Source: an uncultured bacterium
GTDB lineage: Bacteria > Patescibacteriota > Minisyncoccia > Phycocordibacterales > UBA9973
Reading direction: 5' to 3'
NCBI GenBank assembly: GCA_903894565.1
Contig: CAITQP010000009.1
Span: forward strand, 8,576 to 72,575
DNA: 64,000 nucleotides
The notes under the pieces were generated by a model. It saw only the letters and a program-made list of their open reading frames with translations. It did no database searches and was not told the DNA's origin. Position numbers and translations under genes: made by a program. Of this stretch, positions 1 to 64,000 are shown piece by piece. Numbering within the stretch: position 1 is the first letter of the stretch; each line of letters opens with the position of its first letter.

Positions 1-1088
1 TCATTTACTTTGTGCTCGTCTGCTTCTTTTGGTTTGCCTCCAAACACAAGCTCTTTGCCAACACGCAAAAATTCAAACCCAATCTGTCGTCCAATACTGC
101 GGGCGGTTTTAACCGAATAGCCACTCTTTACGTCTTCGAGCACGAGATGAAAGCGATGCATCAATGCATCATCTTCCGGACAAAGTACAAACTGAATTGA
201 CGCTCCCTCCCCTTGTGCTTTCAGCTTACTAAATGCATTCAAAATAATATTCATTGGATCGTGATCAAATGAATCATATGTTTTGATTGGAAAAATATCG
301 TGCTCGGCAAATTTAGCGTATGAAGCAACGGCGGTTTCGCGACCTTCAGCAAACACATTGTAATCATCTGTAACCTCGACGAGCTTTGCATCAGGCTGAA
401 CAGCAAGCAACTGTTTTTCAAACAAATCTACTTTACCGCTCGGGATCGAAGCATAAATAACAAACTGTTCGCCGTTGTTTGAAAGCGCAATCTCAAGAGT
501 GAAGTGACTCTTGTCTTTGTTCTCGCGGCCAAAGCCAATCGAATGCATTCCGGCATAAAACTGTTCCATTGCTGACAGTAGTTCCTTGAGCCCTTTTTTC
601 TTGCCTTCGTCGACTTCAGGGAGTGTCACTTCAAACAAACGAGTATCGAGTGCACGATACAACACTGTTGATTCTTTCAATCCGGGGACCTTCCCTGTTG
701 ACTGAAGATACTGAACGAGAAACCGATGAAAATCATCAGCGACGTGAGGATTCTCCATCCCATCAACAATATCAAGTGCGTTTTTAATTCCATTTTCTAG
801 GAGCATTCCGAGAAGCTCTTCCATGATTGAGTCATGTGGCTCAGGTTTCAATCGAAGAACAAGCGCCTCCTGCTCTGAAGAAGTCAGCTTGTGTCCAGGG
901 GCAAGAACATCCTTTGAATCCATCCCCCGGTACGCCTGGATTGTCTCGCTAGCAATCTTTTCTTTATCCGGAGTTTTCCCTTGGAGGGATAACGCACGCT
1001 CTTGTTTTTCGAGGTGGGCGCGAAGGTATGCGACTTCTTCCTCGGGAGATTTGAACTGAGGTATGTTCTTGGCTTCGAATGATTCCAT
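1..1088 (-). CDS. hypothetical protein, C-terminus outside window
   Basis: Uninterrupted minus-strand frame from ATG at 1088 to the window edge, beginning MESFEAKNIPQFKSPEEEVAYLRAHLEKQE. Not in the ORF track because no stop lies inside the window. I checked one internal frame segment by hand. No family recognised. Confidence 0.5.
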   Translation of the reverse strand, partial: MESFEAKNIPQFKSPEEEVAYLRAHLEKQERALSLQGKTPDKEKIASETIQAYRGMDSKDVLAPGHKLTSSEQEALVLRLKPEPHDSIMEELLGMLLENGIKNALDIVDGMENPHVADDFHRFLVQYLQSTGKVPGLKESTVLYRALDTRLFEVTLPEVDEGKKKGLKELLSAMEQFYAGMHSIGFGRENKDKSHFTLEIALSNNGEQFVIYASIPSGKVDLFEKQLLAVQPDAKLVEVTDDYNVFAEGRETAVASYAKFAEHDIFPIKTYDSFDHDPMNIILNAFSKLKAQGEGASIQFVLCPEDDALMHRFHLVLEDVKSGYSVKTARSIGRQIGFEFLRVGKELVFGGKPKEADEHKVN

Positions 1089-1146
1089 ATCAATCTATTA
1101 TATCCCACAGATTGATTTATTTCACGGAACATACGACAATAGGGGT

Positions 1147-1524
1147 ATGAAGAAAACTATCGGAAATCATGAGTGGAAGAAATTGGCAGAAAAAAACGCC
1201 AAACATTTGGCAAATCTCCATATTGAAACACATAATGCAAAAAAGATTGCCGAGGTCTTCAAAGACATCTCAACGGTTACCGCCCTCGAATATCTCTTTG
1301 AACAGGCCGAAAAATATCGTAAAGAAAGCAAACATACCAAAGTCGCTACAATCCTCGAGGCGGCCAATTTGATCGACCGATCCACGGGGCTCGCAACTGA
1401 AATAACACTCAAATCAAAAGGCTCAGGCAAAAACCAAGACAGCGAACTCTACGTTCGCCGCTACACTCCCACTGAAATTTTTGAGGAACCGATCACCTAT
1501 CGCGAAATCATCGAAGAAGCATAA
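1147..1524 (+). CDS. hypothetical small protein (start chosen at MKKTIGNHEW within ORF 1063..1524)
   Basis: ORF track entry; Lys/Glu-rich; no recognisable motif. Confidence 0.35.
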   Translation: MKKTIGNHEWKKLAEKNAKHLANLHIETHNAKKIAEVFKDISTVTALEYLFEQAEKYRKESKHTKVATILEAANLIDRSTGLATEITLKSKGSGKNQDSELYVRRYTPTEIFEEPITYREIIEEA

Positions 1525-1543
1525 ACTTTACTTTGTCGGTTGG

Positions 1544-1679
1544 TATAAAAATACGCCCTTTGGCTTGTCTGCGAAATCTTGCTCGCGTAATAGATTTTTG
1601 TGCTTTATATTCTTTGCTTTGAAACCGCTCGCTCGGTCAGTCCTCGACTGCGCCAAAGGGGTATTTTTTACCAACCGAC
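1544..1679. terminator. long imperfect inverted repeat between convergent genes, candidate bidirectional terminator
   Basis: gtcggttggtataaaaatacgccctttggc at 1544-1573 is near-complementary to gccaaaggggtattttttaccaaccgac at 1652-1679. It sits between the stops of 1147..1524(+) and map(-). Confidence 0.4.
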
Positions 1680-1700
1680 GTGGTAATTCTGTATTCACAA

Positions 1701-2474
1701 TTAGACAAGAGTCAATATTTCGTACCCTGTGTCGGTAATGAGTACTGTGTGCTCGAAATGGGCGGCTGTTGAGCCGTCAATTGTTTTAAGCGTGTAGCCA
1801 TCCCCTGTCTCGTCAACGTGTTCTGTGCCAAGTGTGAGCATTGGTTCGATAGCGATAATCATTCCTGGGACGAGTGGATCACCTGTGTGCGCCTTTCCAT
1901 AGTTTGGAATATATGGATCCTCATGAATTGCTTTGCCAACACCGTGACCTGCAAGCACTTTGATGATGCCGTATTTACCATGCTTTTTCGCGTATGAGGA
2001 AACAGCAAATCCAATATCACCAACTCGTGCACCCGGTTTTATCGCCTCGATTCCCTCGTACATTGATTGTTCAGTAACGGAGAGAAGTTTCTGTTTTTCT
2101 TTTGTGAGTGTGCCGACGCCAACTGTGACCGCGTGATCAGTAAAAAGTCCTTTGTGATTGAGACCAAGATCAAGCGACACAACATCACCTTCTTTCAATA
2201 TTGTCGTATCTTTTGGAATACCATGCACGACTTCTGCATTCACGGAAACACACAATGCTGCGGGATACGCTTTGCGATGTCCGACTGGCTTATACCCCAA
2301 AAATGCAGGCGTGTCACCAAGTTTTTTGATTTCATTTTGTGCGAAGAGATCGAGCTCAGTCGCTGAAATTCCTGGGCGGACTTGTTTTGCCGTATCAGCA
2401 AGTACTTGGGCAAGTCGTCGTCCTCCTTCGCGGATAATTTCAATTTCTTTCGGTGTTTTGATGATGATTGCCAT
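1701..2474 (-). CDS. map: methionine aminopeptidase type I
   Basis: 257 aa with MetAP metal-ligand regions (DLGLNHKG.., HGVG, IEPM). Position downstream of adk as in conserved clusters. Confidence 0.9.
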   Translation of the reverse strand: MAIIIKTPKEIEIIREGGRRLAQVLADTAKQVRPGISATELDLFAQNEIKKLGDTPAFLGYKPVGHRKAYPAALCVSVNAEVVHGIPKDTTILKEGDVVSLDLGLNHKGLFTDHAVTVGVGTLTKEKQKLLSVTEQSMYEGIEAIKPGARVGDIGFAVSSYAKKHGKYGIIKVLAGHGVGKAIHEDPYIPNYGKAHTGDPLVPGMIIAIEPMLTLGTEHVDETGDGYTLKTIDGSTAAHFEHTVLITDTGYEILTLV

Positions 2475-2477
2475 ATA

Positions 2478-3164
2478 CTATCGAATAACTGTTCCAACAA
2501 ATTCTTTCCCGTCGAGATACGCTGAAAGATTTTCCAAATTCTTACCGTTCATTACTGCAACTTCAAGCCCGAGTTCTTGTGCCATCTTGGCAGCAATCGG
2601 ATCAAACGGAGCATTGAATCCAGGATCCCATGTCTCTGGGAGCAGTTTACGGAAGTCGTCCCACGATGATGCTTTAATCGGAGTTGCGGTCGTATCTTTA
2701 CGTGGGTCCGCGGTGTAAACGTAATCAATATTTGAAAGATTGATTACGTTCTTCGCACCAAGTGATTTTGCGAGTGTTACCGCAGCTCCATCACTCGAGT
2801 GACCAGGTTCATATCCGCCACCAACGAGTACAGACTTGCCGGTGAGTGAAAGCTCCCGCGGGTCGAGGTATATCAGAGGCTCAGCAACATCTCCTATCGC
2901 GAGGCGTAACAATTCGGCATTGTATCGAGTCGTATAAATTCCGAGCCAATCGAGTTCATCATTCGATGGAGTGCGTGCTTTGCGAAGTGCGTCTTGATAT
3001 TCGCGACACAATTTTCCACCACCAGTGATGATCGCAAAGCGCTCCCCTTTTTCTGCGCGCGTACGAATGAGTGTACTAATTGCACTCACATAGTCGCCAT
3101 CAACACGGTCAGGACAAATGAGTGACCCACCGAGAGAAATGACTGTCCAAGAAATATTTTCCAT
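2478..3164 (-). CDS. amino acid kinase family protein, putative archaeal-type uridylate kinase
   Basis: 228 aa with ISLGGSLI and ITGGG glycine-rich motifs typical of the aspartate/glutamate/uridylate kinase fold. Lies between adk and map. Confidence 0.5.
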   Translation of the reverse strand: MENISWTVISLGGSLICPDRVDGDYVSAISTLIRTRAEKGERFAIITGGGKLCREYQDALRKARTPSNDELDWLGIYTTRYNAELLRLAIGDVAEPLIYLDPRELSLTGKSVLVGGGYEPGHSSDGAAVTLAKSLGAKNVINLSNIDYVYTADPRKDTTATPIKASSWDDFRKLLPETWDPGFNAPFDPIAAKMAQELGLEVAVMNGKNLENLSAYLDGKEFVGTVIR

Positions 3165-3167
3165 AAA

Positions 3168-3776
3168 TTAAAAACCGAGCGCCTTTTTGATATCTTCATG
3201 CACAGCCTCGATCGACTGCGCGCCATTGATTGTGTGAAGTGTGTATCCAGACTTGGTCTTGAGTGCCTGCATCGCAGGAATGACGTTCGTCTCATATTCC
3301 CAGAATCTACGATTGATACCTTCGTCGGTATCATCAGAACGTCCGCGAAGCTTCATACGTTTGATGACTTCTTCTTTTGAAACTTCGATATATACGATCT
3401 CAACATTCTCGCGTTTGTAAAAATCCATCGCGCTCGTAAAGGCAGCTTCTTGCTCAAGTGTGCGAGGATATCCGTCGGCGATGAGATGGCAATCCGCTGT
3501 GAGTTCACGGATGAGAATATTCGTAAAGACCCCAATGGTCAAGAAATCAGGCTGAAGCTCACCACGCTCAAGTTTGGCCTTCACGAGGCTGCCTGTATAG
3601 CCATCACCGGCAGTCAATGCGCGGTATTCGTTGCCAGGGTAGGCATACACTATCTTGAGACCATCGCGCTCGGCAAGAAGCTTCTTCAAAAGCTCAACTT
3701 GAGTACCCTTCCCAGCCCCCACAATCCCAAAAAATACATAGGTTTTCGGTGCGTTCATATGGCTCGAATATACCAT
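3168..3776 (-). CDS. adk: adenylate kinase (alternative start at 3758)
   Basis: P-loop GIVGAGKGTQ, LID-region RSDD, overall Adk similarity. Confidence 0.85.
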   Translation of the reverse strand: MVYSSHMNAPKTYVFFGIVGAGKGTQVELLKKLLAERDGLKIVYAYPGNEYRALTAGDGYTGSLVKAKLERGELQPDFLTIGVFTNILIRELTADCHLIADGYPRTLEQEAAFTSAMDFYKRENVEIVYIEVSKEEVIKRMKLRGRSDDTDEGINRRFWEYETNVIPAMQALKTKSGYTLHTINGAQSIEAVHEDIKKALGF

Positions 3777-4296
3777 ATCAAACGAGAAGTTACGAGTGCG
3801 AAAAAGGAGCTCCCTTTTTTCGTTTCGCAGCGATTTTCTTAGGGTCGAGCGTCGGCTGAAATGTGAGCTTTCGGTTCCTTCTACTTATAAATACAAAGCT
3901 TGCCCTCGGTCGTGCGTAAGCCACATATTTATACTATACTTGACAAGGTACCGTAATTACAGGGCTTAGAAGCAATGATGAAAAATGTACTCGTCATAAT
4001 ACTGGGTTTATTATTTTGAATTTAAAATAAATATTTTATGGGGCACGAATCATTTGGGTTTGGTGGAATTGATGCTGTTGTTGGCAAGTCAACAGATATG
4101 GAAAAGAAAGTCCTAGTAGAGAAGCTTGAAAATTTCTTCCACGAAGGAACAGTAAATTCTAATATAGGCAGAGAATATTTGCGATTTGAGGTTGGTAAAA
4201 CACCCGAAGATTTGAAAATCATCGAAAAAGCAAATACTTCCACAAGTAAGTATAGGAGCCGGTTTAGACAGGATTTTTTTACCGTCCCTGAAAAAA

Positions 4297-6216
4297 ATGT
4301 ACACATTTTTTTCACACCCAAAACGGATCAACCCAGAGTCAGGTAGAGGGTCCTTTGTTTCAATTGACCAAAGTGTTTTCTTGGAGAGGAGTTCTGATTA
4401 TGACAAGAATTTAGCAGCAGCGACTCATGAATTTTTGCACGCTAAATCACATAATAAACTGAAGGATAAAACATACAAAAGACTATTCGGGCTGCTAAGA
4501 AAGGGTCATCAAGTAGAGACATATCGCTCTGGCCTAATTGTCGTCAGGGAGAACGAGAGAGTCTTTGACAATCTAAATGAAGCAATAGCTGAAAATATTA
4601 CATCAAAAATATGCTGGGGTGACATAAAAAACACGTTATCTCCCGAGCAATTAAAAACTTTTGAAGAATTTTCTCAAGAATTGGGTGTAAAAATTGAAAA
4701 CCTTTATAGGTTCGGTAAAAGCGAACTAGAAAAAGGTACCCTTTCAATTCAGAATCCGTACCTGAAACAATTGCAAATATATAAAAAATTGATTGACACG
4801 GTGGCGCATAACCTAAAGATTCCTTCTGATGAAGTTGAATTTTCGTTCGAAGAAGCATTTTTTACCGGAAAGCTTCATAAAGTTGCTCACATGCTTGATA
4901 ATGCGTGTGGCGCGGGTACGTTTATGGGCCTTGCTCAGGCAGATACTTGCAGTACTCTTGATCCAGTAGAATCTTCACTTAACTCACCGACAAACCTTGA
5001 AAACTGCGTGAATCTGCTAATTTCTGAATCAACAAAAAAAGAGGCGGCGAATAAGGAGATAAAAGAAAACGCATTGAAAGATTTAAAACGATGGATGTAC
5101 GTCTACGACTATTCGAAATTTACGTGGGAGTCCATGTATGACTTTTTGAAGAAAATTAAAATTGAAATTAAAAAAGATGAGAATACCTATAATTATGACC
5201 TAAATAGCTTTGAACAAACAGAATTAACATCGTTGCTTAGAGAATTAGAAGATATTCTACTGACGCAAAAACAAAAATGGATTAGTTCTGTGGAAAAAGG
5301 AAGTAAGGAGTCCCTGCTTTTGAGTACGGGGAATTGGGATATGGGATACGACGGAAAACTTAAACCGCTAGCACAGAACCCTATACTTCTCGGCGGGGTT
5401 CATGGAAATGAAAAAACTTTGCCAGACGAACTGGACAAATTTTTGAGCTATAACAAAGAGACTGGTCAGTATAAACTTGACTCAACCAAGGCATACGTGA
5501 ACCATAAAGTAAATTCTCCGGCGCTAGGAATGGGTGTTCGTTCATATTCGACAACTGATTCTCGTGCTTCTGAGGATGCGGATATGAACCGCTCAGAGAT
5601 TGTCGACGAAGTAACAAAAAAAATAAAGGAAGAAACTTTGAGCCAAATTTCAGGATTTGAAAGGCCGTTTATTCTAGATATGCATAACGACGATAAAAAT
5701 GAAATGCCATACGCGGCTTTTACTGTTCCTGACAATTTTTCTCCAAATGATGCTATCGACGATTCATTGTTATTCAAAATAAAATTAGCAGAAGAACTTG
5801 GCTTAAAAAATTTTACTATGGTGGATCCCGAATTCGCGAATGGAACAATGGTAGGCGATGCAAAAATTAAAAATAAAAATGCTGATGGGATGATTATTGA
5901 GGTTCCCAGTAATGATACAAGCAATATGTCCGCAAAAATTGCGCTGAAATATCTTTCTATGAACAATGTTGTAACGGGACTTGGGTTCAGCAAGACGAGT
6001 GTTCCATTTCAACTTGAAAATTCCTTAAATGATTCTTTTCTTGCCGTTACAACAGATGATGAAATCGAAATCGTTTACTATAAGGTAAATAAAAACGTTG
6101 ATGAGAATCTGCACCCAAAAAATCAAGTCCCGGATAGAGAATATATGATTCGTAACAATGTACCGATAGAGGTCCAGAAACTAAAGATAAAGAATGGATT
6201 TTTCACTTCTGATTAA
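4297..6216 (+). CDS. large hypothetical protein with C-terminal AstE/AspA-like (succinylglutamate desuccinylase/aspartoacylase) zinc hydrolase motifs
   Basis: 639 aa, visibly AT-rich. GGVHGNE (H369, E372), DADMNR (N430, R431) and DMH (H463) match the HxxE, NR and H zinc/substrate motifs of the AstE/AspA family, with similar spacing. Confidence 0.55.
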   Translation: MYTFFSHPKRINPESGRGSFVSIDQSVFLERSSDYDKNLAAATHEFLHAKSHNKLKDKTYKRLFGLLRKGHQVETYRSGLIVVRENERVFDNLNEAIAENITSKICWGDIKNTLSPEQLKTFEEFSQELGVKIENLYRFGKSELEKGTLSIQNPYLKQLQIYKKLIDTVAHNLKIPSDEVEFSFEEAFFTGKLHKVAHMLDNACGAGTFMGLAQADTCSTLDPVESSLNSPTNLENCVNLLISESTKKEAANKEIKENALKDLKRWMYVYDYSKFTWESMYDFLKKIKIEIKKDENTYNYDLNSFEQTELTSLLRELEDILLTQKQKWISSVEKGSKESLLLSTGNWDMGYDGKLKPLAQNPILLGGVHGNEKTLPDELDKFLSYNKETGQYKLDSTKAYVNHKVNSPALGMGVRSYSTTDSRASEDADMNRSEIVDEVTKKIKEETLSQISGFERPFILDMHNDDKNEMPYAAFTVPDNFSPNDAIDDSLLFKIKLAEELGLKNFTMVDPEFANGTMVGDAKIKNKNADGMIIEVPSNDTSNMSAKIALKYLSMNNVVTGLGFSKTSVPFQLENSLNDSFLAVTTDDEIEIVYYKVNKNVDENLHPKNQVPDREYMIRNNVPIEVQKLKIKNGFFTSD

Positions 6217-6318
6217 CAGGAAAAGTCTACACCGGATCGTATAATTATTTATCAAATTTAAGAATGTTCAGTCCCCGAAATCAAATCGACGACCGAATCG
6301 AAACCGCATTTGCTTGCA

Positions 6319-6429
6319 CAAAAAAGCCACACACTACGGGAAGGACTCTCGGAGCGCGACGGCGCGAGAGGGAGGCGACATTTCTTCGGAAATGTACGCC
6401 GGTCCTTACTGTAGTGTGTGGCTTTTGTG
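6319..6429. repeat. structured GC-rich repeat element, family 2, copy A
   Basis: Core cggagcgcgacggcgcgag..gaggcga..tacgc.ggt is shared with 27678-27796. Flanked by a ~19-bp inverted repeat (caaaaaagccacacactac / gtagtgtgtggcttttgtg). Inner hairpin has a cttcgg loop. Confidence 0.6.
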
Positions 6430-6456
6430 TGCGCGCAGATGCGGGCAAGAACAGTC

Positions 6457-7731
6457 TTAGTACTCGTGCATCGAAATCTGAGCATCAACCTTTTTGATGA
6501 GGTCGAGAATCACAGAAACGACGATGAGAAGTGCCGTACCTCCAAGCGCAATCGAAGTGATACCAGTGACGGCACGAGCAACGAGTGGCAAGACGGCGAT
6601 GACACCGAGGAACAATGCTCCAACGAGCGTGATACGTGAGACCACACCTGAGAGATACTGTTCGGTCGAAAGACCTGGACGAATACCGGGGATGAAGGCA
6701 CCTCCCTTCTGGAGATTTTCCGCCATCTGCTGTGGATCAAACGTCACTGCTGTATAGAAGTAGGTGAAGACGAACACGAGCACGAAGTAGATGATGCCGT
6801 AGAGCCATGTCGTCTGCGAGAAATTCGCAAGCGCACGACCAATAGCAAGCAAGTGACTATTGTGAGCAAACGTCGTCATGAGATTTCCAATGAGCTGCGG
6901 CAAGAGCAAGATTGAGAGCGCGAAGATGATTGGGATCACTCCAGCTTGGTTCACACGAAGTGGAACGTACGTTGAAACTCCTCCAGTCGATCCTCCTCCA
7001 CGTACCTGACGTGCATACGTAACAGGGATTGGGCGCTCAGCTTCCGTGATCACAACAACACCAACGATGAGCGCGAGCCCAAGGATGATGAAGAGTGCGT
7101 AAAATGGAATCTGTGCGACACTGAATGTGAAGAGTGTCTGACTAATGTGTGTTGGAAGTGCGGCAATAATACCAGCGAAAATGATGACTGAAATACCGTT
7201 TGATACTCCAAATTCTGTCATCACTTCTCCAAGCCACATGAGGAAGAGTGATCCTGCAGTCACAACCACGAGACTCGTGATGAGCGCGACTGGCGCAAGA
7301 TGACTAAAGATTCCCTGCTTCTCAAGGAGCAACATGAGTCCGAGACCCTGCAAGAGCGCAAGCGGAATTGCAAGAATACGTGAGTATTGTGCAAACGTCT
7401 TACGTCCTGCCTCACCTTCGTCTTGGTTCAACGCCTTCAAGCGAGCACTCATCATCGTGAGCAACTGCATGATAATCGAAGCCGTAATGTATGGTCCAAC
7501 ACCAAGCATGATGATCGAAAGCGTCGTGAGTCCTCCTCCAGAGAAGAGGTTCAACACTCCGAAGAACTGGTTGTTCGCGAGAAATTGTGCGAGACGAGCT
7601 GGATCAACTCCAGGAACTGGAATTGTCGCAAGCAAGCGGAAGACCACGAGCAAACCAAGCATGACGAACATGCGGTTGCGCAAAGCCTTATCGCGCCAAA
7701 TGATCTTGAGCTTTGAAAAAAAAGTATTCAT
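6457..7731 (-). CDS. secY: preprotein translocase subunit SecY
   Basis: 424 aa, 10-TM profile, SecY signature regions, follows rplO. Confidence 0.95.
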   Translation of the reverse strand: MNTFFSKLKIIWRDKALRNRMFVMLGLLVVFRLLATIPVPGVDPARLAQFLANNQFFGVLNLFSGGGLTTLSIIMLGVGPYITASIIMQLLTMMSARLKALNQDEGEAGRKTFAQYSRILAIPLALLQGLGLMLLLEKQGIFSHLAPVALITSLVVVTAGSLFLMWLGEVMTEFGVSNGISVIIFAGIIAALPTHISQTLFTFSVAQIPFYALFIILGLALIVGVVVITEAERPIPVTYARQVRGGGSTGGVSTYVPLRVNQAGVIPIIFALSILLLPQLIGNLMTTFAHNSHLLAIGRALANFSQTTWLYGIIYFVLVFVFTYFYTAVTFDPQQMAENLQKGGAFIPGIRPGLSTEQYLSGVVSRITLVGALFLGVIAVLPLVARAVTGITSIALGGTALLIVVSVILDLIKKVDAQISMHEY

Positions 7732-7747
7732 AGTGGTTCGAAAGCGA

Positions 7748-8182
7748 TTACGCTTCTACTGTTCCTCCGACTTTTTCGATTGCTGCTTTTGCTGTCGCTG
7801 AAAGCGTACAGCCTTTGACTGAGAGTTTCTTTGAAAGTGTTCCACGAGCAAGAATCTTGACGCGTGGGTTGTTTCCTCCCTTCACGCGAACAACTTTCTT
7901 TGCCATGAGTGTCTCAAGTGACACTACCTCCCCTGCATTATACGCAGTGTTGAGTGCATCGAGGTTGATTGCGTAGAATGTGTTCTGGATTGAAGCGAAT
8001 TTGTATCCGCGGAGCTTTGGGATCTTTTTGATCGCATCTCGAAGTTCTGGGCGGCGCTTGTTACCAGCACGAGCAGTCTGTCCTTTGCCTCCACGTCCTG
8101 AAGTCTTACCATGGCGTCCGCCACGGCCAAGCTGAACATGAGACTTTTCTTTTATGTTTCGTTTTACTGTATGTGTTTGCAT
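7748..8182 (-). CDS. rplO: 50S ribosomal protein L15
   Basis: GRGGRHGKTSGRGGKGQ motif. Start trimmed to MQTHTVKRN to avoid overlap with rpsE. Confidence 0.9.
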   Translation of the reverse strand: MQTHTVKRNIKEKSHVQLGRGGRHGKTSGRGGKGQTARAGNKRRPELRDAIKKIPKLRGYKFASIQNTFYAINLDALNTAYNAGEVVSLETLMAKKVVRVKGGNNPRVKILARGTLSKKLSVKGCTLSATAKAAIEKVGGTVEA

Positions 8183-8198
8183 ATATTTCTCCTCGAGA

Positions 8199-8885
8199 TT
8201 ACTTCGCGACCACAGCGGATTCTTCAGCAAGCTTTACTGTTGCAGCAGCGGCTTCAGCACGGTCAGAAGCAATCTTGTGATGGATGACTTTTGTACCGAT
8301 AGCTTCAAACGCTTTCATTGTTGCGCGAGCATTGTTGAGCTTGTTCTTTGAACCTGAGAGGATCTTTGTCGTTACATCCTTAACTCCAGCAAGGAGAAGC
8401 ATGTCACGTGTTGCACTTCCTGAGATGAGTCCGCGTCCACGGTTCGGCATGAGCATAACTCGTGCTGAAGAGAACTTTGCAGAAATATCATGTGGGAGTG
8501 ACTGTGTCTTCGTGAGCTTCAACTTGAGCATGTTTTTCTTGGCAGCCTTTTGAGCCTTTTGGATTGCCATTGATGTATCAATAGCTTTTCCGGTTCCAAG
8601 TCCTACCATTCCCTTGCGGTCACCAATAGCGAGCGCAACACTAAACGTCATACGACGTCCACCTGAGACCACACGAGTCACGCGACGAATCGCGAGAATC
8701 TTCTGGTCATACTCAGGCTTCGCGCGCTCAGTAAATGGGCGACGTCCACCTGGACGTGAGCCACCTGGGCGAGCACCTGCACCTCCTGCACCACCGCGAG
8801 AACCGCCGTATGATGAACCTCCGCGAGAAGCTCCACCACGAGCGCTTGATCCAGCTGGTTTTGTTGTATTTGTAGTTTCAGCCAT
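8199..8885 (-). CDS. rpsE: 30S ribosomal protein S5 with Gly/Arg-rich N-terminal extension
   Basis: S5 dsRBD and C-terminal domain (..GRRMTFSVALAIGD.., ..NARATMKAFEAIG..). ~60-aa G/R/S-rich N-terminal tail. Confidence 0.9.
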   Translation of the reverse strand: MAETTNTTKPAGSSARGGASRGGSSYGGSRGGAGGAGARPGGSRPGGRRPFTERAKPEYDQKILAIRRVTRVVSGGRRMTFSVALAIGDRKGMVGLGTGKAIDTSMAIQKAQKAAKKNMLKLKLTKTQSLPHDISAKFSSARVMLMPNRGRGLISGSATRDMLLLAGVKDVTTKILSGSKNKLNNARATMKAFEAIGTKVIHHKIASDRAEAAAATVKLAEESAVVAK

Positions 8886-8890
8886 AGAAT

Positions 8891-9238
8891 TTAGAAGTTA
8901 AGGCCACTCGCACGTGCTGCGTCGGCAAGAATTTTAACACGACCTGCGTAGCGGAAACCGCCACGATCGAAGACGACTGTAGTAATTCCCTTTTCTTTCA
9001 AAAGGCCTGCAATAGTCTTTCCAACGAATTCAGCTCCTGCAACTTTGGTTCCCTTTTGTGCGGAATCACTTGCAGCAACGAGTGTGATCTGTTTGTTGTC
9101 GTCGATAGCCTGTGCGTAGATGAATTTGTTTGAGCGGAAGACAGCGAGACGTGGACGCTTTGCGTCACCAGCGATTCGCATACGGATCTTCTTCTTCAAA
9201 CGCATGCGCTTTTCAGTTTTGATGTTTTTTGTTTTCAT
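8891..9238 (-). CDS. rplR: 50S ribosomal protein L18
   Basis: 115 aa, FDRGGFRYAGRVKILADAARASGLNF C-terminal signature. Confidence 0.9.
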   Translation of the reverse strand: MKTKNIKTEKRMRLKKKIRMRIAGDAKRPRLAVFRSNKFIYAQAIDDNKQITLVAASDSAQKGTKVAGAEFVGKTIAGLLKEKGITTVVFDRGGFRYAGRVKILADAARASGLNF

Positions 9239-9258
9239 ACTATTTATCTATTTACTGA

Positions 9259-9795
9259 TTACGCAGCCTTCTTACCCTGCTTGCGACGGATAACCTCAGT
9301 ATCGTAACGGAATCCCTTACCCTTATATGGCTCAGGCTTTTTCATTGCGCGTACCTTGGCTGCAAATTGACCGACCATTTCTTTGTCTACACCAGTGATC
9401 GTGATGTTGTTCTTCTCAGCAGTAACCGTGAGGCCTGTTGGGATTGGGACAACGACACCGTGAGAGAATCCAAGTGCGAGGTTGAGGTCTGTACCTTTGA
9501 CTTCACTCTTAAATCCAACTCCTTCGAGAATGAGTTTCTTCGCGTATGGAGTGTTTACACCGGCAAGCATGTTTTTGACATGTGATGCGTATGTGCCCCA
9601 GAGTGCACGAGAAAAGATGTCTGAATCATTCTTTGGTTTGAGAGTGACATAGCCACCGTCAATGAGAATGATGACATCAGGTTTGACCTCGCGAGTGAGA
9701 GTGCCTTTCGGACCTGTAACTGTGAGGACACCAGCGTCGAGTTTGACCTCTGTACCGGCTGGAATTGGGATGGGTTGTTTAGCGATTCGTGACAT
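9259..9795 (-). CDS. rplF: 50S ribosomal protein L6
   Basis: 178 aa with the two-domain L6 pattern (MSRIAKQPIPIPAGTEV...). Confidence 0.9.
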   Translation of the reverse strand: MSRIAKQPIPIPAGTEVKLDAGVLTVTGPKGTLTREVKPDVIILIDGGYVTLKPKNDSDIFSRALWGTYASHVKNMLAGVNTPYAKKLILEGVGFKSEVKGTDLNLALGFSHGVVVPIPTGLTVTAEKNNITITGVDKEMVGQFAAKVRAMKKPEPYKGKGFRYDTEVIRRKQGKKAA

Positions 9796-9800
9796 ATAAT

Positions 9801-10187
9801 TTACCAGATAGAGAACAATACCTCGCCGCCGACGTGTTCCTTGCGAGCTTCTTTGTCAGTCAGAATGCCTTTCGGAGTTGAAAGGACGAGCAATCCCTTG
9901 CCATTCTTGATTGACCTAATATCCTGCGCGCCAGCGTACATACGACGTGACGGCTTCGAGATGCGAACAACTTCATTGATTTTTGGGATTCGGTCGACAG
10001 CAATGAGAGAAACCTCAAATACTGGTCGTCCGCGACGTGATTTCTTTGTAATAGCACCGACAAAGCCTTCTTTCGAAAGTTTTTGTGCGATTGCGAGACA
10101 GAGCTTCGATTCTGGAACGACAACGACGTCGCGGAGTGCGCGATTGGCGTTTTTCATTCCTGTGAGCATATTTGATACTGGATCCAT
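9801..10187 (-). CDS. rpsH: 30S ribosomal protein S8
   Basis: 128 aa with the S8 pattern (MDPVSNMLTGMKNA...LLVLSTPKGILTDKEAR..GGEVL). Confidence 0.9.
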   Translation of the reverse strand: MDPVSNMLTGMKNANRALRDVVVVPESKLCLAIAQKLSKEGFVGAITKKSRRGRPVFEVSLIAVDRIPKINEVVRISKPSRRMYAGAQDIRSIKNGKGLLVLSTPKGILTDKEARKEHVGGEVLFSIW

Positions 10188-10205
10188 AGATTTACTTTAG
10201 AGTGA

Positions 10206-10391
10206 TTACCAAGACGACTTACGGACGCCCGGGATCATGCCTTCATTGGCAAGTTCACGGAAACAGATTCGACAAAGTCCGAAATCACGCATAAAACCTC
10301 GACCTCGGCCACACTTAAAACAACGATTCTTCGCCCTTGTTGAGAACTTCGGCGTGCGCGTAGCGCGATATTTTGTTGATGTCTTTGCCAT
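10206..10391 (-). CDS. rpsZ: 30S ribosomal protein S14 type Z (zinc-binding)
   Basis: 61 aa MAKTSTKY...[23 protein letters not shown] with a CxxC..CxxC zinc ribbon. The upstream ATG at 10424 is rejected as a spurious extension. Confidence 0.85.
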
Positions 10392-10591
10392 AGTGAAAAT
10401 AGGAGGCCCGCCAGCGCGTATCACGTGTTTGTTCTTTATATCCCTAGAGCAGGAGAAACCTAGGAAACTAAAGGAGAAAAACGGACGCCACTGACTTAAT
10501 CTGCCTCGACGCTCATATTATCAGATTTTCGCTTCGTGTCAACTCACCTCACCCACCACGATCACTATCTTATGCAGATTACCACATTCTA

Positions 10592-10620
10592 TTGACATTA
10601 GCATCTATAGAGTGTATAAT
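10592..10620 (+). promoter_or_regulatory. consensus sigma70-like promoter (TTGACA-17-TATAAT)
   Basis: ttgaca at 10592-10597, 17-nt spacer, tataat at 10615-10620, about 24 nt upstream of the ATG at 10644. Confidence 0.5.
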
Positions 10621-10643
10621 GATAATACAACCAAAAATAAGTT

Positions 10644-10913
10644 ATGTTCTCAACTAAAAATTTGTTAAGCCCAGGAGCACTATTCGGGCATTTCGCAACA
10701 CTTGTGCAGATCGTACTGGTATTTACCGTGCCTACGATTCTGCCACTGCGCTTTTTGTTTTTTTCCCTGATTCCAATCGGAGTCAGCGAAATGATGTTCC
10801 TACTTGGAGCATTCGGACTTGCTAAGCAAAAGAGGGCGGCATTCGTGCTGTTCATATTAGCAGGAATGATGATCGTAGCAACAATGTTTCAATTATTTTT
10901 CTTGCGCAAGTAA
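10644..10913 (+). CDS. small hydrophobic membrane protein
   Basis: 89 aa with three hydrophobic segments, directly behind a consensus promoter. Confidence 0.4.
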   Translation: MFSTKNLLSPGALFGHFATLVQIVLVFTVPTILPLRFLFFSLIPIGVSEMMFLLGAFGLAKQKRAAFVLFILAGMMIVATMFQLFFLRK

Positions 10914-10969
10914 CAGCCCCTCAACCTTATTCTTAAGCAGGCACTATCAATTAGTGTCTGTTTTTGCAT

Positions 10970-11806
10970 CTACTCCTCGATGTGAGTTCTCACGAGTGAG
11001 TACAAACAAGCCTCAATACCAAAAGCCTGCCCAATATCGTGCGCAAATTGTCGAACATAAAATCCGCTCGAAACAGTAAGCTCAACTTTGACCGTGAGTA
11101 ACTCATCAGGTAGGTCTCGGGCACACTGTGTCCACGTCTCAAGAATTTCGGCTTGACGAAAATCACCCTGAACAATACTCGTGAGTTTTTGGACTCGATC
11201 AAGTACTTCAGCTCGAGTGCGTGAGCCGACCGTGAGGTCGGTGTATGAAATGAGCTCCACATCATGTTTCGGCAAAAGAACCTCATTCCCCGCCCGCGCA
11301 TGCGTATGAAGCTGAATACCATCTACCGTCTTTGAAGAATATGCTGGATACTGTTGTTGGAATTTACCGATCATTTTTTTAAGAAATGCTTCAACGTGCG
11401 CAGAAATTTCCAAACATTCTTTTGAAAAGGCAACTCGTCGCGCGTGCTCGCGCGCGAGCTTCTCGGCGCCAAGCGCCTGCGAAAGGCCTTCTTCAAAAGA
11501 ATGTTTGGAAATTTCTGCGCAGGTAGAAGGAATACCCAACAAATCATATGTATCAGTTGATACACTAAAAATAATTTCGGCTACATACGTTTTAGAGAGT
11601 CCGCTGTAAGCGTCTTTGTTTTTACATTCCTCACCCACGAGGATAATCAGTTCACCTTCCGCGGCTGGGTCAAGTCGCCCCGCATACGTCATCGGAACAC
11701 TCGCATCAATCCCTTCGCTCGCGCGGAGTCGCTCCAAACAAACAAGCGGGGTTTCTCCCCACTCTTTGTATACGCGATATACGTTTTTTATACCTTCGCT
11801 TGCCAC
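10970..11806 (-). CDS. truB: tRNA pseudouridine(55) synthase TruB carrying an in-frame 41-aa insertion encoded by a palindromic repeat element
   Basis: MTYAGRLDPAAEGELIILVGE...KTYVAEI.FSVSTDTYDLLG and MIGKFQQQYPAYSSKTVDGIQLH match the TruB GxLDP and GxIxQxPPxYSAxK motifs. The frame is continuous through the 123-bp repeat at 11398-11520. Confidence 0.7.
   Translation of the reverse strand: MASEGIKNVYRVYKEWGETPLVCLERLRASEGIDASVPMTYAGRLDPAAEGELIILVGEECKNKDAYSGLSKTYVAEIIFSVSTDTYDLLGIPSTCAEISKHSFEEGLSQALGAEKLAREHARRVAFSKECLEISAHVEAFLKKMIGKFQQQYPAYSSKTVDGIQLHTHARAGNEVLLPKHDVELISYTDLTVGSRTRAEVLDRVQKLTSIVQGDFRQAEILETWTQCARDLPDELLTVKVELTVSSGFYVRQFAHDIGQAFGIEACLYSLVRTHIEE
11398..11520. repeat. structured repeat element, family 1, copy 1 (inside the truB coding sequence, in frame)
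   Basis: 80-bp core ttttgaaaaggcaactcgtcgcgcgtgctcgcgcgcgagcttctcggcgccaagcgcctgcgaaaggccttcttcaaaag is flanked by a perfect 22-bp inverted repeat gcgcagaaatttccaaacattc / gaatgtttggaaatttctgcgc. Length 123 = 41 codons. Confidence 0.7.
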
Positions 11807-12366
11807 GCCGTGTACGCCTCCAGAATCATTTGCTCAACTGTCGGAATATCATTCACTTTTGTATCAATCACCAAATCAAAATGGCTCGGGTCCTGGTAAT
11901 TTTCAATGGCGTAATATTTGTTGTAACGTTCTTTCTCACTCGCAAGTCGCTCAGAAAGTCGTGTCTTCACGTCGATGAGTGTCTCTGACATTTCCTCCTT
12001 GCGTTCAGATTTCTTGGCTTGAATATCGCCGAACACACGAGCACCCGCCGTATCCAAATCAAGATTCAAAAATACTTTGAATGAATCAGGTGCGAAAAAC
12101 CATCCAATACGTGAATCAATCACAAAATTGTTATTGCTATCCATGAAGGCTTTTTGCTTGGCATCGATTTCACGATCAACCGCTGGGTCATTTTCTGCAA
12201 GGAGGTTGAGTTCAACGATAGTCAGCCCACGCTCACTCGCCATCGCACGCATGAAGTCCCCAGCCGAGTAGTGCGGATAGCCGAGCGCTGTGGCCACACG
12301 CTTGGCAGCGGTTGATTTGCCTGAACCGAGCATGCCACAGATGGTGATGATGTTGCGCTTTTGCAT
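11788..12366 (-). CDS. cmk: cytidylate kinase-like nucleoside monophosphate kinase (P-loop)
   Basis: ITICGMLGSGKST Walker A and overall CMP-kinase-like layout. Start chosen at MQKRNIITICG. Confidence 0.5.
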   Translation of the reverse strand: MQKRNIITICGMLGSGKSTAAKRVATALGYPHYSAGDFMRAMASERGLTIVELNLLAENDPAVDREIDAKQKAFMDSNNNFVIDSRIGWFFAPDSFKVFLNLDLDTAGARVFGDIQAKKSERKEEMSETLIDVKTRLSERLASEKERYNKYYAIENYQDPSHFDLVIDTKVNDIPTVEQMILEAYTAWQAKV

Positions 12367-12446
12367 AGGCGAAGAATAGCACGACTCGAGCAAAATAAAA
12401 AATAACCACCCAATCCTGAGTAGTTATTTTCTATTATTATTTATAT

Positions 12447-13013
12447 TTAATCTACGGAGAGACTGTTCTCAGTAGCAAATAGCTGTAGTTGGAAAAGGCC
12501 AACTTCCTCAATACCAAACCTGACAAAGATATCGAGCAGCAGTAGTAACTGTTGGCAATATTTTCGTTCTTTAGGGTCCTTTTTGGTCTCTTTCTCAGCC
12601 ACAATCTTTGAACGAATGATCTCACCCTCCTCGACAATCCATTTTTTAAAGTTATCTTCAATTTTTTTCACATACCAATCAACCAACTGTTGATTGGGCT
12701 TAAGTGACCTTTTCAGCATCACTATTTTATGGGGATAAAATCCCCCGAGGTCCATCTCCCTTTTTATCGTCAAGAATAGAACGAAGACAAACTCGTCTAT
12801 TGACCTTTTTTGCAGTAGGGTCAATTTCTTTTTGCAAAAAAGGTACTCCGCGAATATCTCGCGGTTTATTGATGTTAGCCAGGTAATCCTTTTGTGTAAA
12901 CCTGGAAGACCAATCCCTAGGTCCTGCTTCTCAAACAGATACCTTTGAAAAAAATACCGAGCCAAAAAAAATACGGCGGGTAGAACTAAGAAAATCAATG
13001 CTAGTTTGCTCAT
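12447..13013 (-). CDS. hypothetical membrane-anchored protein (AT-rich)
   Basis: ORF track entry. Start chosen at MSKLALIFLVLPAVFF, an N-terminal TM segment. Composition clearly lower GC than the ribosomal neighbours. Confidence 0.45.
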   Translation of the reverse strand: MSKLALIFLVLPAVFFLARYFFQRYLFEKQDLGIGLPGLHKRITWLTSINREIFAEYLFCKKKLTLLQKRSIDEFVFVLFLTIKREMDLGGFYPHKIVMLKRSLKPNQQLVDWYVKKIEDNFKKWIVEEGEIIRSKIVAEKETKKDPKERKYCQQLLLLLDIFVRFGIEEVGLFQLQLFATENSLSVD

Positions 13014-13121
13014 GTGAACAATTGTTTTGTTGTGTGAAATTTTATTTACACTACAACATATCCACATATATAACAAGAGCCACACGTGAGTGTGGCTCTT
13101 GTTATATACTATGAAAATTGA

Positions 13122-13682
13122 TTATTTCTTCTTCTTTACATCCTCTTCCTTTTTGAAAGGAACACCGATGAGTTCGAAGAATGCGAGACCTTCTGCCTTT
13201 GTCTTTGCACTCGAGACGATTGTGACAGAGAGACCGAAGACATCCTTGATATCTTCATCTGCAGTTTCAGGGAAGATTGTGTGTTCCTTGATACCGAGTG
13301 TGAGGTTACCGATCGAGTCAACAGCTGAAGGATTGAATCCACGGAAGTCCTTCGTGCGAGGGACTGCAATGTTGAAAAACTTTTCAAGAAATCCGTACAT
13401 GCGAGGACCGCGGAGTGTTACAGAAACACCGACTGGGTCGCCCTGACGAATCTTGAATGTTGCGATTGATTGCTTTGCACCACGGAGTGCAGTCTTCTGT
13501 CCGGTGATCTTGGTCAAACGGTCAGCAACGAGATCGTTGTGATTCTTGTTACGCTTCATTGCGTTTCCAGTTCCGGAACCAACAACAACCTTCTGGAGCT
13601 TTGGAGCTCCCATGACGTTCTTGTAGCCAAACTTTGGCTTCAAAACTTCGTATGATTTTTGTGCTTTTTCTTTTACAGTCAT
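13122..13682 (-). CDS. rplE: 50S ribosomal protein L5
   Basis: MTVKEKAQKSYEVLKPKF start and L5 signature regions. Trimmed from ORF 13122..13745. Confidence 0.9.
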   Translation of the reverse strand: MTVKEKAQKSYEVLKPKFGYKNVMGAPKLQKVVVGSGTGNAMKRNKNHNDLVADRLTKITGQKTALRGAKQSIATFKIRQGDPVGVSVTLRGPRMYGFLEKFFNIAVPRTKDFRGFNPSAVDSIGNLTLGIKEHTIFPETADEDIKDVFGLSVTIVSSAKTKAEGLAFFELIGVPFKKEEDVKKKK

Positions 13683-13683
13683 A

Positions 13684-13989
13684 TTATACTTCCTGTCCGC
13701 TCTTCTTAGCGATGCGGATCTTCTTTCCATTAACATCCTGAGCACCCAAACGAGTTGGCTTGCCGGACTTTGGATCGAGGATCGCGACGTTTGAGCGATT
13801 TACTGGGTGAGCAATGTCCACCATCTGTCCCTTACCACCACGGGTAGTACTCTTCTGGTGACGCTTCTTCATGTTGAGACCCTCGACGAGAACTTTGTTC
13901 TCCTTTGGGAATACTGCGAGGATTTTGCCTTTTTTACCAGCATCCTTGCCTTTTGTGACTATTACGTTGTCTCCTTTTTTGATATTCAT
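13684..13989 (-). CDS. rplX: 50S ribosomal protein L24
   Basis: MNIKKGDNVIVTKGKDAGKKGKI KOW motif. Confidence 0.9.
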   Translation of the reverse strand: MNIKKGDNVIVTKGKDAGKKGKILAVFPKENKVLVEGLNMKKRHQKSTTRGGKGQMVDIAHPVNRSNVAILDPKSGKPTRLGAQDVNGKKIRIAKKSGQEV

Positions 13990-14012
13990 ATAATTGAAAG
14001 GTAGATTAATCG

Positions 14013-14390
14013 TTAGATAACCTCAGGGGCAAGAGAAATAATCTTCTGGTATCCGCGCTCTCCGAGCTCGCGTGGAATTGGTCCGAAAATGCGTCCAGCA
14101 ATTGGCTCGAAGCGCTGCTTTCCAGAACCGATGAGCACAACTGCGTTGTCATCAAAACTGATGTATGAACCATCTTTGCGGCGCATAGCTTCGCGCTGAC
14201 GGACAACAACTGCGTGGTGAACACCCTTCTTTTTGACACCCTTGCGAGGTTCAGCCACTTTGACCGAAATCACAACGACATCGCCGATGCGTGCGTAGCG
14301 ACGCTTGGATGAACCAAGCACCTTGAAGACCATGCCGACTTTTCCTCCGGCGTTGTCTGCTATTTTGACTATTGTTTGTGGCTGAATCAT
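14013..14390 (-). CDS. rplN: 50S ribosomal protein L14
   Basis: MIQPQTIVKIADNAGGK start, 125 aa. Confidence 0.95.
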   Translation of the reverse strand: MIQPQTIVKIADNAGGKVGMVFKVLGSSKRRYARIGDVVVISVKVAEPRKGVKKKGVHHAVVVRQREAMRRKDGSYISFDDNAVVLIGSGKQRFEPIAGRIFGPIPRELGERGYQKIISLAPEVI

Positions 14391-14413
14391 ATAATGTGTG
14401 TTACCTAAAACTA

Positions 14414-14674
14414 TTACTTAGTGACGAGAGTGAAACGCTTGTCTTTTGAGATAGGTTTTGTCTCGACGATTTGAACCTTATCCCCTACTTTTGCAACTCC
14501 GTTCTCATCATGTACCTTGTACTTCTTTGTAAGTGTCTGGTACTTGAGATACTTTGGGTGCTTCTCGAAGCGTGTGACCGCTACAGTGACTGTCTTTTGC
14601 ATTGCTGCTTTGACAACTGTTCCTGAGAGGACGGTCTTCTTTGTATTACTTTTTTCTGGTGTTTTTGTTTTCAT
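14414..14674 (-). CDS. rpsQ: 30S ribosomal protein S17
   Basis: 86 aa S17 OB-fold pattern (..VHDENGVAKVGDKVQIVETKPISKDKRF). Only 8 nt from the rplP stop, so there is no rpmC between them. Confidence 0.9.
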   Translation of the reverse strand: MKTKTPEKSNTKKTVLSGTVVKAAMQKTVTVAVTRFEKHPKYLKYQTLTKKYKVHDENGVAKVGDKVQIVETKPISKDKRFTLVTK

Positions 14675-14682
14675 AAAAATAC

Positions 14683-15102
14683 TTATGCACGAGAGACGAC
14701 GCGAGTTTTGACTGGAAGTTTGGTTCCCGCCTTGCGGAGAGCCTCACGAGCACCTGCTTCATCCATACCGTCGATTTCAAAAATGACACGGCCTGGGCGA
14801 ATCTCCATACAGAATCCCTGTGGATCTCCTTTACCCTTACCCATTCCCACTTCTGGTGGCTTTGCCGTATATGGTCGGTCTGGGAAGATACGAATCCATG
14901 CTTTGCCCGTCTTGGTCATCTGACGTGCCATAGCCTTACGAGCAGCCTCGAGCTGGTTTGAACGAATACGTCCAGATGTCTCAGCCTTGAGGCCGAAAGA
15001 TCCATACGAGATTGTCGTACCTCGGGTGTCAGGCTTCAAGGTACTCATGTCCTTGCGTCCGGTCTGCCACTTTCTGTATTTTATTTTCTTAGGGAAAAGC
15101 AT
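14683..15102 (-). CDS. rplP: 50S ribosomal protein L16
   Basis: MLFPKKIKYRKWQTGR start, 139 aa. Confidence 0.95.
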   Translation of the reverse strand: MLFPKKIKYRKWQTGRKDMSTLKPDTRGTTISYGSFGLKAETSGRIRSNQLEAARKAMARQMTKTGKAWIRIFPDRPYTAKPPEVGMGKGKGDPQGFCMEIRPGRVIFEIDGMDEAGAREALRKAGTKLPVKTRVVSRA

Positions 15103-15122
15103 AAATGTATCGTTAAATTAGA

Positions 15123-15815
15123 TTATTTCTTGGCTATGGTCGAGTTCTTTGCATCTTCTTTTATATCGAAGATTTCACCGCGGTAAATCCACACCTTGAT
15201 ACCGATGTCTCCATAGGTCATGTGTGCACGCTCACGAGTGTAGTCGACGTCTGCACGGAAAGTCTGAAGTGGGATTGATCCACGCTTCTGCTCTTCGATG
15301 CGGGCGATTTCTGCACCACCGAGACGTCCTGAGATGACGATCTTGACTCCTTCAACTCCGCGAGTAGCGATGACACGCTCTACAGCCTGCTTCATAACAC
15401 GGCGGAATGGAAGACGCTTTTCAAGAGCCTCAGCAACACCATACGCAACGATGTGTGCATCAGCATCTGGGTTCATAACTTCAATGATGTCGAGCTTGAG
15501 TTCTTCTGGAACTGGAATGCCCTTCTTTTTCATGAAAGTGACAATTTCCTGCTTGAGTTTGGTTGATCCCTCACCTGAGCGACCAATGACCATACCTGGG
15601 CGTGATGTACGAATGATGAAACGAGTAGACTTTGGTGAGCGCTCCATCTCAATAGATGAGACATAGAGACCGCGCATACGCTTCTCGAGGTATTCACGAA
15701 CAAGAACATCTCCCTTGAGGTATTCTCGGTATTTCTTAGGTCCTGCAAACCAGCGAGATTTCCAATCTCGGAGGATAACAAGTCGGTGTGCGTATGGATG
15801 GACAACTTTTGACAT
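15123..15815 (-). CDS. rpsC: 30S ribosomal protein S3
   Basis: 230 aa with KH plus S3 C-terminal domain. Confidence 0.95.
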   Translation of the reverse strand: MSKVVHPYAHRLVILRDWKSRWFAGPKKYREYLKGDVLVREYLEKRMRGLYVSSIEMERSPKSTRFIIRTSRPGMVIGRSGEGSTKLKQEIVTFMKKKGIPVPEELKLDIIEVMNPDADAHIVAYGVAEALEKRLPFRRVMKQAVERVIATRGVEGVKIVISGRLGGAEIARIEEQKRGSIPLQTFRADVDYTRERAHMTYGDIGIKVWIYRGEIFDIKEDAKNSTIAKK

Positions 15816-15818
15816 ATA

Positions 15819-16241
15819 TTATTTCGTTACTGACTTAGCCTTAGTAGCTTTCTTTACTGGAGCCTTTTTCGCCTTTGGCTCAGCTTTCACGGCCTTGGTC
15901 TTCTTCTCTTCTTTGACACCGGTCTCAGCGAGAGTAAGAGTAACATGGCTTGAATGTTTGTGGATTGCGGAAGCGCGTCCGAAAGCTCGTGGCATATGGC
16001 GCTTCATAACGATACCCTTGTCTACAGTGACATCTTTGACGAAGAGGTTCGCAACATCGGCACCGCCTACCTTTGCGTTTGCAACAGCTGAAGCAAGGAG
16101 CTTTTCCATAGGAAGAGCAGCACGCTTTGCAAGGTGCTTGAGTTCGAGTTCAGCCACAGCGACTGGCTTGCCCTTAATGAGACCCGCTACGAGGCGGACT
16201 TTGCGAGGAGCTTGGCGATAGTTTTTGAGAAAAGCTTTCAT
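15819..16241 (-). CDS. rplV: 50S ribosomal protein L22 with Lys/Ala-rich C-terminal tail
   Basis: L22 core plus KAVKAEPKAKKAPVKKATKAK tail. Confidence 0.9.
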   Translation of the reverse strand: MKAFLKNYRQAPRKVRLVAGLIKGKPVAVAELELKHLAKRAALPMEKLLASAVANAKVGGADVANLFVKDVTVDKGIVMKRHMPRAFGRASAIHKHSSHVTLTLAETGVKEEKKTKAVKAEPKAKKAPVKKATKAKSVTK

Positions 16242-16254
16242 AAGAGTTTAGATA

Positions 16255-16602
16255 TTACTTCTTCTTGGCATCAGTTGTAGAAGCCTTTGCAGCCTGAGCA
16301 GCGGCGATGTCACTCTCCTTCTGCTTGGTTTCGAGCTCCTTCTGCATCTTACCTCCGTGCTTACGGAATGTACGTGTAGGAGAAAACTCACCCAATCGGT
16401 GACCAACCATGTCCTCAGTAACGAGAACCTCAACATGCACCTTGCCGTTGTGAACACCAAAAGTGAAGCCCACCATTTCTGGGGCAATCTGACATGCGCG
16501 TGCCCATGTCTTAATAACAGCGGAACCTTGCGCTGTTTTACCCTCAATCTTTTTCATGAGGCGCTCGTCTACATATGGTCCTTTTTTGAGTGATCGTGTC
16601 AT
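16255..16602 (-). CDS. rpsS: 30S ribosomal protein S19 with C-terminal extension
   Basis: [15 protein letters not shown] start. Trimmed from ORF 16255..16668. Confidence 0.9.
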
Positions 16603-16749
16603 ACAGTAATTAAAATAGCTCCGAGGAGCCGTGTCCAGACATACTAGCAAAAACGCGGAGATTGTCAAATCCCCTGATTCTTTTATTCCCTTATTTGACG
16701 AAACGACTATTTTGTATTAAAGTTTCGTCAACCAAAAATTTAAAATCTA

Positions 16750-17289
16750 ATGTTAACGCGACCACAACTCGAGGCATTCCTCATATGGGAACTCGCCGAC
16801 GCACTTACTTCTAAAACGGGGAAAAATTCTCGTGCGATTAAAAAACGTATTCTTAAAACGAAGTGCTTGCACGTCTTTACAAGTTTAGTAAAGGGAGTAA
16901 AAGCTCTTGAAAAAATTGACTACCTTATTTCACTGAGAGAGAAAGATTCCCTCGCAAAAAGTTGTGCGTCGATAATTGACGCACAGTTCCTACATTTCGA
17001 AGGAGGAAAATTTTTTGACACTCGCGGTTACCAAATAGAGCCAAAGTGCCACGAAAAGCTTAAGCCGAGAATGATGCTGTTCGCAACCACACAGACTGAT
17101 GAAGATAGAGTCTCGGCAGGCCTTCTCAGCGCAATGCAAAAAATAAATTTCAAAGGAACCTTCGTCGTGGTAAGCCATGATGAAGTACCTGGATTAATCA
17201 AAGCTGCCACCCTATTGGAAGTAGTCCAATTACGGGGAGAATGTGATGATAAGAAGCTTATTCAATTAAGGAATGATCTTCTCATCTGA
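16750..17289 (+). CDS. hypothetical protein on the opposite strand inside the ribosomal cluster
   Basis: 179 aa ORF, no recognised motif. Confidence 0.4.
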   Translation: MLTRPQLEAFLIWELADALTSKTGKNSRAIKKRILKTKCLHVFTSLVKGVKALEKIDYLISLREKDSLAKSCASIIDAQFLHFEGGKFFDTRGYQIEPKCHEKLKPRMMLFATTQTDEDRVSAGLLSAMQKINFKGTFVVVSHDEVPGLIKAATLLEVVQLRGECDDKKLIQLRNDLLI

Positions 17290-17356
17290 ACACTCAGAAT
17301 TGGAAACAAAATGAAAATAGAAAAAGCGTACTTACAATGAACGCTTTTTCTTTTGC

Positions 17357-17755
17357 CTATTTTAAGTAAAACAACGCGAATACTTTTGGAAGAAAAATAA
17401 TCATTCCGATGATTCCCCCGAGGAAGACGGTGATGAGTACGGCGCCGGCAGCAATGTCTTTGATATCACGCGCTTTCGGATTGTATTCTGGGCTCTTGAG
17501 ATCAACGTCAATTTCGATCGCCGTATTCACAGCTTCAGCTGCAAGAATGAGACTCATCGTGAGGAGAATAACGATCCATTCAATATTTGAAATACGAAGC
17601 AAGAATCCGAGATACACAGCGAGAAGCGCAAAGAAAAGGTGGAGCCACGCCGCATGGGTATCCTTGATGAATATCCCTACTCCACGAAGTGCGTGATTTG
17701 AATGATGAATGCGCTTGCGCAAACTAAATGGCTGTTTCTGTTCTCCTGGTTGCAT
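17357..17755 (-). CDS. dgkA: diacylglycerol kinase / undecaprenol kinase family membrane protein
   Basis: AAEAVNTAIE motif and 3-TM layout typical of prokaryotic DgkA. Start at MQPGEQKQ. Confidence 0.7.
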   Translation of the reverse strand: MQPGEQKQPFSLRKRIHHSNHALRGVGIFIKDTHAAWLHLFFALLAVYLGFLLRISNIEWIVILLTMSLILAAEAVNTAIEIDVDLKSPEYNPKARDIKDIAAGAVLITVFLGGIIGMIIFLPKVFALFYLK

Positions 17756-17830
17756 ATGAAAAGTGTACCATAGAAAAAGACGCGAGCAGATAATCACTCA
17801 CGTCTTTTTTCTTTTCAGATTTTCCTTTTT

Positions 17831-18193
17831 TTACTTTCTTGCGGGGACAAGAATCATCGAGCCAGCACCATAGTACTGGTCTGGGTTCGCAAACACGAAG
17901 CCTTCTCCGGTGAACTCATACAAATGACTATTGTACGAAATGAGGTAGACGGCTTTGTGTTCCCTCTTTACTTTTTTCCAACCATCCAGAGTTTGAACAG
18001 GGTATTCATGCTCGATCTGATTTGGCAATCCAGCCTGATGGGCATTTGCCATCATGAACACGAACGTGTCGATACTTAATTTAAATTCCTTGCGGTTAAC
18101 TATTTGCTTTAGCCAAGGACATGAACATGCAATCGTGTGCATGATTTGAAATTGATTGCCAGCAATCATAAGCTGAGTGATTGTGCTCTTCAT
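17831..18193 (-). CDS. hypothetical protein
   Basis: 120 aa ORF; no family recognised. Confidence 0.4.
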   Translation of the reverse strand: MKSTITQLMIAGNQFQIMHTIACSCPWLKQIVNRKEFKLSIDTFVFMMANAHQAGLPNQIEHEYPVQTLDGWKKVKREHKAVYLISYNSHLYEFTGEGFVFANPDQYYGAGSMILVPARK

Positions 18194-18295
18194 AAATTTT
18201 GGTTTTAAAAGAAAAGAAATACGTGGTCATTCATTTTGGACCACAGCTCTAAAGACTCTGAGCTTCTCGAGAGCTGTGGTTCAAAACCCATAATA

Positions 18296-18326
18296 CAAAA
18301 GCCCCCCGCGTACGCGGGGGCTTTTG
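18296..18326 (-). terminator. rho-independent terminator hairpin (second of two after rplB)
   Basis: aaaagccccccgcgtacgcgggggcttttgt. Confidence 0.5.
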
Positions 18327-18455
18327 TATTATTGAATCAAAGATTTATACAATAAAAGCAAACCCCCGCGCCGAGCGGATAATAATGAGGGTGCTAATAA
18401 TTGTGTTCTGAGCGAACATATTTTTAATTTAGTATTCTGGGGAGAAAAAGTCAAG

Positions 18456-18485
18456 CAAAAACGCGCCCGTAAGGGCGCGTTTTTG
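18456..18485 (-). terminator. rho-independent terminator immediately downstream of rplB
   Basis: aaaaacgcgcccgtaagggcgcgttttt, with a T-run on the minus strand after the hairpin. Confidence 0.6.
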
Positions 18486-18498
18486 TGTGTCATTTGAA

Positions 18499-19341
18499 TT
18501 ATTTCTTCTTTTTTCCGACGACGCGTCGTGAGACGATGAGGTGGTTTGAGTATTTCTTTGGTCCACGAGTCTTGCGACCTCCGGTGACCTTTCCCCACAT
18601 TGTCTTTGGGCGACGTGTTCCACGGCCCTGGCGTCCTTCTCCTCCTCCGTATGGGTGGTCAACTGGGTTCATGGCAGTACCACGAACTGTTGGTCGAATA
18701 CCCTTATGGCGGGAGCGTCCAGCCTTACCAATGTTTACGAGGTGATGTTCTTCGTTTGAAACTTCACCAATCGTTGCCCAGCATTTCTCAGATACCTTGC
18801 GGACTTCTGATGATGGGAGTTTGATAAGCGTGTACCCGTTGTCGTTCGCCACAACCTGAGCAAAGTTACCTGCTGAGCGGACCAATTTGGCCCCGCCAAG
18901 CGGTTTGAGCTCGATGTTGTATACGAATGTACCAACAGGGATTTTTGAGAGCGGGAGACGGTTTGGAGACGAGAGTGTTGCTTCTGCTGAAACGATGAAT
19001 GTTGCGCCTGGGCGAACAGACTTCGGTGTGAGCATGTAACGCTTCTCTCCATCCTTGTACACAACGAGTGAGATGAATGAAGTTCGGAATGGATCGTACT
19101 CAACTGAGACGACTTTCGCCGGAATTTCTTTCTTGTCAAAACTAAAGTCTACATCACGGTAGAGCTTCTTGTTTCCTCCTCCCTTGTGACGCACCGTAAT
19201 GCGTCCGAGGTTGTTGCGGCCCATATCGCGCTTGCCACCAGAGGTGAGCGCTTTATGCGGTTCAGATTTTGTGATCACGCCACGGTACGTGACTGTAGTC
19301 ATGTGACGGCGTGATGGTGTTGTCGGTGAATATTTTTTCAT
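18499..19341 (-). CDS. rplB: 50S ribosomal protein L2
   Basis: 280 aa, L2 signature GRNNLGRITVRHKGGG.. Confidence 0.95.
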   Translation of the reverse strand: MKKYSPTTPSRRHMTTVTYRGVITKSEPHKALTSGGKRDMGRNNLGRITVRHKGGGNKKLYRDVDFSFDKKEIPAKVVSVEYDPFRTSFISLVVYKDGEKRYMLTPKSVRPGATFIVSAEATLSSPNRLPLSKIPVGTFVYNIELKPLGGAKLVRSAGNFAQVVANDNGYTLIKLPSSEVRKVSEKCWATIGEVSNEEHHLVNIGKAGRSRHKGIRPTVRGTAMNPVDHPYGGGEGRQGRGTRRPKTMWGKVTGGRKTRGPKKYSNHLIVSRRVVGKKKK

Positions 19342-19383
19342 ACGCTAAAAAGATTTCGTATATCTCGAGGGTTTCCCTTCGGA

Positions 19384-19722
19384 TTACAGGACTTCGATCT
19401 TATCGCCCTTTTTCAAATAAACGTAGGCCTTTCGTCCACCTGCGGTGGTACCTACTTTGCCTCGGCGTCCGCGTGGCATGACCTTTTTCTCGGACATGTT
19501 CACGGTGCGAACAGCAACTGGAGTAACTTTGTACATCGCTTTGATAGCTTTGATGATTTCACTCTTTGTTGCATTCCCTGCAACATTGAATGTGTACACG
19601 TTCTGCTCTGAGAGCAATGCTGCTTTTTCAGTGATACGAGCATTCAAGATGATCGAACTCTTTGGAGCAACAACTTTCTCTTCTTTCTTGTCAGCTTTTT
19701 TGGTTACTTTTTTCGTTGCCAT
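19384..19722 (-). CDS. rplW: 50S ribosomal protein L23
   Basis: 112 aa with L23 C-terminal pattern and Lys-rich N-terminal tail. Confidence 0.85.
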   Translation of the reverse strand: MATKKVTKKADKKEEKVVAPKSSIILNARITEKAALLSEQNVYTFNVAGNATKSEIIKAIKAMYKVTPVAVRTVNMSEKKVMPRGRRGKVGTTAGGRKAYVYLKKGDKIEVL

Positions 19723-19725
19723 AGA

Positions 19726-20403
19726 TTACTTCTTTGATACTGTGCAGCGCTTTTCAAGCGTAGCAACACTTGCGTCAGCATCGACGAAGATGACGTACTG
19801 GTGGTTGAGAACATCAAACGTGTTGAGGTCCTTTGCGAGTGAAAGTGAAACCTGTGGGATGTTGCGGAAACTCTGTGAGAAAACTTTGTCGACAGCTGGG
19901 ATCACAACCATTGCCTTTGGAGTGCGAGCTTTTGCAAGCTTCTCAAATCCATTGATTTTGGCGAATGCCTGAACGATAGCTGCTGCGTCTTGTGTCTTTG
20001 GAGCTTTTCCAAAACCAAGTGTCTCAGTGAAGAGCACCTGACCATCTTTCATCTTTGCAGAGAGAGCGGTTGCAAGAGCTTTGCTTGCCATCTTCTTGTT
20101 GACCTTCTGTTTGTAATTCTTCTCAGCAAGAGGTCCATGAGTAACACCTCCACCTTTCCAGATTGGAGAGCGGGATGATCCGTGACGAGCACGTCCTGTT
20201 CCCTTTTGCTTCCATGGCTTCTTTCCTCCTCCACGAACTTCTGCACGTCCTTTTGTATCTGCTGTTCCAGCACGAGTGTTTGCGCGAATTGCACGAAGTA
20301 CTTGGTGAACGAGGTCGCCATTCCATGAGACTCCGAACACATTCTCTGGAAGATTGATCTCTCCTTTCTTTTCGCCTTTTGCGTTGTATGTAGGATTTTT
20401 CAT
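19726..20403 (-). CDS. rplD: 50S ribosomal protein L4
   Basis: 225 aa with the L4 family pattern. Confidence 0.9.
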   Translation of the reverse strand: MKNPTYNAKGEKKGEINLPENVFGVSWNGDLVHQVLRAIRANTRAGTADTKGRAEVRGGGKKPWKQKGTGRARHGSSRSPIWKGGGVTHGPLAEKNYKQKVNKKMASKALATALSAKMKDGQVLFTETLGFGKAPKTQDAAAIVQAFAKINGFEKLAKARTPKAMVVIPAVDKVFSQSFRNIPQVSLSLAKDLNTFDVLNHQYVIFVDADASVATLEKRCTVSKK

Positions 20404-20407
20404 ATGA

Positions 20408-21025
20408 TTACTTCATTACGATTTCGAGCATAGTACCTCGTCGACCTGGAACGGCACCACTGATGAGGAGAGTATTTGTCTCAGCATCAACAGCAAGTAC
20501 TTTCAAATTGGAAACGGTGATGCGCTCGCCACCCATGCGTCCTCCCATGCGCATTCCTTTTGGAACGCGATTACGGAGACCTCCACCGATGGATCCTGGT
20601 GCACGCTCAGAGTGTTTCTGACCGTGTGAACGAGGTCCTCCTTTGAAGTTATGACGCTTGATGACACCCTGGAAACCTTTCGCTTTTGAGATACCACTGA
20701 CAGTGACAACGTCACCTGCAGCAAATACTTCACTCGTAAATTTGTCTCCACTGTTCATCTTTCCAGCCTCATCTGCAGAAACGCGAAACTCGCGTGTCGA
20801 CATAAAAAGACCATTGTCACCGAAATGACCTTTGAGAGCCTTGGTAACATTCTTTTCTTTGCGGACTCCGTAGCCAACTTGGACTGCAGTGTATCCGTCT
20901 TTCTCCATGTTCTTGATCTGCGTAACGACGACTGGCTCAATAGCCACGATCGTTGCAGCGTGCATTTTGCCATCTTCGGCAAAATACTCGGTCATATTCT
21001 TTTTTGTTCCTAATATGAATTTCAT
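20408..21025 (-). CDS. rplC: 50S ribosomal protein L3
   Basis: 205 aa with the L3 family pattern. Confidence 0.9.
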   Translation of the reverse strand: MKFILGTKKNMTEYFAEDGKMHAATIVAIEPVVVTQIKNMEKDGYTAVQVGYGVRKEKNVTKALKGHFGDNGLFMSTREFRVSADEAGKMNSGDKFTSEVFAAGDVVTVSGISKAKGFQGVIKRHNFKGGPRSHGQKHSERAPGSIGGGLRNRVPKGMRMGGRMGGERITVSNLKVLAVDAETNTLLISGAVPGRRGTMLEIVMK

Positions 21026-21184
21026 TTTTTTCTTTTCAGCGGAACAGCTTATTACTACTGTTCATGAATTAATAATCTCCTACACATCCACAACGTGGAT
21101 GGTTTTCTACACCCCCTTGCGGGGTTGGTTTCTACACCCCCATAGGGGGTAAGAAAATTTGGTTTGAGTACAAACCTAAATTTT

Positions 21185-21538
21185 CTACATCATCTTAACA
21201 TCCACCTCGACGCCACTTGGGAGTGAGAGACTGGTGAGTGCTTCGATTGTTTTCGCACCTGGATTGAGGATATCAATCACGCGCTTGTGCACGCGAATTT
21301 CAAACTGTTCACGGGTGTTCTTGTAAATAAATGGTGAACGGTTGACCGTGTACTTTTTGATTTCCGTTGGAAGCGGTGTTGGTCCTGCGATGACTGCATC
21401 ATGACGAAGTGCTGTATCCATGATCTGCTTGACCGAGTTGTCGAGAACTTTGTTCTCGTACGCTCGAACGCGGATGCGGAGACGAACTTCACCACTTTTT
21501 GCAGCCTCAGCTGTTTTTTTTGTTTTTGTTGTAGCCAT
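21185..21538 (-). CDS. rpsJ: 30S ribosomal protein S10
   Basis: 117 aa with S10 core (IRVRAYENKVLDNSVKQI...). Confidence 0.9.
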   Translation of the reverse strand: MATTKTKKTAEAAKSGEVRLRIRVRAYENKVLDNSVKQIMDTALRHDAVIAGPTPLPTEIKKYTVNRSPFIYKNTREQFEIRVHKRVIDILNPGAKTIEALTSLSLPSGVEVDVKMM

Positions 21539-21557
21539 AATGATGAGGTTTTAGTTT

Positions 21558-21602
21558 CTCGGTTCTCGGTTCGAGCGAATGCTCGAACCGAGCCCCGAGA
21601 AC
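21558..21602 (-). promoter_or_regulatory. strong stem-loop in the tuf-rpsJ intergenic region (candidate attenuator or processing site)
   Basis: Perfect 12-bp stem ctcggttcgagc-gaat-gctcgaaccgag, with additional flanking complementarity ggttctcgg / ccgagaacc. Confidence 0.4.
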
Positions 21603-21615
21603 CTAAGAACGAGTT

Positions 21616-22815
21616 CTACGCGATGATACTGGTTACGACTCCGGCACCGACAGTCTTGCCTCCTTCGCGGATAGCGAAGCGCATTCCCTGTTCCATGGCG
21701 ACTGGAGTAACGAGCTTAACCTTGAGGGTTACTGTGTCTCCTGGCATAACCATTTCCTTTCCTTCTGGAAGCATGACATCTCCTGTCACGTCAGTTGTAC
21801 GAACGTAGAACTGAGGCTTGTATCCCTTAAAGAATGGAGTGTGACGTCCACCTTCTTCCTTCTTCAAAATGTAAACTTCACATTCGAATTCAGAGTGAGG
21901 CTTAACGGTACCCATCTTTGCGAGAACCTGTCCACGAGTAATGTCTTCTTTTTTAAGACCGCGAAGAAGGATTCCAGCGTTGTCGCCGGCGATACCTTCT
22001 TTGAGGTTCTTGTTGAACATTTCGATACCAGTGACTGTTGTCTTCTGTGTATCTTTGATTCCAACGATTTCAACTTCTTCACCAACCTTCACAACTCCAC
22101 GCTCGATACGGCCTGTAACAACAGTTCCGCGTCCTTCGATTGAGAAGATGTCTTCAACCGGCATAAGGAATGGCTTTGTGATGTCGCGTTCTGGAAGTGG
22201 GAAGTAAGTGTCGAGAGCGTTTGCGAGCTCAAGAACTTTCTGTGCCCATGGATCATTGTTGTCTGCAGACTCGAGAGCCTTGAGACCTGAACCACGGATG
22301 ACAGGACATCCTGCGCCGTCGAAGCCCTGCTTGGTGAGGAGTTCGCGGACTTCTTCTTCAACGAGCTCGATGAGATCTGGATCATCAACCATGTCGCACT
22401 TGTTGAGGAACACGATGATCTTTGGCACTCCAACCTGTTTTGCAAGGAGGATGTGTTCACGAGTCTGTGGCATAACACCGTCAGTCGCAGCAACAACGAT
22501 GATTGCTCCGTCCATTTGAGCGGCACCGGTAATCATGTTCTTGATGTAGTCGGCGTGTCCTGGAGCATCAATGTGAGCGTAGTGGCGAGTAGGAGTCTCG
22601 TACTCGTTGTGAGAGAGGGCGATCGTGATTCCACGAGCCTTTTCTTCAGGAGCCTTGTCGATATCTCCAACACCCTTAAGCTTTGCACTGTAACCATTTC
22701 CCTGACGAGCAAGAACCGTAAGGATCGCTGCTGTAAGAGTAGTTTTGCCGTGGTCAACGTGACCGATGGTTCCTACGTTGACATGGGGCTTGGAACGGTT
22801 GAATTCTTCTGCCAT
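21616..22815 (-). CDS. tuf: elongation factor Tu
   Basis: 399 aa, [22 protein letters not shown] motifs. Confidence 0.97.
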
Positions 22816-23138
22816 ATGTTTTTTGAGCTACTTATTAAAGTGAGCTTATAAAATTAAGAACTAATAATGCGCGAGCCTGCGCAAGGTTGGTTACTGGCGA
22901 GAGCAGGGGCACCAAGCTTGTCTTTGAACTATTCGTAAAAATAGCCTTGAAATGAAAGACAAAACTGCCTCTGCCACAGCCACTAACCGTTTGAAAGTCC
23001 GCACCCAGGCACGAAAAAATAGCCTGGGGAGAGCTATCGAGGTTGATATTAGCAGATTTAGGGGGTATGTCAACTGATTTTGGGTAAAAATTGACGATTT
23101 CAACGAATATAGTGTAGTATGCAACAAAATCATACAAA

Positions 23139-23537
23139 ATGAATCGAAGATTATTGTTTGCGCTCATCGGCATCGTTGCCCTTCAGTGCATGCTTGCCTG
23201 TAATAGCAAGCCCAAAAAAGATTATTCTGCTCTCCTTTCGAGGATTGAGCTGATATGTAGGGCAGATACGTCTCTCCCGCCAACTTATAGCGACGGAGAC
23301 AGCATTTTTCGCCACTATCAGGGTGGAGCGAAGACAGTTTTCTCGCTGAACCGAAATGGTGATAAAAAAACTGTAAGTACTGAGTACCCCTTGGATGATA
23401 CCGACACGGTAGAGATTACCCTTACAATGGATAATGTCTCAGGGAGCATCATGTGCTTCGACAAAGAACACGAGTTCAAATATTATCAATTATTCTCTTC
23501 GGAAGAAGCAATAGATAAACTTGAACGAATTAAGTAA
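23139..23537 (+). CDS. putative lipoprotein
   Basis: Signal peptide with lipobox-like ..QCMLAC^N, 132 aa. Confidence 0.45.
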   Translation: MNRRLLFALIGIVALQCMLACNSKPKKDYSALLSRIELICRADTSLPPTYSDGDSIFRHYQGGAKTVFSLNRNGDKKTVSTEYPLDDTDTVEITLTMDNVSGSIMCFDKEHEFKYYQLFSSEEAIDKLERIK

Positions 23538-23539
23538 CG

Positions 23540-23576
23540 CCTGTAGGCAAGAAAAAATCTGCCCACAGGTTTTTTC
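23540..23576 (+). terminator. rho-independent terminator after the lipoprotein gene
   Basis: cctgtaggcaag..ctgcccacagg hairpin followed by ttttttc. Confidence 0.5.
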
Positions 23577-23592
23577 TTGCCTATTTCATTTT

Positions 23593-23883
23593 TTAAACGA
23601 GCTGAACGCGTTTGCCGAGTGCGTGGGCGATGCGATTGAGTGTATCGAGTGAGATGCTGTGCTGACCGCTCTCGATACGGGCGATGACCGATTGTGGCAT
23701 CTTGGCCTTCTTCGCGACAGCGAGCTGAGTCATCCCCTTTTCTTTACGAACGCGTTTGATTTCCATGACGAGATTCAAGCGCATAGCTTCCTCGTTATAG
23801 GATTTGATAAAGGCCTTTGATTTTGAAGCTTTTTTGAAAACTTCGTCCACCGTATAAAATTCCAGTCCGTTGATTATTTCCAT
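23593..23883 (-). CDS. higA: HigA-like antitoxin, XRE-family HTH
   Basis: HTH segment GMTQLAVAKKAKMPQSVIARIESGQHSISLDTLNRIAHALG. Overlaps the upstream toxin gene by 10 nt. Confidence 0.65.
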   Translation of the reverse strand: MEIINGLEFYTVDEVFKKASKSKAFIKSYNEEAMRLNLVMEIKRVRKEKGMTQLAVAKKAKMPQSVIARIESGQHSISLDTLNRIAHALGKRVQLV

Positions 23884-24179
23884 ATATTTTTTAGATAATG
23901 ATATATTCGCAATGCATTTTCGATTTCTTGAGGCGGTGTTTTGGCTGTCTTTTTTATAAACACAGAAACAAAATATATCTCGTTTGATTCTATAAAAAAT
24001 AATATCCGGTAATGAAGCACAATCAGTTCACGAATCGGAAAGCGGAGCATTTTAGTGTGAACTGATTGAAAATGACCATACAATAGCGCATCGAGCGCAA
24101 GTCGAACTTTGCCTTGTTCTTTGTTTGAAAGATTATTTATAAATTCAGAAACATTTCTTAATACTTTGCTCTGGTACAT
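23874..24179 (-). CDS. higB: HigB/Gp49-like RelE/ParE superfamily toxin
   Basis: 101 aa. IRELIVLHYRILFFIESNEIYFVSVFIKKTAKTPPQEIENA matches the Gp49/HigB C-terminal pattern. Toxin-first gene order with an XRE antitoxin downstream. Confidence 0.6.
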   Translation of the reverse strand: MYQSKVLRNVSEFINNLSNKEQGKVRLALDALLYGHFQSVHTKMLRFPIRELIVLHYRILFFIESNEIYFVSVFIKKTAKTPPQEIENALRIYHYLKNIWK

Positions 24180-24341
24180 AATGAATATATCAATATTGCT
24201 ATAGTGCTGTCAATGAGCTTTATTAAGATTTACGATACCAAATCCGATATCAATTCTATGCAAAGAAATTGTCGAGGAATAGCAAAAGGCGCGCCCTCCG
24301 GGCGCGCCTTTTGCTTCTTTCATTTGTTTGTCGTCCGAACC

Positions 24342-26507
24342 TTAAGCAGTTGCTGAGCGAGCCTTTACGATTTCGTCAGCTACGTTCTTAGGGACGATAT
24401 CGTAGCGGAGGAATTCCATTGTGAATCCTGCGCGACCTTCTGTCATCGAGCGGAGGTTCGTCATGTAACCGAACATTTCCGAGAGTGGCACCACAGCTTT
24501 GACGGCTTGGTTGAGTCCACGCTGTTCCATACCTTCGATGATTCCACGCTTCGCGGAGAGTGATCCAGTGACATCTCCCATGAATTTGTCTGGAGTGACC
24601 ACTTCAACACTCATCATCGGCTCAAGGATAACAGGGCTTGCGCGTCGTGCGGCTTCTTGAACGGCCATTGAGGCTGCGATCTTGAAGGCCATTTCGTTTG
24701 AGTCCACATCGTGGTACGAACCATCCCAGAGTTCAACAGAAATATCTTCCATTTTGAATCCAGCAACAACTCCACGATCGAGACCTTCTTTGAATCCTTT
24801 TTCACAGGCTGGAATGTATTCCAAAGGAATAGCTCCTCCCTTGATTGTGTTGATGAATTCGAAGTGTTCTTCGCGCTTGGTGTTGCGTGGGAGATCTTCG
24901 ATTTCTTCCTTGGTCATTTTGACCATAGGCTTCATCTTGATCTTTACGTGACCGTAGTTTCCACGACCTCCCGTCTGCTTGATATACTTACCTTCAGCTT
25001 CTGATTCAGTCGATATCGTTTCGCGGTAAGCAACTTGTGGTTTACCAACATTCACTTCAACAGTGAACTCACGCTTGAGACGGTCAACAATGATTTCAAG
25101 GTGGAGTTCTCCCATTCCGGCGATGATTGTCTCACCTGTTTCCTGATCTGTCGAAACGCGGAATGTTGGATCTTCTTGACCGAGACGGTTAAGCGCCATA
25201 CCCATTTTTTCTTGGTCAGCCTTTGTCTTTGGCTCAATACGCATAGAGATAACTGGCTCCGGGAAGACGATACGATCGAGTGCGATTGGGTGCTCCGGCT
25301 CACAAAGAGTGTCTGAAGTGATCGCTTCTTTGAGTCCAACGGCCGCTGCGATTTCTCCAGCGAATACTTTCTTCACTTCTTCACGCTCGTTTGCGTGCAT
25401 ACGAACGATACGTCCAACACGTTCTTTGTTGCGAGTACGTGGGTTGTAAACGTATGAACCAGCAGAGAGAGTTCCTGAATACACGCGGAAGAAGATGAGC
25501 TGTCCAACGAATGGGTCAGATGCAACTTTGAACGCAAGTGCTGAGAGTGGCTCGTTGTCATTTGCTGTAATCACGACGTCCTCTTCTGTGTCAGGGTTGA
25601 TTGCATGCATTGGTGGCATGTCAGATGGTGATGGGAGGTAGTCAACGACTGAGTCGAGGACGAGTTGAACACCCTTGTTCTTGAGCGCAGTTCCCGCAAG
25701 CACTGGGAAGATTGCATTCGCGATAACCGCTTTGCGGAGCACGACTTTGAGTTCAGCAAGTGATGGCTCTTTGCCGTCGAGGTATGAGGTCATCATCGCA
25801 TCGTCGTTCGCAACGATTGCTTCGATGAGTTCTGCGCGATATTTTGCAACATCGGCCTTCATGTCTTCTGGGATGTTGTCTGAAACGACAACTTTCTCAC
25901 CCTTGTCGCCTTCGAAACGGACGGCTTTGTTTGCAAGAAGATCAATAACACCTTCGAATTTTTCTTCGAGACCGATTGGGAGGTGGAGACGAACTGCCTT
26001 CTTACTGAGACGATCAAGAATAGATGCGAATGATTTCTCAAAGTTTGCACCTGTTCGGTCGAGCTTGTTGATGAAACAGATACGAGGAACATTGGCCTCG
26101 TCGGCGTAACGCCAGTTGGTCTCAGACTGTGGCTCAACTCCGGCAACACCGTCGAAGACGACGACTGCACCGTCGAGCACGCGGAGAGAACGCTTCACTT
26201 CCACAGTGAAGTCGATGTGCCCAGGAGTGTCGATGAGGTTGAAGCGGAACTTCTTGCTCAAGTCTTTGACGTCGGGGACGTAGGTCGGTGTCCAGAAACA
26301 TGTTGTAGCAGCAGCGGTAATCGTGATTCCACGCTCACGCTCCTGTTCCATCCAGTCCATCACAGCTTCACCTTCGTGCACTTCTCCGATCTTGTGGGAG
26401 ACACCCGTATAAAAGAGCACACGCTCTGATGTCGTGGTCTTACCGGCATCGATGTGGGCAATGATACCGAAGTTTCGAACCTTATTGAGAGGATAATCGC
26501 GTTCCAT
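24342..26507 (-). CDS. fusA: elongation factor G
   Basis: 721 aa with AHIDAGKTTT and DTPGHIDF motifs. Confidence 0.97.
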   Translation of the reverse strand: MERDYPLNKVRNFGIIAHIDAGKTTTSERVLFYTGVSHKIGEVHEGEAVMDWMEQERERGITITAAATTCFWTPTYVPDVKDLSKKFRFNLIDTPGHIDFTVEVKRSLRVLDGAVVVFDGVAGVEPQSETNWRYADEANVPRICFINKLDRTGANFEKSFASILDRLSKKAVRLHLPIGLEEKFEGVIDLLANKAVRFEGDKGEKVVVSDNIPEDMKADVAKYRAELIEAIVANDDAMMTSYLDGKEPSLAELKVVLRKAVIANAIFPVLAGTALKNKGVQLVLDSVVDYLPSPSDMPPMHAINPDTEEDVVITANDNEPLSALAFKVASDPFVGQLIFFRVYSGTLSAGSYVYNPRTRNKERVGRIVRMHANEREEVKKVFAGEIAAAVGLKEAITSDTLCEPEHPIALDRIVFPEPVISMRIEPKTKADQEKMGMALNRLGQEDPTFRVSTDQETGETIIAGMGELHLEIIVDRLKREFTVEVNVGKPQVAYRETISTESEAEGKYIKQTGGRGNYGHVKIKMKPMVKMTKEEIEDLPRNTKREEHFEFINTIKGGAIPLEYIPACEKGFKEGLDRGVVAGFKMEDISVELWDGSYHDVDSNEMAFKIAASMAVQEAARRASPVILEPMMSVEVVTPDKFMGDVTGSLSAKRGIIEGMEQRGLNQAVKAVVPLSEMFGYMTNLRSMTEGRAGFTMEFLRYDIVPKNVADEIVKARSATA

Positions 26508-26607
26508 GGAATTACTTATATATAATCAATTCTAATAAAAAAAGAGACACCGAGTCCCATTTGTTCGGAAACTATACAGAAAAAGCGCTTTTTTTGCAAA
26601 TAAAAAA

Positions 26608-26636
26608 TCCCCATAAAGGGGATTTTTTAAAAATGA
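26608..26636 (-). terminator. terminator-like hairpin between rpsG and fusA (possible attenuator)
   Basis: aaaaaatccccataaaggggatttttt, plus a second small palindrome aaaaagcgcttttt at 26580-26595. Confidence 0.35.
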
Positions 26637-26644
26637 GGTGATAT

Positions 26645-27115
26645 TTACCAAGCAAGGTGAGCAAAAGCTTTGTTTGATTCTGCCATCTTCTTTGTATCGT
26701 CTCGCTTTTTGATTGCGGCACCTTCGTTGTTGAAAGCTTGCATGAGTTCGTTCGCGAGCTTCTCGGCCATTGGTTTGCCTTTGCCGCCACGTGCAGCATC
26801 GATAATCCAGCGGTATGCGAGTGCTTGTTTGCGCTCTGGGCGAACTTCGCGTGGAACCTGATAGTTTGCTCCACCAACACGGCGTGAGCGAACTTCAATT
26901 GCTGGTCCAACGTTCTTGATCGCTGCATCGAAGATTTCGAGTGGATTTTCGTTTCCAGTCTTTACCTTGATGATTTCGAGGGCGTCATAGACACACTTGC
27001 GTGATTTGTCTTTCTTTCCATCCTGCATCACGTAGTTGATGAATTTTTCAAGACGCTCTGAGCCGAACTTGATGTCTGCTCCTGGGATATTTCGTTTTTT
27101 AACTGGTCTTCGCAT
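26645..27115 (-). CDS. rpsG: 30S ribosomal protein S7
   Basis: 156 aa with the S7 family pattern. Confidence 0.95.
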   Translation of the reverse strand: MRRPVKKRNIPGADIKFGSERLEKFINYVMQDGKKDKSRKCVYDALEIIKVKTGNENPLEIFDAAIKNVGPAIEVRSRRVGGANYQVPREVRPERKQALAYRWIIDAARGGKGKPMAEKLANELMQAFNNEGAAIKKRDDTKKMAESNKAFAHLAW

Positions 27116-27135
27116 AGTAAGTAGAGATTAGAGGA

Positions 27136-27561
27136 TTATTTCTTGACGGCAGCCTTAGGCTTTTTGTTACCGTAGAGAGAGCGCGACTGGCGACGCTTCT
27201 CAACACCTGCTGCATCGAGACGTCCGCGAACGATGTGGTAACGAACTCCGATAAGGTCCTTCACGCGTCCACCACGGAGCATGACGACTGAGTGTTCTTG
27301 GAGGTTGTGTCCTTCACCTGGGATGTAGGCAGTAACTTCCATTCCGTTTGAGAGACGAACGCGGGCGATCTTTCGGAGCGCTGAGTTTGGCTTCTTTGGA
27401 GTAGTCGTTGTGACCTTTGTACATACACCACGCTTGAACGGCGCCGAATAGTAGATTGGGCGGTTCTTAAGCGCGTTAAAACCACGCGAAAGCGCAGTAG
27501 TTCGAGACTTTTGGACGACCTGTTTGCGTCCCTTTTTTGAGAGTTGATTTATTGTAGGCAT
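27136..27561 (-). CDS. rpsL: 30S ribosomal protein S12
   Basis: [13 protein letters not shown] start. Trimmed from ORF 27136..27690, whose extension runs into the repeat element. Confidence 0.95.
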
Positions 27562-27677
27562 GTAGTGATTAAAATAAAAAGCTAGGCTACACCCAGAAGC
27601 AACTCGAACAATATCTAGGGGGAACTCGCTTAGGTCAGTACTATACATAGACTCTCGAGAAAATGCAAGAGGGAGGC

Positions 27678-27796
27678 GGGAAAACCACAAAATGCCCTTG
27701 TGAAAGTATCCGCGGAGCGCGACGGCGCGAGCGTGAGGCGAAAATCCTTCAGGATTTTACGCTGGTACTTTCACAAGGGCATTTTGTGGTTTTCCC
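27678..27796. repeat. structured GC-rich repeat element, family 2, copy B, in the rpsL leader
   Basis: Perfect 31-bp inverted repeat gggaaaaccacaaaatgcccttgtgaaagta / tactttcacaagggcattttgtggttttccc. It flanks the conserved core cggagcgcgacggcgcgagcgtgaggcga and the hairpin gcgaaaatcc-ttca-ggattttacgc. Confidence 0.65.
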
Positions 27797-27798
27797 GC

Positions 27799-29973
27799 CT
27801 ACACCTTGAATTTGCTCGACAAGTAGCCTTTTGAAACTGTGGCAGGCATGTCGGTGACCGCTGTTTGGTAGGTGCCGTCGGGCATTTTGCGATCAATGCG
27901 AATCTTGTAGTCGGCGTTTGGAAGGAGTGCGTAGTATCTTCCTTGCGCGTCGGCGATACGGTGCATGACTTCAACACCCGTTGAAACAGATGCTATACGA
28001 ATAAGCGCAAATGAAAGTGGTAAACCTGTTTTCGCATCCGTAATATCTCCATATGGTCGTGAATGTTTGCCGTATTGTCGGAGGAAGAAAAGTCCAACAT
28101 ACAAAACAAGCACAATAATGTTATATGGCTTCGGCGCAAAGACTGTTGCGAGCATTGCGATAACAAATCCCGTGCCGAAAAGCACGTCAGATACTCGACG
28201 AAAGATTTTGCCGCGACGGGAATAGAACTTCATGAGGTTCTGCTGATTTTTTGCAAATTCATTCCAATCGAAATTCATTGGATCCATTGGAATATTTTTG
28301 ATCACAACATCCCCCGCGTTCTCAACAGTGAAGTGTTCACCGAAATACAAGTCACGGTAGAGTTCGTCATGGTCACGTCCGACGAGCTGTTGTGATGGGA
28401 AAAGATAATTCGTTTTTTGAGCAAAGATTGAGTACACACCTGGCTTTGGCACAACGAATCCGAATCGTCCATCAAGGTCGGTCAAATTGGAAACAACATC
28501 TTCTCCTTCAATAGTTCGAAGTGTTACATATGCAGGATCAAGTGGTTGCTTTGTAATACTGTCATAGACAGTACCCCACGGCTGATGACGTTTGCGCAAA
28601 CCAAGTGCGGCAAGAAGAAGCGACCACAAACGAGCTGGGATCAAGAAAATTTCAGAGAATGAAAGTGGATTCAAAAAGAGTGCCGTGAAAATTGAGGTGG
28701 CAGCACTTGCGACTACTCCGACTGTCGCTACAACAGCTTCGGCTTTTGTCGCAGTACCTGTTCCGAGAATTGCTTTTATTTTTTTGTACGTCGTGCCAAC
28801 CGTCTGCGTCGTATTACAGTAACTATTTTTTACTTGCCCAATAACTTCTCCGACGATGTCAGTTGCAGTAGAAATCGGACAACCACCACCACTTCCAGTT
28901 GTTGTCGTCGTATGAACAATTGCGTAGACACACGTTCCTGATTGACGAAAATTGCTTGCCGTTGGGTCGGTACACTGTGTGCTTGCATAGGTGCAAGGAA
29001 AAGCGCCGAGATAATTGCTCGCGGTTGCATCAAGACACAGTGGTGGTGGTGCATAGGTACACGCACCAGTCGCTCCATAGTTTGTAGCTGCTGTATCAGT
29101 ACACGTTGTTGCGTACGAACACGGCAATGCTCCGCCATAGTTTGTAGCTGAACGATCCCGACACAATAATGCATACGTACAAGCACCCGAAGCACCGTAG
29201 TTTGTCGCCGTTGTATCAGTACAAATACGCGGATAGACACATGATCCAATTGCGCCATAATTTGTTGCAGTTGTATCAGTACACGTCAGAGTATAGGTAC
29301 ATGGTAATGATCCACCAAAATTCGTCGCCGTTCGGTCCTGACACAATAATGCGTAAGTACAAATACCAGCCGAACCATAATTGGTAGCGGTCGTGTCGGT
29401 ACAGAGTGTTGGATACACACACGGCAATGATCCTCCGTAGTTGAGCGCAGTTCGATCGAGACAAATGAGTGGAGGAGGCGGAGTTGTGTGTGTCGTGACA
29501 ACAACAGTTGGGCGCCAATCAGTCTTCACACAGGCGTCAGTCTTCGTACAATCAAACAGCATCCAACCTCCACCGGACACCCATGCATATCCAGAAAATT
29601 CTCCAGTGCTTGGGTTGATTGTGACTCCTCCGTGCGTAGGGTTGAAGTTCACCCAACTCGCGGTCGAGCCCCACGCATCTCCCGTAACTGTACCGCTCGT
29701 TGTGTTGTGCACTCCCCCGCTTACTGGCGCAAGATTAATCCAACCCAATTTGTTTGACCAGATATATCCGAAAAGCGTGGTGTCACTCACCGAAACTCCT
29801 CCACCATTTGTAGGTTTCCAATTGACGATTGAATACGCCGAGCAGTCTTCATTCGAACACAATCGAGCCGTGTGACTCGTCGCGTCTATTCCTCCCGTCG
29901 AAGCAAAAAGTGCGACCGGAATGAGAAATCCGATAACACTCGCAATCAGAATGAAAAGACGTGAGAGACGCAT
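27799..29973 (-). CDS. large membrane/surface protein with nine 20-aa Cys-containing tandem repeats and C-terminal TM/beta-sandwich-like region
   Basis: 724 aa. N-terminal signal/TM. GY(I/A)W..GW(I/V).F(N) repeats. 9x C.D.TATNYG....C.Y... repeats. Several TM helices later in the sequence. Confidence 0.6.
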   Translation of the reverse strand: MRLSRLFILIASVIGFLIPVALFASTGGIDATSHTARLCSNEDCSAYSIVNWKPTNGGGVSVSDTTLFGYIWSNKLGWINLAPVSGGVHNTTSGTVTGDAWGSTASWVNFNPTHGGVTINPSTGEFSGYAWVSGGGWMLFDCTKTDACVKTDWRPTVVVTTHTTPPPPLICLDRTALNYGGSLPCVYPTLCTDTTATNYGSAGICTYALLCQDRTATNFGGSLPCTYTLTCTDTTATNYGAIGSCVYPRICTDTTATNYGASGACTYALLCRDRSATNYGGALPCSYATTCTDTAATNYGATGACTYAPPPLCLDATASNYLGAFPCTYASTQCTDPTASNFRQSGTCVYAIVHTTTTTGSGGGCPISTATDIVGEVIGQVKNSYCNTTQTVGTTYKKIKAILGTGTATKAEAVVATVGVVASAATSIFTALFLNPLSFSEIFLIPARLWSLLLAALGLRKRHQPWGTVYDSITKQPLDPAYVTLRTIEGEDVVSNLTDLDGRFGFVVPKPGVYSIFAQKTNYLFPSQQLVGRDHDELYRDLYFGEHFTVENAGDVVIKNIPMDPMNFDWNEFAKNQQNLMKFYSRRGKIFRRVSDVLFGTGFVIAMLATVFAPKPYNIIVLVLYVGLFFLRQYGKHSRPYGDITDAKTGLPLSFALIRIASVSTGVEVMHRIADAQGRYYALLPNADYKIRIDRKMPDGTYQTAVTDMPATVSKGYLSSKFKV
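28923..29478. repeat. 60-bp tandem coding repeats (about 9 units) encoding the Cys-x-D-x-T-A-T-N-Y-G repeat
   Basis: Periodic DNA similarity and periodic protein sequence CTDTTATNYG..G.CTY.. within the CDS. Confidence 0.6.
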
Positions 29974-29982
29974 GATGTAAGT

Positions 29983-30645
29983 TTAGAAACCAAGTGACGT
30001 GCCCGTGATGAGCGTGAACAGTTTGCCAACGACAGGAAAAATGAGTGGCCAAAGATAAAACAAAAAGAGGATGAGAAGCGGAAGTGAAAGGTATTCGACC
30101 GTCGCCTGAAATTTCATCGTACTTCGAGGAAAGAGAGAGAAGAGAATTTTGGATCCATCAAGCGGTGGAATCGGAATGAGGTTAAAGAGCGCGAGCAACA
30201 AATTTACAATTACGATCACTCCCGCGATGTCGGTGAATGCTTGTGCTGAACTTCCGAGCACGAGCGGGGCAACGCGAATCAAAAGACCAAACAAAACAGC
30301 AAGCGAGAGGTTCACAAGAATACCGGCAGAAGCGACAATGGCAGTACCCCAACGTTTGTTACGCAGATTGCGTTCGTTGTATGGCACGGGCTTGGCCCAC
30401 CCGATCACAAATCCCGCATGAAAGAGCACGAGGAGAAGCGGGAGGATAACCGAACCGACCATGTCGAGATGACGCAGTGGGTTCATCGTAAGCCGTCCGG
30501 CATAGCGAGCAGTCGGGTCGCCCTGACTCTCGGCGGCGAAACCGTGTGCCACTTCGTGGACAACAACGGACATGATGAGAACGACGATATAGAAGATGGA
30601 TCCGAGAAAGCCTTGCATAGAATGTATCTCTATGATAGCATGCAC
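29983..30645 (-). CDS. site-2 protease family (M50) zinc metalloprotease
   Basis: HEVAHG HExxH motif in a TM helix, multi-TM, NLIPIPPLDG motif. Confidence 0.75.
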   Translation of the reverse strand: MHAIIEIHSMQGFLGSIFYIVVLIMSVVVHEVAHGFAAESQGDPTARYAGRLTMNPLRHLDMVGSVILPLLLVLFHAGFVIGWAKPVPYNERNLRNKRWGTAIVASAGILVNLSLAVLFGLLIRVAPLVLGSSAQAFTDIAGVIVIVNLLLALFNLIPIPPLDGSKILFSLFPRSTMKFQATVEYLSLPLLILFLFYLWPLIFPVVGKLFTLITGTSLGF

Positions 30646-30658
30646 TTCGCAAATCCCT

Positions 30659-30904
30659 ATGGCAAAAGTATGCGCAATAACTAAAAAAGGTTCGATCGTT
30701 GCAGGTGGCTATTCTAACCGCACCCGTGCTACGAAGTTCAACCCAACCGGCATGGTTCGTAAGTATCCGAACATGCAGAAGAAGCGAGTCTATGTTCCGG
30801 AGCTCAAGAAGACTTTCGTCATTGACGTCAGTACTCGTGGTATCCGCACAATCACCAAACTTGGTGCATATGCTGCGCTCAAAAAGGCTGGAATCATTAA
30901 GTAA
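30659..30904 (+). CDS. rpmB: 50S ribosomal protein L28
   Basis: MAKVCAITKKGSIVAGGYSNRTRATKF... L28 pattern. Trimmed from ORF 30596..30904. Confidence 0.75.
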   Translation: MAKVCAITKKGSIVAGGYSNRTRATKFNPTGMVRKYPNMQKKRVYVPELKKTFVIDVSTRGIRTITKLGAYAALKKAGIIK

Positions 30905-30919
30905 CTAATGGTATCTCGC

Positions 30920-30946
30920 AAAAACCGCCCCAACGGGGCGGTTTTT
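30920..30946. terminator. bidirectional rho-independent terminator between rpmB(+) and the MBL gene(-)
   Basis: aaaaaccgccccaacggggcggttttt. Confidence 0.65.
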
Positions 30947-30953
30947 GTTGTTT

Positions 30954-31808
30954 CTATTCATTTTCCCCTTCACGGAGAAACGTGTGCCCGTCAGAAGTAA
31001 CAATGATTGTGCCGAGCTCATCGGTCCGCAGGATTGTGGCGCCATGGCGCTTGAGAGTGGTGAGGGTTTCGGATTTGGGGAGGCCGTATTTGTTGTTGCG
31101 ACCGGCGGAGATTACTGCCATGGTCGGCGCGACAGCGCCGACGAATGCGTCACTCGAGCTCGTCGTGGAACCATGATGCCCAACTTTCAAAATGGTGCTC
31201 GCTAATTCGTCTGCTCCATTTTCGGCGAGCACTATCCCCTCCGTCTTTTTTGTAGCATCACCCGTGAACATTATTTTTGTGGCCCCATACGCGAGAATGC
31301 CCATGATCGACCCATCATTCGTTGTCCACGTCGAGACATCGCGGTCAGGAAAGAGCACGGTGAATGTAACACCTGCATCAGGGTCGAGAGTGATCGTCAT
31401 CCCCTTTCGCGCCATGACCTCAGGAATATTTTGCTCGGCGATTTCTTTTTGAAATTGTGCATGTGTTGGCGTATGCGTCACCGTCCCCGGTTCAATCACA
31501 GCACCAACGTCATAATCACGGAGTAAGTCTATAAATCCAGCATAGTGATCGGCATCAGGATTCGTAACCATAATCACATTGATCGAGCGGTCGAGATATG
31601 GCATGACAGCAGAGAGCGGACTCTCGAGCGAACCTTCTGGACCTCCGTCAATAATCATCTGCGCACTATTCGGAGCTTCGATATATATCGCATCGCCTTG
31701 GCCGATATCGAGAAAGGCCACCCGCATAACATTTTGCGCTTGTGTGGTAAAGGGAAAAACAAGCGACACAATCGCCGGGATGAGCAAAAAGAACGTTCGG
31801 ATTTTCAT
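30954..31808 (-). CDS. secreted MBL-fold metallo-hydrolase, ComEC C-terminal-domain-like
   Basis: Signal peptide, DIGQGDA, NPDADHYAG, VGHHGS motifs of the ComEC/Rec2 beta-lactamase-like domain. Confidence 0.7.
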   Translation of the reverse strand: MKIRTFFLLIPAIVSLVFPFTTQAQNVMRVAFLDIGQGDAIYIEAPNSAQMIIDGGPEGSLESPLSAVMPYLDRSINVIMVTNPDADHYAGFIDLLRDYDVGAVIEPGTVTHTPTHAQFQKEIAEQNIPEVMARKGMTITLDPDAGVTFTVLFPDRDVSTWTTNDGSIMGILAYGATKIMFTGDATKKTEGIVLAENGADELASTILKVGHHGSTTSSSDAFVGAVAPTMAVISAGRNNKYGLPKSETLTTLKRHGATILRTDELGTIIVTSDGHTFLREGENE

Positions 31809-31858
31809 ACCAAAAAGAGTATACTAGTCTCGTCGTCAAGAAATAGTAAAGAAAAAAT

Positions 31859-32446
31859 ATGGATTACTTCACAGCAAAAACATTCGCTCTTCCCGAGCTC
31901 AAAGGAATCTCAGCCAAGAACGTCGAAGAGCATCTCAAGCTCTACGCTGGCTACGTAAAATTTTCGAATTATATCCAAAACCAAATTCGAGAATTGAGTA
32001 AAGATGCCGAAAAGAATTCGTATGAGATCGCCGAACTCCAGCGTCGCTTCGCCTTCGAACACGATGGAATGAAGAATCACGAGATCTATTTCTCACAATT
32101 TGAAGGTGGTCCTGCCTCACTCATGAGTAGTGGTGCGCTCGCTCAGCAAATCGAAAAAGATTTCGGTAGCTTCGATGCATTCCTCGCTCGATTGAAAGCG
32201 CTCGCAATGACACGCGGAGTCGGATGGGCAATGCTTTACTACTGCAGTGAATCAGGACACTTGCTCACGCAGTGGGTAGACGAGCAACACATGGGTCACC
32301 TTTCGGGACCAAAACTCATTCTCGCCATCGACATGTGGGAACACTCATATGTCTATGATTATCCGACGAGCGAAAAGAAAAAATACGTTGAGGCTTTTTT
32401 TGAGAATTTGAATTGGGGTAAAGTTGAAGAGCGATTCAGTAAATAA
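31859..32446 (+). CDS. sod: Fe/Mn-family superoxide dismutase
   Basis: AIDMWEHSYV (D/H ligands), NHEIYF and an N-terminal His. All four metal-ligand positions look present. Confidence 0.75.
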   Translation: MDYFTAKTFALPELKGISAKNVEEHLKLYAGYVKFSNYIQNQIRELSKDAEKNSYEIAELQRRFAFEHDGMKNHEIYFSQFEGGPASLMSSGALAQQIEKDFGSFDAFLARLKALAMTRGVGWAMLYYCSESGHLLTQWVDEQHMGHLSGPKLILAIDMWEHSYVYDYPTSEKKKYVEAFFENLNWGKVEERFSK

Positions 32447-32460
32447 GGTTAGTAAAATTA

Positions 32461-32556
32461 AAAAACTCTTTTGAAAAGGCAACTCGTCGCGCGTGCTCGC
32501 GCGCGAGCTTCTCGGCGCCAAGCGCCTGCGAAAGGCCTTCTTCAAAAGAGTTTTTT
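32461..32556. repeat. structured repeat element, family 1, copy 2; doubles as bidirectional terminator between sod and comEC
   Basis: Identical 80-bp core to copy 1. Flanked by aaaaactcttttgaa / ttcaaaagagttttt, with T-runs on both strands. Confidence 0.7.
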
Positions 32557-34057
32557 AATTTTGCTCCACTTTTTCACTGTTCCATTTTCGATACAGCCAA
32601 TATATTAAACACACATATATAAATAAGCATAGCCATAGTGGAAAATGTTTAATGACAACTGAGGCGAATGGAACACGCGCGAAGAATTGTACGGCTCCTG
32701 TGATGTAGCTGAGGAGATAGTGTGTGATGAGCGAGGCGGGATATGCGAGTCCTAGACTGAATGCTCCGATGAGTCCCGCAAGTGCGCCGAAGCCCATGGC
32801 GAGTGGTACGGCAGGCAGGATTGCTACGTTTGCAGGAAGTGCGATGAGTGAGAGCGTGCCCATTTTGTAGAGGATGAACGGCAAGACTCCCGTTTGTGCG
32901 CCGAGGGTCACTGACATTAATTCGCGCAGTGGAATAATGTATGCGACTTTTTTGGGAACACGCGCGAATGCACGCTCGAGCACCGGAGTGACAAAGAGGA
33001 TACCGAGCGTAGCGAGGTATGAGAGTTGGAATGATACGTCGTAAACGAGATATTTTGGATCGTAGAGAATCATCAAAAATCCGGCGACGATGAGCGCGCG
33101 AAATGCATCGTACGTGCGACCCTTGGTCCGTGCAAAAAGTCCAATGAGTGCCATGATGCCCGCACGGATTGCCGATGATTGCATGCCTGTCATTACGACA
33201 AAGAGCACGATACAGAGCGCCCCACTCGCCGAAGCGACGCGCATAGAGAGACCAAGAATATCGACGAAAAAACTTTGCAGTGCGTTTGCGACAACTGTCA
33301 CGTTGTATCCCGAAAGTGCAATCATGTGAATCGTGCCAGTCGTGACGAGGTCGTCGCGAAATTGTGGATCAATGTTTGCTTTGACTCCGAGATTGAGACC
33401 GGCGAGAAGATCGGCTTGTGGTGCAGGCAAAATACGATGAAACGATTTTACAATTACATTTTTTACGGGAATCAAATGAGCGACAACCCAATTGCCATGA
33501 TTATGTTCGAGCACAGTCGCGCTCGCATTTTTGATTTGATACACAATGTTATTTTTATACAAATATGAAATGTAATCGAATTCAGTACCTTGATCGGTCA
33601 TGAAATTCTCGGGACGTGCGAGTGTGCCGTGCACAAGCACAGTATCGCCGTACGCGAGATTCATATTTGATTTCGTGCGAACAGAAAAACTGAGGCCGGG
33701 TGTTTCGAGCGTAAAACTATCTCCATATGATTTTGCCGACGGTTCGTCGACGATGAGTCCCTCGACCGTAACGCTTGTGCCGATATTATTTTCAAAATCT
33801 TTTGTATTTGGTTTAGCGATTTCTGCACGATATGCCCCGAGCACAAATGCACAGATGAAGAGACTCGCGAAGAGTGTGTATGATCTCGCCCTCTGGATGA
33901 AAGTGGCGATGATGAGGAGGCAAACGCCGACCGCCCCCGCGACGATAGTCGCGGGGGCGGTCATATGAGAAAGCGAAGCAAAAATAATTCCGGTGGCAAA
34001 GCCTACAATACCAGAAGCCAAATATACATCTATGTTTTGTGAGCGAGCGTGCTCCAT
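32555..34057 (-). CDS. comEC: ComEC/Rec2 family competence protein (membrane domain)
   Basis: 500 aa polytopic membrane protein. IHMIALSGYNVTVVA matches the competence-domain signature. Confidence 0.75.
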   Translation of the reverse strand: MEHARSQNIDVYLASGIVGFATGIIFASLSHMTAPATIVAGAVGVCLLIIATFIQRARSYTLFASLFICAFVLGAYRAEIAKPNTKDFENNIGTSVTVEGLIVDEPSAKSYGDSFTLETPGLSFSVRTKSNMNLAYGDTVLVHGTLARPENFMTDQGTEFDYISYLYKNNIVYQIKNASATVLEHNHGNWVVAHLIPVKNVIVKSFHRILPAPQADLLAGLNLGVKANIDPQFRDDLVTTGTIHMIALSGYNVTVVANALQSFFVDILGLSMRVASASGALCIVLFVVMTGMQSSAIRAGIMALIGLFARTKGRTYDAFRALIVAGFLMILYDPKYLVYDVSFQLSYLATLGILFVTPVLERAFARVPKKVAYIIPLRELMSVTLGAQTGVLPFILYKMGTLSLIALPANVAILPAVPLAMGFGALAGLIGAFSLGLAYPASLITHYLLSYITGAVQFFARVPFASVVIKHFPLWLCLFIYVCLIYWLYRKWNSEKVEQN

Positions 34058-34794
34058 TCGTGTTTCAAAGAATCTTCTTCTTGCTTACTAAATACTTTTT
34101 TGAACTTCGTTGCCTTCTTCCCTTTCACTCGTCGTTCACATTCTGCCCATGTCTTGTGTGTTTCAATCTTACCATCAAGCAGTGAGACATAGGAATACGC
34201 TGGTGCAGCTGAACTTGATTTTTTCTTGGCTTTTTTTTGCACAATTTTTTCGTCACTCGTGCCAGAAAATACAGAACCGCCAATGAGCTGTTCATATTGA
34301 TCGAGCGGACCAACGTAGAGAAGCTGTTGTGTCTTGTCGGCGCAATTGGTCGCAATGAGGTCGGCGCGCTCGTTGCCGAGGAGTCCGATGTGCCCGCCGA
34401 CTTTGTTCCACATGAGCGCATGCTTCATCTTCAGTCGCGTAACGAGCGCGCCGAGTTCTCGCCACAAATCCTGATTGAGCACGTCGTCCCCCGTTTTTGT
34501 TTTCCAGCCATTTTTCTCCCAGCCAAATACCCACCCCGTAATCCCTTGCAAAAGATATGCCGAGTCAGTATTCACCTCAATATCCCCCACGAGTTTGCGT
34601 GATTCCACATGCGCGAGCGCACCAAGCGCCGCAGCAATCTCCACGCGATTGTTCGTCGTGTGGTCTTCTCGTCCGCCGAGCTCGTACACTTTGCCGGAGG
34701 CATCAATCACTACCGCACCCCATCCCCCCGGCCCTGGATTGCCCCGCGAAGATCCGTCTGTAAATATCGTAATCGTGTTTTCTTTCATGAGCAA
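34030..34794 (-). CDS. rnhA: ribonuclease HI with C-terminal hybrid-binding (caulimovirus-VI-like) domain
   Basis: IFTDGSSRGNPGPGGWG and NNRVEIAA (catalytic D, E). C-terminal YSYVSLLDGKIETHKTWAECERRVKGKKATKFKKVFSKQEE resembles the HBD motif. Confidence 0.75.
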   Translation of the reverse strand: MLMKENTITIFTDGSSRGNPGPGGWGAVVIDASGKVYELGGREDHTTNNRVEIAAALGALAHVESRKLVGDIEVNTDSAYLLQGITGWVFGWEKNGWKTKTGDDVLNQDLWRELGALVTRLKMKHALMWNKVGGHIGLLGNERADLIATNCADKTQQLLYVGPLDQYEQLIGGSVFSGTSDEKIVQKKAKKKSSSAAPAYSYVSLLDGKIETHKTWAECERRVKGKKATKFKKVFSKQEEDSLKHEWSTLAHKT

Positions 34795-34816
34795 TTATTG
34801 TATCAAATACTTATTT

Positions 34817-36559
34817 CTATCGCACATCGACAATCCGCAAACGGATGGTGGTACGCCCAGCGAAGTAAGATTTTTCTATTGTCGCAATGAGGTCGATGAT
34901 ATCCCCTTCGCGGACGGCTCGTGTAAATGTGTCGCCATCGGCGAAGAAGGCCATGGCGGTGCGCTCGACCTGCATGTCGTCGGCGACGATGAGTTCGAGG
35001 TGATTTTTTTCTTTGCCGAATTGTTTAGTTTTGCGAACGGAGACGCGCGGAAAGAGAAAGAGTGGTTTTGGATTGCCGAGACCAAATGGTGAGAGACCGG
35101 CGAGCATTGTCGCTGTGTTATCGTTGACCTCAGAAAGTGAGAGTACGGCATCGATCTGCGGACCAGTCGTGTTTGATTTCCCGTCGCTTGTTGCGCTATC
35201 TCGCTTTTGGCTTTCATACAGCCCACACAACATATCTTCGAGTGTGTGCACGGTATCTTCAGTCACGGAAAATCCACCGGCGAGTTCGTGTCCACCGAAA
35301 TCCAAAAAATGTTCGCGTCCAGCCGTCATGAGCTCGACGATATTGACCGCACCATTTGATCGGCAGGAACCTTTGACGACCGGTGTGCCACCTTCGGCAA
35401 TCGGGCTCCCCTGTCTGCCCCAGACGAAGACGGGTCTGTCCCATTCTTCCATGATTTTTCCTGCGACGATACCGAGAATACCAACACGCCAATCGGGATT
35501 GCCGATGACGATGATCGGGCCGAGCTCACGCTCGGCCAATTTCGCCTTCACGTCTTTCATGATATGCGCGACAAGACTTTTGCGTTCATCATTAATCTTC
35601 GTGAGATGATCCGCCACCATGCCCGCCTGCACGCTATCGCGCACGGAGAGCAATTCAAATGCGCGCATCGGTGAATCCATACGACTCGCCGCGTTTAAGC
35701 GTGGCGTGACCATAAAGGTGATATCGTCTTCGCTAATCGTGCGCTGATCGATATTGAGTTTGCGCAAAAGTTGCATGATGCCCGGACGCGGAGATTTCTG
35801 AAAGACCTGCATGCCAAAGCGTGCGATGATTCTATTCTCGCCAGTAAGTGGCACCATATCTGAGAGTGTGGCGAGACCAGCCATGTCGAGAAGCCATTTT
35901 TCCCAGCCGGGGGTGATGGAAAGCGAGCTCGCGTAGCGAGCGAGATATGCTTGAACGAGTTTGAACACGACGCCCGAACCACAGAGCATCGGGTCAGGAT
36001 ATGTGCCGCCAACTTTTGGATTCACAACGGCGAATGCTTCTGGCAATGTCTCATGCGGAATATGGTGATCCGTCACAATCACATCCACACCTTTTGATTG
36101 AGCAAATGCGATATCTTCATGATTACTCGTGCCGAGGTCGATCGTGATTATGAGCTTTGCCCCATTCTCAACAAATTGTTCCACGGCTTTTCGATTGAGC
36201 CCGTACCCCTCAAGGTGACGATCGGGGATATATACAGACATATTTTTGTATCCAATTTTTTCAAAAAAATCGTACGCAATGACCGCCCCTGGAATACCAT
36301 CACAATCGTAGTCAGCATAAATGACGATCGTCTCGTTCTTTTCAATTGCTTGGTGAATACGCACAATAGCCTTCTCCATGTCATGCATGAGAAACGGATC
36401 ATTCATATGTCCGTCGTAACTTGGTTTCAAAAATCGCTCAGCCATCTCGGGCGTCGTGTATCCACGATTAACGAGCAGCCGTGTGAGGAGCGGACTATAT
36501 CCAACAAGGCTGTGTTCCTCATCTCGGATTTGGCGGGCGTCGATAAAAGTCCTTTGCAT
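34817..36559 (-). CDS. recJ: single-stranded-DNA-specific exonuclease RecJ
   Basis: 580 aa; DHH motifs (YADYDCDG, DHH) and DHHA1 region. Confidence 0.85.
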   Translation of the reverse strand: MQRTFIDARQIRDEEHSLVGYSPLLTRLLVNRGYTTPEMAERFLKPSYDGHMNDPFLMHDMEKAIVRIHQAIEKNETIVIYADYDCDGIPGAVIAYDFFEKIGYKNMSVYIPDRHLEGYGLNRKAVEQFVENGAKLIITIDLGTSNHEDIAFAQSKGVDVIVTDHHIPHETLPEAFAVVNPKVGGTYPDPMLCGSGVVFKLVQAYLARYASSLSITPGWEKWLLDMAGLATLSDMVPLTGENRIIARFGMQVFQKSPRPGIMQLLRKLNIDQRTISEDDITFMVTPRLNAASRMDSPMRAFELLSVRDSVQAGMVADHLTKINDERKSLVAHIMKDVKAKLAERELGPIIVIGNPDWRVGILGIVAGKIMEEWDRPVFVWGRQGSPIAEGGTPVVKGSCRSNGAVNIVELMTAGREHFLDFGGHELAGGFSVTEDTVHTLEDMLCGLYESQKRDSATSDGKSNTTGPQIDAVLSLSEVNDNTATMLAGLSPFGLGNPKPLFLFPRVSVRKTKQFGKEKNHLELIVADDMQVERTAMAFFADGDTFTRAVREGDIIDLIATIEKSYFAGRTTIRLRIVDVR

Positions 36560-36604
36560 CGGGGTATTCTATCACGCCTCCCGCATATGCTAGACTATTC
36601 CCAT

Positions 36605-37018
36605 ATGAAAGACACAAACTGCCTCTTTTGCAAGATCGTCGCGGGAGAAATCCCGTGTGAGAAAATCTATGAGGATGCCGATACCCTCGCCTTCCTCGAC
36701 ATCATGCCCGTAAACCCAGGGCACACACTCATCATTCCGAAGGAGCACTACATGAATGTGTTTGAAGCTCCAGCAGATGTGTGGGCCAAAGTTATGGATA
36801 CCGTCAAGAAAGTCGCTCATGGCATTCAAGCAGGTATTCCCTCACCCGATCTGAATATCGCAATGAACAATGGCAAGCTTGCCGGACAAGTCGTCTTTCA
36901 CGCGCACGTCCACGTCATGCCTCGACATGAAGGTGATGGATATGAATTGTGGCACGGTAAAAAATATGCCGAGGGTGAAGCCCCACACATTGCGGACAAA
37001 ATAAAAAACGCCCTCTAG
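36605..37018 (+). CDS. HIT-family hydrolase
   Basis: CLFCKIVAGEIP and HAHVHVMP histidine triad. The ORF track's 36098 start is an antisense-overlapping extension and is rejected. Confidence 0.8.
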   Translation: MKDTNCLFCKIVAGEIPCEKIYEDADTLAFLDIMPVNPGHTLIIPKEHYMNVFEAPADVWAKVMDTVKKVAHGIQAGIPSPDLNIAMNNGKLAGQVVFHAHVHVMPRHEGDGYELWHGKKYAEGEAPHIADKIKNAL

Positions 37019-37126
37019 TTTTTGGTTTCGCGTAGTTGTAAAAAGGTCTCTGGTTAGACTCTTTTTTGACCTTTAGTAACAATATGTTATTGTGCTAATA
37101 ATAATTACATTTTAAATAACCTCCAT

Positions 37127-37411
37127 ATGCGAATTGAAGATCTAATCGGCGAGTATGAAAGAACCTGTGGTATGATTTCTAATCAAATAGAAAACCACAA
37201 GCTGGTCTTAGCCCACGCAAGTGCATTTACTGCTGTCATTACCGCAGCATGCGAAGAAATTGGTGTTACCTACCCAAGCGGTTTTGATAAAACAGAAATG
37301 AGAACTGTATTGAAAAAATTACAGGATTGTTCTGTATTTACTTCAACAAAGACCGAGACAGCGTTTGGTGACTACCTGTATTTTACAAGACAGGATATTA
37401 CTCATCAATGA
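37127..37411 (+). CDS. hypothetical small protein
   Basis: 94 aa ORF, AT-rich, followed by a terminator. Confidence 0.35.
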   Translation: MRIEDLIGEYERTCGMISNQIENHKLVLAHASAFTAVITAACEEIGVTYPSGFDKTEMRTVLKKLQDCSVFTSTKTETAFGDYLYFTRQDITHQ

Positions 37412-37420
37412 TGAGTAATA

Positions 37421-37449
37421 AAAATGGCACAACAATTGTGCCATTTTTA
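37421..37449. terminator. bidirectional terminator hairpin
   Basis: aaaatggcacaacaattgtgccatttt. Confidence 0.55.
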
Positions 37450-37458
37450 TTACCTATT

Positions 37459-38577
37459 TTATTTCAAAGCCTTAATTCCAGGCAATGTTCCCTTCGCGAG
37501 ATAGTCGAGCGTCGCACCGCCACCGGTTGAGACGAAAGTAAATTTGTCTGCGAGCTTCTTGCGTTCGACGAGTACTGAGGTGTCCCCGCCGCCGATGATT
37601 GTTTCCGCCTTTGCTTCAGCAAGCAGTTTCAAAAGTGCGCCTGTTGCCTTTGTATATCCTCCTTCGTAATATCCCATTGGTCCATTCCAGAGAATGAGTT
37701 TCGCTTTTTTGATTATCGGTGCGAGCGCCTCGATCGAGGGCACACCGACATCGAGAATTGATTCATCTGTTTGAACATCATTCACAGAAGTCGTGCGAGA
37801 TTTTTTGTTCGCATTCGCGACGACGACACTTTCGGGCATAATGAGTTTCTTGTTCTTGATCATCGCGCCAAGTGGAGGAAGATTCTCATCAGTCTTCGAT
37901 GTTCCGACGTTTGCACCATTTGCTTTGAAAAAATTGTTCGCGAGAATTCCTCCGATGAACACGTTGTCTGCTTCTTTAAGGTATCGTTTCAAAAGTGGAA
38001 TCTTGGTTTCAGCTTTGCCTCCGCCGAGAATGAAAAGGAATGGACGTTTTGGTTTCAATACTTTTGAAAGCTCTTTTACTTCCCGTTCAAACTGTAACCC
38101 CGCATAGGAAGGCAGGAGTTTTGCGAGAGCAACAACTGACGCATCTGCACGGTGTGAGACAGGAAATGCTTCGTTGACATACATATCACCAAGCGCGGCG
38201 AGTGCTTTTGCAAATACTTTGTCGCCAGCCTTCTCACCGGGATTCGAACGAAGATTTTCGAGCAAAACAACATCGCCATTTTTCATATCTGCGAGTGCTT
38301 CCTCAACTTTTGTTCCAAGCAATTCTTCGACGAAACGTACGGGTACATGTTTTTTGAGCGCACGATATACGGGCTTGAGGGATTCTTCTGGGTCACGACC
38401 GATGTGACTGATAAGAACAACACGTGCCCCTTTTTTCTGAAGGAGCTTGATTGTTGGCAATGCAACGAGAATACGTGTGGCATCGAGAATCTTGCCATCG
38501 GCAAGTGGAACATTGAAATCTGCGCGCACGAGTACGTATTTGCCTTTGCAATCCTTGATTGATTTAACGGAGGTCAT
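37459..38577 (-). CDS. pgk: phosphoglycerate kinase
   Basis: MTSVKSIKDCKGKYVLVRADFNVP start and PGK hinge motifs. Trimmed from ORF 37459..38718. Confidence 0.9.
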   Translation of the reverse strand: MTSVKSIKDCKGKYVLVRADFNVPLADGKILDATRILVALPTIKLLQKKGARVVLISHIGRDPEESLKPVYRALKKHVPVRFVEELLGTKVEEALADMKNGDVVLLENLRSNPGEKAGDKVFAKALAALGDMYVNEAFPVSHRADASVVALAKLLPSYAGLQFEREVKELSKVLKPKRPFLFILGGGKAETKIPLLKRYLKEADNVFIGGILANNFFKANGANVGTSKTDENLPPLGAMIKNKKLIMPESVVVANANKKSRTTSVNDVQTDESILDVGVPSIEALAPIIKKAKLILWNGPMGYYEGGYTKATGALLKLLAEAKAETIIGGGDTSVLVERKKLADKFTFVSTGGGATLDYLAKGTLPGIKALK

Positions 38578-39352
38578 TGGTTGTATTAATAGTATTAGCG
38601 ACTTGTAATAGTGCGACGAACTTTTTTGGAGTAAGACTTGCACGTCCAGGGAGTAATCCGTCAGCGTGTCCCCCAATGAGAAATCCGATCGCGTTCTTTT
38701 CGTCCACAGAACCACCATACAAAATTTTTATTTTCTCCATCGCAGCATTGCCATACAAATCAGAAAGGACTTTTTTGATATAAATGCGCATTTCAAGACA
38801 ATCTTCAGGAGTAGCGTCTCGGCGATTCTCTGTCGTCGAGAGTGCCCAAACAGGCTCGTACGCAATAACAATTTTTTGAGCCGAAGCTTTTGAAATACCA
38901 GCAAAACATTCTTCAATTTGTGTCTTGATTGTACTCAAGTACCACATATCGTGATCTCGTTCCGTTTCTCCAATACAAAGAACGGGGGTCATTTGAGCCA
39001 GGAGCACAAGCATGAGCTTCTTGTTGATAAAGGCATTCGTCTCGCCAAGTGTCCGACGCTCTGAATGACCGAGAATAACGTATTTTGTTTTGATCGATTT
39101 GAGCATCGATACTGAAACTTCACCAGTGAATGCGCCTTCCTTTTCTGCAGAGACGTTTTGGGCGGCAATTGCGAGCGACGTAGTCGCGAGCTTTCCGAGT
39201 GACGAAAGATACACAAACGGAGCAGCAATTCCGGCATCAACATTTCGTAATTTAGGAAGTTGTTTTTTAATTTGGGTAAAATGAGCCTCGGCCTCACGGA
39301 GAGACTTTGGATTCATTTTCCAATTACCAATAACGAGTTTTTTCTTATGCAT
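38564..39352 (-). CDS. tpiA: triosephosphate isomerase
   Basis: LVIGNWKMN, ILGHSERR, IAYEPVWA.. motifs. Start at MHKKKL. Confidence 0.9.
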   Translation of the reverse strand: MHKKKLVIGNWKMNPKSLREAEAHFTQIKKQLPKLRNVDAGIAAPFVYLSSLGKLATTSLAIAAQNVSAEKEGAFTGEVSVSMLKSIKTKYVILGHSERRTLGETNAFINKKLMLVLLAQMTPVLCIGETERDHDMWYLSTIKTQIEECFAGISKASAQKIVIAYEPVWALSTTENRRDATPEDCLEMRIYIKKVLSDLYGNAAMEKIKILYGGSVDEKNAIGFLIGGHADGLLPGRASLTPKKFVALLQVANTINTTNDLR

Positions 39353-39424
39353 GGGTGGATTATAGCACGCCCGCGCGCGCACAAAAATGCACTCTACGCC
39401 AAATACTCGAGGCGCGCGGGCGTG

Positions 39425-40702
39425 CTAATTTGTCTCTTTCCAAAACAGAATTGTCGGCGGTGTGCTTGCCCCAGTTGAAAATACCGTTCCGAGAAGTGCC
39501 GAATCATATGTAACCGAGGAAGTATCAGCAAGATGCACGGCCTGCCCCGCCACAAAACTCGCTGAGGCAGTCCCATTGAGTACTGCCGTTCCTCCACGTG
39601 CATACACGATTGCAGAACCTGTTCCTCGATACAATACAGCACTGGTACTTGTACTATTTGAAAGGAGTAAAACATAGCTTCCCGGAGTCCCCGAACCGAC
39701 AATATGACTCGCACCTGAAGTTGTAATCGTACCATCGACAATAATCATTCCACTATTTGCTCCAAAACTTGAAGAGAGGTTGATGCTTCCTGCCCCTGTA
39801 ATCGTAAGATTCCCTGTCACCCAGAGAACACCCGAGAGCGTCAAATTCGCAGAATCTGGTATCGTCAGGTCGCCACTAATCTTTTTTGGGCCAAGCGTAA
39901 CTCCAGCCAAAGAAACACTGTAACTTCCAGAGATAACTCCCCCGCTCACAGCATCTGCTTCCCACCCCGAAATATCAGTACTCGTAATTGGAAGCTCTTC
40001 GTAGACAGGATCAGGATAAGTCGAACACGGACCAGAAGAACTCACCACGAGCGTACAGTAGAGTACCCCCGTCGCGTTCGTATAATCAACAGTATGTGCA
40101 TACACATTACCAACACCACCAACGCCCACATGAATCGGATGCGCAGCATCTTCTCCCGTAATCACCCCATACGTCCCCGACGATGAATTCGCAACAGTCG
40201 CAGTACCACCAATACTTACACCATCTTGTCCATGAACCTGCGCGTCTGCGTGAATATCACCCGTAACTGAGGATGAATCGGCCATGTCCAAACCTCCATC
40301 GTCAGTCATTACCGCGTAGCGAAGTGGGATTCCCGTGCCAACAATCGCACGCAATGTACTGGTACGTTCGTCTCCTAATGAGTTCCCAGTGCCGGCAATC
40401 TCCTCAACACCTCCACCCATATTTGTGATTGTTGTCGCAGCAGAAACATTGCCAATAAAAAATGAGGTGCTTGAACCAAGGTGCATTCCATTTTTAAGAC
40501 GATAATATGCATCCTCAACTCCAGATTCTCCTGCACTATAACTTTGACGTGAAGTAATTGCATCAAGTCCAATACGATACTCACGTGCCGCGGGAGCAGA
40601 CAATCCAAGCACGAGAAGTACCGAGGCGAGAATAAAGAAGATCACTGCGATCATCATCGCAGCTCCCCGTTCAGTATTTTGTTGGAATAATTGCATACTC
40701 AT
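39425..40702 (-). CDS. large membrane-anchored Gly/Ser/Thr-rich protein, likely pilus-associated
   Basis: 425 aa. N-terminal TM. Repetitive G/S/T-rich beta-rich sequence. First gene downstream of three pseudopilin genes. Confidence 0.45.
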   Translation of the reverse strand: MSMQLFQQNTERGAAMMIAVIFFILASVLLVLGLSAPAAREYRIGLDAITSRQSYSAGESGVEDAYYRLKNGMHLGSSTSFFIGNVSAATTITNMGGGVEEIAGTGNSLGDERTSTLRAIVGTGIPLRYAVMTDDGGLDMADSSSVTGDIHADAQVHGQDGVSIGGTATVANSSSGTYGVITGEDAAHPIHVGVGGVGNVYAHTVDYTNATGVLYCTLVVSSSGPCSTYPDPVYEELPITSTDISGWEADAVSGGVISGSYSVSLAGVTLGPKKISGDLTIPDSANLTLSGVLWVTGNLTITGAGSINLSSSFGANSGMIIVDGTITTSGASHIVGSGTPGSYVLLLSNSTSTSAVLYRGTGSAIVYARGGTAVLNGTASASFVAGQAVHLADTSSVTYDSALLGTVFSTGASTPPTILFWKETN

Positions 40703-40708
40703 ATTCGT

Positions 40709-41257
40709 TTAATAACTTCCACGAAGCGCGACAGTATCAGTCAACGATATCGAACGATCAATTGGCGAGCGGAGTGAATGAAGTGTCATTTCAACACGCA
40801 CGGCACTTCCGTGTGCTGAAACAATTTTCCGGAAAATAAGAGACGTAACTGAAACACTTTCTCCCGTCAGATCTGTTGCCGCACCATAACTGCTATCGGT
40901 CATTTCAAGCGCTCCACTGACCGTATCAAATACTACTGTTTTTGGTGCACCTGAAACATCAGTCGCGTTTAATTTAAGGACCCCGGGATTTGTAGCAAAC
41001 ACGCTTGTGGTCAAATCAATACTTGTTGCTCCACGTATTTCACGAGTGACTCGCTCCATTGATACATGTGCCGAATCAAGTAGATCGTTTGTCGAACGCA
41101 TCACTCGATAACTCTTGGTCATGCCGATCAAACAACTAATCAACACCGTTGAGAGTGTAATAAAAAGCATCATGTACACAATAATTTCAACGAACGAATA
41201 CCCTCCCTCTGAATGAGTCTTATCGCCAGTATGTAATTGCTGTTTTCTATTCCACAT
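40709..41257 (-). CDS. type IV pilin-like (pseudopilin) protein
   Basis: Prepilin motif G-YSFVE with Glu at +5 followed by a hydrophobic helix. Confidence 0.6.
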   Translation of the reverse strand: MWNRKQQLHTGDKTHSEGGYSFVEIIVYMMLFITLSTVLISCLIGMTKSYRVMRSTNDLLDSAHVSMERVTREIRGATSIDLTTSVFATNPGVLKLNATDVSGAPKTVVFDTVSGALEMTDSSYGAATDLTGESVSVTSLIFRKIVSAHGSAVRVEMTLHSLRSPIDRSISLTDTVALRGSY

Positions 41258-41260
41258 ATA

Positions 41261-41761
41261 TTATGAAAAAATATCCGAGAGATAAAATGAATCCGTCTTC
41301 GTCTGTACCTGTCCGTTACTCTCTCTCCACGTAACAGTTTCCGTAAAGAAACGTGTCCCCGTATCAAGCGTCCCCGAAACATCAATATCATCCCCCGCAT
41401 TACGTACGACGTTCGATGGAACAATCGATCGAGTATATGCACCAACCTGTCCATCTGCCGGGTTTGTTGAAAGCGACCAAGTATTCGTAGCTGAATCAAA
41501 TAGAGGATAGTATGTATCGCCGGCCGTTAAGCTCGAAATAGTTGCCCAGCTGTCGTCTCGAACAATCCGCGTTGCCTCTGATCCCTCTTCAAGTAATAAG
41601 GCAGCCGTATACGTGTTGAGTGCACGATGAGACACCGCAATGGATCTTCCCGCAATCGCAATAATTGAAACGAGTGACAAAGAAATAATCCCCGTTGCGA
41701 TAACGATTTCTACAAGGTTAAATCCTTTCTCTCCTGAATTATGTACAGATGAAAATATCAT
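41261..41761 (-). CDS. type IV pilin-like (pseudopilin) protein
   Basis: Prepilin motif KG-FNLVE with E at +5, hydrophobic N-terminal helix. Confidence 0.65.
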   Translation of the reverse strand: MIFSSVHNSGEKGFNLVEIVIATGIISLSLVSIIAIAGRSIAVSHRALNTYTAALLLEEGSEATRIVRDDSWATISSLTAGDTYYPLFDSATNTWSLSTNPADGQVGAYTRSIVPSNVVRNAGDDIDVSGTLDTGTRFFTETVTWRESNGQVQTKTDSFYLSDIFS

Positions 41762-41782
41762 TTATATTCAAGCACAAAAAAC

Positions 41783-42271
41783 TTATCGACTACTCGCTTG
41801 CCCGGCATGAGTAATTGTAACTGTTTTCGCACCACTTGTAGATGCAGCCTCTCGCACAACAAAAGTGCCGTCTTCTTCTGTATCACCTGTAAGTGAATCA
41901 AAAATAACATCACTACCTCCACCGGTAAGCGATATTGATGTAATCTCTGCAGAACGATCAATCAGTACTACGCGGTTATCTACGGCAGTAGACGAATATG
42001 TCGTACCAGAAAAGAGAACTGCTTTTGTCGTCTCGAGATGTACACCGTATTGAGATCCAGATTCATGAGCGAGCGTACGCGATCGAGCTTCGTCGAGAAG
42101 TGCAGTGACGTCTCCCACACCGTTATCAATCGCTTGATGCCCAAGAAATGTTCCAAGGTTCAACGCAACGACGCCAGACAAAATACCAATCACAACAATA
42201 CCAATCATAAGCTGAAGAAGCATGAAACCTCGTGATTTTTTTTGAGAGAAGAATGATTTCATACAATACAT
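41783..42271 (-). CDS. type IV pilin-like protein (Gln at +5)
   Basis: RG-FMLLQLMIGIVVIG prepilin-like N-terminus. Confidence 0.5.
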   Translation of the reverse strand: MYCMKSFFSQKKSRGFMLLQLMIGIVVIGILSGVVALNLGTFLGHQAIDNGVGDVTALLDEARSRTLAHESGSQYGVHLETTKAVLFSGTTYSSTAVDNRVVLIDRSAEITSISLTGGGSDVIFDSLTGDTEEDGTFVVREAASTSGAKTVTITHAGQASSR

Positions 42272-42274
42272 TTG

Positions 42275-43492
42275 TTATGACGAAAGTGTACTCACAAGAC
42301 CGTACATCGGTGAAATCATTGATACGGCAAAAAATCCAACGGCAGCCCCGATAAAAATCATAAGTATCGGCTCAACGATCGTTGAAAGATTCTTTGTTTG
42401 GGCATCCACCTCTTCTTCATAATACGTAGCAATATCGGCAAGCATCGATGTTAAGGCACCAGTCTCCTCGCCGACAGCAACCATCTCTCCCACCATGATT
42501 GGATACAGATCTGGTGCTCCTTTAAACACCGAAGAAAGTGTTTCTCCCTTTTGGAGAGCTATACTCGCGCGCTCAAGCACGTCTTTGTAGTATGAATTTT
42601 GCACAACATCTTTTGTGATTGAAAGGGCGCGTGTCATTTCTACGCCCGCAGACAAAAGTGACGAAAGTGTTCGAGCCGTGCGGGCAGTATTTACTTCCTG
42701 AACAATACTTCGAATCGCTGGAAAAGCCAGTGCGATGCGATCATTCGTTCGTTGCATTTGTTTAGAATTAAAAAAGTAGAAAAAAGCAGCAAATACAACA
42801 ACGAGACAATCAAGGAAAAAGATTGGATGAGTTGAAACAGCATCTGAAATCGTAATCACGAATTGAGTCGATGCTGGCAGTTTTGTTCCAAAATCCTTAA
42901 AAATTTTCGTTAGTGTCGGAACGACGAATACAAGCATCAATGCCCCAATAAGCAGAATCGCAGAAATGACAATCGTTGGATACATTAATGCTCCGCGAAC
43001 TTTGCGATTCAATTTATAACTTTTTTCAAGGTTGTCACCGATTTCCTTCAACGTCCCTGCAAGATTTCCTGATTCCTCACCCGCACGTACCATTGATACA
43101 ACAAGCGGAGGAAAAACATCGGCAAATTTTGCGAGACCTTCGGACAAAGTGCCTCCTTGATTGATCGTCGCAAGTAAACCATCAAAAATGGTGACAAGCA
43201 TCGCGTTCTTGTTTTGTTTCTTTTCGACTTCAAGCGCTCGAAACAACGGCAACCCAGCGGAAAGCATGCCCGCCAAGTTATGCATGAATACGATTTTTTC
43301 ATGCAAACTCACATGAGCGAAGATGCGAGAAAATCCAAGTGCTACTCGATTTTTAGGTATGATCTCATGAACAGTAATCGGGGTCTGTGCTCGTTCACGA
43401 AGTTCCTTTGCGACAGTAAAACGATCGGCCGCTTCAAGCGTGCCTTCGATTGTTTCTCCTTGCGCATCTCGCGCTGTATAAGCAAATAGCAT
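42275..43492 (-). CDS. pilC: type IV pilus assembly platform protein PilC (GspF family)
   Basis: 405 aa, two GspF repeats, 3 TM. Confidence 0.85.
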   Translation of the reverse strand: MLFAYTARDAQGETIEGTLEAADRFTVAKELRERAQTPITVHEIIPKNRVALGFSRIFAHVSLHEKIVFMHNLAGMLSAGLPLFRALEVEKKQNKNAMLVTIFDGLLATINQGGTLSEGLAKFADVFPPLVVSMVRAGEESGNLAGTLKEIGDNLEKSYKLNRKVRGALMYPTIVISAILLIGALMLVFVVPTLTKIFKDFGTKLPASTQFVITISDAVSTHPIFFLDCLVVVFAAFFYFFNSKQMQRTNDRIALAFPAIRSIVQEVNTARTARTLSSLLSAGVEMTRALSITKDVVQNSYYKDVLERASIALQKGETLSSVFKGAPDLYPIMVGEMVAVGEETGALTSMLADIATYYEEEVDAQTKNLSTIVEPILMIFIGAAVGFFAVSMISPMYGLVSTLSS

Positions 43493-43503
43493 TGTAGTAA
43501 AAA

Positions 43504-45255
43504 TTATTCAGAGATAACACGGAGCACTTCCTCTGTCGTCGTCAGTCCCTGCACCGCAAGGAAAATCCCATCCTCAAGCATCGTCATCATTCCCTCCTTA
43601 CGTGCTTGATCGTTGATCAAGTCTTGAGACGCACCCTTCAAGATCAATTCTCGGATTGTTTGTGTCACGGTCAGCACCTCGTGAATTCCAACACGTCCTT
43701 TGTAACCATCTTCTGACTCTTCGCTTTTCTTTGGGCGGTAAAATGGAATTTGTTGCCAGGTAATCGTCGCATCAATAATTTTTTCTTTTTTCAAAAGTGC
43801 GAGCATCGCATCAAGATCAATGAGTTTACCGAGGGCTGCGAGTTCGGCATCGTTCAGCACATACTTTTCGCGCGCATGAGTGAGTCGGCGAACAAGACGC
43901 TGCGCCATCACTGTCTTTACTGTTGATACGATCAAGAATGGCTCAATACCCATATCAATCATACGAGGAATCGCTCCAGCGGCACTGTTCGTATGTATAG
44001 TTGAAAGCACTAGGTGACCAGTCAGCGAAGCATTCACTGCAAGGCCAGCTGTTTCTCCGTCACGAATTTCTCCCACCATGATGATGTCCGGATCCTGACG
44101 AAGCAATGTGCGAAGGCCGTTTGCAAACGTAAGACCGATCTCAGGTTTTACTTGTGTCTGGTTGATGCGTGGTACCTGATATTCGATTGGATCTTCAACA
44201 GTAGAGATGTTCACATCAGGAGTATTCAGAATATCGAGCATCGTATAAAGTGTGGTTGTTTTTCCACTTCCTGTTGGTCCAGCCGCAAGAATCATTCCTG
44301 CGCGTTGCTTCATCGCCGCATGAATACGTTCAAGCGCGTCACCGTGAAATCCAAGATTCTCAAGTGTATATCCATGTGAACTTTCACGGAGCAAACGAAG
44401 TACCGTCTTCTCACCATAGTAGGTTGGGAGTGTCGAAACACGGAAAGAGACTTTTTCTCCATCGCTTTCCATCTTGAAACGACCGTCTTGAGGAAGACGT
44501 TTTTCGTCGAGCTTCAATCCTGAAAGCACTTTGATACGGGCAGTCAAACCTGGCGCGACATCTTTTGGTAACGTCATCGCATCATGCAAAATACCATCGA
44601 TGCGATAGCGAACAACAAGCGATTCCTCTCCTGGCTCAATATGAATGTCAGATGCATTCTGACTGATCGCATGAGCAATAAGCGTGTCGGCAATTTTAAC
44701 AATAGGCAAATCTTCGGCAAGTGCTTTCAATTCCTTTTCACTTGCGTCAGCAGGCAATCCTTCAGCAATCGTTTTCGCAGAAACTGATTCCTTGGCGATA
44801 ATCGCATCGAATTCTGCTTTGAGACTTTTCTTGTATTGCTGAAGTGCCGATTTGATCGAAGCCTCATCAGTCAAACATGGAACAATCTTGAGTCCAGTCT
44901 TTTTCTTTACGAAATCAATCGTCGGGAGATCGTCAACATCAAGCATCGCGACCTGAAGACGATCGTCATTGCGCTTGAAGGCAACGACATTGTTTGTGCG
45001 AGCAATTGGTTCTGGAATCAGTGCAAGTACTTCTGGCTCAATTTTTTCATTTCCGAGGAATACAAACGGAATACCGATCACGTAAGCTTCAATACGTTTC
45101 AAATCTGCTGCTTTCAACTTTCCAGCTGCGACGAGCGCTTGTCCAATTTTTTCTCCCTTCCCTTCAATTGTTTTTTCTGCAGCGGTAATGTCTGTTGTCG
45201 ACACAAGTCCACTTTCAACAATAAATCTTTTGAGTTGCTCAGGATTAATTTGCAT
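43504..45255 (-). CDS. pilB: type IV pilus assembly ATPase PilB (GspE family)
   Basis: 583 aa with Walker A LAAGPTGSGKTTTLY, Asp box, His box and N-terminal GSPII_E_N-like domains. Confidence 0.9.
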   Translation of the reverse strand: MQINPEQLKRFIVESGLVSTTDITAAEKTIEGKGEKIGQALVAAGKLKAADLKRIEAYVIGIPFVFLGNEKIEPEVLALIPEPIARTNNVVAFKRNDDRLQVAMLDVDDLPTIDFVKKKTGLKIVPCLTDEASIKSALQQYKKSLKAEFDAIIAKESVSAKTIAEGLPADASEKELKALAEDLPIVKIADTLIAHAISQNASDIHIEPGEESLVVRYRIDGILHDAMTLPKDVAPGLTARIKVLSGLKLDEKRLPQDGRFKMESDGEKVSFRVSTLPTYYGEKTVLRLLRESSHGYTLENLGFHGDALERIHAAMKQRAGMILAAGPTGSGKTTTLYTMLDILNTPDVNISTVEDPIEYQVPRINQTQVKPEIGLTFANGLRTLLRQDPDIIMVGEIRDGETAGLAVNASLTGHLVLSTIHTNSAAGAIPRMIDMGIEPFLIVSTVKTVMAQRLVRRLTHAREKYVLNDAELAALGKLIDLDAMLALLKKEKIIDATITWQQIPFYRPKKSEESEDGYKGRVGIHEVLTVTQTIRELILKGASQDLINDQARKEGMMTMLEDGIFLAVQGLTTTEEVLRVISE

Positions 45256-45368
45256 TTGATGAATTAAATTACTCCTAGTAGTATACCAAAAAAAGAAATC
45301 TTACGACAGTAAATGAGACAAGTGGAAATGTATTTACTGATCTAAAAAATGAATCTCCGAGCTATTCA

Positions 45369-45408
45369 AAAAAATAACCTGTCTCGAAATCGAGACAGGT
45401 TATTTTTT
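45369..45408 (-). terminator. rho-independent terminator downstream of the 440-aa secreted protein gene
   Basis: aaaaataacctgtctcgaaatcgagacaggttatttttt. Confidence 0.6.
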
Positions 45409-45427
45409 AAATGATTTATGTATTCAA

Positions 45428-46750
45428 TTATGGTGTGACTGGCGTCAACAAGTATCCAGCGACAGGGAGTGGCCAAATATAGTGACCAGATGATCCTCCA
45501 CAGTAAGGGTGCGTTGTGGTAATACCATTCCAATAATAACCACTGTATGTACCAGCTCCACCACTGAGATATGATGAGCCATTGTCAGAAAAATATGCAC
45601 ATCCATAACCGTTTGAAGGATTTGAGATAACAGTGTAGAGCGGTGCGATGTTACCAGCGTGCAAAACGGTCGTAGCAACAGATGTCGCTTTGATCGCGTA
45701 AGCATATCCTGGAGCAGGATCTGTATACGTTGTATTCGCAAAATGCGATTCATTTCCAGTAACATTTATTCCTCCACCGACTACATCAAGCTTCGATCCA
45801 GAGGTGACAGCACCTGAACCTCCAAGTTTCAATGCACCTTGAATAGTAACCTGACCAGTCGATCCATCAATAGACATATGTCCACCAAGAACACCCGGAC
45901 CATCAAAATTCACAGTACCAGGAGCGACACTCAACACGGGGCTTGTTCCGTAATCGACGTCTGCACCGATACGTGATGTACCTGAGACAAAGAGTTTTGT
46001 ACTTGGGTAGATGTTTGTAGCCGTACCAAGCATCACAGTACCAGGGTTCGTATTATAAAGGCTGGTTCCTGAAACTGTCCAAGAGGGAGCAGTGGTTGTT
46101 CCGGTTGATGCCGTTGGACAATTCGATCCGTTCTGAAGACAGACTGGAATACCTTGAACATAAATTGTGTTGTAACCACTTGTACTTGTCGCAGGGACAG
46201 TACTTCCATCGTTTTGTGCGATACCGAGCGATCCACGAATACCAACACTTCCCGCAAACAACGCAGCACTTTGAGGCAAATTGGTCGCCGAATATGTTCC
46301 AACCAACGGATCGGCCTTCACATATAACTTAGGGACTTTTGCTGTTCCACTAACAGTAAACGTCGACCCGATAGAGACCAATCCTTGCAAGAAGGTAGCT
46401 CCCCAGTTTGAAAATCCATCGGTATCGGTAATTCCATTCACAGTGAATTTTGATACTGGTACCCAACCAGCAATTGGCGTAGGACACGGAATCGTTCCAA
46501 CGGTAAGATGTCCGTCCTTTTGTTGATCGAGTGATCCCACATTGATTGGAGCAGTAACATTTCCGGCCGGAGCAGTCGACGTTGGTGGTGTCCACGATGA
46601 AGCACCGTATGTTGAACAACCACTCGTACCTGTTGTCGTGGTCGTTGAACCAGAGCCTCCGGATGAGACGAGTGCAGCGTTTGCTAGTGGAGTAAAAGCA
46701 AGAAACGCGAGAACAAAAACTGAGAGACCGATTTTTTTTACCATATACAT
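45428..46750 (-). CDS. secreted Gly/Ser/Thr-rich protein (signal peptide), unknown function
   Basis: 440 aa, N-terminal signal peptide ..LANA^AL, low-complexity beta-rich. Confidence 0.5.
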   Translation of the reverse strand: MYMVKKIGLSVFVLAFLAFTPLANAALVSSGGSGSTTTTTGTSGCSTYGASSWTPPTSTAPAGNVTAPINVGSLDQQKDGHLTVGTIPCPTPIAGWVPVSKFTVNGITDTDGFSNWGATFLQGLVSIGSTFTVSGTAKVPKLYVKADPLVGTYSATNLPQSAALFAGSVGIRGSLGIAQNDGSTVPATSTSGYNTIYVQGIPVCLQNGSNCPTASTGTTTAPSWTVSGTSLYNTNPGTVMLGTATNIYPSTKLFVSGTSRIGADVDYGTSPVLSVAPGTVNFDGPGVLGGHMSIDGSTGQVTIQGALKLGGSGAVTSGSKLDVVGGGINVTGNESHFANTTYTDPAPGYAYAIKATSVATTVLHAGNIAPLYTVISNPSNGYGCAYFSDNGSSYLSGGAGTYSGYYWNGITTTHPYCGGSSGHYIWPLPVAGYLLTPVTP

Positions 46751-46776
46751 TATATTAATTGATTAAATAATAAGGA

Positions 46777-48369
46777 TTATTTCTCTTGCCAAGGGAACGA
46801 GCCTCGAATTCCAGTACCACCTGACGAACCAATCGTGATCGTTGCTGGACTACATGATGAAACTCCAACAACTGAAACACTTGGCCCCGCATTCACGACT
46901 ATTGAACTTGAGACTGTTGGCATAGGTCCATCAATCATGAGTCCAAGACGTCCTGCTGAAGTCGTGATGCTTGAGGCAGGCAGACCTGTCGTCATATCTA
47001 CAAATGTAGCAGTCAGACCAGGAGCCCCAGTTAAATCTACCGTGAAATCTGTACTGTGGAATGTCGGAGTCCACGCAATATTTAACGAAACTTCGAAATG
47101 TACATGCGTACCTGATGGCGCAAAGTATGGTCCTGGACGGATAGCACAGGAAGGAGTGTCTGTCGGAGGAACATTCACAAGAACTGTGTCGTTTACAACA
47201 GAAGTACCCGTACATTGTATCTTGTAAACATATGTCATCGTACTAACCGTAGTATTTTCTGGAAGAGTAATGAGCGTACCGGTACTTGATGTTCCAATCG
47301 TTGTTGTTGGACTCCAGTCTGACATCGAAGGTGTCGATGAAGCAGTACACGAGGTCACGTCAGTAGATGAAGTCCACAAAAGTGTCTCTGCGCCACCGGA
47401 CCAGTCAGGCATCGTGATCGGTCCATCAGTTGGACCACTTGATCCTTCGATCTTCAGATCCACGTACGGAGCACTTGTTACGCCTCCAACAATCACCTGT
47501 ATCGAATCAGAAATAGGTGATGATCCAGTTGCCGTAGGATTACAAGTGACCTTATAGGTATATGTTGCAGGTGTACTTAATGAGTAACTCACCACAGAAC
47601 TTGTACTCGAAACAGGTACTGAGCCAGACCAATCGGTCGCAGATGAAATAGTCGAAGGAGAAACTGAAGCTGAACAAGAGGAGACACCGGTTGAAGTCCA
47701 CTTGAGCTGTGCTGTGCCAGTGCCTGTCGACGAAACCACATTCAATGGCCCATTCGTAAACGTGAGGAGTGCTGGATCGAAAACAGTAAGATCAACGGTT
47801 GCTGAGACAGCCGAACTCATTGTTACGCGGCTAAAATCAACCCATCCAATAGTATATGAGCCCCACGCATAACCTGAATAGGTGCCAGTAGATGAGTCAA
47901 CAGTAACGCCATACAAACTACCGCTTGTCGGGCTAAGACTAATACAACCGTCAGCGCCATTTGTATATGCACTACTTATTGCGCGTGCCCATCCCGTCAT
48001 GCGTCCGCTAGCAAATGAAGCTTGTGATCCACAAAATGAGACGTCGGCCGGATTAAATGAAACCCATCCAACGTTTGAACTCCACGCATAACCAGAAAAG
48101 AGTTGCGTAGTAGCATCAAGTGTAACTTTATAGTTTGAAGTAGAACAAACGCTTCCACCAACCGTGCTTCCTTCAGCGCAGTTAAGACTAAACCAGCCCA
48201 CCGTTGAGCTCCATGCATATCCGTGAAGATCACCAGAAAGACCTGAAGCCGCATGAGCGGTACGTGGTGAGGCAGAAGTGTATGCGATTGAAGCAACTAA
48301 TCCAAGAGCACAAACCAGTACTCCTAAGATAACGCTATTTTGCTTCACTATTTTTTTAAAAGTATTCAT
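46777..48369 (-). CDS. secreted Ser/Thr-rich protein with GYAWS...GW(V/F)SFN repeats
   Basis: 530 aa, signal peptide. At least four copies of the GYAWS..VGW..F(N) motif, which also occurs in the 724-aa protein at 27799..29973. Confidence 0.55.
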   Translation of the reverse strand: MNTFKKIVKQNSVILGVLVCALGLVASIAYTSASPRTAHAASGLSGDLHGYAWSSTVGWFSLNCAEGSTVGGSVCSTSNYKVTLDATTQLFSGYAWSSNVGWVSFNPADVSFCGSQASFASGRMTGWARAISSAYTNGADGCISLSPTSGSLYGVTVDSSTGTYSGYAWGSYTIGWVDFSRVTMSSAVSATVDLTVFDPALLTFTNGPLNVVSSTGTGTAQLKWTSTGVSSCSASVSPSTISSATDWSGSVPVSSTSSVVSYSLSTPATYTYKVTCNPTATGSSPISDSIQVIVGGVTSAPYVDLKIEGSSGPTDGPITMPDWSGGAETLLWTSSTDVTSCTASSTPSMSDWSPTTTIGTSSTGTLITLPENTTVSTMTYVYKIQCTGTSVVNDTVLVNVPPTDTPSCAIRPGPYFAPSGTHVHFEVSLNIAWTPTFHSTDFTVDLTGAPGLTATFVDMTTGLPASSITTSAGRLGLMIDGPMPTVSSSIVVNAGPSVSVVGVSSCSPATITIGSSGGTGIRGSFPWQEK

Positions 48370-48381
48370 ATTGTGTAGTGT

Positions 48382-48696
48382 TTATTGATTCGAAGCCTTT
48401 CCAATCGAATCGAGAATCGCCGCTCTGTCTGTCATGTTGGGAGCCGGAGTCTTTTTTTCGAGCGTCTTAAGAATATCCGTTTTTTGTTTGTCAGTAATAG
48501 AGCCTTGTACTGAATTATTGCCGATCTGGTCAATTACTGCCTTGTGTTCACTTTCAACAGTAGTAGCGGGTGAAGTAACACTTTTTTTTATGAAAACAAG
48601 ACCAACAGCAATAAGTGCTGCGACAACTATTATAATAAGAAGAACTTTTGGCTTTGCACGCGACGAACGAACTGATTGCTTCATTGGAGCATCCAT
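48382..48696 (-). CDS. small membrane-anchored hypothetical protein
   Basis: 104 aa, single TM after a basic N-terminus. Confidence 0.4.
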   Translation of the reverse strand: MDAPMKQSVRSSRAKPKVLLIIIVVAALIAVGLVFIKKSVTSPATTVESEHKAVIDQIGNNSVQGSITDKQKTDILKTLEKKTPAPNMTDRAAILDSIGKASNQ

Positions 48697-48759
48697 ATGT
48701 CACATATTGTACCATTTATAGTTCGGGTGGATAACAATCATCTGGCTGTGGAAAACCAA

Positions 48760-48791
48760 CAACCCCGCATTTGCGCGCAAATGCGGGGTTG
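48760..48791. promoter_or_regulatory. 32-bp perfect palindrome overlapping the -35 of the candidate nusA promoter (putative operator)
   Basis: caaccccgcatttgcgcgcaaatgcggggttg equals its own reverse complement. Lies in the divergent region between 48382..48696(-) and nusA(+). Confidence 0.5.
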
Positions 48792-48817
48792 ACACGTTTT
48801 GCCGAGCAGAGTACTAT
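48789..48817 (+). promoter_or_regulatory. sigma70-like promoter (TTGACA-17-TACTAT)
   Basis: ttgaca at 48789-48794, 17-nt spacer, tactat at 48812-48817. Confidence 0.4.
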
Positions 48818-48848
48818 ATATATGTTACTAGATAAGGTGTTTAGGTAT

Positions 48849-48878
48849 GTCGGCCATCGGGCCGGCTCTTTTTTTTAA
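48849..48878 (+). terminator. terminator/attenuator hairpin plus 8-T run in the nusA leader (possible ~55-nt leader RNA or sRNA)
   Basis: gtcggcc-atcg-ggccggc followed by tcttttttttaaaa, about 30 nt downstream of the predicted TSS and 70 nt upstream of the nusA ATG. Confidence 0.4.
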
Positions 48879-48950
48879 AAGGACCCAAAAACCTCATCAA
48901 AAATTAGAAAATTTAATAACGAGCCTTGTAAAATAAGGCTAAAATCATAT

Positions 48951-50126
48951 ATGTTAGACCTAAAAGCACTCAAAATAGCCCTCGACCAACTCGAAACAGA
49001 GCGCCGAGTACCCCGCGAGAAGATCATCGATGCCATCGAACAGGCACTCGCCGCCGCTTACAAAAAAGACTACGGCAAGCGTGGGCAGATCGTTCGCGCC
49101 CATTTTGACCTTGAAACTGGCCGTACCGACTTCTTTCAGGTGAAAATCGTCGCCGACGAATCAACTGTTTACTTCGTAGAGGATGGTGTCGATACTCCAG
49201 ACCTCCCAGAAGGCGACGAGCGTGTTCGCTTCAATCCCGAGCACCACATTCTCCTTGAGGATGCACGCATCATGAAATCAAACGCTGTTGTAGGCGAGGA
49301 AATCAACTTCCCCCTTGAAGCCAAAGAAGATTACGGCCGTATTGCAGCCCAAACAGCCAAGCAAGTCATCATTCAGCGCATCCGTGAGGCAGAACACGGT
49401 GCAATCATGAGCGAATTCGGCGGTCACGAAGGTGATATCGTCAGTGGAATGATTCAGAAGATGGAACGTGGCAATGTCTTCGTTGATATTGGTCGCGTTA
49501 CCGCTATTCTTCCTCGCGAAGAACAGATTCCAAACGAATACTATCGTCGTGGTGAGCGTATTCGCGCATACCTGTATGCTGTTGAAGAAACTCCTCGTGG
49601 CGTATCGCTCAAAATCTCACGTACACATCCAAAATTCATTACAGCGCTCTTCGCTCAAGAAGCTCCAGAAGTTGCAAGTGGCACCGTAGAAATAAAATCA
49701 ACTGCTCGTGAGGCAGGTGCTCGAACCAAGATTGCAGTTTTCTCAGCTGACGAACATGTTGATCCAGTTGGTTCATGTGTCGGACAGAAGGGTATCCGTG
49801 TAACAACTGTTATGAGTGAGCTCGGAAACGAAAAGATTGATATCATTGAATGGAATGCAGATCCAGCAAAGTTTGTTTCAGCTGCTCTCTCACCAGCAAA
49901 AGCGCTCTCAGTCGTCATCAATGACACTGAGCACACCGCGAGTGTTGAAGTCGCTGACGATCAACTTTCACTCGCAATAGGAAAGGGCGGACAGAACGTT
50001 CGTCTCGCCGCAAAACTCACTGGATGGAGAATCGATATCAAAGGAGTCGCCGGTGAAACAGTTGGATCATCAGATGGTGAAACAGTTGTAGAAAAGAAAG
50101 AGACAGTAGCCGAAGAGACTGCTTAA
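48951..50126 (+). CDS. nusA: transcription termination/antitermination factor NusA
   Basis: 391 aa with N-terminal domain, S1 and two KH regions. Close similarity to the E. coli NusA layout (AKQVIIQRIREAE.., PVGSCVGQKGIRV.., IGKGGQNVRLAAKLTGW). Confidence 0.9.
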   Translation: MLDLKALKIALDQLETERRVPREKIIDAIEQALAAAYKKDYGKRGQIVRAHFDLETGRTDFFQVKIVADESTVYFVEDGVDTPDLPEGDERVRFNPEHHILLEDARIMKSNAVVGEEINFPLEAKEDYGRIAAQTAKQVIIQRIREAEHGAIMSEFGGHEGDIVSGMIQKMERGNVFVDIGRVTAILPREEQIPNEYYRRGERIRAYLYAVEETPRGVSLKISRTHPKFITALFAQEAPEVASGTVEIKSTAREAGARTKIAVFSADEHVDPVGSCVGQKGIRVTTVMSELGNEKIDIIEWNADPAKFVSAALSPAKALSVVINDTEHTASVEVADDQLSLAIGKGGQNVRLAAKLTGWRIDIKGVAGETVGSSDGETVVEKKETVAEETA

Positions 50127-50143
50127 TCATATAATAGAAGCAT

Positions 50144-50728
50144 ATGGCAAACATCAATCACGAACCATCGAAGTACATGCTCAACTTGTTGCACGTACTC
50201 CCAGCCGTTGTCGATGAATCAAAGTGCATCATTAATGCAATCGTCGAAGTTTCTGCTGGATCTATCAACAAGTACGAACTCATCACCGAGAGTGGTCAGC
50301 TCAAGCTCGATCGTGTTGGATATTCTTCAATGGCATATCCATTCACATACGGAGCGATTCCAATGACATGGGATCAAGACAATGACCCGCTTGATGTTGA
50401 AGTTGTAAATGTAACTGAACCACTCGTGCCAGGATCTGTCGTTGAACTCCGTGTCATCGGTATCATGAAATATATTGATGGAGGTGAAGTCGATGACAAA
50501 ATCATCGCCGTCATCAGTGAAGACAAACGACAAGATCACATCACACATGTGGATCAGCTCGGAGAGTATTTCAAAAAACAAACACAGTACTACTGGGAAA
50601 ATTACAAAGCGCTCAAGAAACCTGGTACTGGCGTTGTCGAAACATTCCATGGACCAGAAGAAGCAATGAAGGTCATCAAAGAATGTGTTGATGTGTACGC
50701 AAAGAATTACGCTTCAAAGGTAAAATAG
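50144..50728 (+). CDS. ppa: inorganic pyrophosphatase, family I
   Basis: DPLDV motif and 194-aa length. Confidence 0.8.
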   Translation: MANINHEPSKYMLNLLHVLPAVVDESKCIINAIVEVSAGSINKYELITESGQLKLDRVGYSSMAYPFTYGAIPMTWDQDNDPLDVEVVNVTEPLVPGSVVELRVIGIMKYIDGGEVDDKIIAVISEDKRQDHITHVDQLGEYFKKQTQYYWENYKALKKPGTGVVETFHGPEEAMKVIKECVDVYAKNYASKVK

Positions 50729-50742
50729 TACTCAAGACTAAG

Positions 50743-50777
50743 AAAAAATCACGCCCCGAATCGGGGCGTGATTTTTT
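50743..50777 (+). terminator. rho-independent terminator after ppa
   Basis: aaaaaatcacgccccgaatcggggcgtgatttttt. Confidence 0.65.
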
Positions 50778-50814
50778 CTTTCATTTTTTGTAAAATTGTA
50801 TATACTCACACCAT

Positions 50815-51024
50815 ATGGAAAGAATGTCTCAAAAATCTATCCGAGAAAATGGTGGCGCTCTGGCCGGCATTGTCATTATCCTCGCTATCCTGATTATTGC
50901 AGGCTATTTCCTCTACCAAAATGTGCGCAAGCAAACTGATCTTATTCAAAACCACCAAGCAAAGACAGCTGCCGAAGCCGGCATCAACCTCGACGCAAAC
51001 GCGTCAGGGTCTCTCTCAAACTAA
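50815..51024 (+). CDS. small single-TM protein
   Basis: 69 aa, GALAGIVIILAILIIAGYFLY TM segment. Confidence 0.35.
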   Translation: MERMSQKSIRENGGALAGIVIILAILIIAGYFLYQNVRKQTDLIQNHQAKTAAEAGINLDANASGSLSN

Positions 51025-51029
51025 CAAGG

Positions 51030-51162
51030 CCGAGCAGGAACAAAAGCACACACCTCCTTTGAAGAAGGCCTTTCGCAGGCGCTTGGCGCCGAGAAGCCCG
51101 GCCGCGAGCACGCGGAACGGGTTGCCTTTTCAAAGGAGGTGTGTGTGCTTTTGTTCCTGCTC
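51030..51162. repeat. structured repeat element, family 1, copy 3 (reverse orientation) upstream of tig
   Basis: Core is the reverse complement of copies 1 and 2, with a few substitutions. Flanked by a perfect 34-bp inverted repeat ccgagcaggaacaaaagcacacacctcctttgaa / ttcaaaggaggtgtgtgcttttgttcctgctcgg. Confidence 0.7.
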
Positions 51163-51188
51163 GGTTTTTGTGTTAGTATGCGAAAACC

Positions 51189-52232
51189 ATGAAAAATACA
51201 ATCAAAAAATTAGCTAAGAGTGAAACCCAGATTGACGTAGTAATCCCAGCAGACGTATTTGAAAGCTACCGTGCGAAAGCGCTCAGTCGCGCAGGCGAGC
51301 ACGTCGAAATCCCTGGATTTCGCAAAGGCAAAGTGCCAGCAAACATTCTTGAAAAAGAGCTCAACCCAATGATGTTGCTCGAAGAAATGGCAGACATTGC
51401 AATCAACGAACACTTTCCAAAGATTTTGAAAGATGAGAAGATCGACGCTATCGGTCGCCCATCAATCACACTTACCAAGATCGCAAAAGATAACGACCTT
51501 GAGTTTACTGCGGTCGTTGCCACCCTTCCTGAAGTCAAACTTCCTGAATACAAAAAAATCGCGTCCGTTGAAAATAAAACTGTTGCCGATGTGACTGTCA
51601 CTGACGCTGAGCTCGACGAAGCAATCAAAGAACTCAAAAAGGCGCGCAAGCATAATGAAATTCATCAGTCAGGCGAGAAGCATGACCACGCAGAATTTGA
51701 GAAACTTGAATTCGATGCAACGCTTGATGATGAGTATGTGAAATTACTTGGTGAGTTCGAAAATGTTGACGCATTCAAAGTAAAATTCCGCGAAAACATC
51801 AAAGCTGAAAAGATTGCTCGAGATCTCGAGAAGCGCCGCATCGCAACGCTTGAAAAAATTGCCGAAGCAACGACGATCGAAATTCCTCAAGTACTGATCG
51901 AAAACGAAGCAGAGAATCTCATCAATCGTCTCAAGGCAGATATTGCTCAAGCTGGCATTCCATTTGAAGAATATCTCAAGCACGTGCAAAAATCAGAAGC
52001 TGATATCCAAAAAGATTTACTTCCTGATGCTGAGAAGCGCGCAAAGACAGAGCTTATCATGATGGAAATCGCCAAGGCAGAAAAACTCGAACCAAAGGCT
52101 GAAGAAGTTGAAAACGAAACCAAGCGTCTCATCCAAACATACCAAGACGCAGACCCACTCCGTGCTCGTATGTATGTTGCACACATGATGCTCAACGAAG
52201 AAATCTTTAAGTTCCTCGAAGCTCAGCAATAG
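51189..52232 (+). CDS. tig: trigger factor, apparently lacking the PPIase (FKBP) domain
   Basis: GFRKGKVP ribosome-binding signature. 347 aa with N- and C-terminal TF domains only. Confidence 0.7.
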   Translation: MKNTIKKLAKSETQIDVVIPADVFESYRAKALSRAGEHVEIPGFRKGKVPANILEKELNPMMLLEEMADIAINEHFPKILKDEKIDAIGRPSITLTKIAKDNDLEFTAVVATLPEVKLPEYKKIASVENKTVADVTVTDAELDEAIKELKKARKHNEIHQSGEKHDHAEFEKLEFDATLDDEYVKLLGEFENVDAFKVKFRENIKAEKIARDLEKRRIATLEKIAEATTIEIPQVLIENEAENLINRLKADIAQAGIPFEEYLKHVQKSEADIQKDLLPDAEKRAKTELIMMEIAKAEKLEPKAEEVENETKRLIQTYQDADPLRARMYVAHMMLNEEIFKFLEAQQ

Positions 52233-52284
52233 AAACTATTTTTGTGGTATAGTCAGAAAACATTACTAGTAATACTTACCTTAT

Positions 52285-52875
52285 ATGCTCATCCCAACAG
52301 TCATCGAAAAAAGTCAGTTTGGCGAACGCGCGTACGATATTTATTCGCGTCTCTTGCGCGAACGTATCATCTTCCTCGGTGGAGCGATTGATGACCACAT
52401 GGCAAACATTGTCATTGCTCAATTACTCTTCCTTGAAAACGAAGATCCAAAAAAAGATATTAAACTTTATATCAATTCTCCGGGTGGTTCAGTCACAGCT
52501 GCAATGGCAATCTACGACACGATGAATCACATCAAGCCAGATGTCTCAACAGTGTGTGTCGGTATCGCCGCATCTGCTGCTGCAGTCCTCCTCTCAAGTG
52601 GAGCGAAGGGAAAGCGATTCTGTCTGCCAAATTCTGAGGTGATGATTCACCAAGTCATGGGTGGCGCAGAAGGACAAGCGTCGGACATTGCGATCGTGGC
52701 AAAACACATTCTTCGCACCAAAGAAAATCTCAATAAGATTCTCTCGAAGAACACCGGCAAGCCAATCACACAGGTTGAAAAAGATTCTGATCGCGACTAC
52801 TATATGAGTGCTGATGAAGCCAAGAGATACGGCATCATCGATGAAATCGTGATGAAGTCAAAGAGCGGAAAATAA
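52285..52875 (+). CDS. clpP: ATP-dependent Clp protease proteolytic subunit
   Basis: [19 protein letters not shown] (Ser), MIHQ (His) catalytic-triad context. Confidence 0.9.
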
Positions 52876-52894
52876 AACGACCCGCACAAAAAAA

Positions 52895-52917
52895 CACCCG
52901 ACGTAACATCGGGTTTT
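52895..52917 (+). terminator. weak terminator hairpin after clpP
   Basis: cccgacgtaacatcggg followed by ttttc. Confidence 0.35.
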
Positions 52918-52986
52918 CAAATAAGATTTCTGTTCCCATGCTCTTGATACTATATATTGTATCTCTACACGGACGACCCTTGATCG

Positions 52987-53427
52987 TCAGAGGTCCTCTG
53001 TCACCATTTCGATACGCATAACGCGAACGAATTTAATGAATTTATAATGGCGTCTGTTAAAAGAAAAAGTTGCCTCGCTTGCGTCTTCTACCTCAACAAC
53101 GTCTGCCTTTATCGGATACCTACCAAGTCGAATGACGTGATCGATGACCGATAGCGGAGCTACCATTACAATTTCATCAAATTTACCTACAGTTATTCTG
53201 TCAACAATTTTGGCAGCATTCATATAGGCCTCGTTCTCCGATACGTGTTCCAGTACCATGTCCTCACCGAATATTTCTTTGAGTATTAGTATCTGGAATG
53301 CCATCGGAGGATGGCGCGAGAACCAAAGAATTCTCTTTGGCATTATTTTTACAATACAATTTTTATATATCAGTGTCAATATACACCCAAAGTACCTGGA
53401 ACTCTTCGTGCCATCATTTCTCGACAT
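52987..53427 (-). CDS. hypothetical protein (alternative start 53343)
   Basis: 146-aa ORF, AT-rich, no motif. Confidence 0.3.
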   Translation of the reverse strand: MSRNDGTKSSRYFGCILTLIYKNCIVKIMPKRILWFSRHPPMAFQILILKEIFGEDMVLEHVSENEAYMNAAKIVDRITVGKFDEIVMVAPLSVIDHVIRLGRYPIKADVVEVEDASEATFSFNRRHYKFIKFVRVMRIEMVTEDL

Positions 53428-53620
53428 TCCACCAAAGCTCTGGTATTCTATGAATATCGAACTTTAGTATATTAGTTTGGCCGTTCGTACAGAAAAAGCT
53501 CCGTTTACTCTTCAAACCATTATGAATCTCAGGACTTCCCGCGCTGTGTGTTCCAAATATTCCGTCATTTTGATTCGAACTATTCGAAGCGTTTTCTAGA
53601 CGACCGGCTACAGGTCGTGT

Positions 53621-55150
53621 ATGAGTACATTTATTGTATTGCTCATCGTTATCATCGCTCTCGCAGGTGGTGTGGCAGGTGGATATTACCTCCGCAAAGT
53701 CACAGCTCTCGGCAAGCGACGCTCGATTGAGATAGATATCAAGCAGATGCTCGTCGGTGCGAAGGAGGAAGCTCAACGCATTCTCGACGAGGCAAAGAAG
53801 AAAGCCGACGAAGCAGATTCGGACATCCGCATGACGGAACGCCGAAAAGCCGAAGATTTCAAGCGTACTGAAGAGCGCCTGATCAAAAAGGAAGAGCTCC
53901 TCGATGCCCGCCAAACAGAAATCGACAAGGAGTCAGAGATTCAGAAGGGCAAGATCGAAGAAATCAAGAAGATCAAGGAACGTGCCGATCATTTGCTTGC
54001 GGAACGTGTCACGACACTCGAAAAAGTGGCTGGCCTTTCACGTGACGATGCCAAGAATCAGCTCATTCAAGAGATTGAACGTGACAGCGAGGAGGATCTC
54101 ATGGTTCGTATGCAGAAATTAGAGCAAAACGCCGAGGAGCGTCTCGGTCGTCGTGCAAAAGACATCCTCGCGACTTCAATCCAGCGTCTCGCATCAAGTA
54201 CGGCAGCTGAGATCATGACGACCAACGTTGCGATACCATCCGACGACATCAAAGGCAAAATCATTGGAAAAGAAGGACGCAATATTCGCGCCTTCGAACG
54301 TGCAGCAGGAGTTGAGCTCATCGTTGACGAGACTCCAGGCACCATCATCATCTCGGCCTTCGATCCAGTTCGCCGTCAGATTGCACGAGTTGCACTTGAA
54401 AACCTTATTCTTGACGGACGTATTCAGCCAGCCAAGATCGAAGAAGTTGTTACCAAGGCGAAGGACGACATCAACAAGATCATCAAGGAAAAGGGCGAGC
54501 AGGCAGTCTACGAATGTGGCATCTTCAATTTCGATCCTCGTATCATAGCTATTTTGGGACGACTCTACTTCCGAACCAGTTACGGCCAAAACGTTCTCCA
54601 GCACTCAGTGGAAATGGCACATATTGCCGGCATGATGGCTGAAGAACTCGGTGCTGATGTTGCTGTCGCCAAACAAGGAGCACTCGTGCATGACATCGGA
54701 AAGGCACTCGACCATGAAGTACAAGGTACACATATCGAAATCGGTATTCGTATTCTTCAGAAGTTCGGAGCTGATCCACGCGTCGTCGTTGCAATGAAGA
54801 GTCATCATGATGACTGCCCTCACGAATCAATCGAAGCGGTCATCGTGCAAACCGCCGACAATATTTCTGGTGGCCGCCCAGGTGCTCGACGCGATAGTGT
54901 TGAGAACTACCTCAAACGACTTCAAGAAATGGAATCCCTCGTAAACGCATTTCCAAATATTGAAAAGTCATACGCACTCTCTGCTGGACGCGAAATTCGT
55001 ATCTTCGTTACTCCTGAAAAAGTCAGTGATGTTGAGGCCAAAGAAATGGCTCGCGATATCGCAAAGAAGATTGAAGCTGAACTTAAGTATCCTGGTGAAA
55101 TCAAAGTAACGATGATTCGCGAAACACGTATCATCGAATACGCGAGATAG
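53621..55150 (+). CDS. rny: ribonuclease Y
   Basis: N-terminal TM, coiled coil, KH (IIGKEGRNIRAFE) and HD domain (HSVEMAH..LVHDIGK). Confidence 0.9.
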   Translation: MSTFIVLLIVIIALAGGVAGGYYLRKVTALGKRRSIEIDIKQMLVGAKEEAQRILDEAKKKADEADSDIRMTERRKAEDFKRTEERLIKKEELLDARQTEIDKESEIQKGKIEEIKKIKERADHLLAERVTTLEKVAGLSRDDAKNQLIQEIERDSEEDLMVRMQKLEQNAEERLGRRAKDILATSIQRLASSTAAEIMTTNVAIPSDDIKGKIIGKEGRNIRAFERAAGVELIVDETPGTIIISAFDPVRRQIARVALENLILDGRIQPAKIEEVVTKAKDDINKIIKEKGEQAVYECGIFNFDPRIIAILGRLYFRTSYGQNVLQHSVEMAHIAGMMAEELGADVAVAKQGALVHDIGKALDHEVQGTHIEIGIRILQKFGADPRVVVAMKSHHDDCPHESIEAVIVQTADNISGGRPGARRDSVENYLKRLQEMESLVNAFPNIEKSYALSAGREIRIFVTPEKVSDVEAKEMARDIAKKIEAELKYPGEIKVTMIRETRIIEYAR

Positions 55151-55173
55151 CAAAAAATAAAAAACGCCCCGTT

Positions 55174-55572
55174 ATGGAATTAAAAAATTGGCACAATCTC
55201 GCCCCAAAGCTCCCTCGTCAACGCATCATGATAGAGGGCCTCACAGATCGTCTCTATACGGAAGATGATATCAAGGATTTTATGAGTAAACTCACCGAAA
55301 TCGTTGGCATGCGTCCACTGGAAAAGCCGTTCGCTTATCCAGCCCTCAAAATGGGATATGGTGGCTGGCAACATTGGGTGACATCAGGTGTACATGTATA
55401 CACGTATCCTGCGATAACGACTGGTTCAAGTAGTGTCACAGGCAAAGCCGACCAATGTCTCGTCTCAGTTGATGCGTATACTTGTAAGCCGTTCGACAAC
55501 GAGAAAGCAGTGGCTTTCACAAAAGAATACTTCAAGTGTACAGAAATCGTATGGCAAGAAGTTCGAGTGTAA
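55174..55572 (+). CDS. S-adenosylmethionine decarboxylase-like (class 1b AdoMetDC fold) protein
   Basis: SGVHVYTYP and VSVDAYTCKP resemble the ESHISIHTWPE and AVDVFTCG motifs of small prokaryotic AdoMetDC. The pyruvoyl ES dipeptide is replaced by TS. Confidence 0.35.
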   Translation: MELKNWHNLAPKLPRQRIMIEGLTDRLYTEDDIKDFMSKLTEIVGMRPLEKPFAYPALKMGYGGWQHWVTSGVHVYTYPAITTGSSSVTGKADQCLVSVDAYTCKPFDNEKAVAFTKEYFKCTEIVWQEVRV

Positions 55573-55590
55573 TCGGTGCGACTCAATATT

Positions 55591-55627
55591 AAAAATGGCA
55601 GACCTTAAGTAGGGGTCTGCCATTTTT
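55591..55627. terminator. bidirectional rho-independent terminator
   Basis: aaaaatggcagacc-ttaagtagg-ggtctgccattttt. Confidence 0.65.
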
Positions 55628-55630
55628 CAC

Positions 55631-57334
55631 TTACACAAACTCCTGCTGATAACAACTCACACAGTAGACTATTTCTGGTCCCTCTGGATTATATGCAGTC
55701 TGTATGTCAGTTCCACATTTTGCACAATGACGATCCCATAATTTCGGTGAATTCATTCGCTTAAAGCGTCGATTCTCACGACATTTCAAACACAATCGTG
55801 GAAGCGGAAGATTCATTTTTAACAACAAATCATATTCCATTTTTGCAATTCGATATGCACGGCCACATTCAATACAGCCAATCGCTTCTTTCAAAATAGT
55901 CTCGTCGACTTCTTTGATCGTCTGCGGGAGCAATTCCCCGTCAATTGAATTCGCAACAACCGGAGCGATTGCGTCACTCCACGTATACCCTTCGGCGAGT
56001 GCCTGCTCTTTCGTCTTTGGGAAGAACCGCATTGCATTTGATTTATTGTACGGAAAGTTACTAAACTCAAGCGGGAAAAATTCTCCATACGGAAATGTTC
56101 GCCCGAGTGCGTCAACGTACGGTCGAACCTTCATGTCCTCAATAATCTGCGCACGTAGTATTTCAAATGCTTCTTTTGTATATTCTTTATTCAAAATGCA
56201 GTGTTGTTTGCGTTTCAAATTTGCACAACCAAAATTATTCTTCCCTGCTGTGTTCCAAATACAATACTGCAAATTCATAACATCCGGCCAGCATTCGAGT
56301 GCAAACATAACAGAGTTCGCATTCTCGCCAACGGTCACAGCCTCATATATCTCTGTGGCGTTATTTCCCCATCCAGAATAATCTCGACAGTCCTTCGCCG
56401 AATGTACTGTGATGAACTCAACCCATTTACAATCCTCGGCGCCATTTGCAATATACATTTCGTGAGAATTCTTTGATTCATATACATATTCTCCTGATAC
56501 GTTCACATTAAGCGGACTCCCGTGATATGCACGATACGACTCGGTCAAAAAAAATACGTCTGCTTTTTTTTGGAGAGCATCAATACCCGAACGAGTATCG
56601 AGGCGCATCTCGGCTGCTCGAGCGATATACTCTTCATGACTATATTTCACATTAAAAATACAATTTGATTCTCCGCGCAAATTTGCACAACCGATACAAT
56701 TCGTACAGTTATAGCAATTGCGCGAGAACCATACGTCAACACAGTTATCGCATTCTTCGGAATAAAATGTTCGATAACATTTTTCAAAACCGATTGATTC
56801 ATAACACAATTCTGACTCGAATCCGCGAATGCAGTCGGCACTATTTTTAAGTGTGTTGAGAAGAGATGAATTATATACGTTTTCACAAAAGTCCGCCCAA
56901 AAAACAAACGAGCAATCTTTACTCCAAGCAAGCGCGTTCGAGTAATCTGAGTTTTTTAAACTGGTATACAAACTCGTAAGCGCAGAATATGGTGTCTTTC
57001 GAGCAAGCTCCTTGAGCTGATCCAAAAATGGTCGCGCCGGATCGTAATCCATCGCGTACTCAGTGCCGTCCCAGTCATCCTTCCACCAGCATGGCTGACA
57101 ATACACGGTGAGCTCTTGCTCTGGAGAGTACAAGGATAACGTTCGATTGCCACACTTGTCACAATTGCGCCAGTGAAGATTCCACGTATTTTGAAACGAA
57201 AACCTTCGCACTCGGCGACATTCCGAACACCACGAAGGATGAGGGACTCGTATTTTTTTATAATAATGAGCATCCTCTTCCGTGATTTCAAATTCGTGAT
57301 TACAATTTTGGCACAATTTTGTTTCCATAATCAA
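55631..57334 (-). CDS. Cys-rich multi-zinc-ribbon protein, paralog 1 (unknown family)
   Basis: 567 aa, about 40 Cys. Double CxxC zinc ribbons at both termini. Duplicated central CYNCTNCIGC..NLRG...YSKEEY module. About 45-50% identical to the ORFs at 57381..59078 and 60976..62721. Confidence 0.7.
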   Translation of the reverse strand: MIMETKLCQNCNHEFEITEEDAHYYKKIRVPHPSWCSECRRVRRFSFQNTWNLHWRNCDKCGNRTLSLYSPEQELTVYCQPCWWKDDWDGTEYAMDYDPARPFLDQLKELARKTPYSALTSLYTSLKNSDYSNALAWSKDCSFVFWADFCENVYNSSLLNTLKNSADCIRGFESELCYESIGFEKCYRTFYSEECDNCVDVWFSRNCYNCTNCIGCANLRGESNCIFNVKYSHEEYIARAAEMRLDTRSGIDALQKKADVFFLTESYRAYHGSPLNVNVSGEYVYESKNSHEMYIANGAEDCKWVEFITVHSAKDCRDYSGWGNNATEIYEAVTVGENANSVMFALECWPDVMNLQYCIWNTAGKNNFGCANLKRKQHCILNKEYTKEAFEILRAQIIEDMKVRPYVDALGRTFPYGEFFPLEFSNFPYNKSNAMRFFPKTKEQALAEGYTWSDAIAPVVANSIDGELLPQTIKEVDETILKEAIGCIECGRAYRIAKMEYDLLLKMNLPLPRLCLKCRENRRFKRMNSPKLWDRHCAKCGTDIQTAYNPEGPEIVYCVSCYQQEFV

Positions 57335-57380
57335 TACTCATAGTATGCCATATATGGGCACAAGATAGAAAAATCCTTGG

Positions 57381-59078
57381 CTAAACGAATTCTTGCTGGT
57401 AACAACTCACGCAATACACGGTCTCTGTACCCTCCGGAGAAAACGCGGTCTTGATTGGTCCTGAACATTTCGCACAACTTCTGTCCCAGAGCTCGGGTGG
57501 GTTCAACCGCTCAAAACGGGCATTCTGGCGACAAGACGGGCATGTGTGAGGTAACGGCAACTGCATTTTTTGAAGAAGTGCAAGCTCAAGTTGTCCGATC
57601 TTATAACCACGTCCACATTCTACGCAACCAATAATCTCACGTAAAACTGAGTCATCGATACCAGCCACTGTTTCTGGAAGATCTTTTGATAGAAGCGTCA
57701 CAGAATGCTGCACCGGCTCATCGTCATACCAACTATATCCTTCAGAGAGAGCCTGTTCTTTCGTCTTCGAAGCATACTTACTCCCTGAACATTCGTTATA
57801 TCCAAAGTGACTCATCATAAGAGGAAAGGACTCGCCGTATGTCCATGTTCTTCCCAGCTCATCAACATAAGGATTTTTCTTCATATCAGCAATTATTTCT
57901 CCACGCAATTTCTCATATTCTTCCTTTGAATATTCCTTATTTAAAATGCAATATTTTTTGCGTTTCAAATTCACACAACCAAAATTTTGTTTACCAGAAA
58001 TCACCCACCATGAATATTCAACATCGAGACAATCAGTGTACGTACAATAGGAAAACCGAATATTTGCGACATTTTCTCCAGTAGAATGTGACTCGTATAT
58101 TCGCTCAGCACCCGCACCCCAACCTGAATAGTCATAACATTCTTTCGCTGAGGGGACAGTGATGAACTGACAATACCGAGAATCTTCGGCGCTTGTACAA
58201 AGATACATATCTTCGGAATTTTTTGATTCAAAAATATATTCCCCAGTAACATTCAAATTCATTGAATTTCCCGTATATTCACGATATGGCAGTGTGTGCC
58301 AAAATTCATTGATTGATGATTTCATTGCCTCGATTCCCGAGTGTGTATCAAAGCCAAATTCAGCAAGTTTCTGCATATATTCATCTTTTGAATACTGTAC
58401 ATTAAAAATCATATATGAAGCTCCTCGTACATTCACGCAACCAATACAGTTGGTACAATTGTAACAATTACGTGAAAACCAAACATCCGTGCAAGCATCG
58501 CATTCCTCTGAATAAAATGTTCGGTAACATTTGTTGATGCCGATAGATTCTGAACAAAGCTGGGATTCACGTGCACGAAGACAATCGGTCGAATCTTTCA
58601 ATTCAAGAATGACTGACGAATTAGAAACATTTTCAGAATAATCTGCCCAAAATGTTAGGTAGCAATTACGCAAATACGATGCTCCATTACAAAATTCAGA
58701 ATTAACCATTGTCGGCGCAAGAACTTCTTGTGCCACCCACGGTGTCTTCCGTGAGAGCTCATAGACCTGTTCAAAGAAGTTTCGAGTCGGATCGTATTCC
58801 ATTCCGTATTCAGTTCCATCCCACTCATCACTCCACCAGCAATCGTTACAATACACCTCGATTGGAACAGTTTTGTTGTACATGGAAAGTGTGCGCTTTT
58901 CGCATTTTGCACAATTCCGCCAGTATACACTCCACACATTATGTGTAGACATGCGGCGCTCGAAGCGACATTTCGAACACCATGTGGGATGCGGAACATC
59001 AATCTTTTTATAGTAATTTTGGTCGCGTTCATCGATGACGAAATCAAGGTGGCAATTTTGACAGTTTTTTGTTTCCAT
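57381..59078 (-). CDS. Cys-rich multi-zinc-ribbon protein, paralog 2
   Basis: 565 aa, same architecture, tandem to paralog 1. Confidence 0.7.
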   Translation of the reverse strand: METKNCQNCHLDFVIDERDQNYYKKIDVPHPTWCSKCRFERRMSTHNVWSVYWRNCAKCEKRTLSMYNKTVPIEVYCNDCWWSDEWDGTEYGMEYDPTRNFFEQVYELSRKTPWVAQEVLAPTMVNSEFCNGASYLRNCYLTFWADYSENVSNSSVILELKDSTDCLRARESQLCSESIGINKCYRTFYSEECDACTDVWFSRNCYNCTNCIGCVNVRGASYMIFNVQYSKDEYMQKLAEFGFDTHSGIEAMKSSINEFWHTLPYREYTGNSMNLNVTGEYIFESKNSEDMYLCTSAEDSRYCQFITVPSAKECYDYSGWGAGAERIYESHSTGENVANIRFSYCTYTDCLDVEYSWWVISGKQNFGCVNLKRKKYCILNKEYSKEEYEKLRGEIIADMKKNPYVDELGRTWTYGESFPLMMSHFGYNECSGSKYASKTKEQALSEGYSWYDDEPVQHSVTLLSKDLPETVAGIDDSVLREIIGCVECGRGYKIGQLELALLQKMQLPLPHTCPSCRQNARFERLNPPELWDRSCAKCSGPIKTAFSPEGTETVYCVSCYQQEFV

Positions 59079-59222
59079 ATAATTTAAGTATTTGTATTAT
59101 CTCACACGCGCCTCCTAATGAAAATCAAACCCAGTACTACCCGCCGACTCCGTGCACATGTACCACACAACCACAAACAAAATCATTGGAATGATAATCA
59201 TATATTGCTATTAGCTATTATT

Positions 59223-59292
59223 TCTCACAATTAATCCGCAAGTGACTCTTGTGAACTAAAAAGTGAGGGCTATAAATTGGTTTATAGATAGC
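59223..59292 (-). promoter_or_regulatory. conserved leader/promoter motif shared with 62737-62786 (hairpin plus ttaattgtgaga(a)ataat)
   Basis: ctcacaattaatccgcaagtgactcttgtgaactaaaaagtgagggct here versus ctcacaattaacccgcgagcgacactcgtggactaaatagtgggctc upstream of paralog 3. The stem change caag/cttg versus cgag/ctcg is compensatory. Confidence 0.5.
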
Positions 59293-59300
59293 CCATGTAA

Positions 59301-60059
59301 TCACAGCAACTCACGCAATTGTTCGGGAGTGAACGGGAGCTGCAAGTGTTGCTCCTGTAAGTCCTTCGGTTTTGTAAAACCGAACCGAATCAATTTTTGA
59401 CCAGGGAGAAGCGAGCGCTTCAAATCTCCATAACGTCGCTCAGTTTGAGCCCACCGCTCAGCACTTACCCCAGACTCGACAAGACACACAATGTATGAGG
59501 GCATTACTATTGAGATAATCCGAAAAGCGTCGCTATGCACAACACTAATGCTGTCATACCCCTCAATCGGACCCAACATGTGTTTCTCTTCGACAAAAAC
59601 AATTTTTGTCGAATCTAGTTTTGACACTCGTTCGAATGCACAACCAAGACCCAGCAATTCCGCAACCGATTTCTTCCAATCTTTTCGATCAAGAGAAAAA
59701 GGAATACGTCCATACTTATACTTCTGGTGAGTCGCGAGCATTCGTATCGGAGCTTCTACATATGCACAATAGTGGTGATCCACATCAGTACACACTGAAA
59801 CTGGGATATTGTACTCAACACACTGAGCGACCATGCTCAACCCGTTTGGCTTGTCTGCATCATGATCGTTTAAGTTCATCGACGGATAATGCATATCCGT
59901 TACAACTCCAACGAGCTGATCTTTGAGTTCCTGTAACAGGCGAAGTCCATCAGCCAAATTGTGAGCAATTACCGGGAAGCAACCGGAAGAAAGTACTGCC
60001 TCTTGGGCCAGTTTTGCTTGATCGAGCTTATCCTCGATTACTAACATTATTCTGTTCAT
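59301..60059 (-). CDS. receiver (REC, CheY-like) domain protein with unknown C-terminal domain
   Basis: N-terminus MLVIEDKLDQAKLAQEAVLSSGCFPVIA...VGVVTDMHYP carries an acidic pair and phospho-acceptor-like Asp. 252 aa. Confidence 0.45.
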   Translation of the reverse strand: MNRIMLVIEDKLDQAKLAQEAVLSSGCFPVIAHNLADGLRLLQELKDQLVGVVTDMHYPSMNLNDHDADKPNGLSMVAQCVEYNIPVSVCTDVDHHYCAYVEAPIRMLATHQKYKYGRIPFSLDRKDWKKSVAELLGLGCAFERVSKLDSTKIVFVEEKHMLGPIEGYDSISVVHSDAFRIISIVMPSYIVCLVESGVSAERWAQTERRYGDLKRSLLPGQKLIRFGFTKPKDLQEQHLQLPFTPEQLRELL

Positions 60060-60187
60060 AACGAATTAATTTATGCATATAATAAAATGATTTGAGAGTA
60101 ACGTCAAAATACTCTACATTCTGATTCTAAAATACCCTTTATTTATAAAGCTTATTTTAAACATGTGATATTATTTCGTCAAAATTC

Positions 60188-60217
60188 TTGACATAAATAT
60201 AGCCCAAAAGGTATACT
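60188..60217 (+). promoter_or_regulatory. sigma70-like promoter (TTGACA-18-TATACT) placing the TSS at or next to the TrmB ATG (leaderless)
   Basis: ttgaca at 60188-60193 and tatact at 60212-60217. ATG at 60224. Confidence 0.45.
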
Positions 60218-60223
60218 TTTGAC

Positions 60224-60979
60224 ATGCCCATAGAGCTCACAACCATCCTCGAAAAAACCGGTCTCTCCAAGAAGCAGGCCGACGTATACCTCGCTCTCCT
60301 TGAGCTTGGTGAGGCATCAATGACAGAAATTTCGAAGCGTGCGAACCAGAAGCGCCCTACCACCTACCTCATCGTCGAAGAACTCGAGCTCGTTGGTCTC
60401 GCCTCGTCCGTCAAAAAGGGTAAGAAAAAAATCTATATGCCTGCACATCCTCGTCGTCTCGCCGAACTGACAAAGTTTCGTATGGACCAAGTCGGCGACG
60501 TAATGCCAGAACTCCTTGCTCGTTACAAATCGGAATCAACCAAACCAAAGATTGAAATGTTTGAAGGTATCGAAGGCGTTCGTAAGGCATACCGTGAAGC
60601 ATTTAGTTTACTTTCTGAACACAAGGAAGGCCTCTGGATCAGCGACATTGAACGTGTGCTCGAAAAATTTCCCGAAGTCCTCAAAGAATACGACAAACTT
60701 GTACGAAGTATTCGCGACCCACGCATTCGTGAAATCACATTTGGCGGAGGGCCGGCTCGCGCATGGGTAGAACACATGCAAAAGGATCACAGCAAATACT
60801 GCAAAGTAAAGTATATGGGCGATCGTGGCCACATCGGTGCTCTCGATCAGCTCATCGTCGGAAACAAGGTCATGAGCTTCTCGCTCAACAAAGATATTTT
60901 TGTCCTCATTACAGAAAGCGAAGCACTAGCAGAAACTCAGCGTGGACTCTTCGAACTTTTGTGGAATCAAAAAAACTAA
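60224..60979 (+). CDS. TrmB-family transcriptional regulator
   Basis: N-terminal winged HTH LGLSKKQADVYLALLELGEASMTEISKRANQKRPTTYLIVEELELVGL typical of TrmB. 251 aa. Confidence 0.65.
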   Translation: MPIELTTILEKTGLSKKQADVYLALLELGEASMTEISKRANQKRPTTYLIVEELELVGLASSVKKGKKKIYMPAHPRRLAELTKFRMDQVGDVMPELLARYKSESTKPKIEMFEGIEGVRKAYREAFSLLSEHKEGLWISDIERVLEKFPEVLKEYDKLVRSIRDPRIREITFGGGPARAWVEHMQKDHSKYCKVKYMGDRGHIGALDQLIVGNKVMSFSLNKDIFVLITESEALAETQRGLFELLWNQKN

Positions 60980-62721
60980 ATCACTTCTGCTTGATAACAT
61001 GCTTCGCAATACACAAGCTCAGCACGATCCGGTGAATATGCAGTCTCAAATTGATTCAAGCACTTTCCTTCGTGATGAGGGTGGCTATTCTCACACATAC
61101 ATGCACGGTGCCAAAGCTTGTTTGGGTTACGATCAACTACGCGCATGTAGTGACGGCAGTTCGGACAAAGTCTTGGAAGTGGCAAACTATGAGCGCGATA
61201 AAACTGTAATTCCTGTGCTGTGACACGGAATGCGGTAGCGCACTGATCATTACATTCCCCTTTATGAGCACAGCCTATAATCGCAGATACAATATCGTCA
61301 TCTATTTCCAGAATATCATCCGGTAATTCTTCCGGAGAATGTGTGATTTCATAATTTTTAATTTTTCGATTTTTCCATGGAAAACCGTTTCCTTCAGCAA
61401 AATCTTTTGTTATCGGGAAAAATTCTTGAGCTGAGGTTTCATTGTACGCAAATTGTGAGATTTCAATCGGCATAAAATCTCCGTAGGAGTATCCCCTCTC
61501 CTTCGAGTCGATATAAGGCATCATTTTCATCTGTTCTATTATTTTTGGGATCAGTTCATCGTATTCCTCTTTTGAATATTGCTTGTTCAAAATACAATAC
61601 TGTTTACCCCGAAGGCCGACACATCCGAAACAATTGTTATTATTGTTGAATAAGTACAAACAATATCGTAACGCCCGTGCTTCGATAGAATTCACACAAC
61701 CAATAATGTCACTAATATTTTTCCCACATGTTAATGATTCATAGACGCGTTCGGTATTTTCACCAAATTGAGTAAAATCATAGCACTCTTTATTCCCCTT
61801 AATTATGAGCCACATGCAATACTTACAATACTCAGACTCATTCACGATAAACGAATTGTCGGAAAATTTTGAGTTGTAAATATAATCGCCAGTTGAATTC
61901 AGATTTTGTAAACCGTGCATATATTTATGCGGAAACTGTAACCAGAAATCTCGAACCTGTTTTTTCATGTCAGCCACGAATGAATGCGAGCCAAGGTTAA
62001 ATTCTTTTATTTTTTCCGCATACTCATCTTTACTAAACTGCTCGTTGAAAATACAGTATGACTGATTACGCAAATTGATACACCCGAAACAACTCGAGCA
62101 TCCTGAAAGATTTTTTGAGAACCATGTATTATGTGAACTCTCGCAGTCGACAGAATAATATATCTCATAACACTTATTACAATTCAAACTTTCATACCCC
62201 ATCTGTGTACCCTCAATCATTGTCACATCGACTGAATCACGTGAACGCTCAACTTCTTCTCCATACATACACGACTCGTTATAATCAGAATTAAAAAGAT
62301 AATAACAATTTTTCAATGCATGGTTCATGTTTGTAAAACTACTATTCTCAAGTGTTTTGTAGCTAACAGCAAGATGCTGATACGGAACTTTTTTTATAAG
62401 CTCTGCGAGTTGGGAAAAAAATGATTTTGAAAAATCATATTCCTTTCCGTATGTCGTCGCGTCCCATTTATCGCTCCACCAGCACTCACCACAATAACTC
62501 GTAATCCCTGCTTCTGGATCGTACATCGAAATCGTACTCACACCACACATATCGCATGGTCTCTTATAAAGAGAGCGTTCATTACGAAATGAAAGACGAC
62601 GTTGCAATCGACAATCGGGACAAAACGTTGGCGCTGGCACATTCATTTTTCCGTAAAAATCAAAGTCAGTAGATGTAACAACAAAATCATTTTTGCAGTT
62701 TTGGCACACTCGTGTCTCCAT
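60976..62721 (-). CDS. Cys-rich multi-zinc-ribbon protein, paralog 3
   Basis: 581 aa with the same CxxC-terminal ribbons and central Cys modules. Its stop overlaps the stop of the convergent TrmB gene by 4 nt. Confidence 0.7.
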   Translation of the reverse strand: METRVCQNCKNDFVVTSTDFDFYGKMNVPAPTFCPDCRLQRRLSFRNERSLYKRPCDMCGVSTISMYDPEAGITSYCGECWWSDKWDATTYGKEYDFSKSFFSQLAELIKKVPYQHLAVSYKTLENSSFTNMNHALKNCYYLFNSDYNESCMYGEEVERSRDSVDVTMIEGTQMGYESLNCNKCYEIYYSVDCESSHNTWFSKNLSGCSSCFGCINLRNQSYCIFNEQFSKDEYAEKIKEFNLGSHSFVADMKKQVRDFWLQFPHKYMHGLQNLNSTGDYIYNSKFSDNSFIVNESEYCKYCMWLIIKGNKECYDFTQFGENTERVYESLTCGKNISDIIGCVNSIEARALRYCLYLFNNNNNCFGCVGLRGKQYCILNKQYSKEEYDELIPKIIEQMKMMPYIDSKERGYSYGDFMPIEISQFAYNETSAQEFFPITKDFAEGNGFPWKNRKIKNYEITHSPEELPDDILEIDDDIVSAIIGCAHKGECNDQCATAFRVTAQELQFYRAHSLPLPRLCPNCRHYMRVVDRNPNKLWHRACMCENSHPHHEGKCLNQFETAYSPDRAELVYCEACYQAEVI

Positions 62722-62736
62722 ATATTTTTTGATTAT

Positions 62737-62786
62737 CTCACAATTAACCCGCGAGCGACACTCGTGGACTAAATAGTGGGCTCATC
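62737..62786 (-). promoter_or_regulatory. conserved leader/promoter motif, copy upstream of paralog 3
   Basis: See 59223-59292. Contains the hairpin ggctcatc-ggaaat-gatgagcc and a TGaGATAAT extended -10-like element 14 nt before the ATG. Confidence 0.5.
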
Positions 62787-63187
62787 ATTTCCGATGAGCC
62801 AACCACCACAAAAGATTATACTTTCGGAGCAGCCATAATATACATGTCCCAGTTATTACAAATACCATCGCCAAACTATATCTATAAACTGCATCAAGCC
62901 ACCAAAATAGTTCACTGGCCAGTAGATGGCAGAGTAGGACCGTCATTATTTGATCGAAAATCTTATCAAAAATGGGCTTCCATAATTTACGAGGATTGGC
63001 AGAAAAATTATGGACATAGATCAATAACAGCAAGAATAAATTTATCTTCACCGAATGCACACTTGGACACAAGGACTTTGTCGCAATAACACAGTGTATT
63101 GTTGGTGCTAAATATCCTGTAGAAAGTACAACAAGGCCAAGCTCTACCAAAATGAGAATAAATACTAATGGATGACGTTTTTCCATG
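62785..63187 (-). CDS. small polytopic membrane protein (start chosen at MEKRHPLVFILIL)
   Basis: C-terminal 134 aa of ORF 62785..63666. The upstream part of that ORF is antisense to the TrmB paralog and is rejected. Confidence 0.3.
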
Positions 63188-63328
63188 TTACATATTTTGA
63201 ATGTGAAATTATTTCCTACATTATCCAACGGTTTGCTTTTTCTGTCATATTTGTCAACAAATTCTTTATATATGGACAAAAAACCATATTTTATATAGTA
63301 TAAATGTTGTAGGATTTTCCAACAGATT

Positions 63329-64000
63329 ATGCGAAACGACCAAAAAATCATCGATTCTCTCACAGACTTCGGTCTCGAGAAAAACGAGGCGACTGTGTAT
63401 CTCGCTTCTCTTTCGCTCGGCCCGACCACAATACTAAAGCTTGCGAACCAGTCTGGCGTGAACCGCACGACTGTATACGAGATCGTCGAGGCGCTTGAAC
63501 ACAAAGGACTCATGAAAAAAGAGATCCATGGCTTAAAAACACTCTTCTCCCCCGAGCATCCCGACCGCCTCGAGAATACACTCTCTCGAAAACGCGAGGC
63601 GCTTACGAAACTTCTCCCAGAGCTTGAGAGCAAATACCACCTAAAAGGTTCTGGAAGTACAATCAAGTATTACGAGGGACTCTCCGCCATCAAAAATCTT
63701 TACGGCGATCTTGCACACGAACTCAAACCAACTGATTTCTACTATGTCGTTTCAAACACAGCCGAATGGGAAGCAATCGATGACAACTATTTTCGCAAAG
63801 AGCACGTGGAAATTTTTTCGCAAAAACGTGTCGATCGACGAGTACTCTTTGTCGATTCACCTGAGGCACAAGCACGCAAAAAATATGAGCGTAATTTCAA
63901 CGAAGTCGTAAAGATACTCCCGCCTGACTCAAACATCCACGTCGACCTCTGCATCACACCGTACAAGCTTGTTATCTTTCAACTTCATCAACCGCTTGTC
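63329..64000 (+). CDS. TrmB-family transcriptional regulator, paralog, 3' end outside window
   Basis: MRNDQKIIDSLTDFGLEKNEATVYLASLSLGPTTILKLANQSGVNRTTVYEIVEALEHKGL wHTH. Frame open to the window end. Confidence 0.6.
   Translation, partial: MRNDQKIIDSLTDFGLEKNEATVYLASLSLGPTTILKLANQSGVNRTTVYEIVEALEHKGLMKKEIHGLKTLFSPEHPDRLENTLSRKREALTKLLPELESKYHLKGSGSTIKYYEGLSAIKNLYGDLAHELKPTDFYYVVSNTAEWEAIDDNYFRKEHVEIFSQKRVDRRVLFVDSPEAQARKKYERNFNEVVKILPPDSNIHVDLCITPYKLVIFQLHQPLV

Follow-up and report, generated by a model that had tools for sequence, protein, structure and literature searches.

For this Paceibacteria (CPR) genome, the sequence data are best accounted for by a single gene in the secY-adk junction that was laterally acquired, would encode a zinc hydrolase of two modules, and has been broken by a frameshift. 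We put the probability of this reading at roughly 0.62. Table 1 lists the features of the region; all positions refer to the window, i.e., the whole stretch of 64,000 nt that was analyzed. The first-pass annotation had described an ORF of 639 aa between secY and adk and opposite to both, and ORF calling and Pfam matches of the two neighbors reproduce this arrangement. The ORF is also present as a protein in the public annotation. It had been taken as a clean gene, and in this respect the description has to be changed, since the true start lies upstream in another frame that is joined to the ORF across a T7 run.

Genomes of CPR/Patescibacteria contain many unannotated proteins. For a small orphan clade resembling AstE/AspA, our analysis provides a predicted fold and a complete set of candidate catalytic residues, and it identifies another orphan family as probable metallopeptidases. 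It further indicates that both modules can share one polypeptide, and corrects the public annotation, in which one frameshifted gene appears as two hypothetical proteins. The system is a modestly interesting variant of known enzyme kinds and not a new kind of system, and practical value is limited, as the gene may just have turned into a pseudogene here.

Table 1. Features in and around the secY-adk junction (window positions).
Feature	Position	Strand	Basis or remark
adk	3168-3776	-	Pfam
AT-rich spacer between adk start and start of inserted gene	3777-4037		base composition (GC 0.38)
5′ part of the gene, N-domain residues 1-91, frame of 4038	4038-4311	+	HMM match
102-aa ORF, called separately by gene callers	4038-4346	+	frame differs from that of the 639-aa ORF
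Perfect 12-nt palindrome TGAAAAAAATGT/ACATTTTTTTCA around T7	4289-4300 / 4303-4314		repeat search
ORF as called, 639 aa, ATG internal to N-terminal domain	4297-6216	+	ORF call
T7 homopolymer, frameshift site	4306-4312	+	homology switches frame
Remainder of N-terminal HExxH domain, ORF residues 6 to ~238	4312-5010	+	profile match
Helical extension, ~110 aa	5014-5346	+	family conservation, model helices
Predicted AstE/AspA-type catalytic domain and C-terminal beta domain	5347-6216	+	Foldseek, hhalign
GC-rich Y-shaped palindromic element between the stops of inserted gene and secY	6304-6444	+	RNA fold
secY	6457-7731	-	Pfam

The C-terminal AstE/AspA-type module

An AstE/AspA-type domain had been proposed for the second half of the ORF, and this assignment was borne out by the AlphaFold/Foldseek fold, by Pfam matches of homologues and by alignment to the residues of ASPA. 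The AF2 model of the C-domain (pLDDT 83.3, pTM 0.85) matched 33 PDB structures at E ≤ 1e-3 over about 320 alignment columns, all of them AstE, ASPA, DoeB, aminoacylase-3 or Csd4. AstE (1yw4, E = 6e-9) was the best match, followed by the others in the order ASPA, DoeB, aminoacylase-3 and Csd4, all with probability 1.0 and with TM-scores of just 0.39–0.48. The window protein had no match above threshold in Pfam, NCBIfam or the PDB sequences, and PF24827 gave nothing even at E values up to 10. Four homologues lie above the 25-bit cut-off of PF24827 (P0003, 26.3 bits; P0018, 31.9 bits; P0020, 42.1 bits; P0021, 32.0 bits), and the match of P0018 covers positions 5–186 of the 192 profile positions. 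Membership in AstE/AspA therefore rests on fold and transitive homology, as the window protein itself stays below the sequence thresholds. Comparison to human ASPA by hhalign resulted in E = 5.6e-5. These sequence and model data support the view that the C-terminal half (~400 aa) is a very divergent AstE/AspA (M14-like) zinc hydrolase, with zinc binding and activity predicted from its residues. The family is very small, with eight clusters at E < 1e-30 among 1.84 billion representatives.

All three motifs named in the first-pass annotation are present, namely HGNE (369–372), DMNR (429–432, one residue off the position given there) and DMHN (461–464). The candidate zinc triad consists of H369 (nt 5401–5403), E372 (nt 5410–5412) and H463 (nt 5683–5685), which are invariant in 14 family sequences; the spacing between the two histidines was measured as 94, close to the 95 noted before. 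R415 (nt 5539–5541) and R432 are invariant in the family alignment, and N431 (nt 5587–5592 for N431-R432) is conserved to at least 90%. H369, E372 and H463 align with H21, E24 and H116 of ASPA, R415 with R63, and N431/R432 with N70/R71. Following the roles of these residues in ASPA (PMC5412892), the triad would provide the zinc ligands, while R415, N431 and R432 would be substrate-carboxylate or transition-state residues. E535 (nt 5899–5901), part of a DGMxIE motif and at least 90% conserved, is a probable general base; it is located 72 residues past H463, compared to 62 for E178 of ASPA, and its mapping to E178 lies outside the hhalign alignments, which end before this residue.

The module shares the fold of the known AstE_AspA enzymes (PF24827/PF04952; ASPA 2o4h, AstE 1yw4, DoeB/EutE 6twm, aminoacylase-3 3nfz), a spacing of 94–95 in the HxxE...H triad, the R...DxNR and D(M/L)HN motifs, the C-terminal beta domain and solubility. 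It differs by an identity of just ~13–15%, by its connection to a second hydrolase domain, and by some 110 additional helical residues ahead of the catalytic domain, for which the canonical enzymes have no equivalent. This extension (YDYSKFTWESMY...NTYNYDLNSF) is conserved in seven of seven family members, and helices are modelled at its residues 2–31, 39–47, 69–93 and 99–104. The stretch containing the substrate-specific Y164/R168 of ASPA reads GT in the window protein when aligned by eye, which makes N-acetyl-aspartate an improbable substrate.

Csd4 of Helicobacter pylori and Pgp1 of Campylobacter are M14 DL-carboxypeptidases that trim muramyl tripeptide, and both act in the periplasm. We consider it unlikely that the C-domain is a peptidoglycan-peptide hydrolase of this type (or similar to MpaA) instead of an N-acyl-amino-acid deacylase. 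The M14-like catalytic fold is shared, Csd4 is matched with E = 2e-5, Csd4 and Pgp1 are likewise multi-domain enzymes for small peptides, and the peptidase-like fusion partner suggests a peptide substrate. However, AstE, ASPA and DoeB outscore Csd4, the rmsd to Csd4/Pgp1 is ~20 Å over the whole chain, the accessory domains are different, and Pfam places the homologues in AstE_AspA_cat. Csd4 is exported, whereas no signal peptide or membrane segment was predicted in the window protein or any of its homologues. The highest hydropathy over 19 residues is 0.75 and an N-terminal hydrophobic segment is lacking; by these predictions the intact protein is soluble. The murein-peptide amidase activity that the first-pass annotation had suggested with a view to a host-dependent lifestyle would thus, if present at all, be cytoplasmic, and cell-wall genes were found in none of the four genomic contexts examined.

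The N-terminal module and the frameshift

A phmmer search of 1.84 billion proteins with the 639-aa ORF retrieved two non-overlapping sets of matches. In the first set, ORF residues ~15–238 correspond to residues ~105–330 of proteins of ~320 aa, and in the second set residues ~250–632 correspond to proteins of ~400 aa. From 15 stand-alone homologues of the N-domain, leaving out the window sequence, an HMM of 323 positions was built. The 102-aa ORF matched positions 5–89 of this profile (E = 1.7e-20) and the 639-aa ORF positions 100–307 (E = 3.6e-45). Since the 102-aa ORF and residues ~15–240 of the 639-aa ORF match one and the same stand-alone family, the real gene, as judged from homology, spans 4038–6216, comprises 725 codons and is split by a shift of one nucleotide at T7. 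Homology follows frame 0 up to ...EKNVHIF and continues in frame 1 from SHPKRINPESG; one T less, or two more, would restore a single ORF of 725 aa. The A7 run at 4291–4297 was also considered as the shift site and was rejected, because homology in the upstream frame runs past it through NVHI.

The first ~330 residues of the ORF had been described as motif-less, and this does not hold: they contain HEFLH (ORF residues 44–48, nt 4426–4440) and NLNEAIAEN with E95 (nt 4579–4581; E181 in the repaired protein) as putative third zinc ligand, and they belong to a protein family of their own. Both histidines, the glutamate between them and the downstream glutamate are invariant in the 16 sequences of the N-domain alignment. 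The region after NEAxxE forms a helical bundle that ends in FEEAFFTGKLHK. In the AF2 model of the N-domain (pLDDT 82.6, with 87–97 for the 5′ part), HExxH lies inside helix 121–136, and helix 177–199 opens with NEAxxE (repaired numbering). As in small zincins (SprT-like, IrrE/ImmA M78, phage PolyVal metallopeptidase) and in gluzincins with a distant third ligand, the modelled HExxH helix follows beta strands; the invariant glutamate lies 47 residues past the second histidine, on the long helix that comes next. The corresponding spacing in anthrax lethal factor is ~45. Unlike in these enzymes, a four-strand beta insertion separates the two helices, and nothing known corresponds to the helical bundle (~130 aa, conserved motif FExAYFTGxLxKL).

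The N-domain had no significant fold match in the PDB, no Pfam or NCBIfam model and no significant match to any curated peptidase family; weak structural matches were to SprT, IrrE and PolyVal metallopeptidase (BFVD, probability 0.6–1.0). Against PDB sequences, the profiles of both the N-domain and the C-domain gave chance matches only. A word-indexed search with the repaired N-terminus returned no match, its own protein included, and this negative is uninformative. From its motifs, the N-terminal module (~320 aa) is probably a metallopeptidase of the gluzincin type, and would bind zinc. The family appears to stem largely from Patescibacteria-like genomes.

Most likely, the frameshift arose very recently and inactivated the gene, leaving a 102-aa fragment and the 639-aa ORF, which begins within the first domain; alternatively, it could be a lesion that is partly bypassed by slippage of polymerase or ribosome. 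A homopolymer misread in sequencing or assembly, with an intact and functional 725-aa fusion gene in the organism, would explain why neither half contains further stops, why all catalytic and family-invariant residues are kept and why the shift falls exactly on T7. We nevertheless regard such an error as quite unlikely. The T7 sequence is identical in a Logan assembly (though the assemblies compared may derive from the same reads), four contigs on record carry exactly these two split products, and the intact 725-aa product is absent from a collection of 15 billion proteins. Moreover, 40 other A/T runs of 7–8 nt in the window leave the frames intact in the genes checked, and no further split gene was seen in the window.

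An intact 639-aa protein, composed of a novel, motif-less region of ~330 residues and the AstE/AspA domain, is a very doubtful alternative. In its favor, the ORF is uninterrupted from its ATG onward, public annotation lists it as a protein, and its C-domain would be whole. But it begins at position 100 of the 323 profile positions, the ~90 missing positions are encoded just upstream in the other frame, and the supposedly motif-less region holds the invariant HExxH and NEAxTE. Least credible of all is a functional switch at the A7/T7 palindrome, acting by slipped-strand phase variation or by transcriptional or translational slippage: three 7-nt homopolymers (at 4274, 4291 and 4306) are clustered within 40 nt, the latter two form the perfect 12-bp palindrome around the shift, and the gene shows no other decay, but none of 31 N-domain homologues (15 aligned sequences and 16 metagenome loci) is split likewise (L104 is split elsewhere in the gene), the T7 allele is the only one on record, AT-rich codons of the conserved F-F, E-K-N and I-F account for the runs, slippage at 7-nt tracts is rare, and neither a stop nor a rare codon that could promote a +1 shift is present.

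The N-domain loci had been located with a subset of six sequences, as the full alignment was too diverse. At 16 N-domain and three C-domain loci with usable flanks, no partner domain was found next door. Going by the available sequences, the fusion is unique, and elsewhere the two modules occur only as separate proteins. A description of the two families in CPR was not found in the literature. In the laterally acquired, frameshifted gene that we favor, the intact protein would have been a cytoplasmic pair of Zn-dependent amide-bond hydrolases. The N-terminal module may cut a peptide, and the AstE/AspA module may take off an N-acyl group or a terminal residue (acidic or gamma-linked), possibly for salvage of peptides or murein-peptide-like compounds.

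Insertion at the secY-adk junction

The order secY-adk-map is a textbook gene string, and the first-pass annotation had regarded an interruption as rare. This view cannot be kept for Paceibacteria: the gap between secY and adk exceeds 200 bp in 34 of 66 relatives, and usually contains an extra kinase gene, often on the opposite strand. Compared across these sequences, the junction is a site where Paceibacteria often carry insertions, and additional genes frequently land in the string; an interruption is thus not remarkable by itself. A homologue of the inserted gene near secY was found in none of 80 Paceibacteria relatives. This absence, together with a composition unlike that of the host genome, indicates that the gene is a lineage-specific insertion. 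The proposed horizontal acquisition is thereby supported, without signatures of mobility. SecY of the nearest relative is just 67% identical. Two outcomes had been named as speaking against the first-pass reading, the lack of an AstE/AspA fold and relatives carrying the gene with normal composition; both were looked at and neither occurred.

The low GC content was confirmed by our calculation, with values of 0.370 for the 639-aa ORF and 0.383 for the 2680-bp segment between secY and adk versus 0.452 for the window. The 2-kb block with the lowest GC content of the window is 4001–6000, and the ORF ranks second lowest among the 69 ORFs with 100 aa or more (mean 0.458, sd 0.038; z = −2.3). For GC3 the inserted gene ranks sixth among the 69 ORFs (z = −1.5), a modest deviation. 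The segment had been described as AT-rich; this applies up to about position 6300, but 6217–6456, with a native structured repeat, has a GC content of 0.50. Family members in other genomes have GC contents of 0.34–0.41, in genomes of 0.375–0.47.

The spacer between adk and the inserted gene presumably contains the promoter of the latter and a new adk promoter. A consensus scan detected no sigma-70-like site in the spacer, scans for promoters and terminators in and around the insert gave nothing useful, and nothing similar to the spacer was present in the relatives. No mobility genes were found beside the insert, no tRNA was detected in the window by a tRNA scan, and PHROGs, PADLOC and viral contigs revealed no association with phages or defence. 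The repeats that flank the segment are all short and imperfect, with two copies each, and none is convincing as a target duplication; a flanking direct repeat of 15 nt (D10, 80% identical) was judged to be due to chance.

Y-shaped palindromic repeats

The Y-shaped element downstream of the inserted gene has a predicted RNA fold of −95.6 kcal/mol (z = −12.6). A second copy is located at 27700–27774 of the window, and four copies were found in relatives, one of which (L039) also directly follows secY. Compensatory changes across genomes affect 18 of 25 pairs, and Rfam contains no match for the hairpin. The element is native to the lineage and lies outside the insert, marking its right edge. A plain bidirectional terminator was rejected as a full account, as the element has a conserved three-way-junction core, occurs in multiple copies and covaries. 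A speculative possibility, to which we attach little probability, is that the repeats form a novel class of mobile or regulatory structured elements in CPR genomes.

A bolder reading would combine such a new element class with a new gluzincin-like family, a one-off two-step salvage fusion in an auxotrophic episymbiont and slippage-toggled expression. If true, the fusion would be a dedicated two-step enzyme for salvage of peptides or acyl-amino acids, toggled at the A7/T7 palindrome; we give this combination little credence.

Within truB, the reading frame passes through one copy of the Y-shaped element. In-frame read-through is also known for Rickettsia palindromic elements.

The frameshift in the gene between secY and adk

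As seen in the Table, a 639-aa ORF lies on the strand opposite to secY and adk. When 1.84 billion representatives were searched exhaustively with phmmer, 33 matches with this ORF were obtained, which split into two disjoint sets: proteins of about 400 aa covering residues ~250-632, and proteins of about 300-340 aa covering residues ~15-238. In the shorter proteins, residue ~107 pairs with ORF residue 20, and their N-termini align with a 102-aa ORF located upstream in another frame (MGHESFGFGGIDAVVGK...FEVGKTPEDLKIIEKAN...FFTVPEKNVHIF). We built an HMM for the N-terminal domain from 15 homologues only, leaving out the window sequence. The upstream ORF matched profile positions 5-89 (E = 1.7e-20), and the 639-aa frame matched positions 100-307 (E = 3.6e-45). 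Homology in frame 0 ends after ...NVHIF and restarts in frame +1 at SHPKRINPESG, which places the lesion in the T7 run at 4306-4312. Removal of one T from this run, which together with the preceding A7 forms a perfect 12-nt palindrome, gives an uninterrupted 725-aa ORF. Judged from these alignments, the 639-aa ORF represents only part of a gene that carries a frameshift, and the intact 639-aa gene of the first-pass annotation has to be replaced by this model.

Table. Features of the secY-adk region and repeat elements of the window
Feature	Position	Strand	Remark
map	1701-2474	minus	
Amino-acid-kinase-family (PyrH/UMP-kinase-like) gene	2478-3164	minus	between adk and map
adk	3168-3776	minus	Pfam
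102-aa ORF	4038-4346		upstream, other frame than 639-aa ORF; encodes missing ~90 residues
639-aa ORF	4297-6216	plus	within 2680-bp secY-adk segment
secY	6457-7731	minus	Pfam
L15 gene		minus	same strand as secY, adk, map
Cytidylate-kinase-like gene	11788-12393	minus	interrupts ribosomal-protein operon
Y-shaped (three-way-junction) element	6304-6444	plus	core ~75 nt; outer stem specific to copy
Y-shaped element, second copy	27685-27800	plus	core 27700-27774; different outer stem
Second palindromic repeat family	11418-11500, 32467-32549, 51055-51137		same architecture

The T7 region is identical in a second assembly (Logan). Both split products are on record on 4 contigs, and no record of the repaired 725-aa product was found in the same collection. 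Elsewhere in the window, overlapping ORF pairs are distinct genes (PGK/TIM, ComEC/RNase H/RecJ) and another 40 A/T runs of 7-8 nt leave the examined genes unbroken, so there is no sign of systematic homopolymer error. Since neither half contains further stops and every family-invariant residue is kept, the lesion is recent, bypassed or, with lower probability, an error.

One homologous locus (L104) carries an N-domain copy split in two ORFs (3-491, 495-893); breakage of this family is thus not confined to the window. Another (L102) encodes tandem N-domain paralogues (3-176, 148-1161). In the genome of homologue P0004, FtsH is annotated as two overlapping ORFs (L086:4026-5571; FtsH_ext, and AAA + Peptidase_M41), which may represent another frameshift.

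Two putative metal-binding modules in the repaired protein

The N-terminus had been described as lacking any recognisable motif, which does not hold for the repaired protein. Fifteen stand-alone proteins can be aligned over their full length with its first 327 residues, and H130, E131 and H134 (HExxH) and E181 in NLNEA(V/I)TE are invariant. In the 639-aa ORF these positions correspond to residues 44, 45, 48 and 95. The AF2 model of this domain (pLDDT 82.6) shows three beta strands, the HExxH helix, a four-strand beta insertion, a long helix led by NEAxxE and a helical bundle, an order that in the model corresponds to that expected for gluzincins. Foldseek of the model against the PDB gave nothing significant, and BFVD returned only weak small-zincin matches: an uncharacterised phage protein (E = 0.01), SprT-like, IrrE-like and PolyVal metallopeptidase. 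No family match for the domain was found in Pfam, NCBIfam, PDB sequences, PHROG or PADLOC.

The C-terminal module had been proposed to be an AstE/AspA-like zinc hydrolase, and this guess was right. No Pfam model matched the window protein itself. Its C-domain family comprises seven members of about 400 aa with 31-46% identity to ORF residues 239-639, one of which carries the annotation 'Patescibacteria group bacterium'; four of the seven matched PF24827 (AstE_AspA_cat; best E = 6.3e-6), and the distant homologues P0018, P0020 and P0021 scored 31.9, 42.1 and 32.0, above the gathering score of 25 bits. The AlphaFold2 model from the 7-sequence alignment (pLDDT 83.3, pTM 0.85) gave 33 Foldseek matches in the PDB at E <=1e-3, all of them AstE, AstE/AspA-family, human or rat aspartoacylase (ASPA), DoeB/EutE, aminoacylase-3 or Csd4 (top AstE 1yw4, E = 6e-9; probability 1.0; TM 0.39-0.48). 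Alignment and model also revealed a conserved helical extension of ~110 residues N-terminal to the catalytic domain.

Using a human ASPA reference identical to PDB 2o4h, hhalign aligned the family profile with E = 5.6e-5 (E = 0.002 with 7 sequences). ORF residues H369/E372/H463 pair with the ASPA zinc ligands H21/E24/H116, and R415, N431 and R432 with R63, N70 and R71 (roles as listed in PMC5412892). The reported motifs are present (HGNE at 369, DMHN at 461, and DMNR at 429, one off from the first numbering). E535, in the conserved DGMxIE motif beyond the end of the hhalign alignment, is likely equivalent to ASPA E178. The ASPA Y164/R168 stretch, matched by eye, corresponds to G516-T517, which suggests a substrate other than N-acetyl-aspartate.

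No partner domain was found nearby at 16 N-domain metagenome loci and 3 C-domain loci with usable flanks, and the fusion of both modules appears from these sequences to be unique. Other fusions occur: P0011 (646 aa) joins the C-domain to an unrelated C-terminal region of ~280 aa with putative kinase-like motifs, and P0031 (617 aa) joins the N-domain to a tail bearing a second HExxH (HEKGH). The maximal 19-residue Kyte-Doolittle value is 0.75 for the repaired protein and <=1.52 for homologues, never at the N-terminus. Since neither the repaired protein nor any homologue has hydrophobic segments, a cytoplasmic amide-bond hydrolase pair would be favoured over an exported murein hydrolase. Gene neighbourhoods differ between family members and give no clue to a pathway. 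We regard the gene as a new, divergent variant of known enzymes, whose fusion is unusual and possibly dead.

Proposed insertion at the secY-adk junction

The window derives from a Patescibacteria (CPR) genome of Paceibacteria type. Its SecY shares at most 67% identity with the best of 80 retrieved relatives, mostly labelled Paceibacterota, Nomurabacteria, Patescibacteria or similar (a few apparently mislabelled). The ORF has a GC content of 0.370 versus 0.452 for the window (0.383 for the secY-adk segment), and 4001-6000 is the lowest-GC 2-kb block. Among 69 non-overlapping ORFs >=100 aa it ranks second lowest in GC (z = -2.3) and sixth in GC3 (z = -1.5). With the ORF, its low GC and the motifs all found, the physical observation of an AT-rich, opposite-strand ORF splitting secY from adk stands.

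The proposed insertion is reasonable: no homologue lies near secY in any of the 80 relatives, and GC is low; against it, neither an integrase nor a tRNA was found around the insert, and its flanking repeats are unconvincing. Family members elsewhere have a GC of 0.34-0.41, which makes a lower-GC Patescibacteria donor plausible. The secY-adk string is less rigid than assumed. Among 66 relatives having both genes, the gap is <200 bp in 32, 200-1000 bp in 27 and >1 kb in 7, so 34 have at least 200 bp. The junction is a recurrent insertion site, with 0.2-3.2 kb inserts in about half of the genomes. Most inserts encode extra P-loop nucleotide kinases (cytidylate-, guanylate- or adenylate-kinase-like) on either strand, and one (L059) a reverse-transcriptase-like ORF. 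The PyrH-like gene is common to only some relatives (e.g., L006-L008, L010, L047).

Palindromic repeats and other features of the window

The GC-rich stretch 6217-6456 contains a 141-nt hairpin (predicted energy -95.6 kcal/mol, z = -12.6), the first Y-shaped element of the Table. A covariance model from the two window copies found four copies in relatives (L039:4053-4127, L053:9972-10044, L010:11434-11505, L029:14144-14215). All copies are on the strand opposite to the ribosomal-protein/secY genes, and that in L039 directly follows secY, as in the window. Over the six copies, compensatory changes are seen at 18 of 25 base pairs, and the share of paired cells is 95% versus <=48% in slid controls. 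Possible identities of the element are an RNA motif, a REP/MITE-like repeat or a bidirectional terminator of elaborate structure. No Rfam model exists for it or for the second repeat family, and the whole 64-kb window has neither Rfam matches nor tRNA genes. Of 35 confident start codons, only 4 have a Shine-Dalgarno-like motif in front of them, and the right end of the window (60976-63513) forms a second stretch of low GC, with genes at 0.38.

The ribosomal-protein operon is broken after S8/S14 at 10206-12393 (minus strand), where truB and the cytidylate-kinase-like gene stand instead of L5/L24/L14. In the second repeat family (predicted energies -62 to -74 kcal/mol), two copies have the same 83-nt core, to which that of the third is 90% identical; a comparison of 11400-11520 with 32450-32570 showed that these two copies have different self-complementary outer arms. 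The copy at 11400-11520 falls within the TruB ORF (10970-11806, minus strand), whose reading frame continues through it as residues 96-136, reminiscent of Rickettsia palindromic elements.

Follow-up and report, generated by a model that had tools for sequence, protein, structure and literature searches.

Correia/NEMIS, ERIC, RUP and BOX are MITEs with stable hairpin transcripts, and the pneumococcal repeat SPRITE resembles a rho-independent terminator (PMC10969869). REP, BIME and REPIN elements are associated with RAYT (Y1) transposases (PMC2817692, PMC3333891), and REP hairpins are themselves targeted by insertion sequences such as IS1397 (PMC1525189). Template switching can homogenise and extend the arms of inverted repeats, and one such event can bring about compensatory changes (PMC8794818, PMC13100816, PMC7202029). 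Here we compare with these systems, and with Rickettsia palindromic elements (RPE), integron attC sites and the AAV ITR, a palindromic repeat termed family 2 that occurs twice in a 64-kb stretch of DNA from an uncultured bacterium (the window). The two copies and the genes beside them are as follows.

6304–6444, + strand: family-2 copy A, the whole palindromic hairpin (inverted repeat I5 and fold)
6304–6346, + strand: A-rich 5′ arm of copy A (GCACAAAAAAGCC...; inverted repeat and arm comparison)
6347–6401, + strand: core of copy A, a three-way junction (columns 25–79 of alignment A2 and pair counts)
6402–6444, + strand: 3′ arm of copy A, with a T tract (GGCTTTTGTGTGC; inverted repeat, arm comparison and T-tract count)
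4297–6216, + strand: 639-aa ORF, 3′ end towards copy A
6457–7731, − strand: secY (Pfam SecY), 3′ end towards copy A
27655–27819, + strand: family-2 copy B, the whole palindromic hairpin (inverted repeat I3)
27655–27709, + strand: 5′ arm of copy B (inverted repeat and arm comparison)
27710–27764, + strand: core of copy B (alignment and pair counts)
27765–27819, + strand: 3′ arm of copy B (inverted repeat)
27136–27561, − strand: rpsL, its start 94 nt past the end of copy B
27799–29973, − strand: 724-aa gene (CarboxypepD_reg), its 3′ end adjoining and overlapping copy B

An earlier note on this DNA had described the two copies, their shared core and the motifs GAGGCGA and TACGC.GGT, and all of the sequences it quoted were found where it had placed them. 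Both palindromes proved to be longer than noted and take up the full extents listed above. The copies have in common the 18-mer GGAGCGCGACGGCGCGAG, of which the window contains exactly two instances, one at 6351 and one at 27714, both on the + strand (expected count 0.02; none of 100 shuffles held two or more), and GAGGCGA and TACGC.GGT lie 3′ of it in each case. Both copies fold into a long stem that ends in a three-way junction bearing two small hairpins. The fold energies are −80.7 kcal/mol for copy A (z = −11.8) and −93 kcal/mol for copy B (z = −14.7), and none of 200 shuffles folded as well. In the core of copy A, helix P2 pairs 6348–6350 with 6368–6370, hairpin 1 is GCGC-GACG-GCGC (6354–6365) and hairpin 2 is GGCGACATTTC-TTCG-GAAATGT(A)CGCC (6374–6400). 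Copy B has the same core architecture, with GGCGAAAATCC-TTCA-GGATTTT(A)CGCT as hairpin 2, which includes one G–T pair. The arms measure 43 nt in copy A (86% complementary) and 60 nt in copy B (88%). The outer part of the 5′ arm of copy A is similar to the start of the stem of the secY terminator of relatives.

Copy A stands between two facing 3′ ends, those of the 639-aa gene and secY. The 639-aa ORF, which gave no match in a Pfam search, lies in the secY–adk spacer, whose gene content differs among relatives. Copy B had been placed between its upstream gene and rpsL, and it does lie between the 724-aa gene's stop codon (27799–27801) and the rpsL start (27561), but its outer arm overlaps the end of the former: the outer 21 nt of the 3′ arm are the final codons and stop of the 724-aa gene on the − strand.

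Copies also exist in other genomes. An exact-pattern search returned 14 loci, 10 of them in a single ∼0.8-Mb MAG, and more copies came from groundwater and peat metagenomes; searches of viral contigs, phages and plasmids gave no copy. The resulting set comprises 33 copies, the two in the window and 31 from genomes and metagenomes of related, Paceibacteria-like CPR bacteria. Covariance model R1 scored copy A at 109.6 bits (6323–6427) and copy B at 110.6 bits (27686–27790). The repeat unit is ∼75–100 nt long and has no element-specific ORF. Its 55-nt core forms the three-way junction on the strand carrying GGAGCG..., with a G-A-C-G loop in hairpin 1 and a bulged A in hairpin 2. The conserved junction nucleotides are GGA, GA, G.GA and GG; unpaired junction and loop nucleotides are kept in at least 26 of the 33 copies, conservation figures that are partly imposed by the search patterns used for finding the copies, and all helices covary. 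Covariation of the stems, as the note had proposed, was evident in both alignments. With 16 copies, 96.1% of cells are paired and 27 of 42 pairs have changed on both sides; none of 500 shuffles did as well and slid registers reached 35–51%. The 33-copy alignment, which was fitted to the model and is hence biased towards the structure, is 97.1% paired with both-sides changes in 40 of 42 pairs. The core is flanked by conserved inverted termini of 8–22 nt; the Hainich copies have GAAGTAAC...GTTACTTC and those of the MAG ELA106 have TTTTGAAAGYAC...GTRCTTTCAAAA.

Copies from a single genome have identical or almost identical cores, and their arms are unrelated beyond 8–22 nt. Pairwise arm identity falls to background after ∼8 nt in the Hainich copies and ∼13–22 nt in ELA106. 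The two arms of each copy nevertheless pair with each other, with 562 Watson–Crick pairs against 24 mismatches; the mismatches of the outer arms (10 G–T, 4 A–C and 10 other) show no clear RNA bias. Copy B has an orthologue in ELA106 (L012/L063), and the arms of these two rpsL-site elements differ. The arms of ELA106 and locus L071 are distinguished by a G–C to A–T change on both sides and by a 1-nt indel in both. The best reading of these arms is that they are kept perfect by copying between them at the DNA level. In the ELA106 copies the distance between the A tract and the core is constant, so some of the ‘terminator’ may travel with the unit and need not be a pre-existing target.

A gene 3′ end adjoins the element in 24 of 27 scorable contexts, and the adjoining genes are unrelated (secF, lepA, gatB, pyrG, gyrA, arginase, NUDIX and others). 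The composite hairpins stand directly 3′ of stop codons, where relatives carry ordinary bidirectional terminator-type hairpins. The ordinary terminator-like hairpins of the window are perfect, 16–23 bp long and A/T-flanked. In its clade the composite hairpins retain a layout of A-tract, GC-closed stem and T-tract on both strands. At least six T in eight positions were counted in the 3′ arm of 19 of 32 copies, compared with 20% of background windows; T tracts are absent from many Hainich copies. A consensus terminator scan did not call the family-2 hairpins, because their ‘loop’ is 55 nt. Their layout suggests termination as a possible function, and the data fit the option raised in the earlier note of a terminator class or foldback mobile element.

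The window contains at least three unrelated core families. Elements of families 1 and 3 are the following.

11375–11543, + strand: family-1 element with family-2 architecture but a different core, in frame within truB
32437–32579, + strand: family-1 element between sod and comEC
51030–51164, − strand: family-1 element between ppa and tig
1528–1686, no strand assigned: family-3 element, a long hairpin whose core is of a third type (F2-like copy at the same site in locus L068)

Downstream of secY, the window has a canonical family-2 element, ELA106 and GROS21 a divergent core (79 and 75 bits), and L068 and L069 plain terminators. The site 3′ of gyrA holds family 2 in ELA106 and L071, an unrelated insert in L072, and plain hairpins unrelated to each other in L073, L074 and L075. 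At two further sites the family differs, with an F2-like copy in L068 versus family 3 in the window 3′ of map, and family 2 in L016 versus family 1 in the window at sod/comEC. The interior of truB harbours an in-frame F2-like copy in L068 (64 bits; the 268-aa truB is intact). ELA106, GROS21 and the window have family 1 there, the window's copy splitting the TruB_N match, and L069 has no more than a 17-bp hairpin. Family-1 and family-3 cores are inverted in the window versus close relatives while the flanks are colinear, and the truB-site element of the window is one so inverted. Family 2 itself gave no instance of such a flip.

The reading we favour, at a probability of roughly 0.6, is that family 2 is a multi-copy, lineage-restricted, non-coding palindromic repeat of ultra-small, Paceibacteria-like CPR bacteria of groundwater, a MITE/REP/RPE-like unit of ∼75–100 nt placed at the apex of terminator-type hairpins with locus-specific outer arms. 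It appears to be a spreading DNA repeat rather than a dedicated regulatory RNA. Like MITEs and SPRITE, it is small, non-coding and present in many copies (33), lies between genes in transcribed 3′ regions, has short, conserved terminal inverted repeats, forms a terminator-like long hairpin and varies in presence among relatives. In contrast to them, it showed neither target-site duplications (the flanks of 16 copies hold no direct repeats, and the palindrome simply continues) nor a transposase or autonomous parent insertion sequence in the loci examined; its conservation is highest at the centre, in the three-way junction, and not at the ends; and its outer arms are long and locus-specific, with the unit at the symmetry centre of another hairpin. 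With REP, BIME and REPIN elements, their RAYT transposases and the insertion sequences that target REP hairpins, it shares extragenic palindromes at gene 3′ ends, likely single-strand hairpin recognition, hairpins as preferred landing sites and a RAYT-like gene in the clade. That gene (L073, 399–1067) is the sole Y1 transposase seen and is flanked by unrelated AGGTACCTGACCCC repeats, which are absent from the window and the other 75 loci; no RAYT is flanked by family 2. Unlike REP, family 2 lacks the GTAG/CGTC head and is not a simple 20–40-nt palindrome, its conserved part being the 55-nt three-way junction.

The resemblance to RPE lies in palindromic repeats of ∼100–150 nt that form several coexisting families in a reduced genome, some copies standing in frame in housekeeping genes (truB) with the reading frame unbroken. 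However, the phylum is different, sequence similarity was neither found nor expected, family 2 stands mostly between genes at terminator positions, and it has a conserved, branched core whose stems covary. Template-switch hairpins likewise have arms that match almost perfectly, with substitutions and indels entering both of them together, and central segments inverted between the arms, as in families 1 and 3 here, but template switching is a mutational process and not a repeat family (PMC8794818, PMC13100816, PMC7202029). Integron attC sites are also structure-defined recombination sites folded from a single strand, ∼60–140 nt long and beside gene 3′ ends. They conserve the stem base (R/L boxes) and vary at the centre, whereas family 2 does the reverse, and no intI gene, cassette array or integrase-linked array was seen near it. 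The AAV ITR is T-shaped, with flip and flop forms; it is a viral replication origin, and family 2 gave no evidence of hairpin-primed replication.

The earlier note had taken the conserved core and compensated stems as the signature of a functional RNA structure. On the reading of a dedicated RNA, many mRNAs would carry the core as a structured module in their 3′ UTR or terminator, and its stem covariation would arise from RNA-level selection. The core could bind a CPR-specific RNase or RNA-binding protein, stabilise 3′ ends or be an unrecognised small ribozyme. We consider this unlikely, even with strong covariation in all four helices, a conserved bulged A and loops, a conserved purine-rich junction (GGA/GA, possibly tandem sheared G–A pairs), a cUUCGg tetraloop in copy A, a location within transcribed 3′ regions, and better folding of the GGAGCG strand, by 6.8 kcal/mol on average, in 29 of 29 copies (G–U 82 versus 32 on the other strand). 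The helices are almost without G–U, which makes up ∼1.4% of cells in the 33 copies versus 445 both-sides changes. In tandem contexts the element can face either way with respect to the upstream gene (9 antisense versus 5 sense), sister families flip between close relatives, an F2-like copy lies in frame within truB, the neighbouring genes are unrelated, and the same sites in relatives do without the element or carry plain terminators or other cores. Rfam, where the note had suggested looking for a family, gave no match at gathering thresholds across the whole window and none to any ribozyme class at E≤10. A permissive search returned generic long-hairpin matches only, all below threshold: Clostridiales-1 (16.8 bits against a threshold of 48) and plant and animal miRNA precursors, which match any long hairpin. 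The note had also placed copy B in the leader of the str operon. That copy B is a ribosomal protein leader or autoregulatory element of the str operon is scarcely credible: it lies upstream of rpsL and is kept there in ELA106, but it adjoins the stop codon of the upstream gene, its arms differ from those of its orthologue, no Rfam leader matched, and the distribution of the other copies, 3′ of secF, lepA, gatB, pyrG, gyrA, arginase and others, effectively refutes this reading.

A cis site acting on folded single-stranded DNA overlaps with the spreading repeat that we favour and differs from it in the mechanism of spread only. The Y-shaped tip would be the target of an enzyme, as a substrate for an HUH/Y1 (RAYT-like) or tyrosine recombinase, or would act as a lagging-strand priming or recombination signal, comparable to REP/RAYT, IS200/IS605 ends, attC and the AAV ITR. 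Strictly Watson–Crick helices with very few G–T pairs, unpaired nucleotides conserved on one strand, and a lack of target-site duplications like that of HUH single-strand transposition all suit such a site, as do the RAYT-like Y1 transposase in the clade, the L036 copy that adjoins a tyrosine recombinase gene, and the four located copies on ELA106 contig 2, all on the same strand. We nevertheless judge it improbable, as the repeat on either side of the RAYT is an unrelated one that the window lacks, and no such enzyme gene was found beside the window copies. An ordinary, vertically inherited and non-mobile intrinsic terminator with a branched tip, its copies alike through convergent selection or gene conversion, is very improbable. 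It agrees with the position after stop codons, the A/T tracts, the fact that relatives have plain terminators at these sites and the gyrA site, where the element is ∼96% conserved versus 87% for flanking DNA. Against it stand identical 55–80-nt cores with unrelated arms at at least 10 unlinked loci, sites at which relatives carry cores of different families, copies within coding sequence and the many copies that lack T tracts.

If family 2 is a spreading DNA repeat, the composite hairpin would still terminate in either orientation, because a compactly folding core would leave the stem undisturbed. The unit would spread from hairpin to hairpin as DNA and be episodically replaced. One route may be a structure-specific enzyme that recognises the conserved junction once a single strand has folded, and conserved unpaired junction and loop nucleotides together with covarying helices suggest that something reads it. 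Another may be replication template switching between similar terminator arms. Switching between the arms of one hairpin could keep them perfect, alter both sides at once and lengthen them, and either this or recombination between the arms could invert the core. A bolder version, possible but doubtful, is that the core is a selfish module of a new, structure-specific type, which homes in either orientation into terminator hairpins at their apex, via a dedicated ssDNA-junction enzyme or inter-hairpin template switching, and that several such families compete. If this is true, the terminator hairpins of CPR bacteria would be a genomic niche with its own parasites, at sites that include the tolerated one in truB.

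The window contains exactly two occurrences of the 18-mer GGAGCGCGACGGCGCGAG, at 6351 and 27714 on the forward strand; chance predicts 0.02, and no shuffle reached two. Each occurrence is followed downstream by GAGGCGA and TACGC.GGT, and together they mark two copies of a palindromic repeat, family 2 (F2), that lie where an earlier note had placed them and look as it described. Its locations were right but its extents too short, the palindromes being:

6304-6444, copy A, between the 3′ ends of a 639-aa gene and secY
27655-27819, copy B, between a 724-aa gene and rpsL

In both copies the fold is a long stem ending in a three-way junction that bears two small hairpins, with folding energies of -80.7 (A) and -93 kcal/mol (B) and z-scores of -11.8 and -14.7, respectively. 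The covariation of the stems, first suggested by these two copies, was borne out in larger alignments. Among 16 copies 96.1% of cells were paired and 27 of 42 pairs had changed on both sides, a degree of pairing matched by no shuffle, and slid registers were only 35-51% paired. When 33 copies were fitted to the model, pairing reached 97.1% and both-sided change was seen in 40 of the 42 pairs. Hairpin 1, for instance, occurs as GCGC, AGCC, GGCC, CCGC, AGCCGC or AGGCGC, each with a matching partner. The unpaired GGA, GA, G.GA, bulged A, GG and G-A-C-G loop were kept in at least 26 of 33 copies, a conservation partly forced by the search patterns used. In all 29 of 29 copies the GGAGCG-carrying strand gave the better fold. 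One copy (locus L036, 913-1049) carries a 32-nt extra hairpin within hairpin 1 and has a tyrosine recombinase gene directly downstream; two others are only ∼250 nt apart (locus L030, 1999-2357).

Further copies do exist. A core-pattern scan of one genome per species returned 14 loci, all 105-nt gap-free matches of common architecture, ten of them in a single metagenome-assembled genome (MAG), ELA106 (labelled 'bacterium'), and the rest in MAGs labelled Paceibacterota or Saccharibacteria. A metagenome scan, using a pattern from hairpin 2 only combined with the covariance model, brought in others, among them copies in samples of Hainich groundwater and of peat, and more divergent copies came from relatives fetched via SecY and GyrA homologues, the SecY relatives being named Pacebacteria, Nomurabacteria or Minisyncoccia. 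The DNA of the window is likewise of metagenomic origin. In viral contigs the 18-mer had seven matches, none of which fitted the covariance model, and these are therefore chance matches; blastn against phage and plasmid collections gave no F2 match. Rfam at gathering thresholds gave no match over the whole window, and permissive thresholds, applied to both F2 copies and one family-1 copy, yielded generic long-hairpin matches only, all below threshold. A literature search on palindromic repeats or structured RNAs of CPR bacteria found nothing specific. The F2 family is real and restricted to a lineage. Breaks in independent assemblies fall inside or beside F2 hairpins (contig L002 ends at 5099 and contig L064 starts 59 nt before rpsL), and hairpin elements of this kind therefore probably go under-counted and break up metagenome assemblies of CPR bacteria. 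An exact-protein look-up of orthologues of the rpsL site retrieved only ELA106 and one contig breaking at the hairpin.

Within one genome F2 cores are identical or nearly so. The arms behave differently: between Hainich copies arm identity reaches background after ∼8 nt (GAAGTAAC), and between ELA106 copies after ∼13 nt, positions 18-22 being an A tract, yet the two arms of each copy pair almost perfectly over 25-45 bp. The long arms are therefore not inherited with the core, and are either pre-existing hairpins or made locally. Target-site duplications were looked for at F2 flanks and none was found. Comparison of orthologous sites among the window, the related genomes ELA106 and GROS21, and loci fetched from relatives or metagenomes (L numbers) showed the following occupancy:

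3′ of secY: canonical F2 in the window; in ELA106 and GROS21, a GCATAAAAAAAGGC stem directly enclosing a divergent core; in L068 and L069, plain terminators whose stems start similarly (ACAAAAAAACACC, ACAAAAAAAGCCCGC)
3′ of gyrA: one F2 hairpin shared by ELA106 and L071; in L073, L074 and L075, plain hairpins unrelated to one another; in L072, an insert that is also unrelated
3′ of map: in L068, an F2-like copy; in the window and in ELA106, a core of a third family
sod/comEC: F2 in L016; family 1, another hairpin repeat, in the window
rpsL site: F2 in the window and ELA106, with arms only 61% alike, below the likeness to some paralogous copies

F2 is thus gained, lost or replaced episodically at orthologous sites. 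The plain L075 hairpin 3′ of gyrA has a stem start similar to the outer arm in ELA106. The secY-adk spacer is itself a variable island (window 3800-6450; L065 11276-13082; L066 11216-12583; L069 11282-11344), holding the 639-aa ORF, which has no Pfam match, in the window, and small ORFs and RelB/YafQ toxin-antitoxin genes in relatives; in L069 adk directly follows secY.

Ordinary terminator-like hairpins of the window are perfect, 16-23 bp long and A/T-flanked. In the window's clade either strand of an F2 hairpin retains an A tract, a GC-closed stem and a T tract, and at least 6 of 8 T residues in the 3′ arm were present in 19 of 32 F2 copies as against 20% of background windows, a feature absent from many Hainich copies. 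F2 is a short unit with a conserved Y-shaped core; it forms the tip of hairpins that are particular to each locus and occupy terminator positions. Consensus scans around copies A and B called no promoter, and the terminator tool used accepts only 3-8-nt loops.

Perfect compensatory change is the usual hallmark of functional RNA, and the earlier note had read F2 in that way. The covarying stems and conserved core on which this reading rested hold, but it is only partly supported. G-U pairs make up ∼1.4% of cells in the 33-copy alignment, as against 445 both-sided changes, and the outer arms contain 562 Watson-Crick pairs versus 10 G-T, 4 A-C and 10 other mismatches. In tandem contexts F2 lies antisense to the upstream gene nine times and sense five times, and the genes that it abuts are unrelated (secF, lepA, a TerC-like gene, NUDIX, gatB, DHODH, arginase, pyrG and gyrA). 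Because G-U is rare, orientation mixed and the adjoining genes unrelated, F2 does not look like a product of RNA-level selection. The same diversity of preceding genes rules out a ribosomal-protein regulator and overturns the proposal that copy B forms the leader of the str operon; its position before rpsL, whose start lies 94 nt from the copy B end, is therefore incidental. An rpsL promoter read by eye in the outer arm was dropped because the consensus scan called none. The outer arm of copy B extends into the final codons of the 724-aa gene upstream, a CarboxypepD_reg-domain gene (the 'Cys-repeat protein' of the earlier note) with at least five tandem 60-nt (20-codon) repeats, 61-70% alike, at 29050-29463.

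Template switching at the DNA level is expected to leave just such compensatory change, nearly devoid of G-U intermediates, and caution is therefore needed where RNA function is deduced from covariation, which alone is no proof of it. Replication template switching homogenises and extends inverted repeats and produces compensatory changes in a single step (PMC8794818, PMC13100816, PMC7202029). The observed arm changes would fit such switching between the two arms: the F2 arms of ELA106 and L071 are set apart by a G-C to A-T substitution and a 1-nt indel, each present on both arms, and a dinucleotide change that separates the family-1 arms of GROS21 from those of the window is compensated. The idea that the arms hypermutate continuously is rejected on the evidence of the gyrA site, where the whole hairpin is ∼96% identical between ELA106 and L071 and the flanking DNA 87%. 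Since these arms are better kept than their flanks, arm differences at other sites reflect replacement events.

Family 1 is a second family with F2-like architecture, present in three copies in the window, and family 3 is a multi-copy hairpin family with a larger branched core:

11375-11543, family 1, in frame inside truB (10970-11806, minus strand)
32437-32579, family 1, arms overlapping the stop codons of sod and comEC
51030-51164, family 1, third copy, with compensatory changes in hairpin 1
1528-1686, family 3
L065 15159-15285, 18543-18643 and 19688-19780, family 3
L066 17903-17999 and 18392-18495, family 3

The latter two family-1 elements have a GC-rich Y-shaped core, different from that of F2, and variable long arms. 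A common origin of families 1 and 2 was rejected: the match of the F2 model to family 1 (39.6 bits) was no better than reverse-strand matches on true copies, and hence reflects the long stem only. The truB copy interrupts the TruB_N match and, judged against solved TruB structures, inserts ∼35 residues between conserved TruB segments. At this site the family-1 core recurs in ELA106 and GROS21, flipped relative to the window and between similar arms; L068 has an F2-like core (64 bits) and L069 a 17-bp hairpin only. Family 3 shows inversion too, its core lying in opposite orientations in the window and ELA106 within colinear flanks; no inversion of F2 itself was seen in the loci compared. In all relatives fetched, cmk and truB (window 10970-12393) lie within the spc ribosomal-protein operon, between rplE and rpsN. 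Elsewhere in the window (55631-62721, minus strand), three paralogous 565-581-aa genes share diverged repeat blocks spaced 1750 nt apart and look like the product of local gene duplication.

The nearest known kinds of element are MITEs (notably SPRITE), REP/REPIN and Rickettsia palindromic elements (PMC10969869, PMC2817692, PMC3333891, PMC1525189), from all of which F2 differs in its central conservation, local arms and hairpin-apex seat. A candidate partner, ruled out because its flanking repeat is unrelated to F2 and absent elsewhere, was:

L073, 292-1589 region, Y1 (IS200/RAYT-like) transposase gene, 222 aa, with an HUH motif and a RYVERNPLRAGLV motif

Four inverted copies of AGGTACCTGACCCC flank the gene, giving this CPR genome an arrangement of the REP/RAYT type; neither in the window nor in any other locus fetched did the repeat turn up. 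In the most probable reading the F2 unit would spread as DNA, its arms would be maintained by template switching, and the composite hairpin would still terminate transcription. In a more novel reading, to which we give a probability of roughly one in four, the F2 core is an 'apex-homing module', a selfish unit copied into the tips of terminator hairpins.

CPR (Patescibacteria) genomes are usually described as streamlined and repeat-poor. Here at least three structured hairpin repeat families occupy about one in ten intergenic regions of a roughly 1-Mb genome. For annotation, such elements may pass for non-coding RNAs; they overlap stop codons with their arms, give rise to in-frame insertions, as in truB, and break assemblies. 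Apex homing, if true, would represent a previously undescribed niche and mechanism for mobile DNA, and would supply a compact structured module able to tolerate insertion into terminators.

Follow-up and report, generated by a model that had tools for sequence, protein, structure and literature searches.

A probable in-frame insertion of a dispersed hairpin repeat into truB of a CPR-type bacterium

Results

The truB gene and its product

The window, by which we mean the whole stretch of 64,000 nucleotides analysed here, comes from a tiny-genome bacterium of the CPR/Patescibacteria type. On its minus strand, at 10970..11806, it carries truB, the gene for tRNA pseudouridine-55 synthase in the short CPR form without a PUA domain, an assignment based on the ORF list, Pfam, motifs, an AlphaFold2 (AF2) model and Foldseek. 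The ORF encodes 278 aa with no interruption, and the ORF list thus bears out the statement of an earlier note on this DNA that the frame stays open across a copy of a repeat. The product matches Pfam TruB_N with 76.8 bits (cut-off 27.3; 3e-21), the match being split into two stretches by the insert described below, and the catalytic GRLDP motif (G43-R44-L45-D46-P47), Y156 and S158 of YSSK as well as G248, Y250 and R252 of GFYxR are invariant among 70 orthologues. The AF2 model has a mean pLDDT of 89.4, and its best Foldseek matches are the TruB structures 2ab4, 1k8w and 1r3e (E 5e-16 to 2e-15, TM 0.55-0.60). A C-terminal PUA domain is found in the TruB proteins of E. coli and T. maritima, and membership in the TruB family does not need it. 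No match to TruB_C_2 or PUA was detected in the window TruB, whose chain stops after the catalytic domain like that of most CPR orthologues.

Anatomy of the palindrome within truB

Inside the gene lies a palindrome with a full length of 125 bp (11397..11521), which consists of 30-nt perfect arms (11397-11426 and 11492-11521) around 65 nt, codes for C96-H137 and folds with -77.7 kcal/mol (z = -10.6). The earlier note had placed the element at 11398-11520 and counted 123 nt, or 41 codons; these do encode A97-H137, a peptide identical to the one given there. It had also described perfect 22-bp inverted flanks. Inverted flanks exist, but their length was understated, as the perfect arms measure 30 nt. 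Exactly two occurrences of the 22-mer GCGCAGAAATTTCCAAACATTC are present in the window, with 0.00 expected.

The only part of the palindrome that is common to other copies of the repeat, here called family 1, is a core at 11420..11498 (plus strand) with the organization TTTTGAA-AAGGCAAC...GGCC-TTCTTCAAAA. In the predicted fold, the ~79-nt core forms two GC-rich hairpins upon a short base stem. The first of these, P2 (11434..11458, plus strand), has 10 bp, a bulged T and a TGCT loop and shows two covarying pairs across copies (CG/UA 5:5; GC/CG 5:4). The second, P3 (11465..11477, plus strand; GGCGC-CAA-GCGCC), is unchanged in 11/11 copies and is also present in a family-1-like element of another locus, L016. 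The core of the truB copy belongs to subtype AB, is identical over 83 nt to copy B of a related genome, ELA106, and lies antisense to the gene, where its translated reading is SFEEGLSQALGAEKLAREHARRVAFSKE. It is bordered by two locus-specific arms, both read on the minus strand: the 5′ arm in the truB sense (11499..11521), which is absent from the other two copies in the window, codes for CAEISKH(S), and the 3′ arm (11397..11419) codes for (E)CLEISA(H), which are native-like TruB residues. Predicted peptides of the insert include SFEEGLSQALGAEK and VAFSKECLEISAHVEAFLK. The element is open in four of its six frames, so that either orientation can be translated and the openness in both directions needs no special explanation. 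No T-run follows the hairpin on either strand, and the combination of GC-rich stem and T-run that characterizes an intrinsic terminator is therefore absent.

Size of the insert and its place in the protein

When the length of the DLLG..YP segment was compared across 70 TruB orthologues, the window protein had 68 aa compared with a modal length of 36 aa, and T. maritima TruB has 3 residues at the position where the window protein has 35. Edited versions of the window protein were scored against a profile built from 37 insert-free orthologues. The intact protein reached 357.4 bits, removal of the core together with one arm gave 365.7-367.9 bits, and removal of all 41-42 residues gave 353.6-355.0 bits, a fit that is 11-14 bits worse than that for core plus one arm. 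The best-fitting deletion was that of the 11499..11521 arm and the core, with 367.9 bits versus 353.6 for deleting everything. Insert-free orthologue lengths, T. maritima TruB and profile scores together put the net gain at about 32 aa. By these sequence comparisons the net insertion would amount to ~32-35 aa, with one of the two arms making up the native TruB length. The 41 aa that the earlier note had the insert add are thus an overstatement, but the indel that it expected from an alignment of orthologues is present at this site and insert-free orthologues do exist.

HMMER aligned FSKECLEISAHVEAFL, which lies in the 3′ arm (KECLEISAH), to the native EERECNVTEEEIREAI of T. maritima TruB (from residue 88 of the chain on). 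Which of the two arms is native is weakly indicated by a 2-bit difference in favour of the 3′ arm, and the 11499..11521 arm is probably an inverted copy of the other. The insert immediately precedes the conserved GxIxQxYPxYSSK motif, as had been noted before, and the proposed location in a loop agrees with the AF2 model, which gives the insert region low confidence outside the confident core (pLDDT 51-71 versus >90 for the body) and places helices at 104-112 and from 126. The insert may thus be modelled as a poorly ordered, partly helical excursion in a permissive TruB loop.

Copies of family 1 share a core and differ in their arms

Besides the truB copy (copy A), the window contains two intergenic copies of family 1. 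Copy B (32437..32579, plus strand) lies between the convergent genes sod (31859..32446) and comEC (32555..34057); its core matches copy A at 32461-32555 with 96% identity, and it has its own arms (AAAATTAAAAAACTC...) as well as A-tract and T-tract flanks. Copy C (51030..51164, minus strand), which is of subtype C and has its own 24-26-nt arms, is located ~25 nt upstream of tig (51189..52232) and matches the core of copy A in inverted orientation near 51037-51138 (86-90%). A genome scan revealed 7 further family-1 copies, all in one related MAG, ELA106 (JBAWZD01), which follow the same rule for core and arms. The orthologue of copy B in this genome (L003) carries a compensated arm change, and compensated arm changes are found for the orthologous copies of C too.

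In an alignment of 11 copies placed relative to the core, all 56 invariant columns fall inside the core. The outer 22-23-nt flanks are unrelated among copies A, B and C and at the same time perfect or near-perfect within each copy. The flanks in truB are specific to their locus, evolve together with the gene and are similar to the arms in lineages that have a different core or only a 12-nt loop. From this alignment, the repeated unit appears to be the ~79-bp double-hairpin core only, with stem arms specific to each locus, and the 123-bp unit including the 22-bp flanks that had been proposed earlier does not hold up. Across the 11 copies, 92% of 550 pair cells are standard pairs compared with 75.7% in shuffles (0/500), and 30 of 50 pairs are changed on both sides. 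The arm columns 17-28, i.e. the 12 pairs beside the core, are 100% paired with one G-U in 132 cells, and the pairing of the arms is almost purely Watson-Crick.

Conserved terminal inverted repeats (TIRs) of the MITE type are absent, the outer arms being unrelated and only the inner TTTTGAA/TTCAAAA being common to the copies. Likewise, no direct repeat indicative of a target-site duplication (TSD) was seen at the truB junctions or at a pair of occupied and empty sites (L001 226-358 and window 52237). No transposase, recombinase, invertase or Y1/RAYT protein was detected among 21 ORFs tested (20 large ORFs and truB) in the 64-kb window, and a tRNA scan found none. Rfam gave no match to any element at gathering thresholds or E<=1; its weak matches were to leaders and sRNAs only and fell on plain terminator palindromes. 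A scan of metagenomes with the conserved 20-mer returned 72 loci, of which all were chance matches in genomes of 59-74% GC except L016, where the family-1-like element follows groEL. A scan of viral contigs yielded one chance match, and a phage BLAST none.

Close relatives reveal exchanged cores and a chimeric allele

An insert occupies the same site in four more truB alleles (P0002-P0005, with their DNA in L008/L009, L007, L010 and L005). Arms and cores are combined differently among them: the arms of the window allele (type 1) surround a core of subtype AB antisense to truB, and the same arm type in L007 surrounds a subtype C core in sense orientation; arm type 2 is combined in L008 with a subtype C core antisense to truB and in L005 with a subtype AB core in sense orientation. 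The flipped core is translated as SFEKATRRACSR...SSKE, compared with SFEEGLSQAL...FSKE for the unflipped one. Since the change in orientation is coupled to a change in subtype, the core was replaced and not merely inverted in place. All arm differences between these orthologues are compensated (2/2 between the window and L007, 3/3 between L005 and L008), although both arms are coding, and each compensated change alters both encoded peptides. The sequences around the insert are a mosaic as well: the flank puts P0001 with P0003 (83%), the C-terminal part with P0002 (89%).

The truB allele of L010 equals that of L007 plus 72 in-frame nt. These could be aligned to the copy C locus at its left flank and left arm, a stretch that includes the start of tig in antisense, in both the window and ELA106, and this locus is of the donor type for the chimeric allele. 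The junction lies at TTTTGA, which is common to both loci. The L010 allele thus reads as the footprint of copy-choice, template switching or ectopic conversion between copies. Such an event would begin in the homologous core, overshoot into the donor flank and return at the microhomology.

The earlier note had named orthologues with the same 41 residues as evidence against an insertion. An insert does occupy this site in the closest relatives, but in half of them the core is read as its reverse complement. An assembly artefact, also considered there, was rejected since five independent assemblies carry the insert. The relatives come from metagenome assemblies, whose contigs are prone to break where the repeat lies. 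All of the variants that were inspected as DNA (the window allele, L005, L007, L008, L010, L083, L084, L085 and L088) are multiples of three and stop-free, in a sample that is biased toward intact reading frames, as the variants were found as full-length protein matches.

The same TruB loop carries hairpins in other lineages

At the equivalent position, L083 (P0034) carries an unrelated double-hairpin core between perfect arms of 33 nt. In L084 (P0019), a 53-nt insert is enclosed by perfect arms of 27 nt, L088 (P0030) combines perfect arms of 22 nt with a loop of 18 nt, and L085 is a composite of three short hairpins. Even the nearest “insert-free” orthologue, L086 (P0006), contains a terminator-like 12+4-bp hairpin with a 12-nt loop at the same codons. 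A hairpin universal to truB was considered and rejected, as the baseline orthologues L089 and L090 lack any. L087 (P0010) has no hairpin and keeps GCTTTTGAAGAAGGTCTC, a 13-nt run identical to the end of the family-1 core; this GCTTTTGAAGAAGGTCTC is probably a remnant of a deletion. The arms of the window, L083, L084, L086 and arm type 2 resemble each other over short stretches at corresponding positions, with modest p values of 0.004-0.03 in 4/15 comparisons, which suggests that the stem in truB may be older than the present cores. Hairpin-bearing TruBs with long inserts are scattered over an NJ tree, so gains, or gains and losses, have been recurrent.

Further elements in the window and at orthologous sites

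Elements of families 2 and 3 have the same architecture as those of family 1. The family-2 element D (6304..6444, plus strand), which lies between convergent genes, has a conserved double-hairpin apex on a locus-specific 43-nt stem, and at the corresponding site of ELA106 a different apex (F4) is found. The second family-2 element, E (27655..27819, plus strand), has 60-nt arms that pair to 88% (35 nt perfect), and a sub-hairpin of this family has a C(UUCG)G cap and three compensatory pairs between copies. The family-3 element (1528..1686, minus strand) is again located between convergent genes. Many plain perfect palindromes with 15-20-nt arms were also observed at gene ends in the window.

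The truB copy is the sole intragenic case among the ~16 elements seen, and no real ORF spans any other. Two further intragenic candidates (34361-34454 and 42238-42334) lack a GC-rich core and were dismissed as chance repeats. The window and ELA106 differ in both arms and apex at two orthologous intergenic sites, so that replacement of whole hairpins also occurs. The clearest pair of sites is L001 226-358 and the window at ~52237: ELA106 has a complete family-1 hairpin there and the window lacks it, arms and core together, without a target duplication. The idea that the arms are inverted target duplications was rejected for this pair, as they cannot be derived from the visible flank; consequently, the case for target-derived arms comes from the truB protein comparisons only. 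Judging only by their position and A/T-tract flanks, the intergenic copies may act as bidirectional terminators. The lack of a T-run after the truB hairpin and the A/T tracts at copy B would fit intergenic copies that are able to terminate and an intragenic copy that is not.

Discussion

Our comparison of copies and orthologues makes it very probable that the segment in truB is a dispersed hairpin repeat, inserted in frame and translated, with the core as its only shared unit. An in-frame palindromic repeat within truB had been proposed before, and the stop-free frame, the repeated core and the existence of insert-free orthologues are all in agreement with it. In our best reading, the element is a transposase-independent selfish hairpin cassette similar to the Rickettsia palindromic elements (RPEs), which is translated as a tolerated surface excursion. 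Most likely it has no function of its own in TruB and would be a selfish or neutral passenger. We lean slightly towards the explanation as a whole, in which a non-autonomous double-hairpin cassette, carried along as a translated passenger, is moved by copying between loci; for template switching or conversion as the mechanism, we consider the chances evenly balanced.

According to this explanation, a GC-rich family-1 cassette of ~79 bp would sit on top of a long palindrome, perfectly paired and specific to its locus, and would be transcribed and translated within TruB with a net gain of ~32 residues. Its mobility would be unlike that of a classical transposon with TIRs and TSDs. Copies would instead pass from one locus to another in either orientation through template switching or ectopic conversion, with priming by the homologous cores and their self-complementary TTTTGAA/TTCAAAA ends. 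The arms of the stem would be built from local sequence, one of them native-like and the other its inverted copy, and could be held perfectly Watson-Crick by fold-back templated copying, i.e. arm-to-arm conversion. A more general and rather doubtful extension is that CPR genomes harbour transposase-free “apex cassettes” of several families, which spread, flip and replace one another at palindrome tips by template switching, on stems that stem from a genome-wide process of making and perfecting palindromes. If this were true, such a process could build and keep 22-33-bp perfect hairpins inside the gene of an essential enzyme, and hairpin building would have been repeated at the same TruB loop in separate lineages.

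An alternative that we regard as unlikely is a selected structure in the truB transcript or DNA, such as a site of RNase III or RNase Y processing, a stability site or an attenuator ending the rplE-cmk-truB unit, in which case the compensated changes would reflect purifying selection on pairing. The perfect pairing despite the coding load on both arms, the hairpins at the same codon positions in several lineages, the capped and compensated sub-hairpin of family 2 and the position of intergenic copies at gene ends would all be expected under such selection. However, RNA helices under selection differ from the arms beside the core with their single G-U pair in 132 cells, and truB accepts the core in either orientation and in two subtypes. 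Moreover, L089 and L090 manage without a hairpin, the truB hairpin is not followed by a T-run, and there is no Rfam match.

It is likewise improbable, and slightly more so, that the whole ~123-bp palindrome is a mobile unit of the classical MITE or RPE type, brought into truB a single time by a transposase working in trans, with arms that differ between copies through age. The element resembles RPEs and MITEs in its size, palindromy, in-frame site and lack of coding capacity (PMC10969869), and arms and core come and go together in the pair formed by L001 and the window. Yet the arms are unrelated among paralogous copies while the cores are 86-100% identical, a pattern that uniform ageing cannot give. 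There is also neither a conserved TIR nor a TSD at the occupied/empty pair nor a transposase in the 64-kb window, and arms of one type surround different cores in different orientations among relatives.

We consider it very unlikely that the element is a programmed intragenic inverton, in which the 30-nt inverted repeats would let the core flip and provide each population with two TruB isoforms. Intragenic recoding invertons have been documented (bioRxiv 10.1101/2023.03.11.532203), and both orientations do occur among close relatives with the frame open in each. Nevertheless, the flips go hand in hand with a switch of core subtype and represent replacement rather than inversion in place. Furthermore, the protein P0121, which is recorded on 16 contigs, equals P0003 across the insert in the same orientation, L008 and L009 agree with each other, the orthologous intergenic copies B and C are unflipped and the window encodes no invertase among the ORFs tested. 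Finally, mitochondrial “byp” elements and T4 gene 60 are precedents for inserts that remain untranslated, and a very stable GC-rich hairpin within a coding region is reminiscent of them, but removal of the insert from the mRNA or its bypass by the ribosome is hardly credible here, since every variant inspected at the DNA level, including the 72 nt of L010 from an intergenic and antisense region, is in frame and stop-free, as expected only if the insert is read, with the reservation that the sample favours intact frames.

Returning to the cassette moved by copying, the comparison with RPEs made in the earlier note fits well as regards how the element works. RPE-1 to RPE-10 (Ogata et al. 2000, according to the summary in PMC10969869) are inserted in frame in housekeeping genes. 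Like the truB element, RPEs are palindromic non-autonomous repeats of ~100-150 bp that occur both between genes and in frame in housekeeping genes at sites that the protein fold can accommodate, with no obvious TIR or TSD and no associated transposase. In contrast to RPEs, which are found in Alphaproteobacteria, the truB element resides in a CPR-type genome of an unrelated lineage, and the likeness described here is one of architecture. It also differs from them in that only the apical ~79 bp are conserved on a long locus-specific stem, that at one site the core has changed both orientation and subtype and a footprint of template switching is seen, and that 1 of ~16 elements is intragenic compared with nearly half in some RPE families. 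Outside bacteria, mitochondrial GC clusters, which include in-frame optional ones in yeast var1, and the double-hairpin elements of Allomyces mtDNA are GC-rich modules in AT-richer genomes that spread in a conversion-like manner and may sit in frame in a protein gene. Unlike the truB element, these are organellar, have conserved ends and lack locus-specific perfect stems of 20-30 bp. REP/BIME/REPIN and SPRITE repeats (PMC3733652; PMC10969869) are also short hairpin repeats at the 3′ ends of genes, some of them similar to Rho-independent terminators. However, REP and REPIN copies share their stem (GTAG/CGTC heads) and need a RAYT, whereas the stems described here are unique to each locus and the 64-kb window yielded no RAYT.

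Template switching is known to create stems, to introduce several compensatory changes at once, to extend stems and to invert loops (PMC8794818). The one-step compensation, local stem extension, loop inversion and perfect Watson-Crick stems of such mutations (PMC8794818; PMC5453318) resemble what we observed, but the described cases involve 4-8-nt loops in rRNA or miRNA genes, in contrast to the 65-80-nt structured and dispersed repeat in a protein-coding gene reported here. Intragenic invertons (bioRxiv 10.1101/2023.03.11.532203) share with the truB element a segment within an ORF that is bounded by inverted repeats and keeps the frame both ways; for truB, no invertase was detected in the window and the orientations differ only between lineages, where they are tied to core replacement. 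In our full-text literature searches, we came across no account of such elements in Patescibacteria/CPR. Judged from the sequences compared here, what appears to be new is an RPE-like intragenic palindromic repeat in which the hairpin tip only is conserved, together with comparative evidence of conversion-type mobility.

The insert in truB provides a natural test bed for whether template switching can create, maintain and mobilise hairpins, and also for how much insertion an essential RNA-modifying enzyme tolerates. On the practical side, truB is exactly the point at which the repeat interrupts metagenome contigs, and gene callers or analyses of recombination could be misled by it.

Additional repeat families and differing hairpins at orthologous sites

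The window holds a second repeat family, F2, with copies at 6304-6444 and 27655-27819 that are built in the same way as family 1 (F1), whose copy A lies in truB. The F2 stems measure 43-60 nt and are locus-specific, and the double-hairpin apex is conserved. One of its sub-hairpins is capped by C(UUCG)G or C(UUCA)G and differs between the two copies by three compensatory pair changes. A third family, F3, is found between convergent genes at 1528-1686.

Comparison with the related metagenome-assembled genome ELA106 revealed different hairpins at orthologous positions. Where ELA106 carries an F3 hairpin (locus L001, 3822-3965), the window has a plain terminator palindrome with 16-nt arms (48760-48791; CAACCCCGCATTTGCG/CGCAAATGCGGGGTTG). 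Downstream of secY, ELA106 has an F4 apex with perfect arms of 25 nt (locus L005, 7176-7282), and the window has copy D of F2 (6304-6444). Because the outermost arm bases of these two secY-downstream elements look alike, their sequences suggest that here the apex has been replaced inside an older stem.

An F1-like element was also detected on an unrelated, low-GC contig (L016, JGI Ga0209542_10100568, 400-530), directly after the groEL stop codon. It shares with F1 the P3 hairpin and the TGCT loop; its P2 hairpin is AT-rich and it has its own 26-nt arms.

Simple palindromes

Numerous perfect palindromes with arms of 15-20 nt, loops of 0-9 nt and flanking A/T tracts lie at gene ends in the window (13067-13108, 18290-18332, 24281-24315, 33929-33962, 37415-37453, 45369-45408 and 50740-50780), and their stems are unusually long and perfect compared with those of intrinsic terminators. 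A natural perfect palindrome also occurs within a baseline truB orthologue, one with no hairpin at the insert site (L089, 4542-4571); it has 14-nt arms (GGGCGATTTCCGCC/GGCGGAAATCGCCC) and encodes the conserved TruB motif GDFRQAEI.

truB alleles and gene neighbourhood

One truB allele (L010, 1345-1505) carries an additional 72 nt, in-frame and copied from the region upstream of tig, that is, the flank of the F1 copy at locus C; the junction of this extra piece lies at a TTTTGA microhomology. The boundaries of two TruB fragments, P0122 and P0123, which cluster with the insert-bearing protein P0003, coincide exactly with the element, so the repeat is a site where contigs from metagenomes are interrupted.

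Throughout the group (window 9259-14390 and loci L083-L090), the ribosomal-protein operon contains, between rplE and rpsN/rpsH, both truB and either cmk or a gene resembling guanylate kinase. Between rplE and cmk, the window has a segment (12382-13118) that is absent at the syntenic ELA106 locus. It encodes a hypothetical protein of 212 aa without a Pfam match (ORF 12447..13085) and is edged by the perfect palindrome at 13067-13108, with 19-nt arms. A perfect sigma-70 consensus, TTGACA-17-TATAAT (12/12; 10592-10620, plus strand), precedes a small ORF (10644..10913) directed opposite to the ribosomal-protein and truB genes, and most related loci have a similar small antisense gene after truB.

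Other repeats and paralogues

Within a 724-aa ORF with a CarboxypepD_reg domain, six copies of a 60-nt unit are arranged in tandem, with one interval doubled (28984-29403). Three paralogous proteins of 565-581 aa with treble-clef zinc-finger ends are encoded at 55631-62721, and two of the three genes have a conserved 43-nt sequence on their 5′ side, just upstream of the start codons (59223-59265 and 62736-62778).
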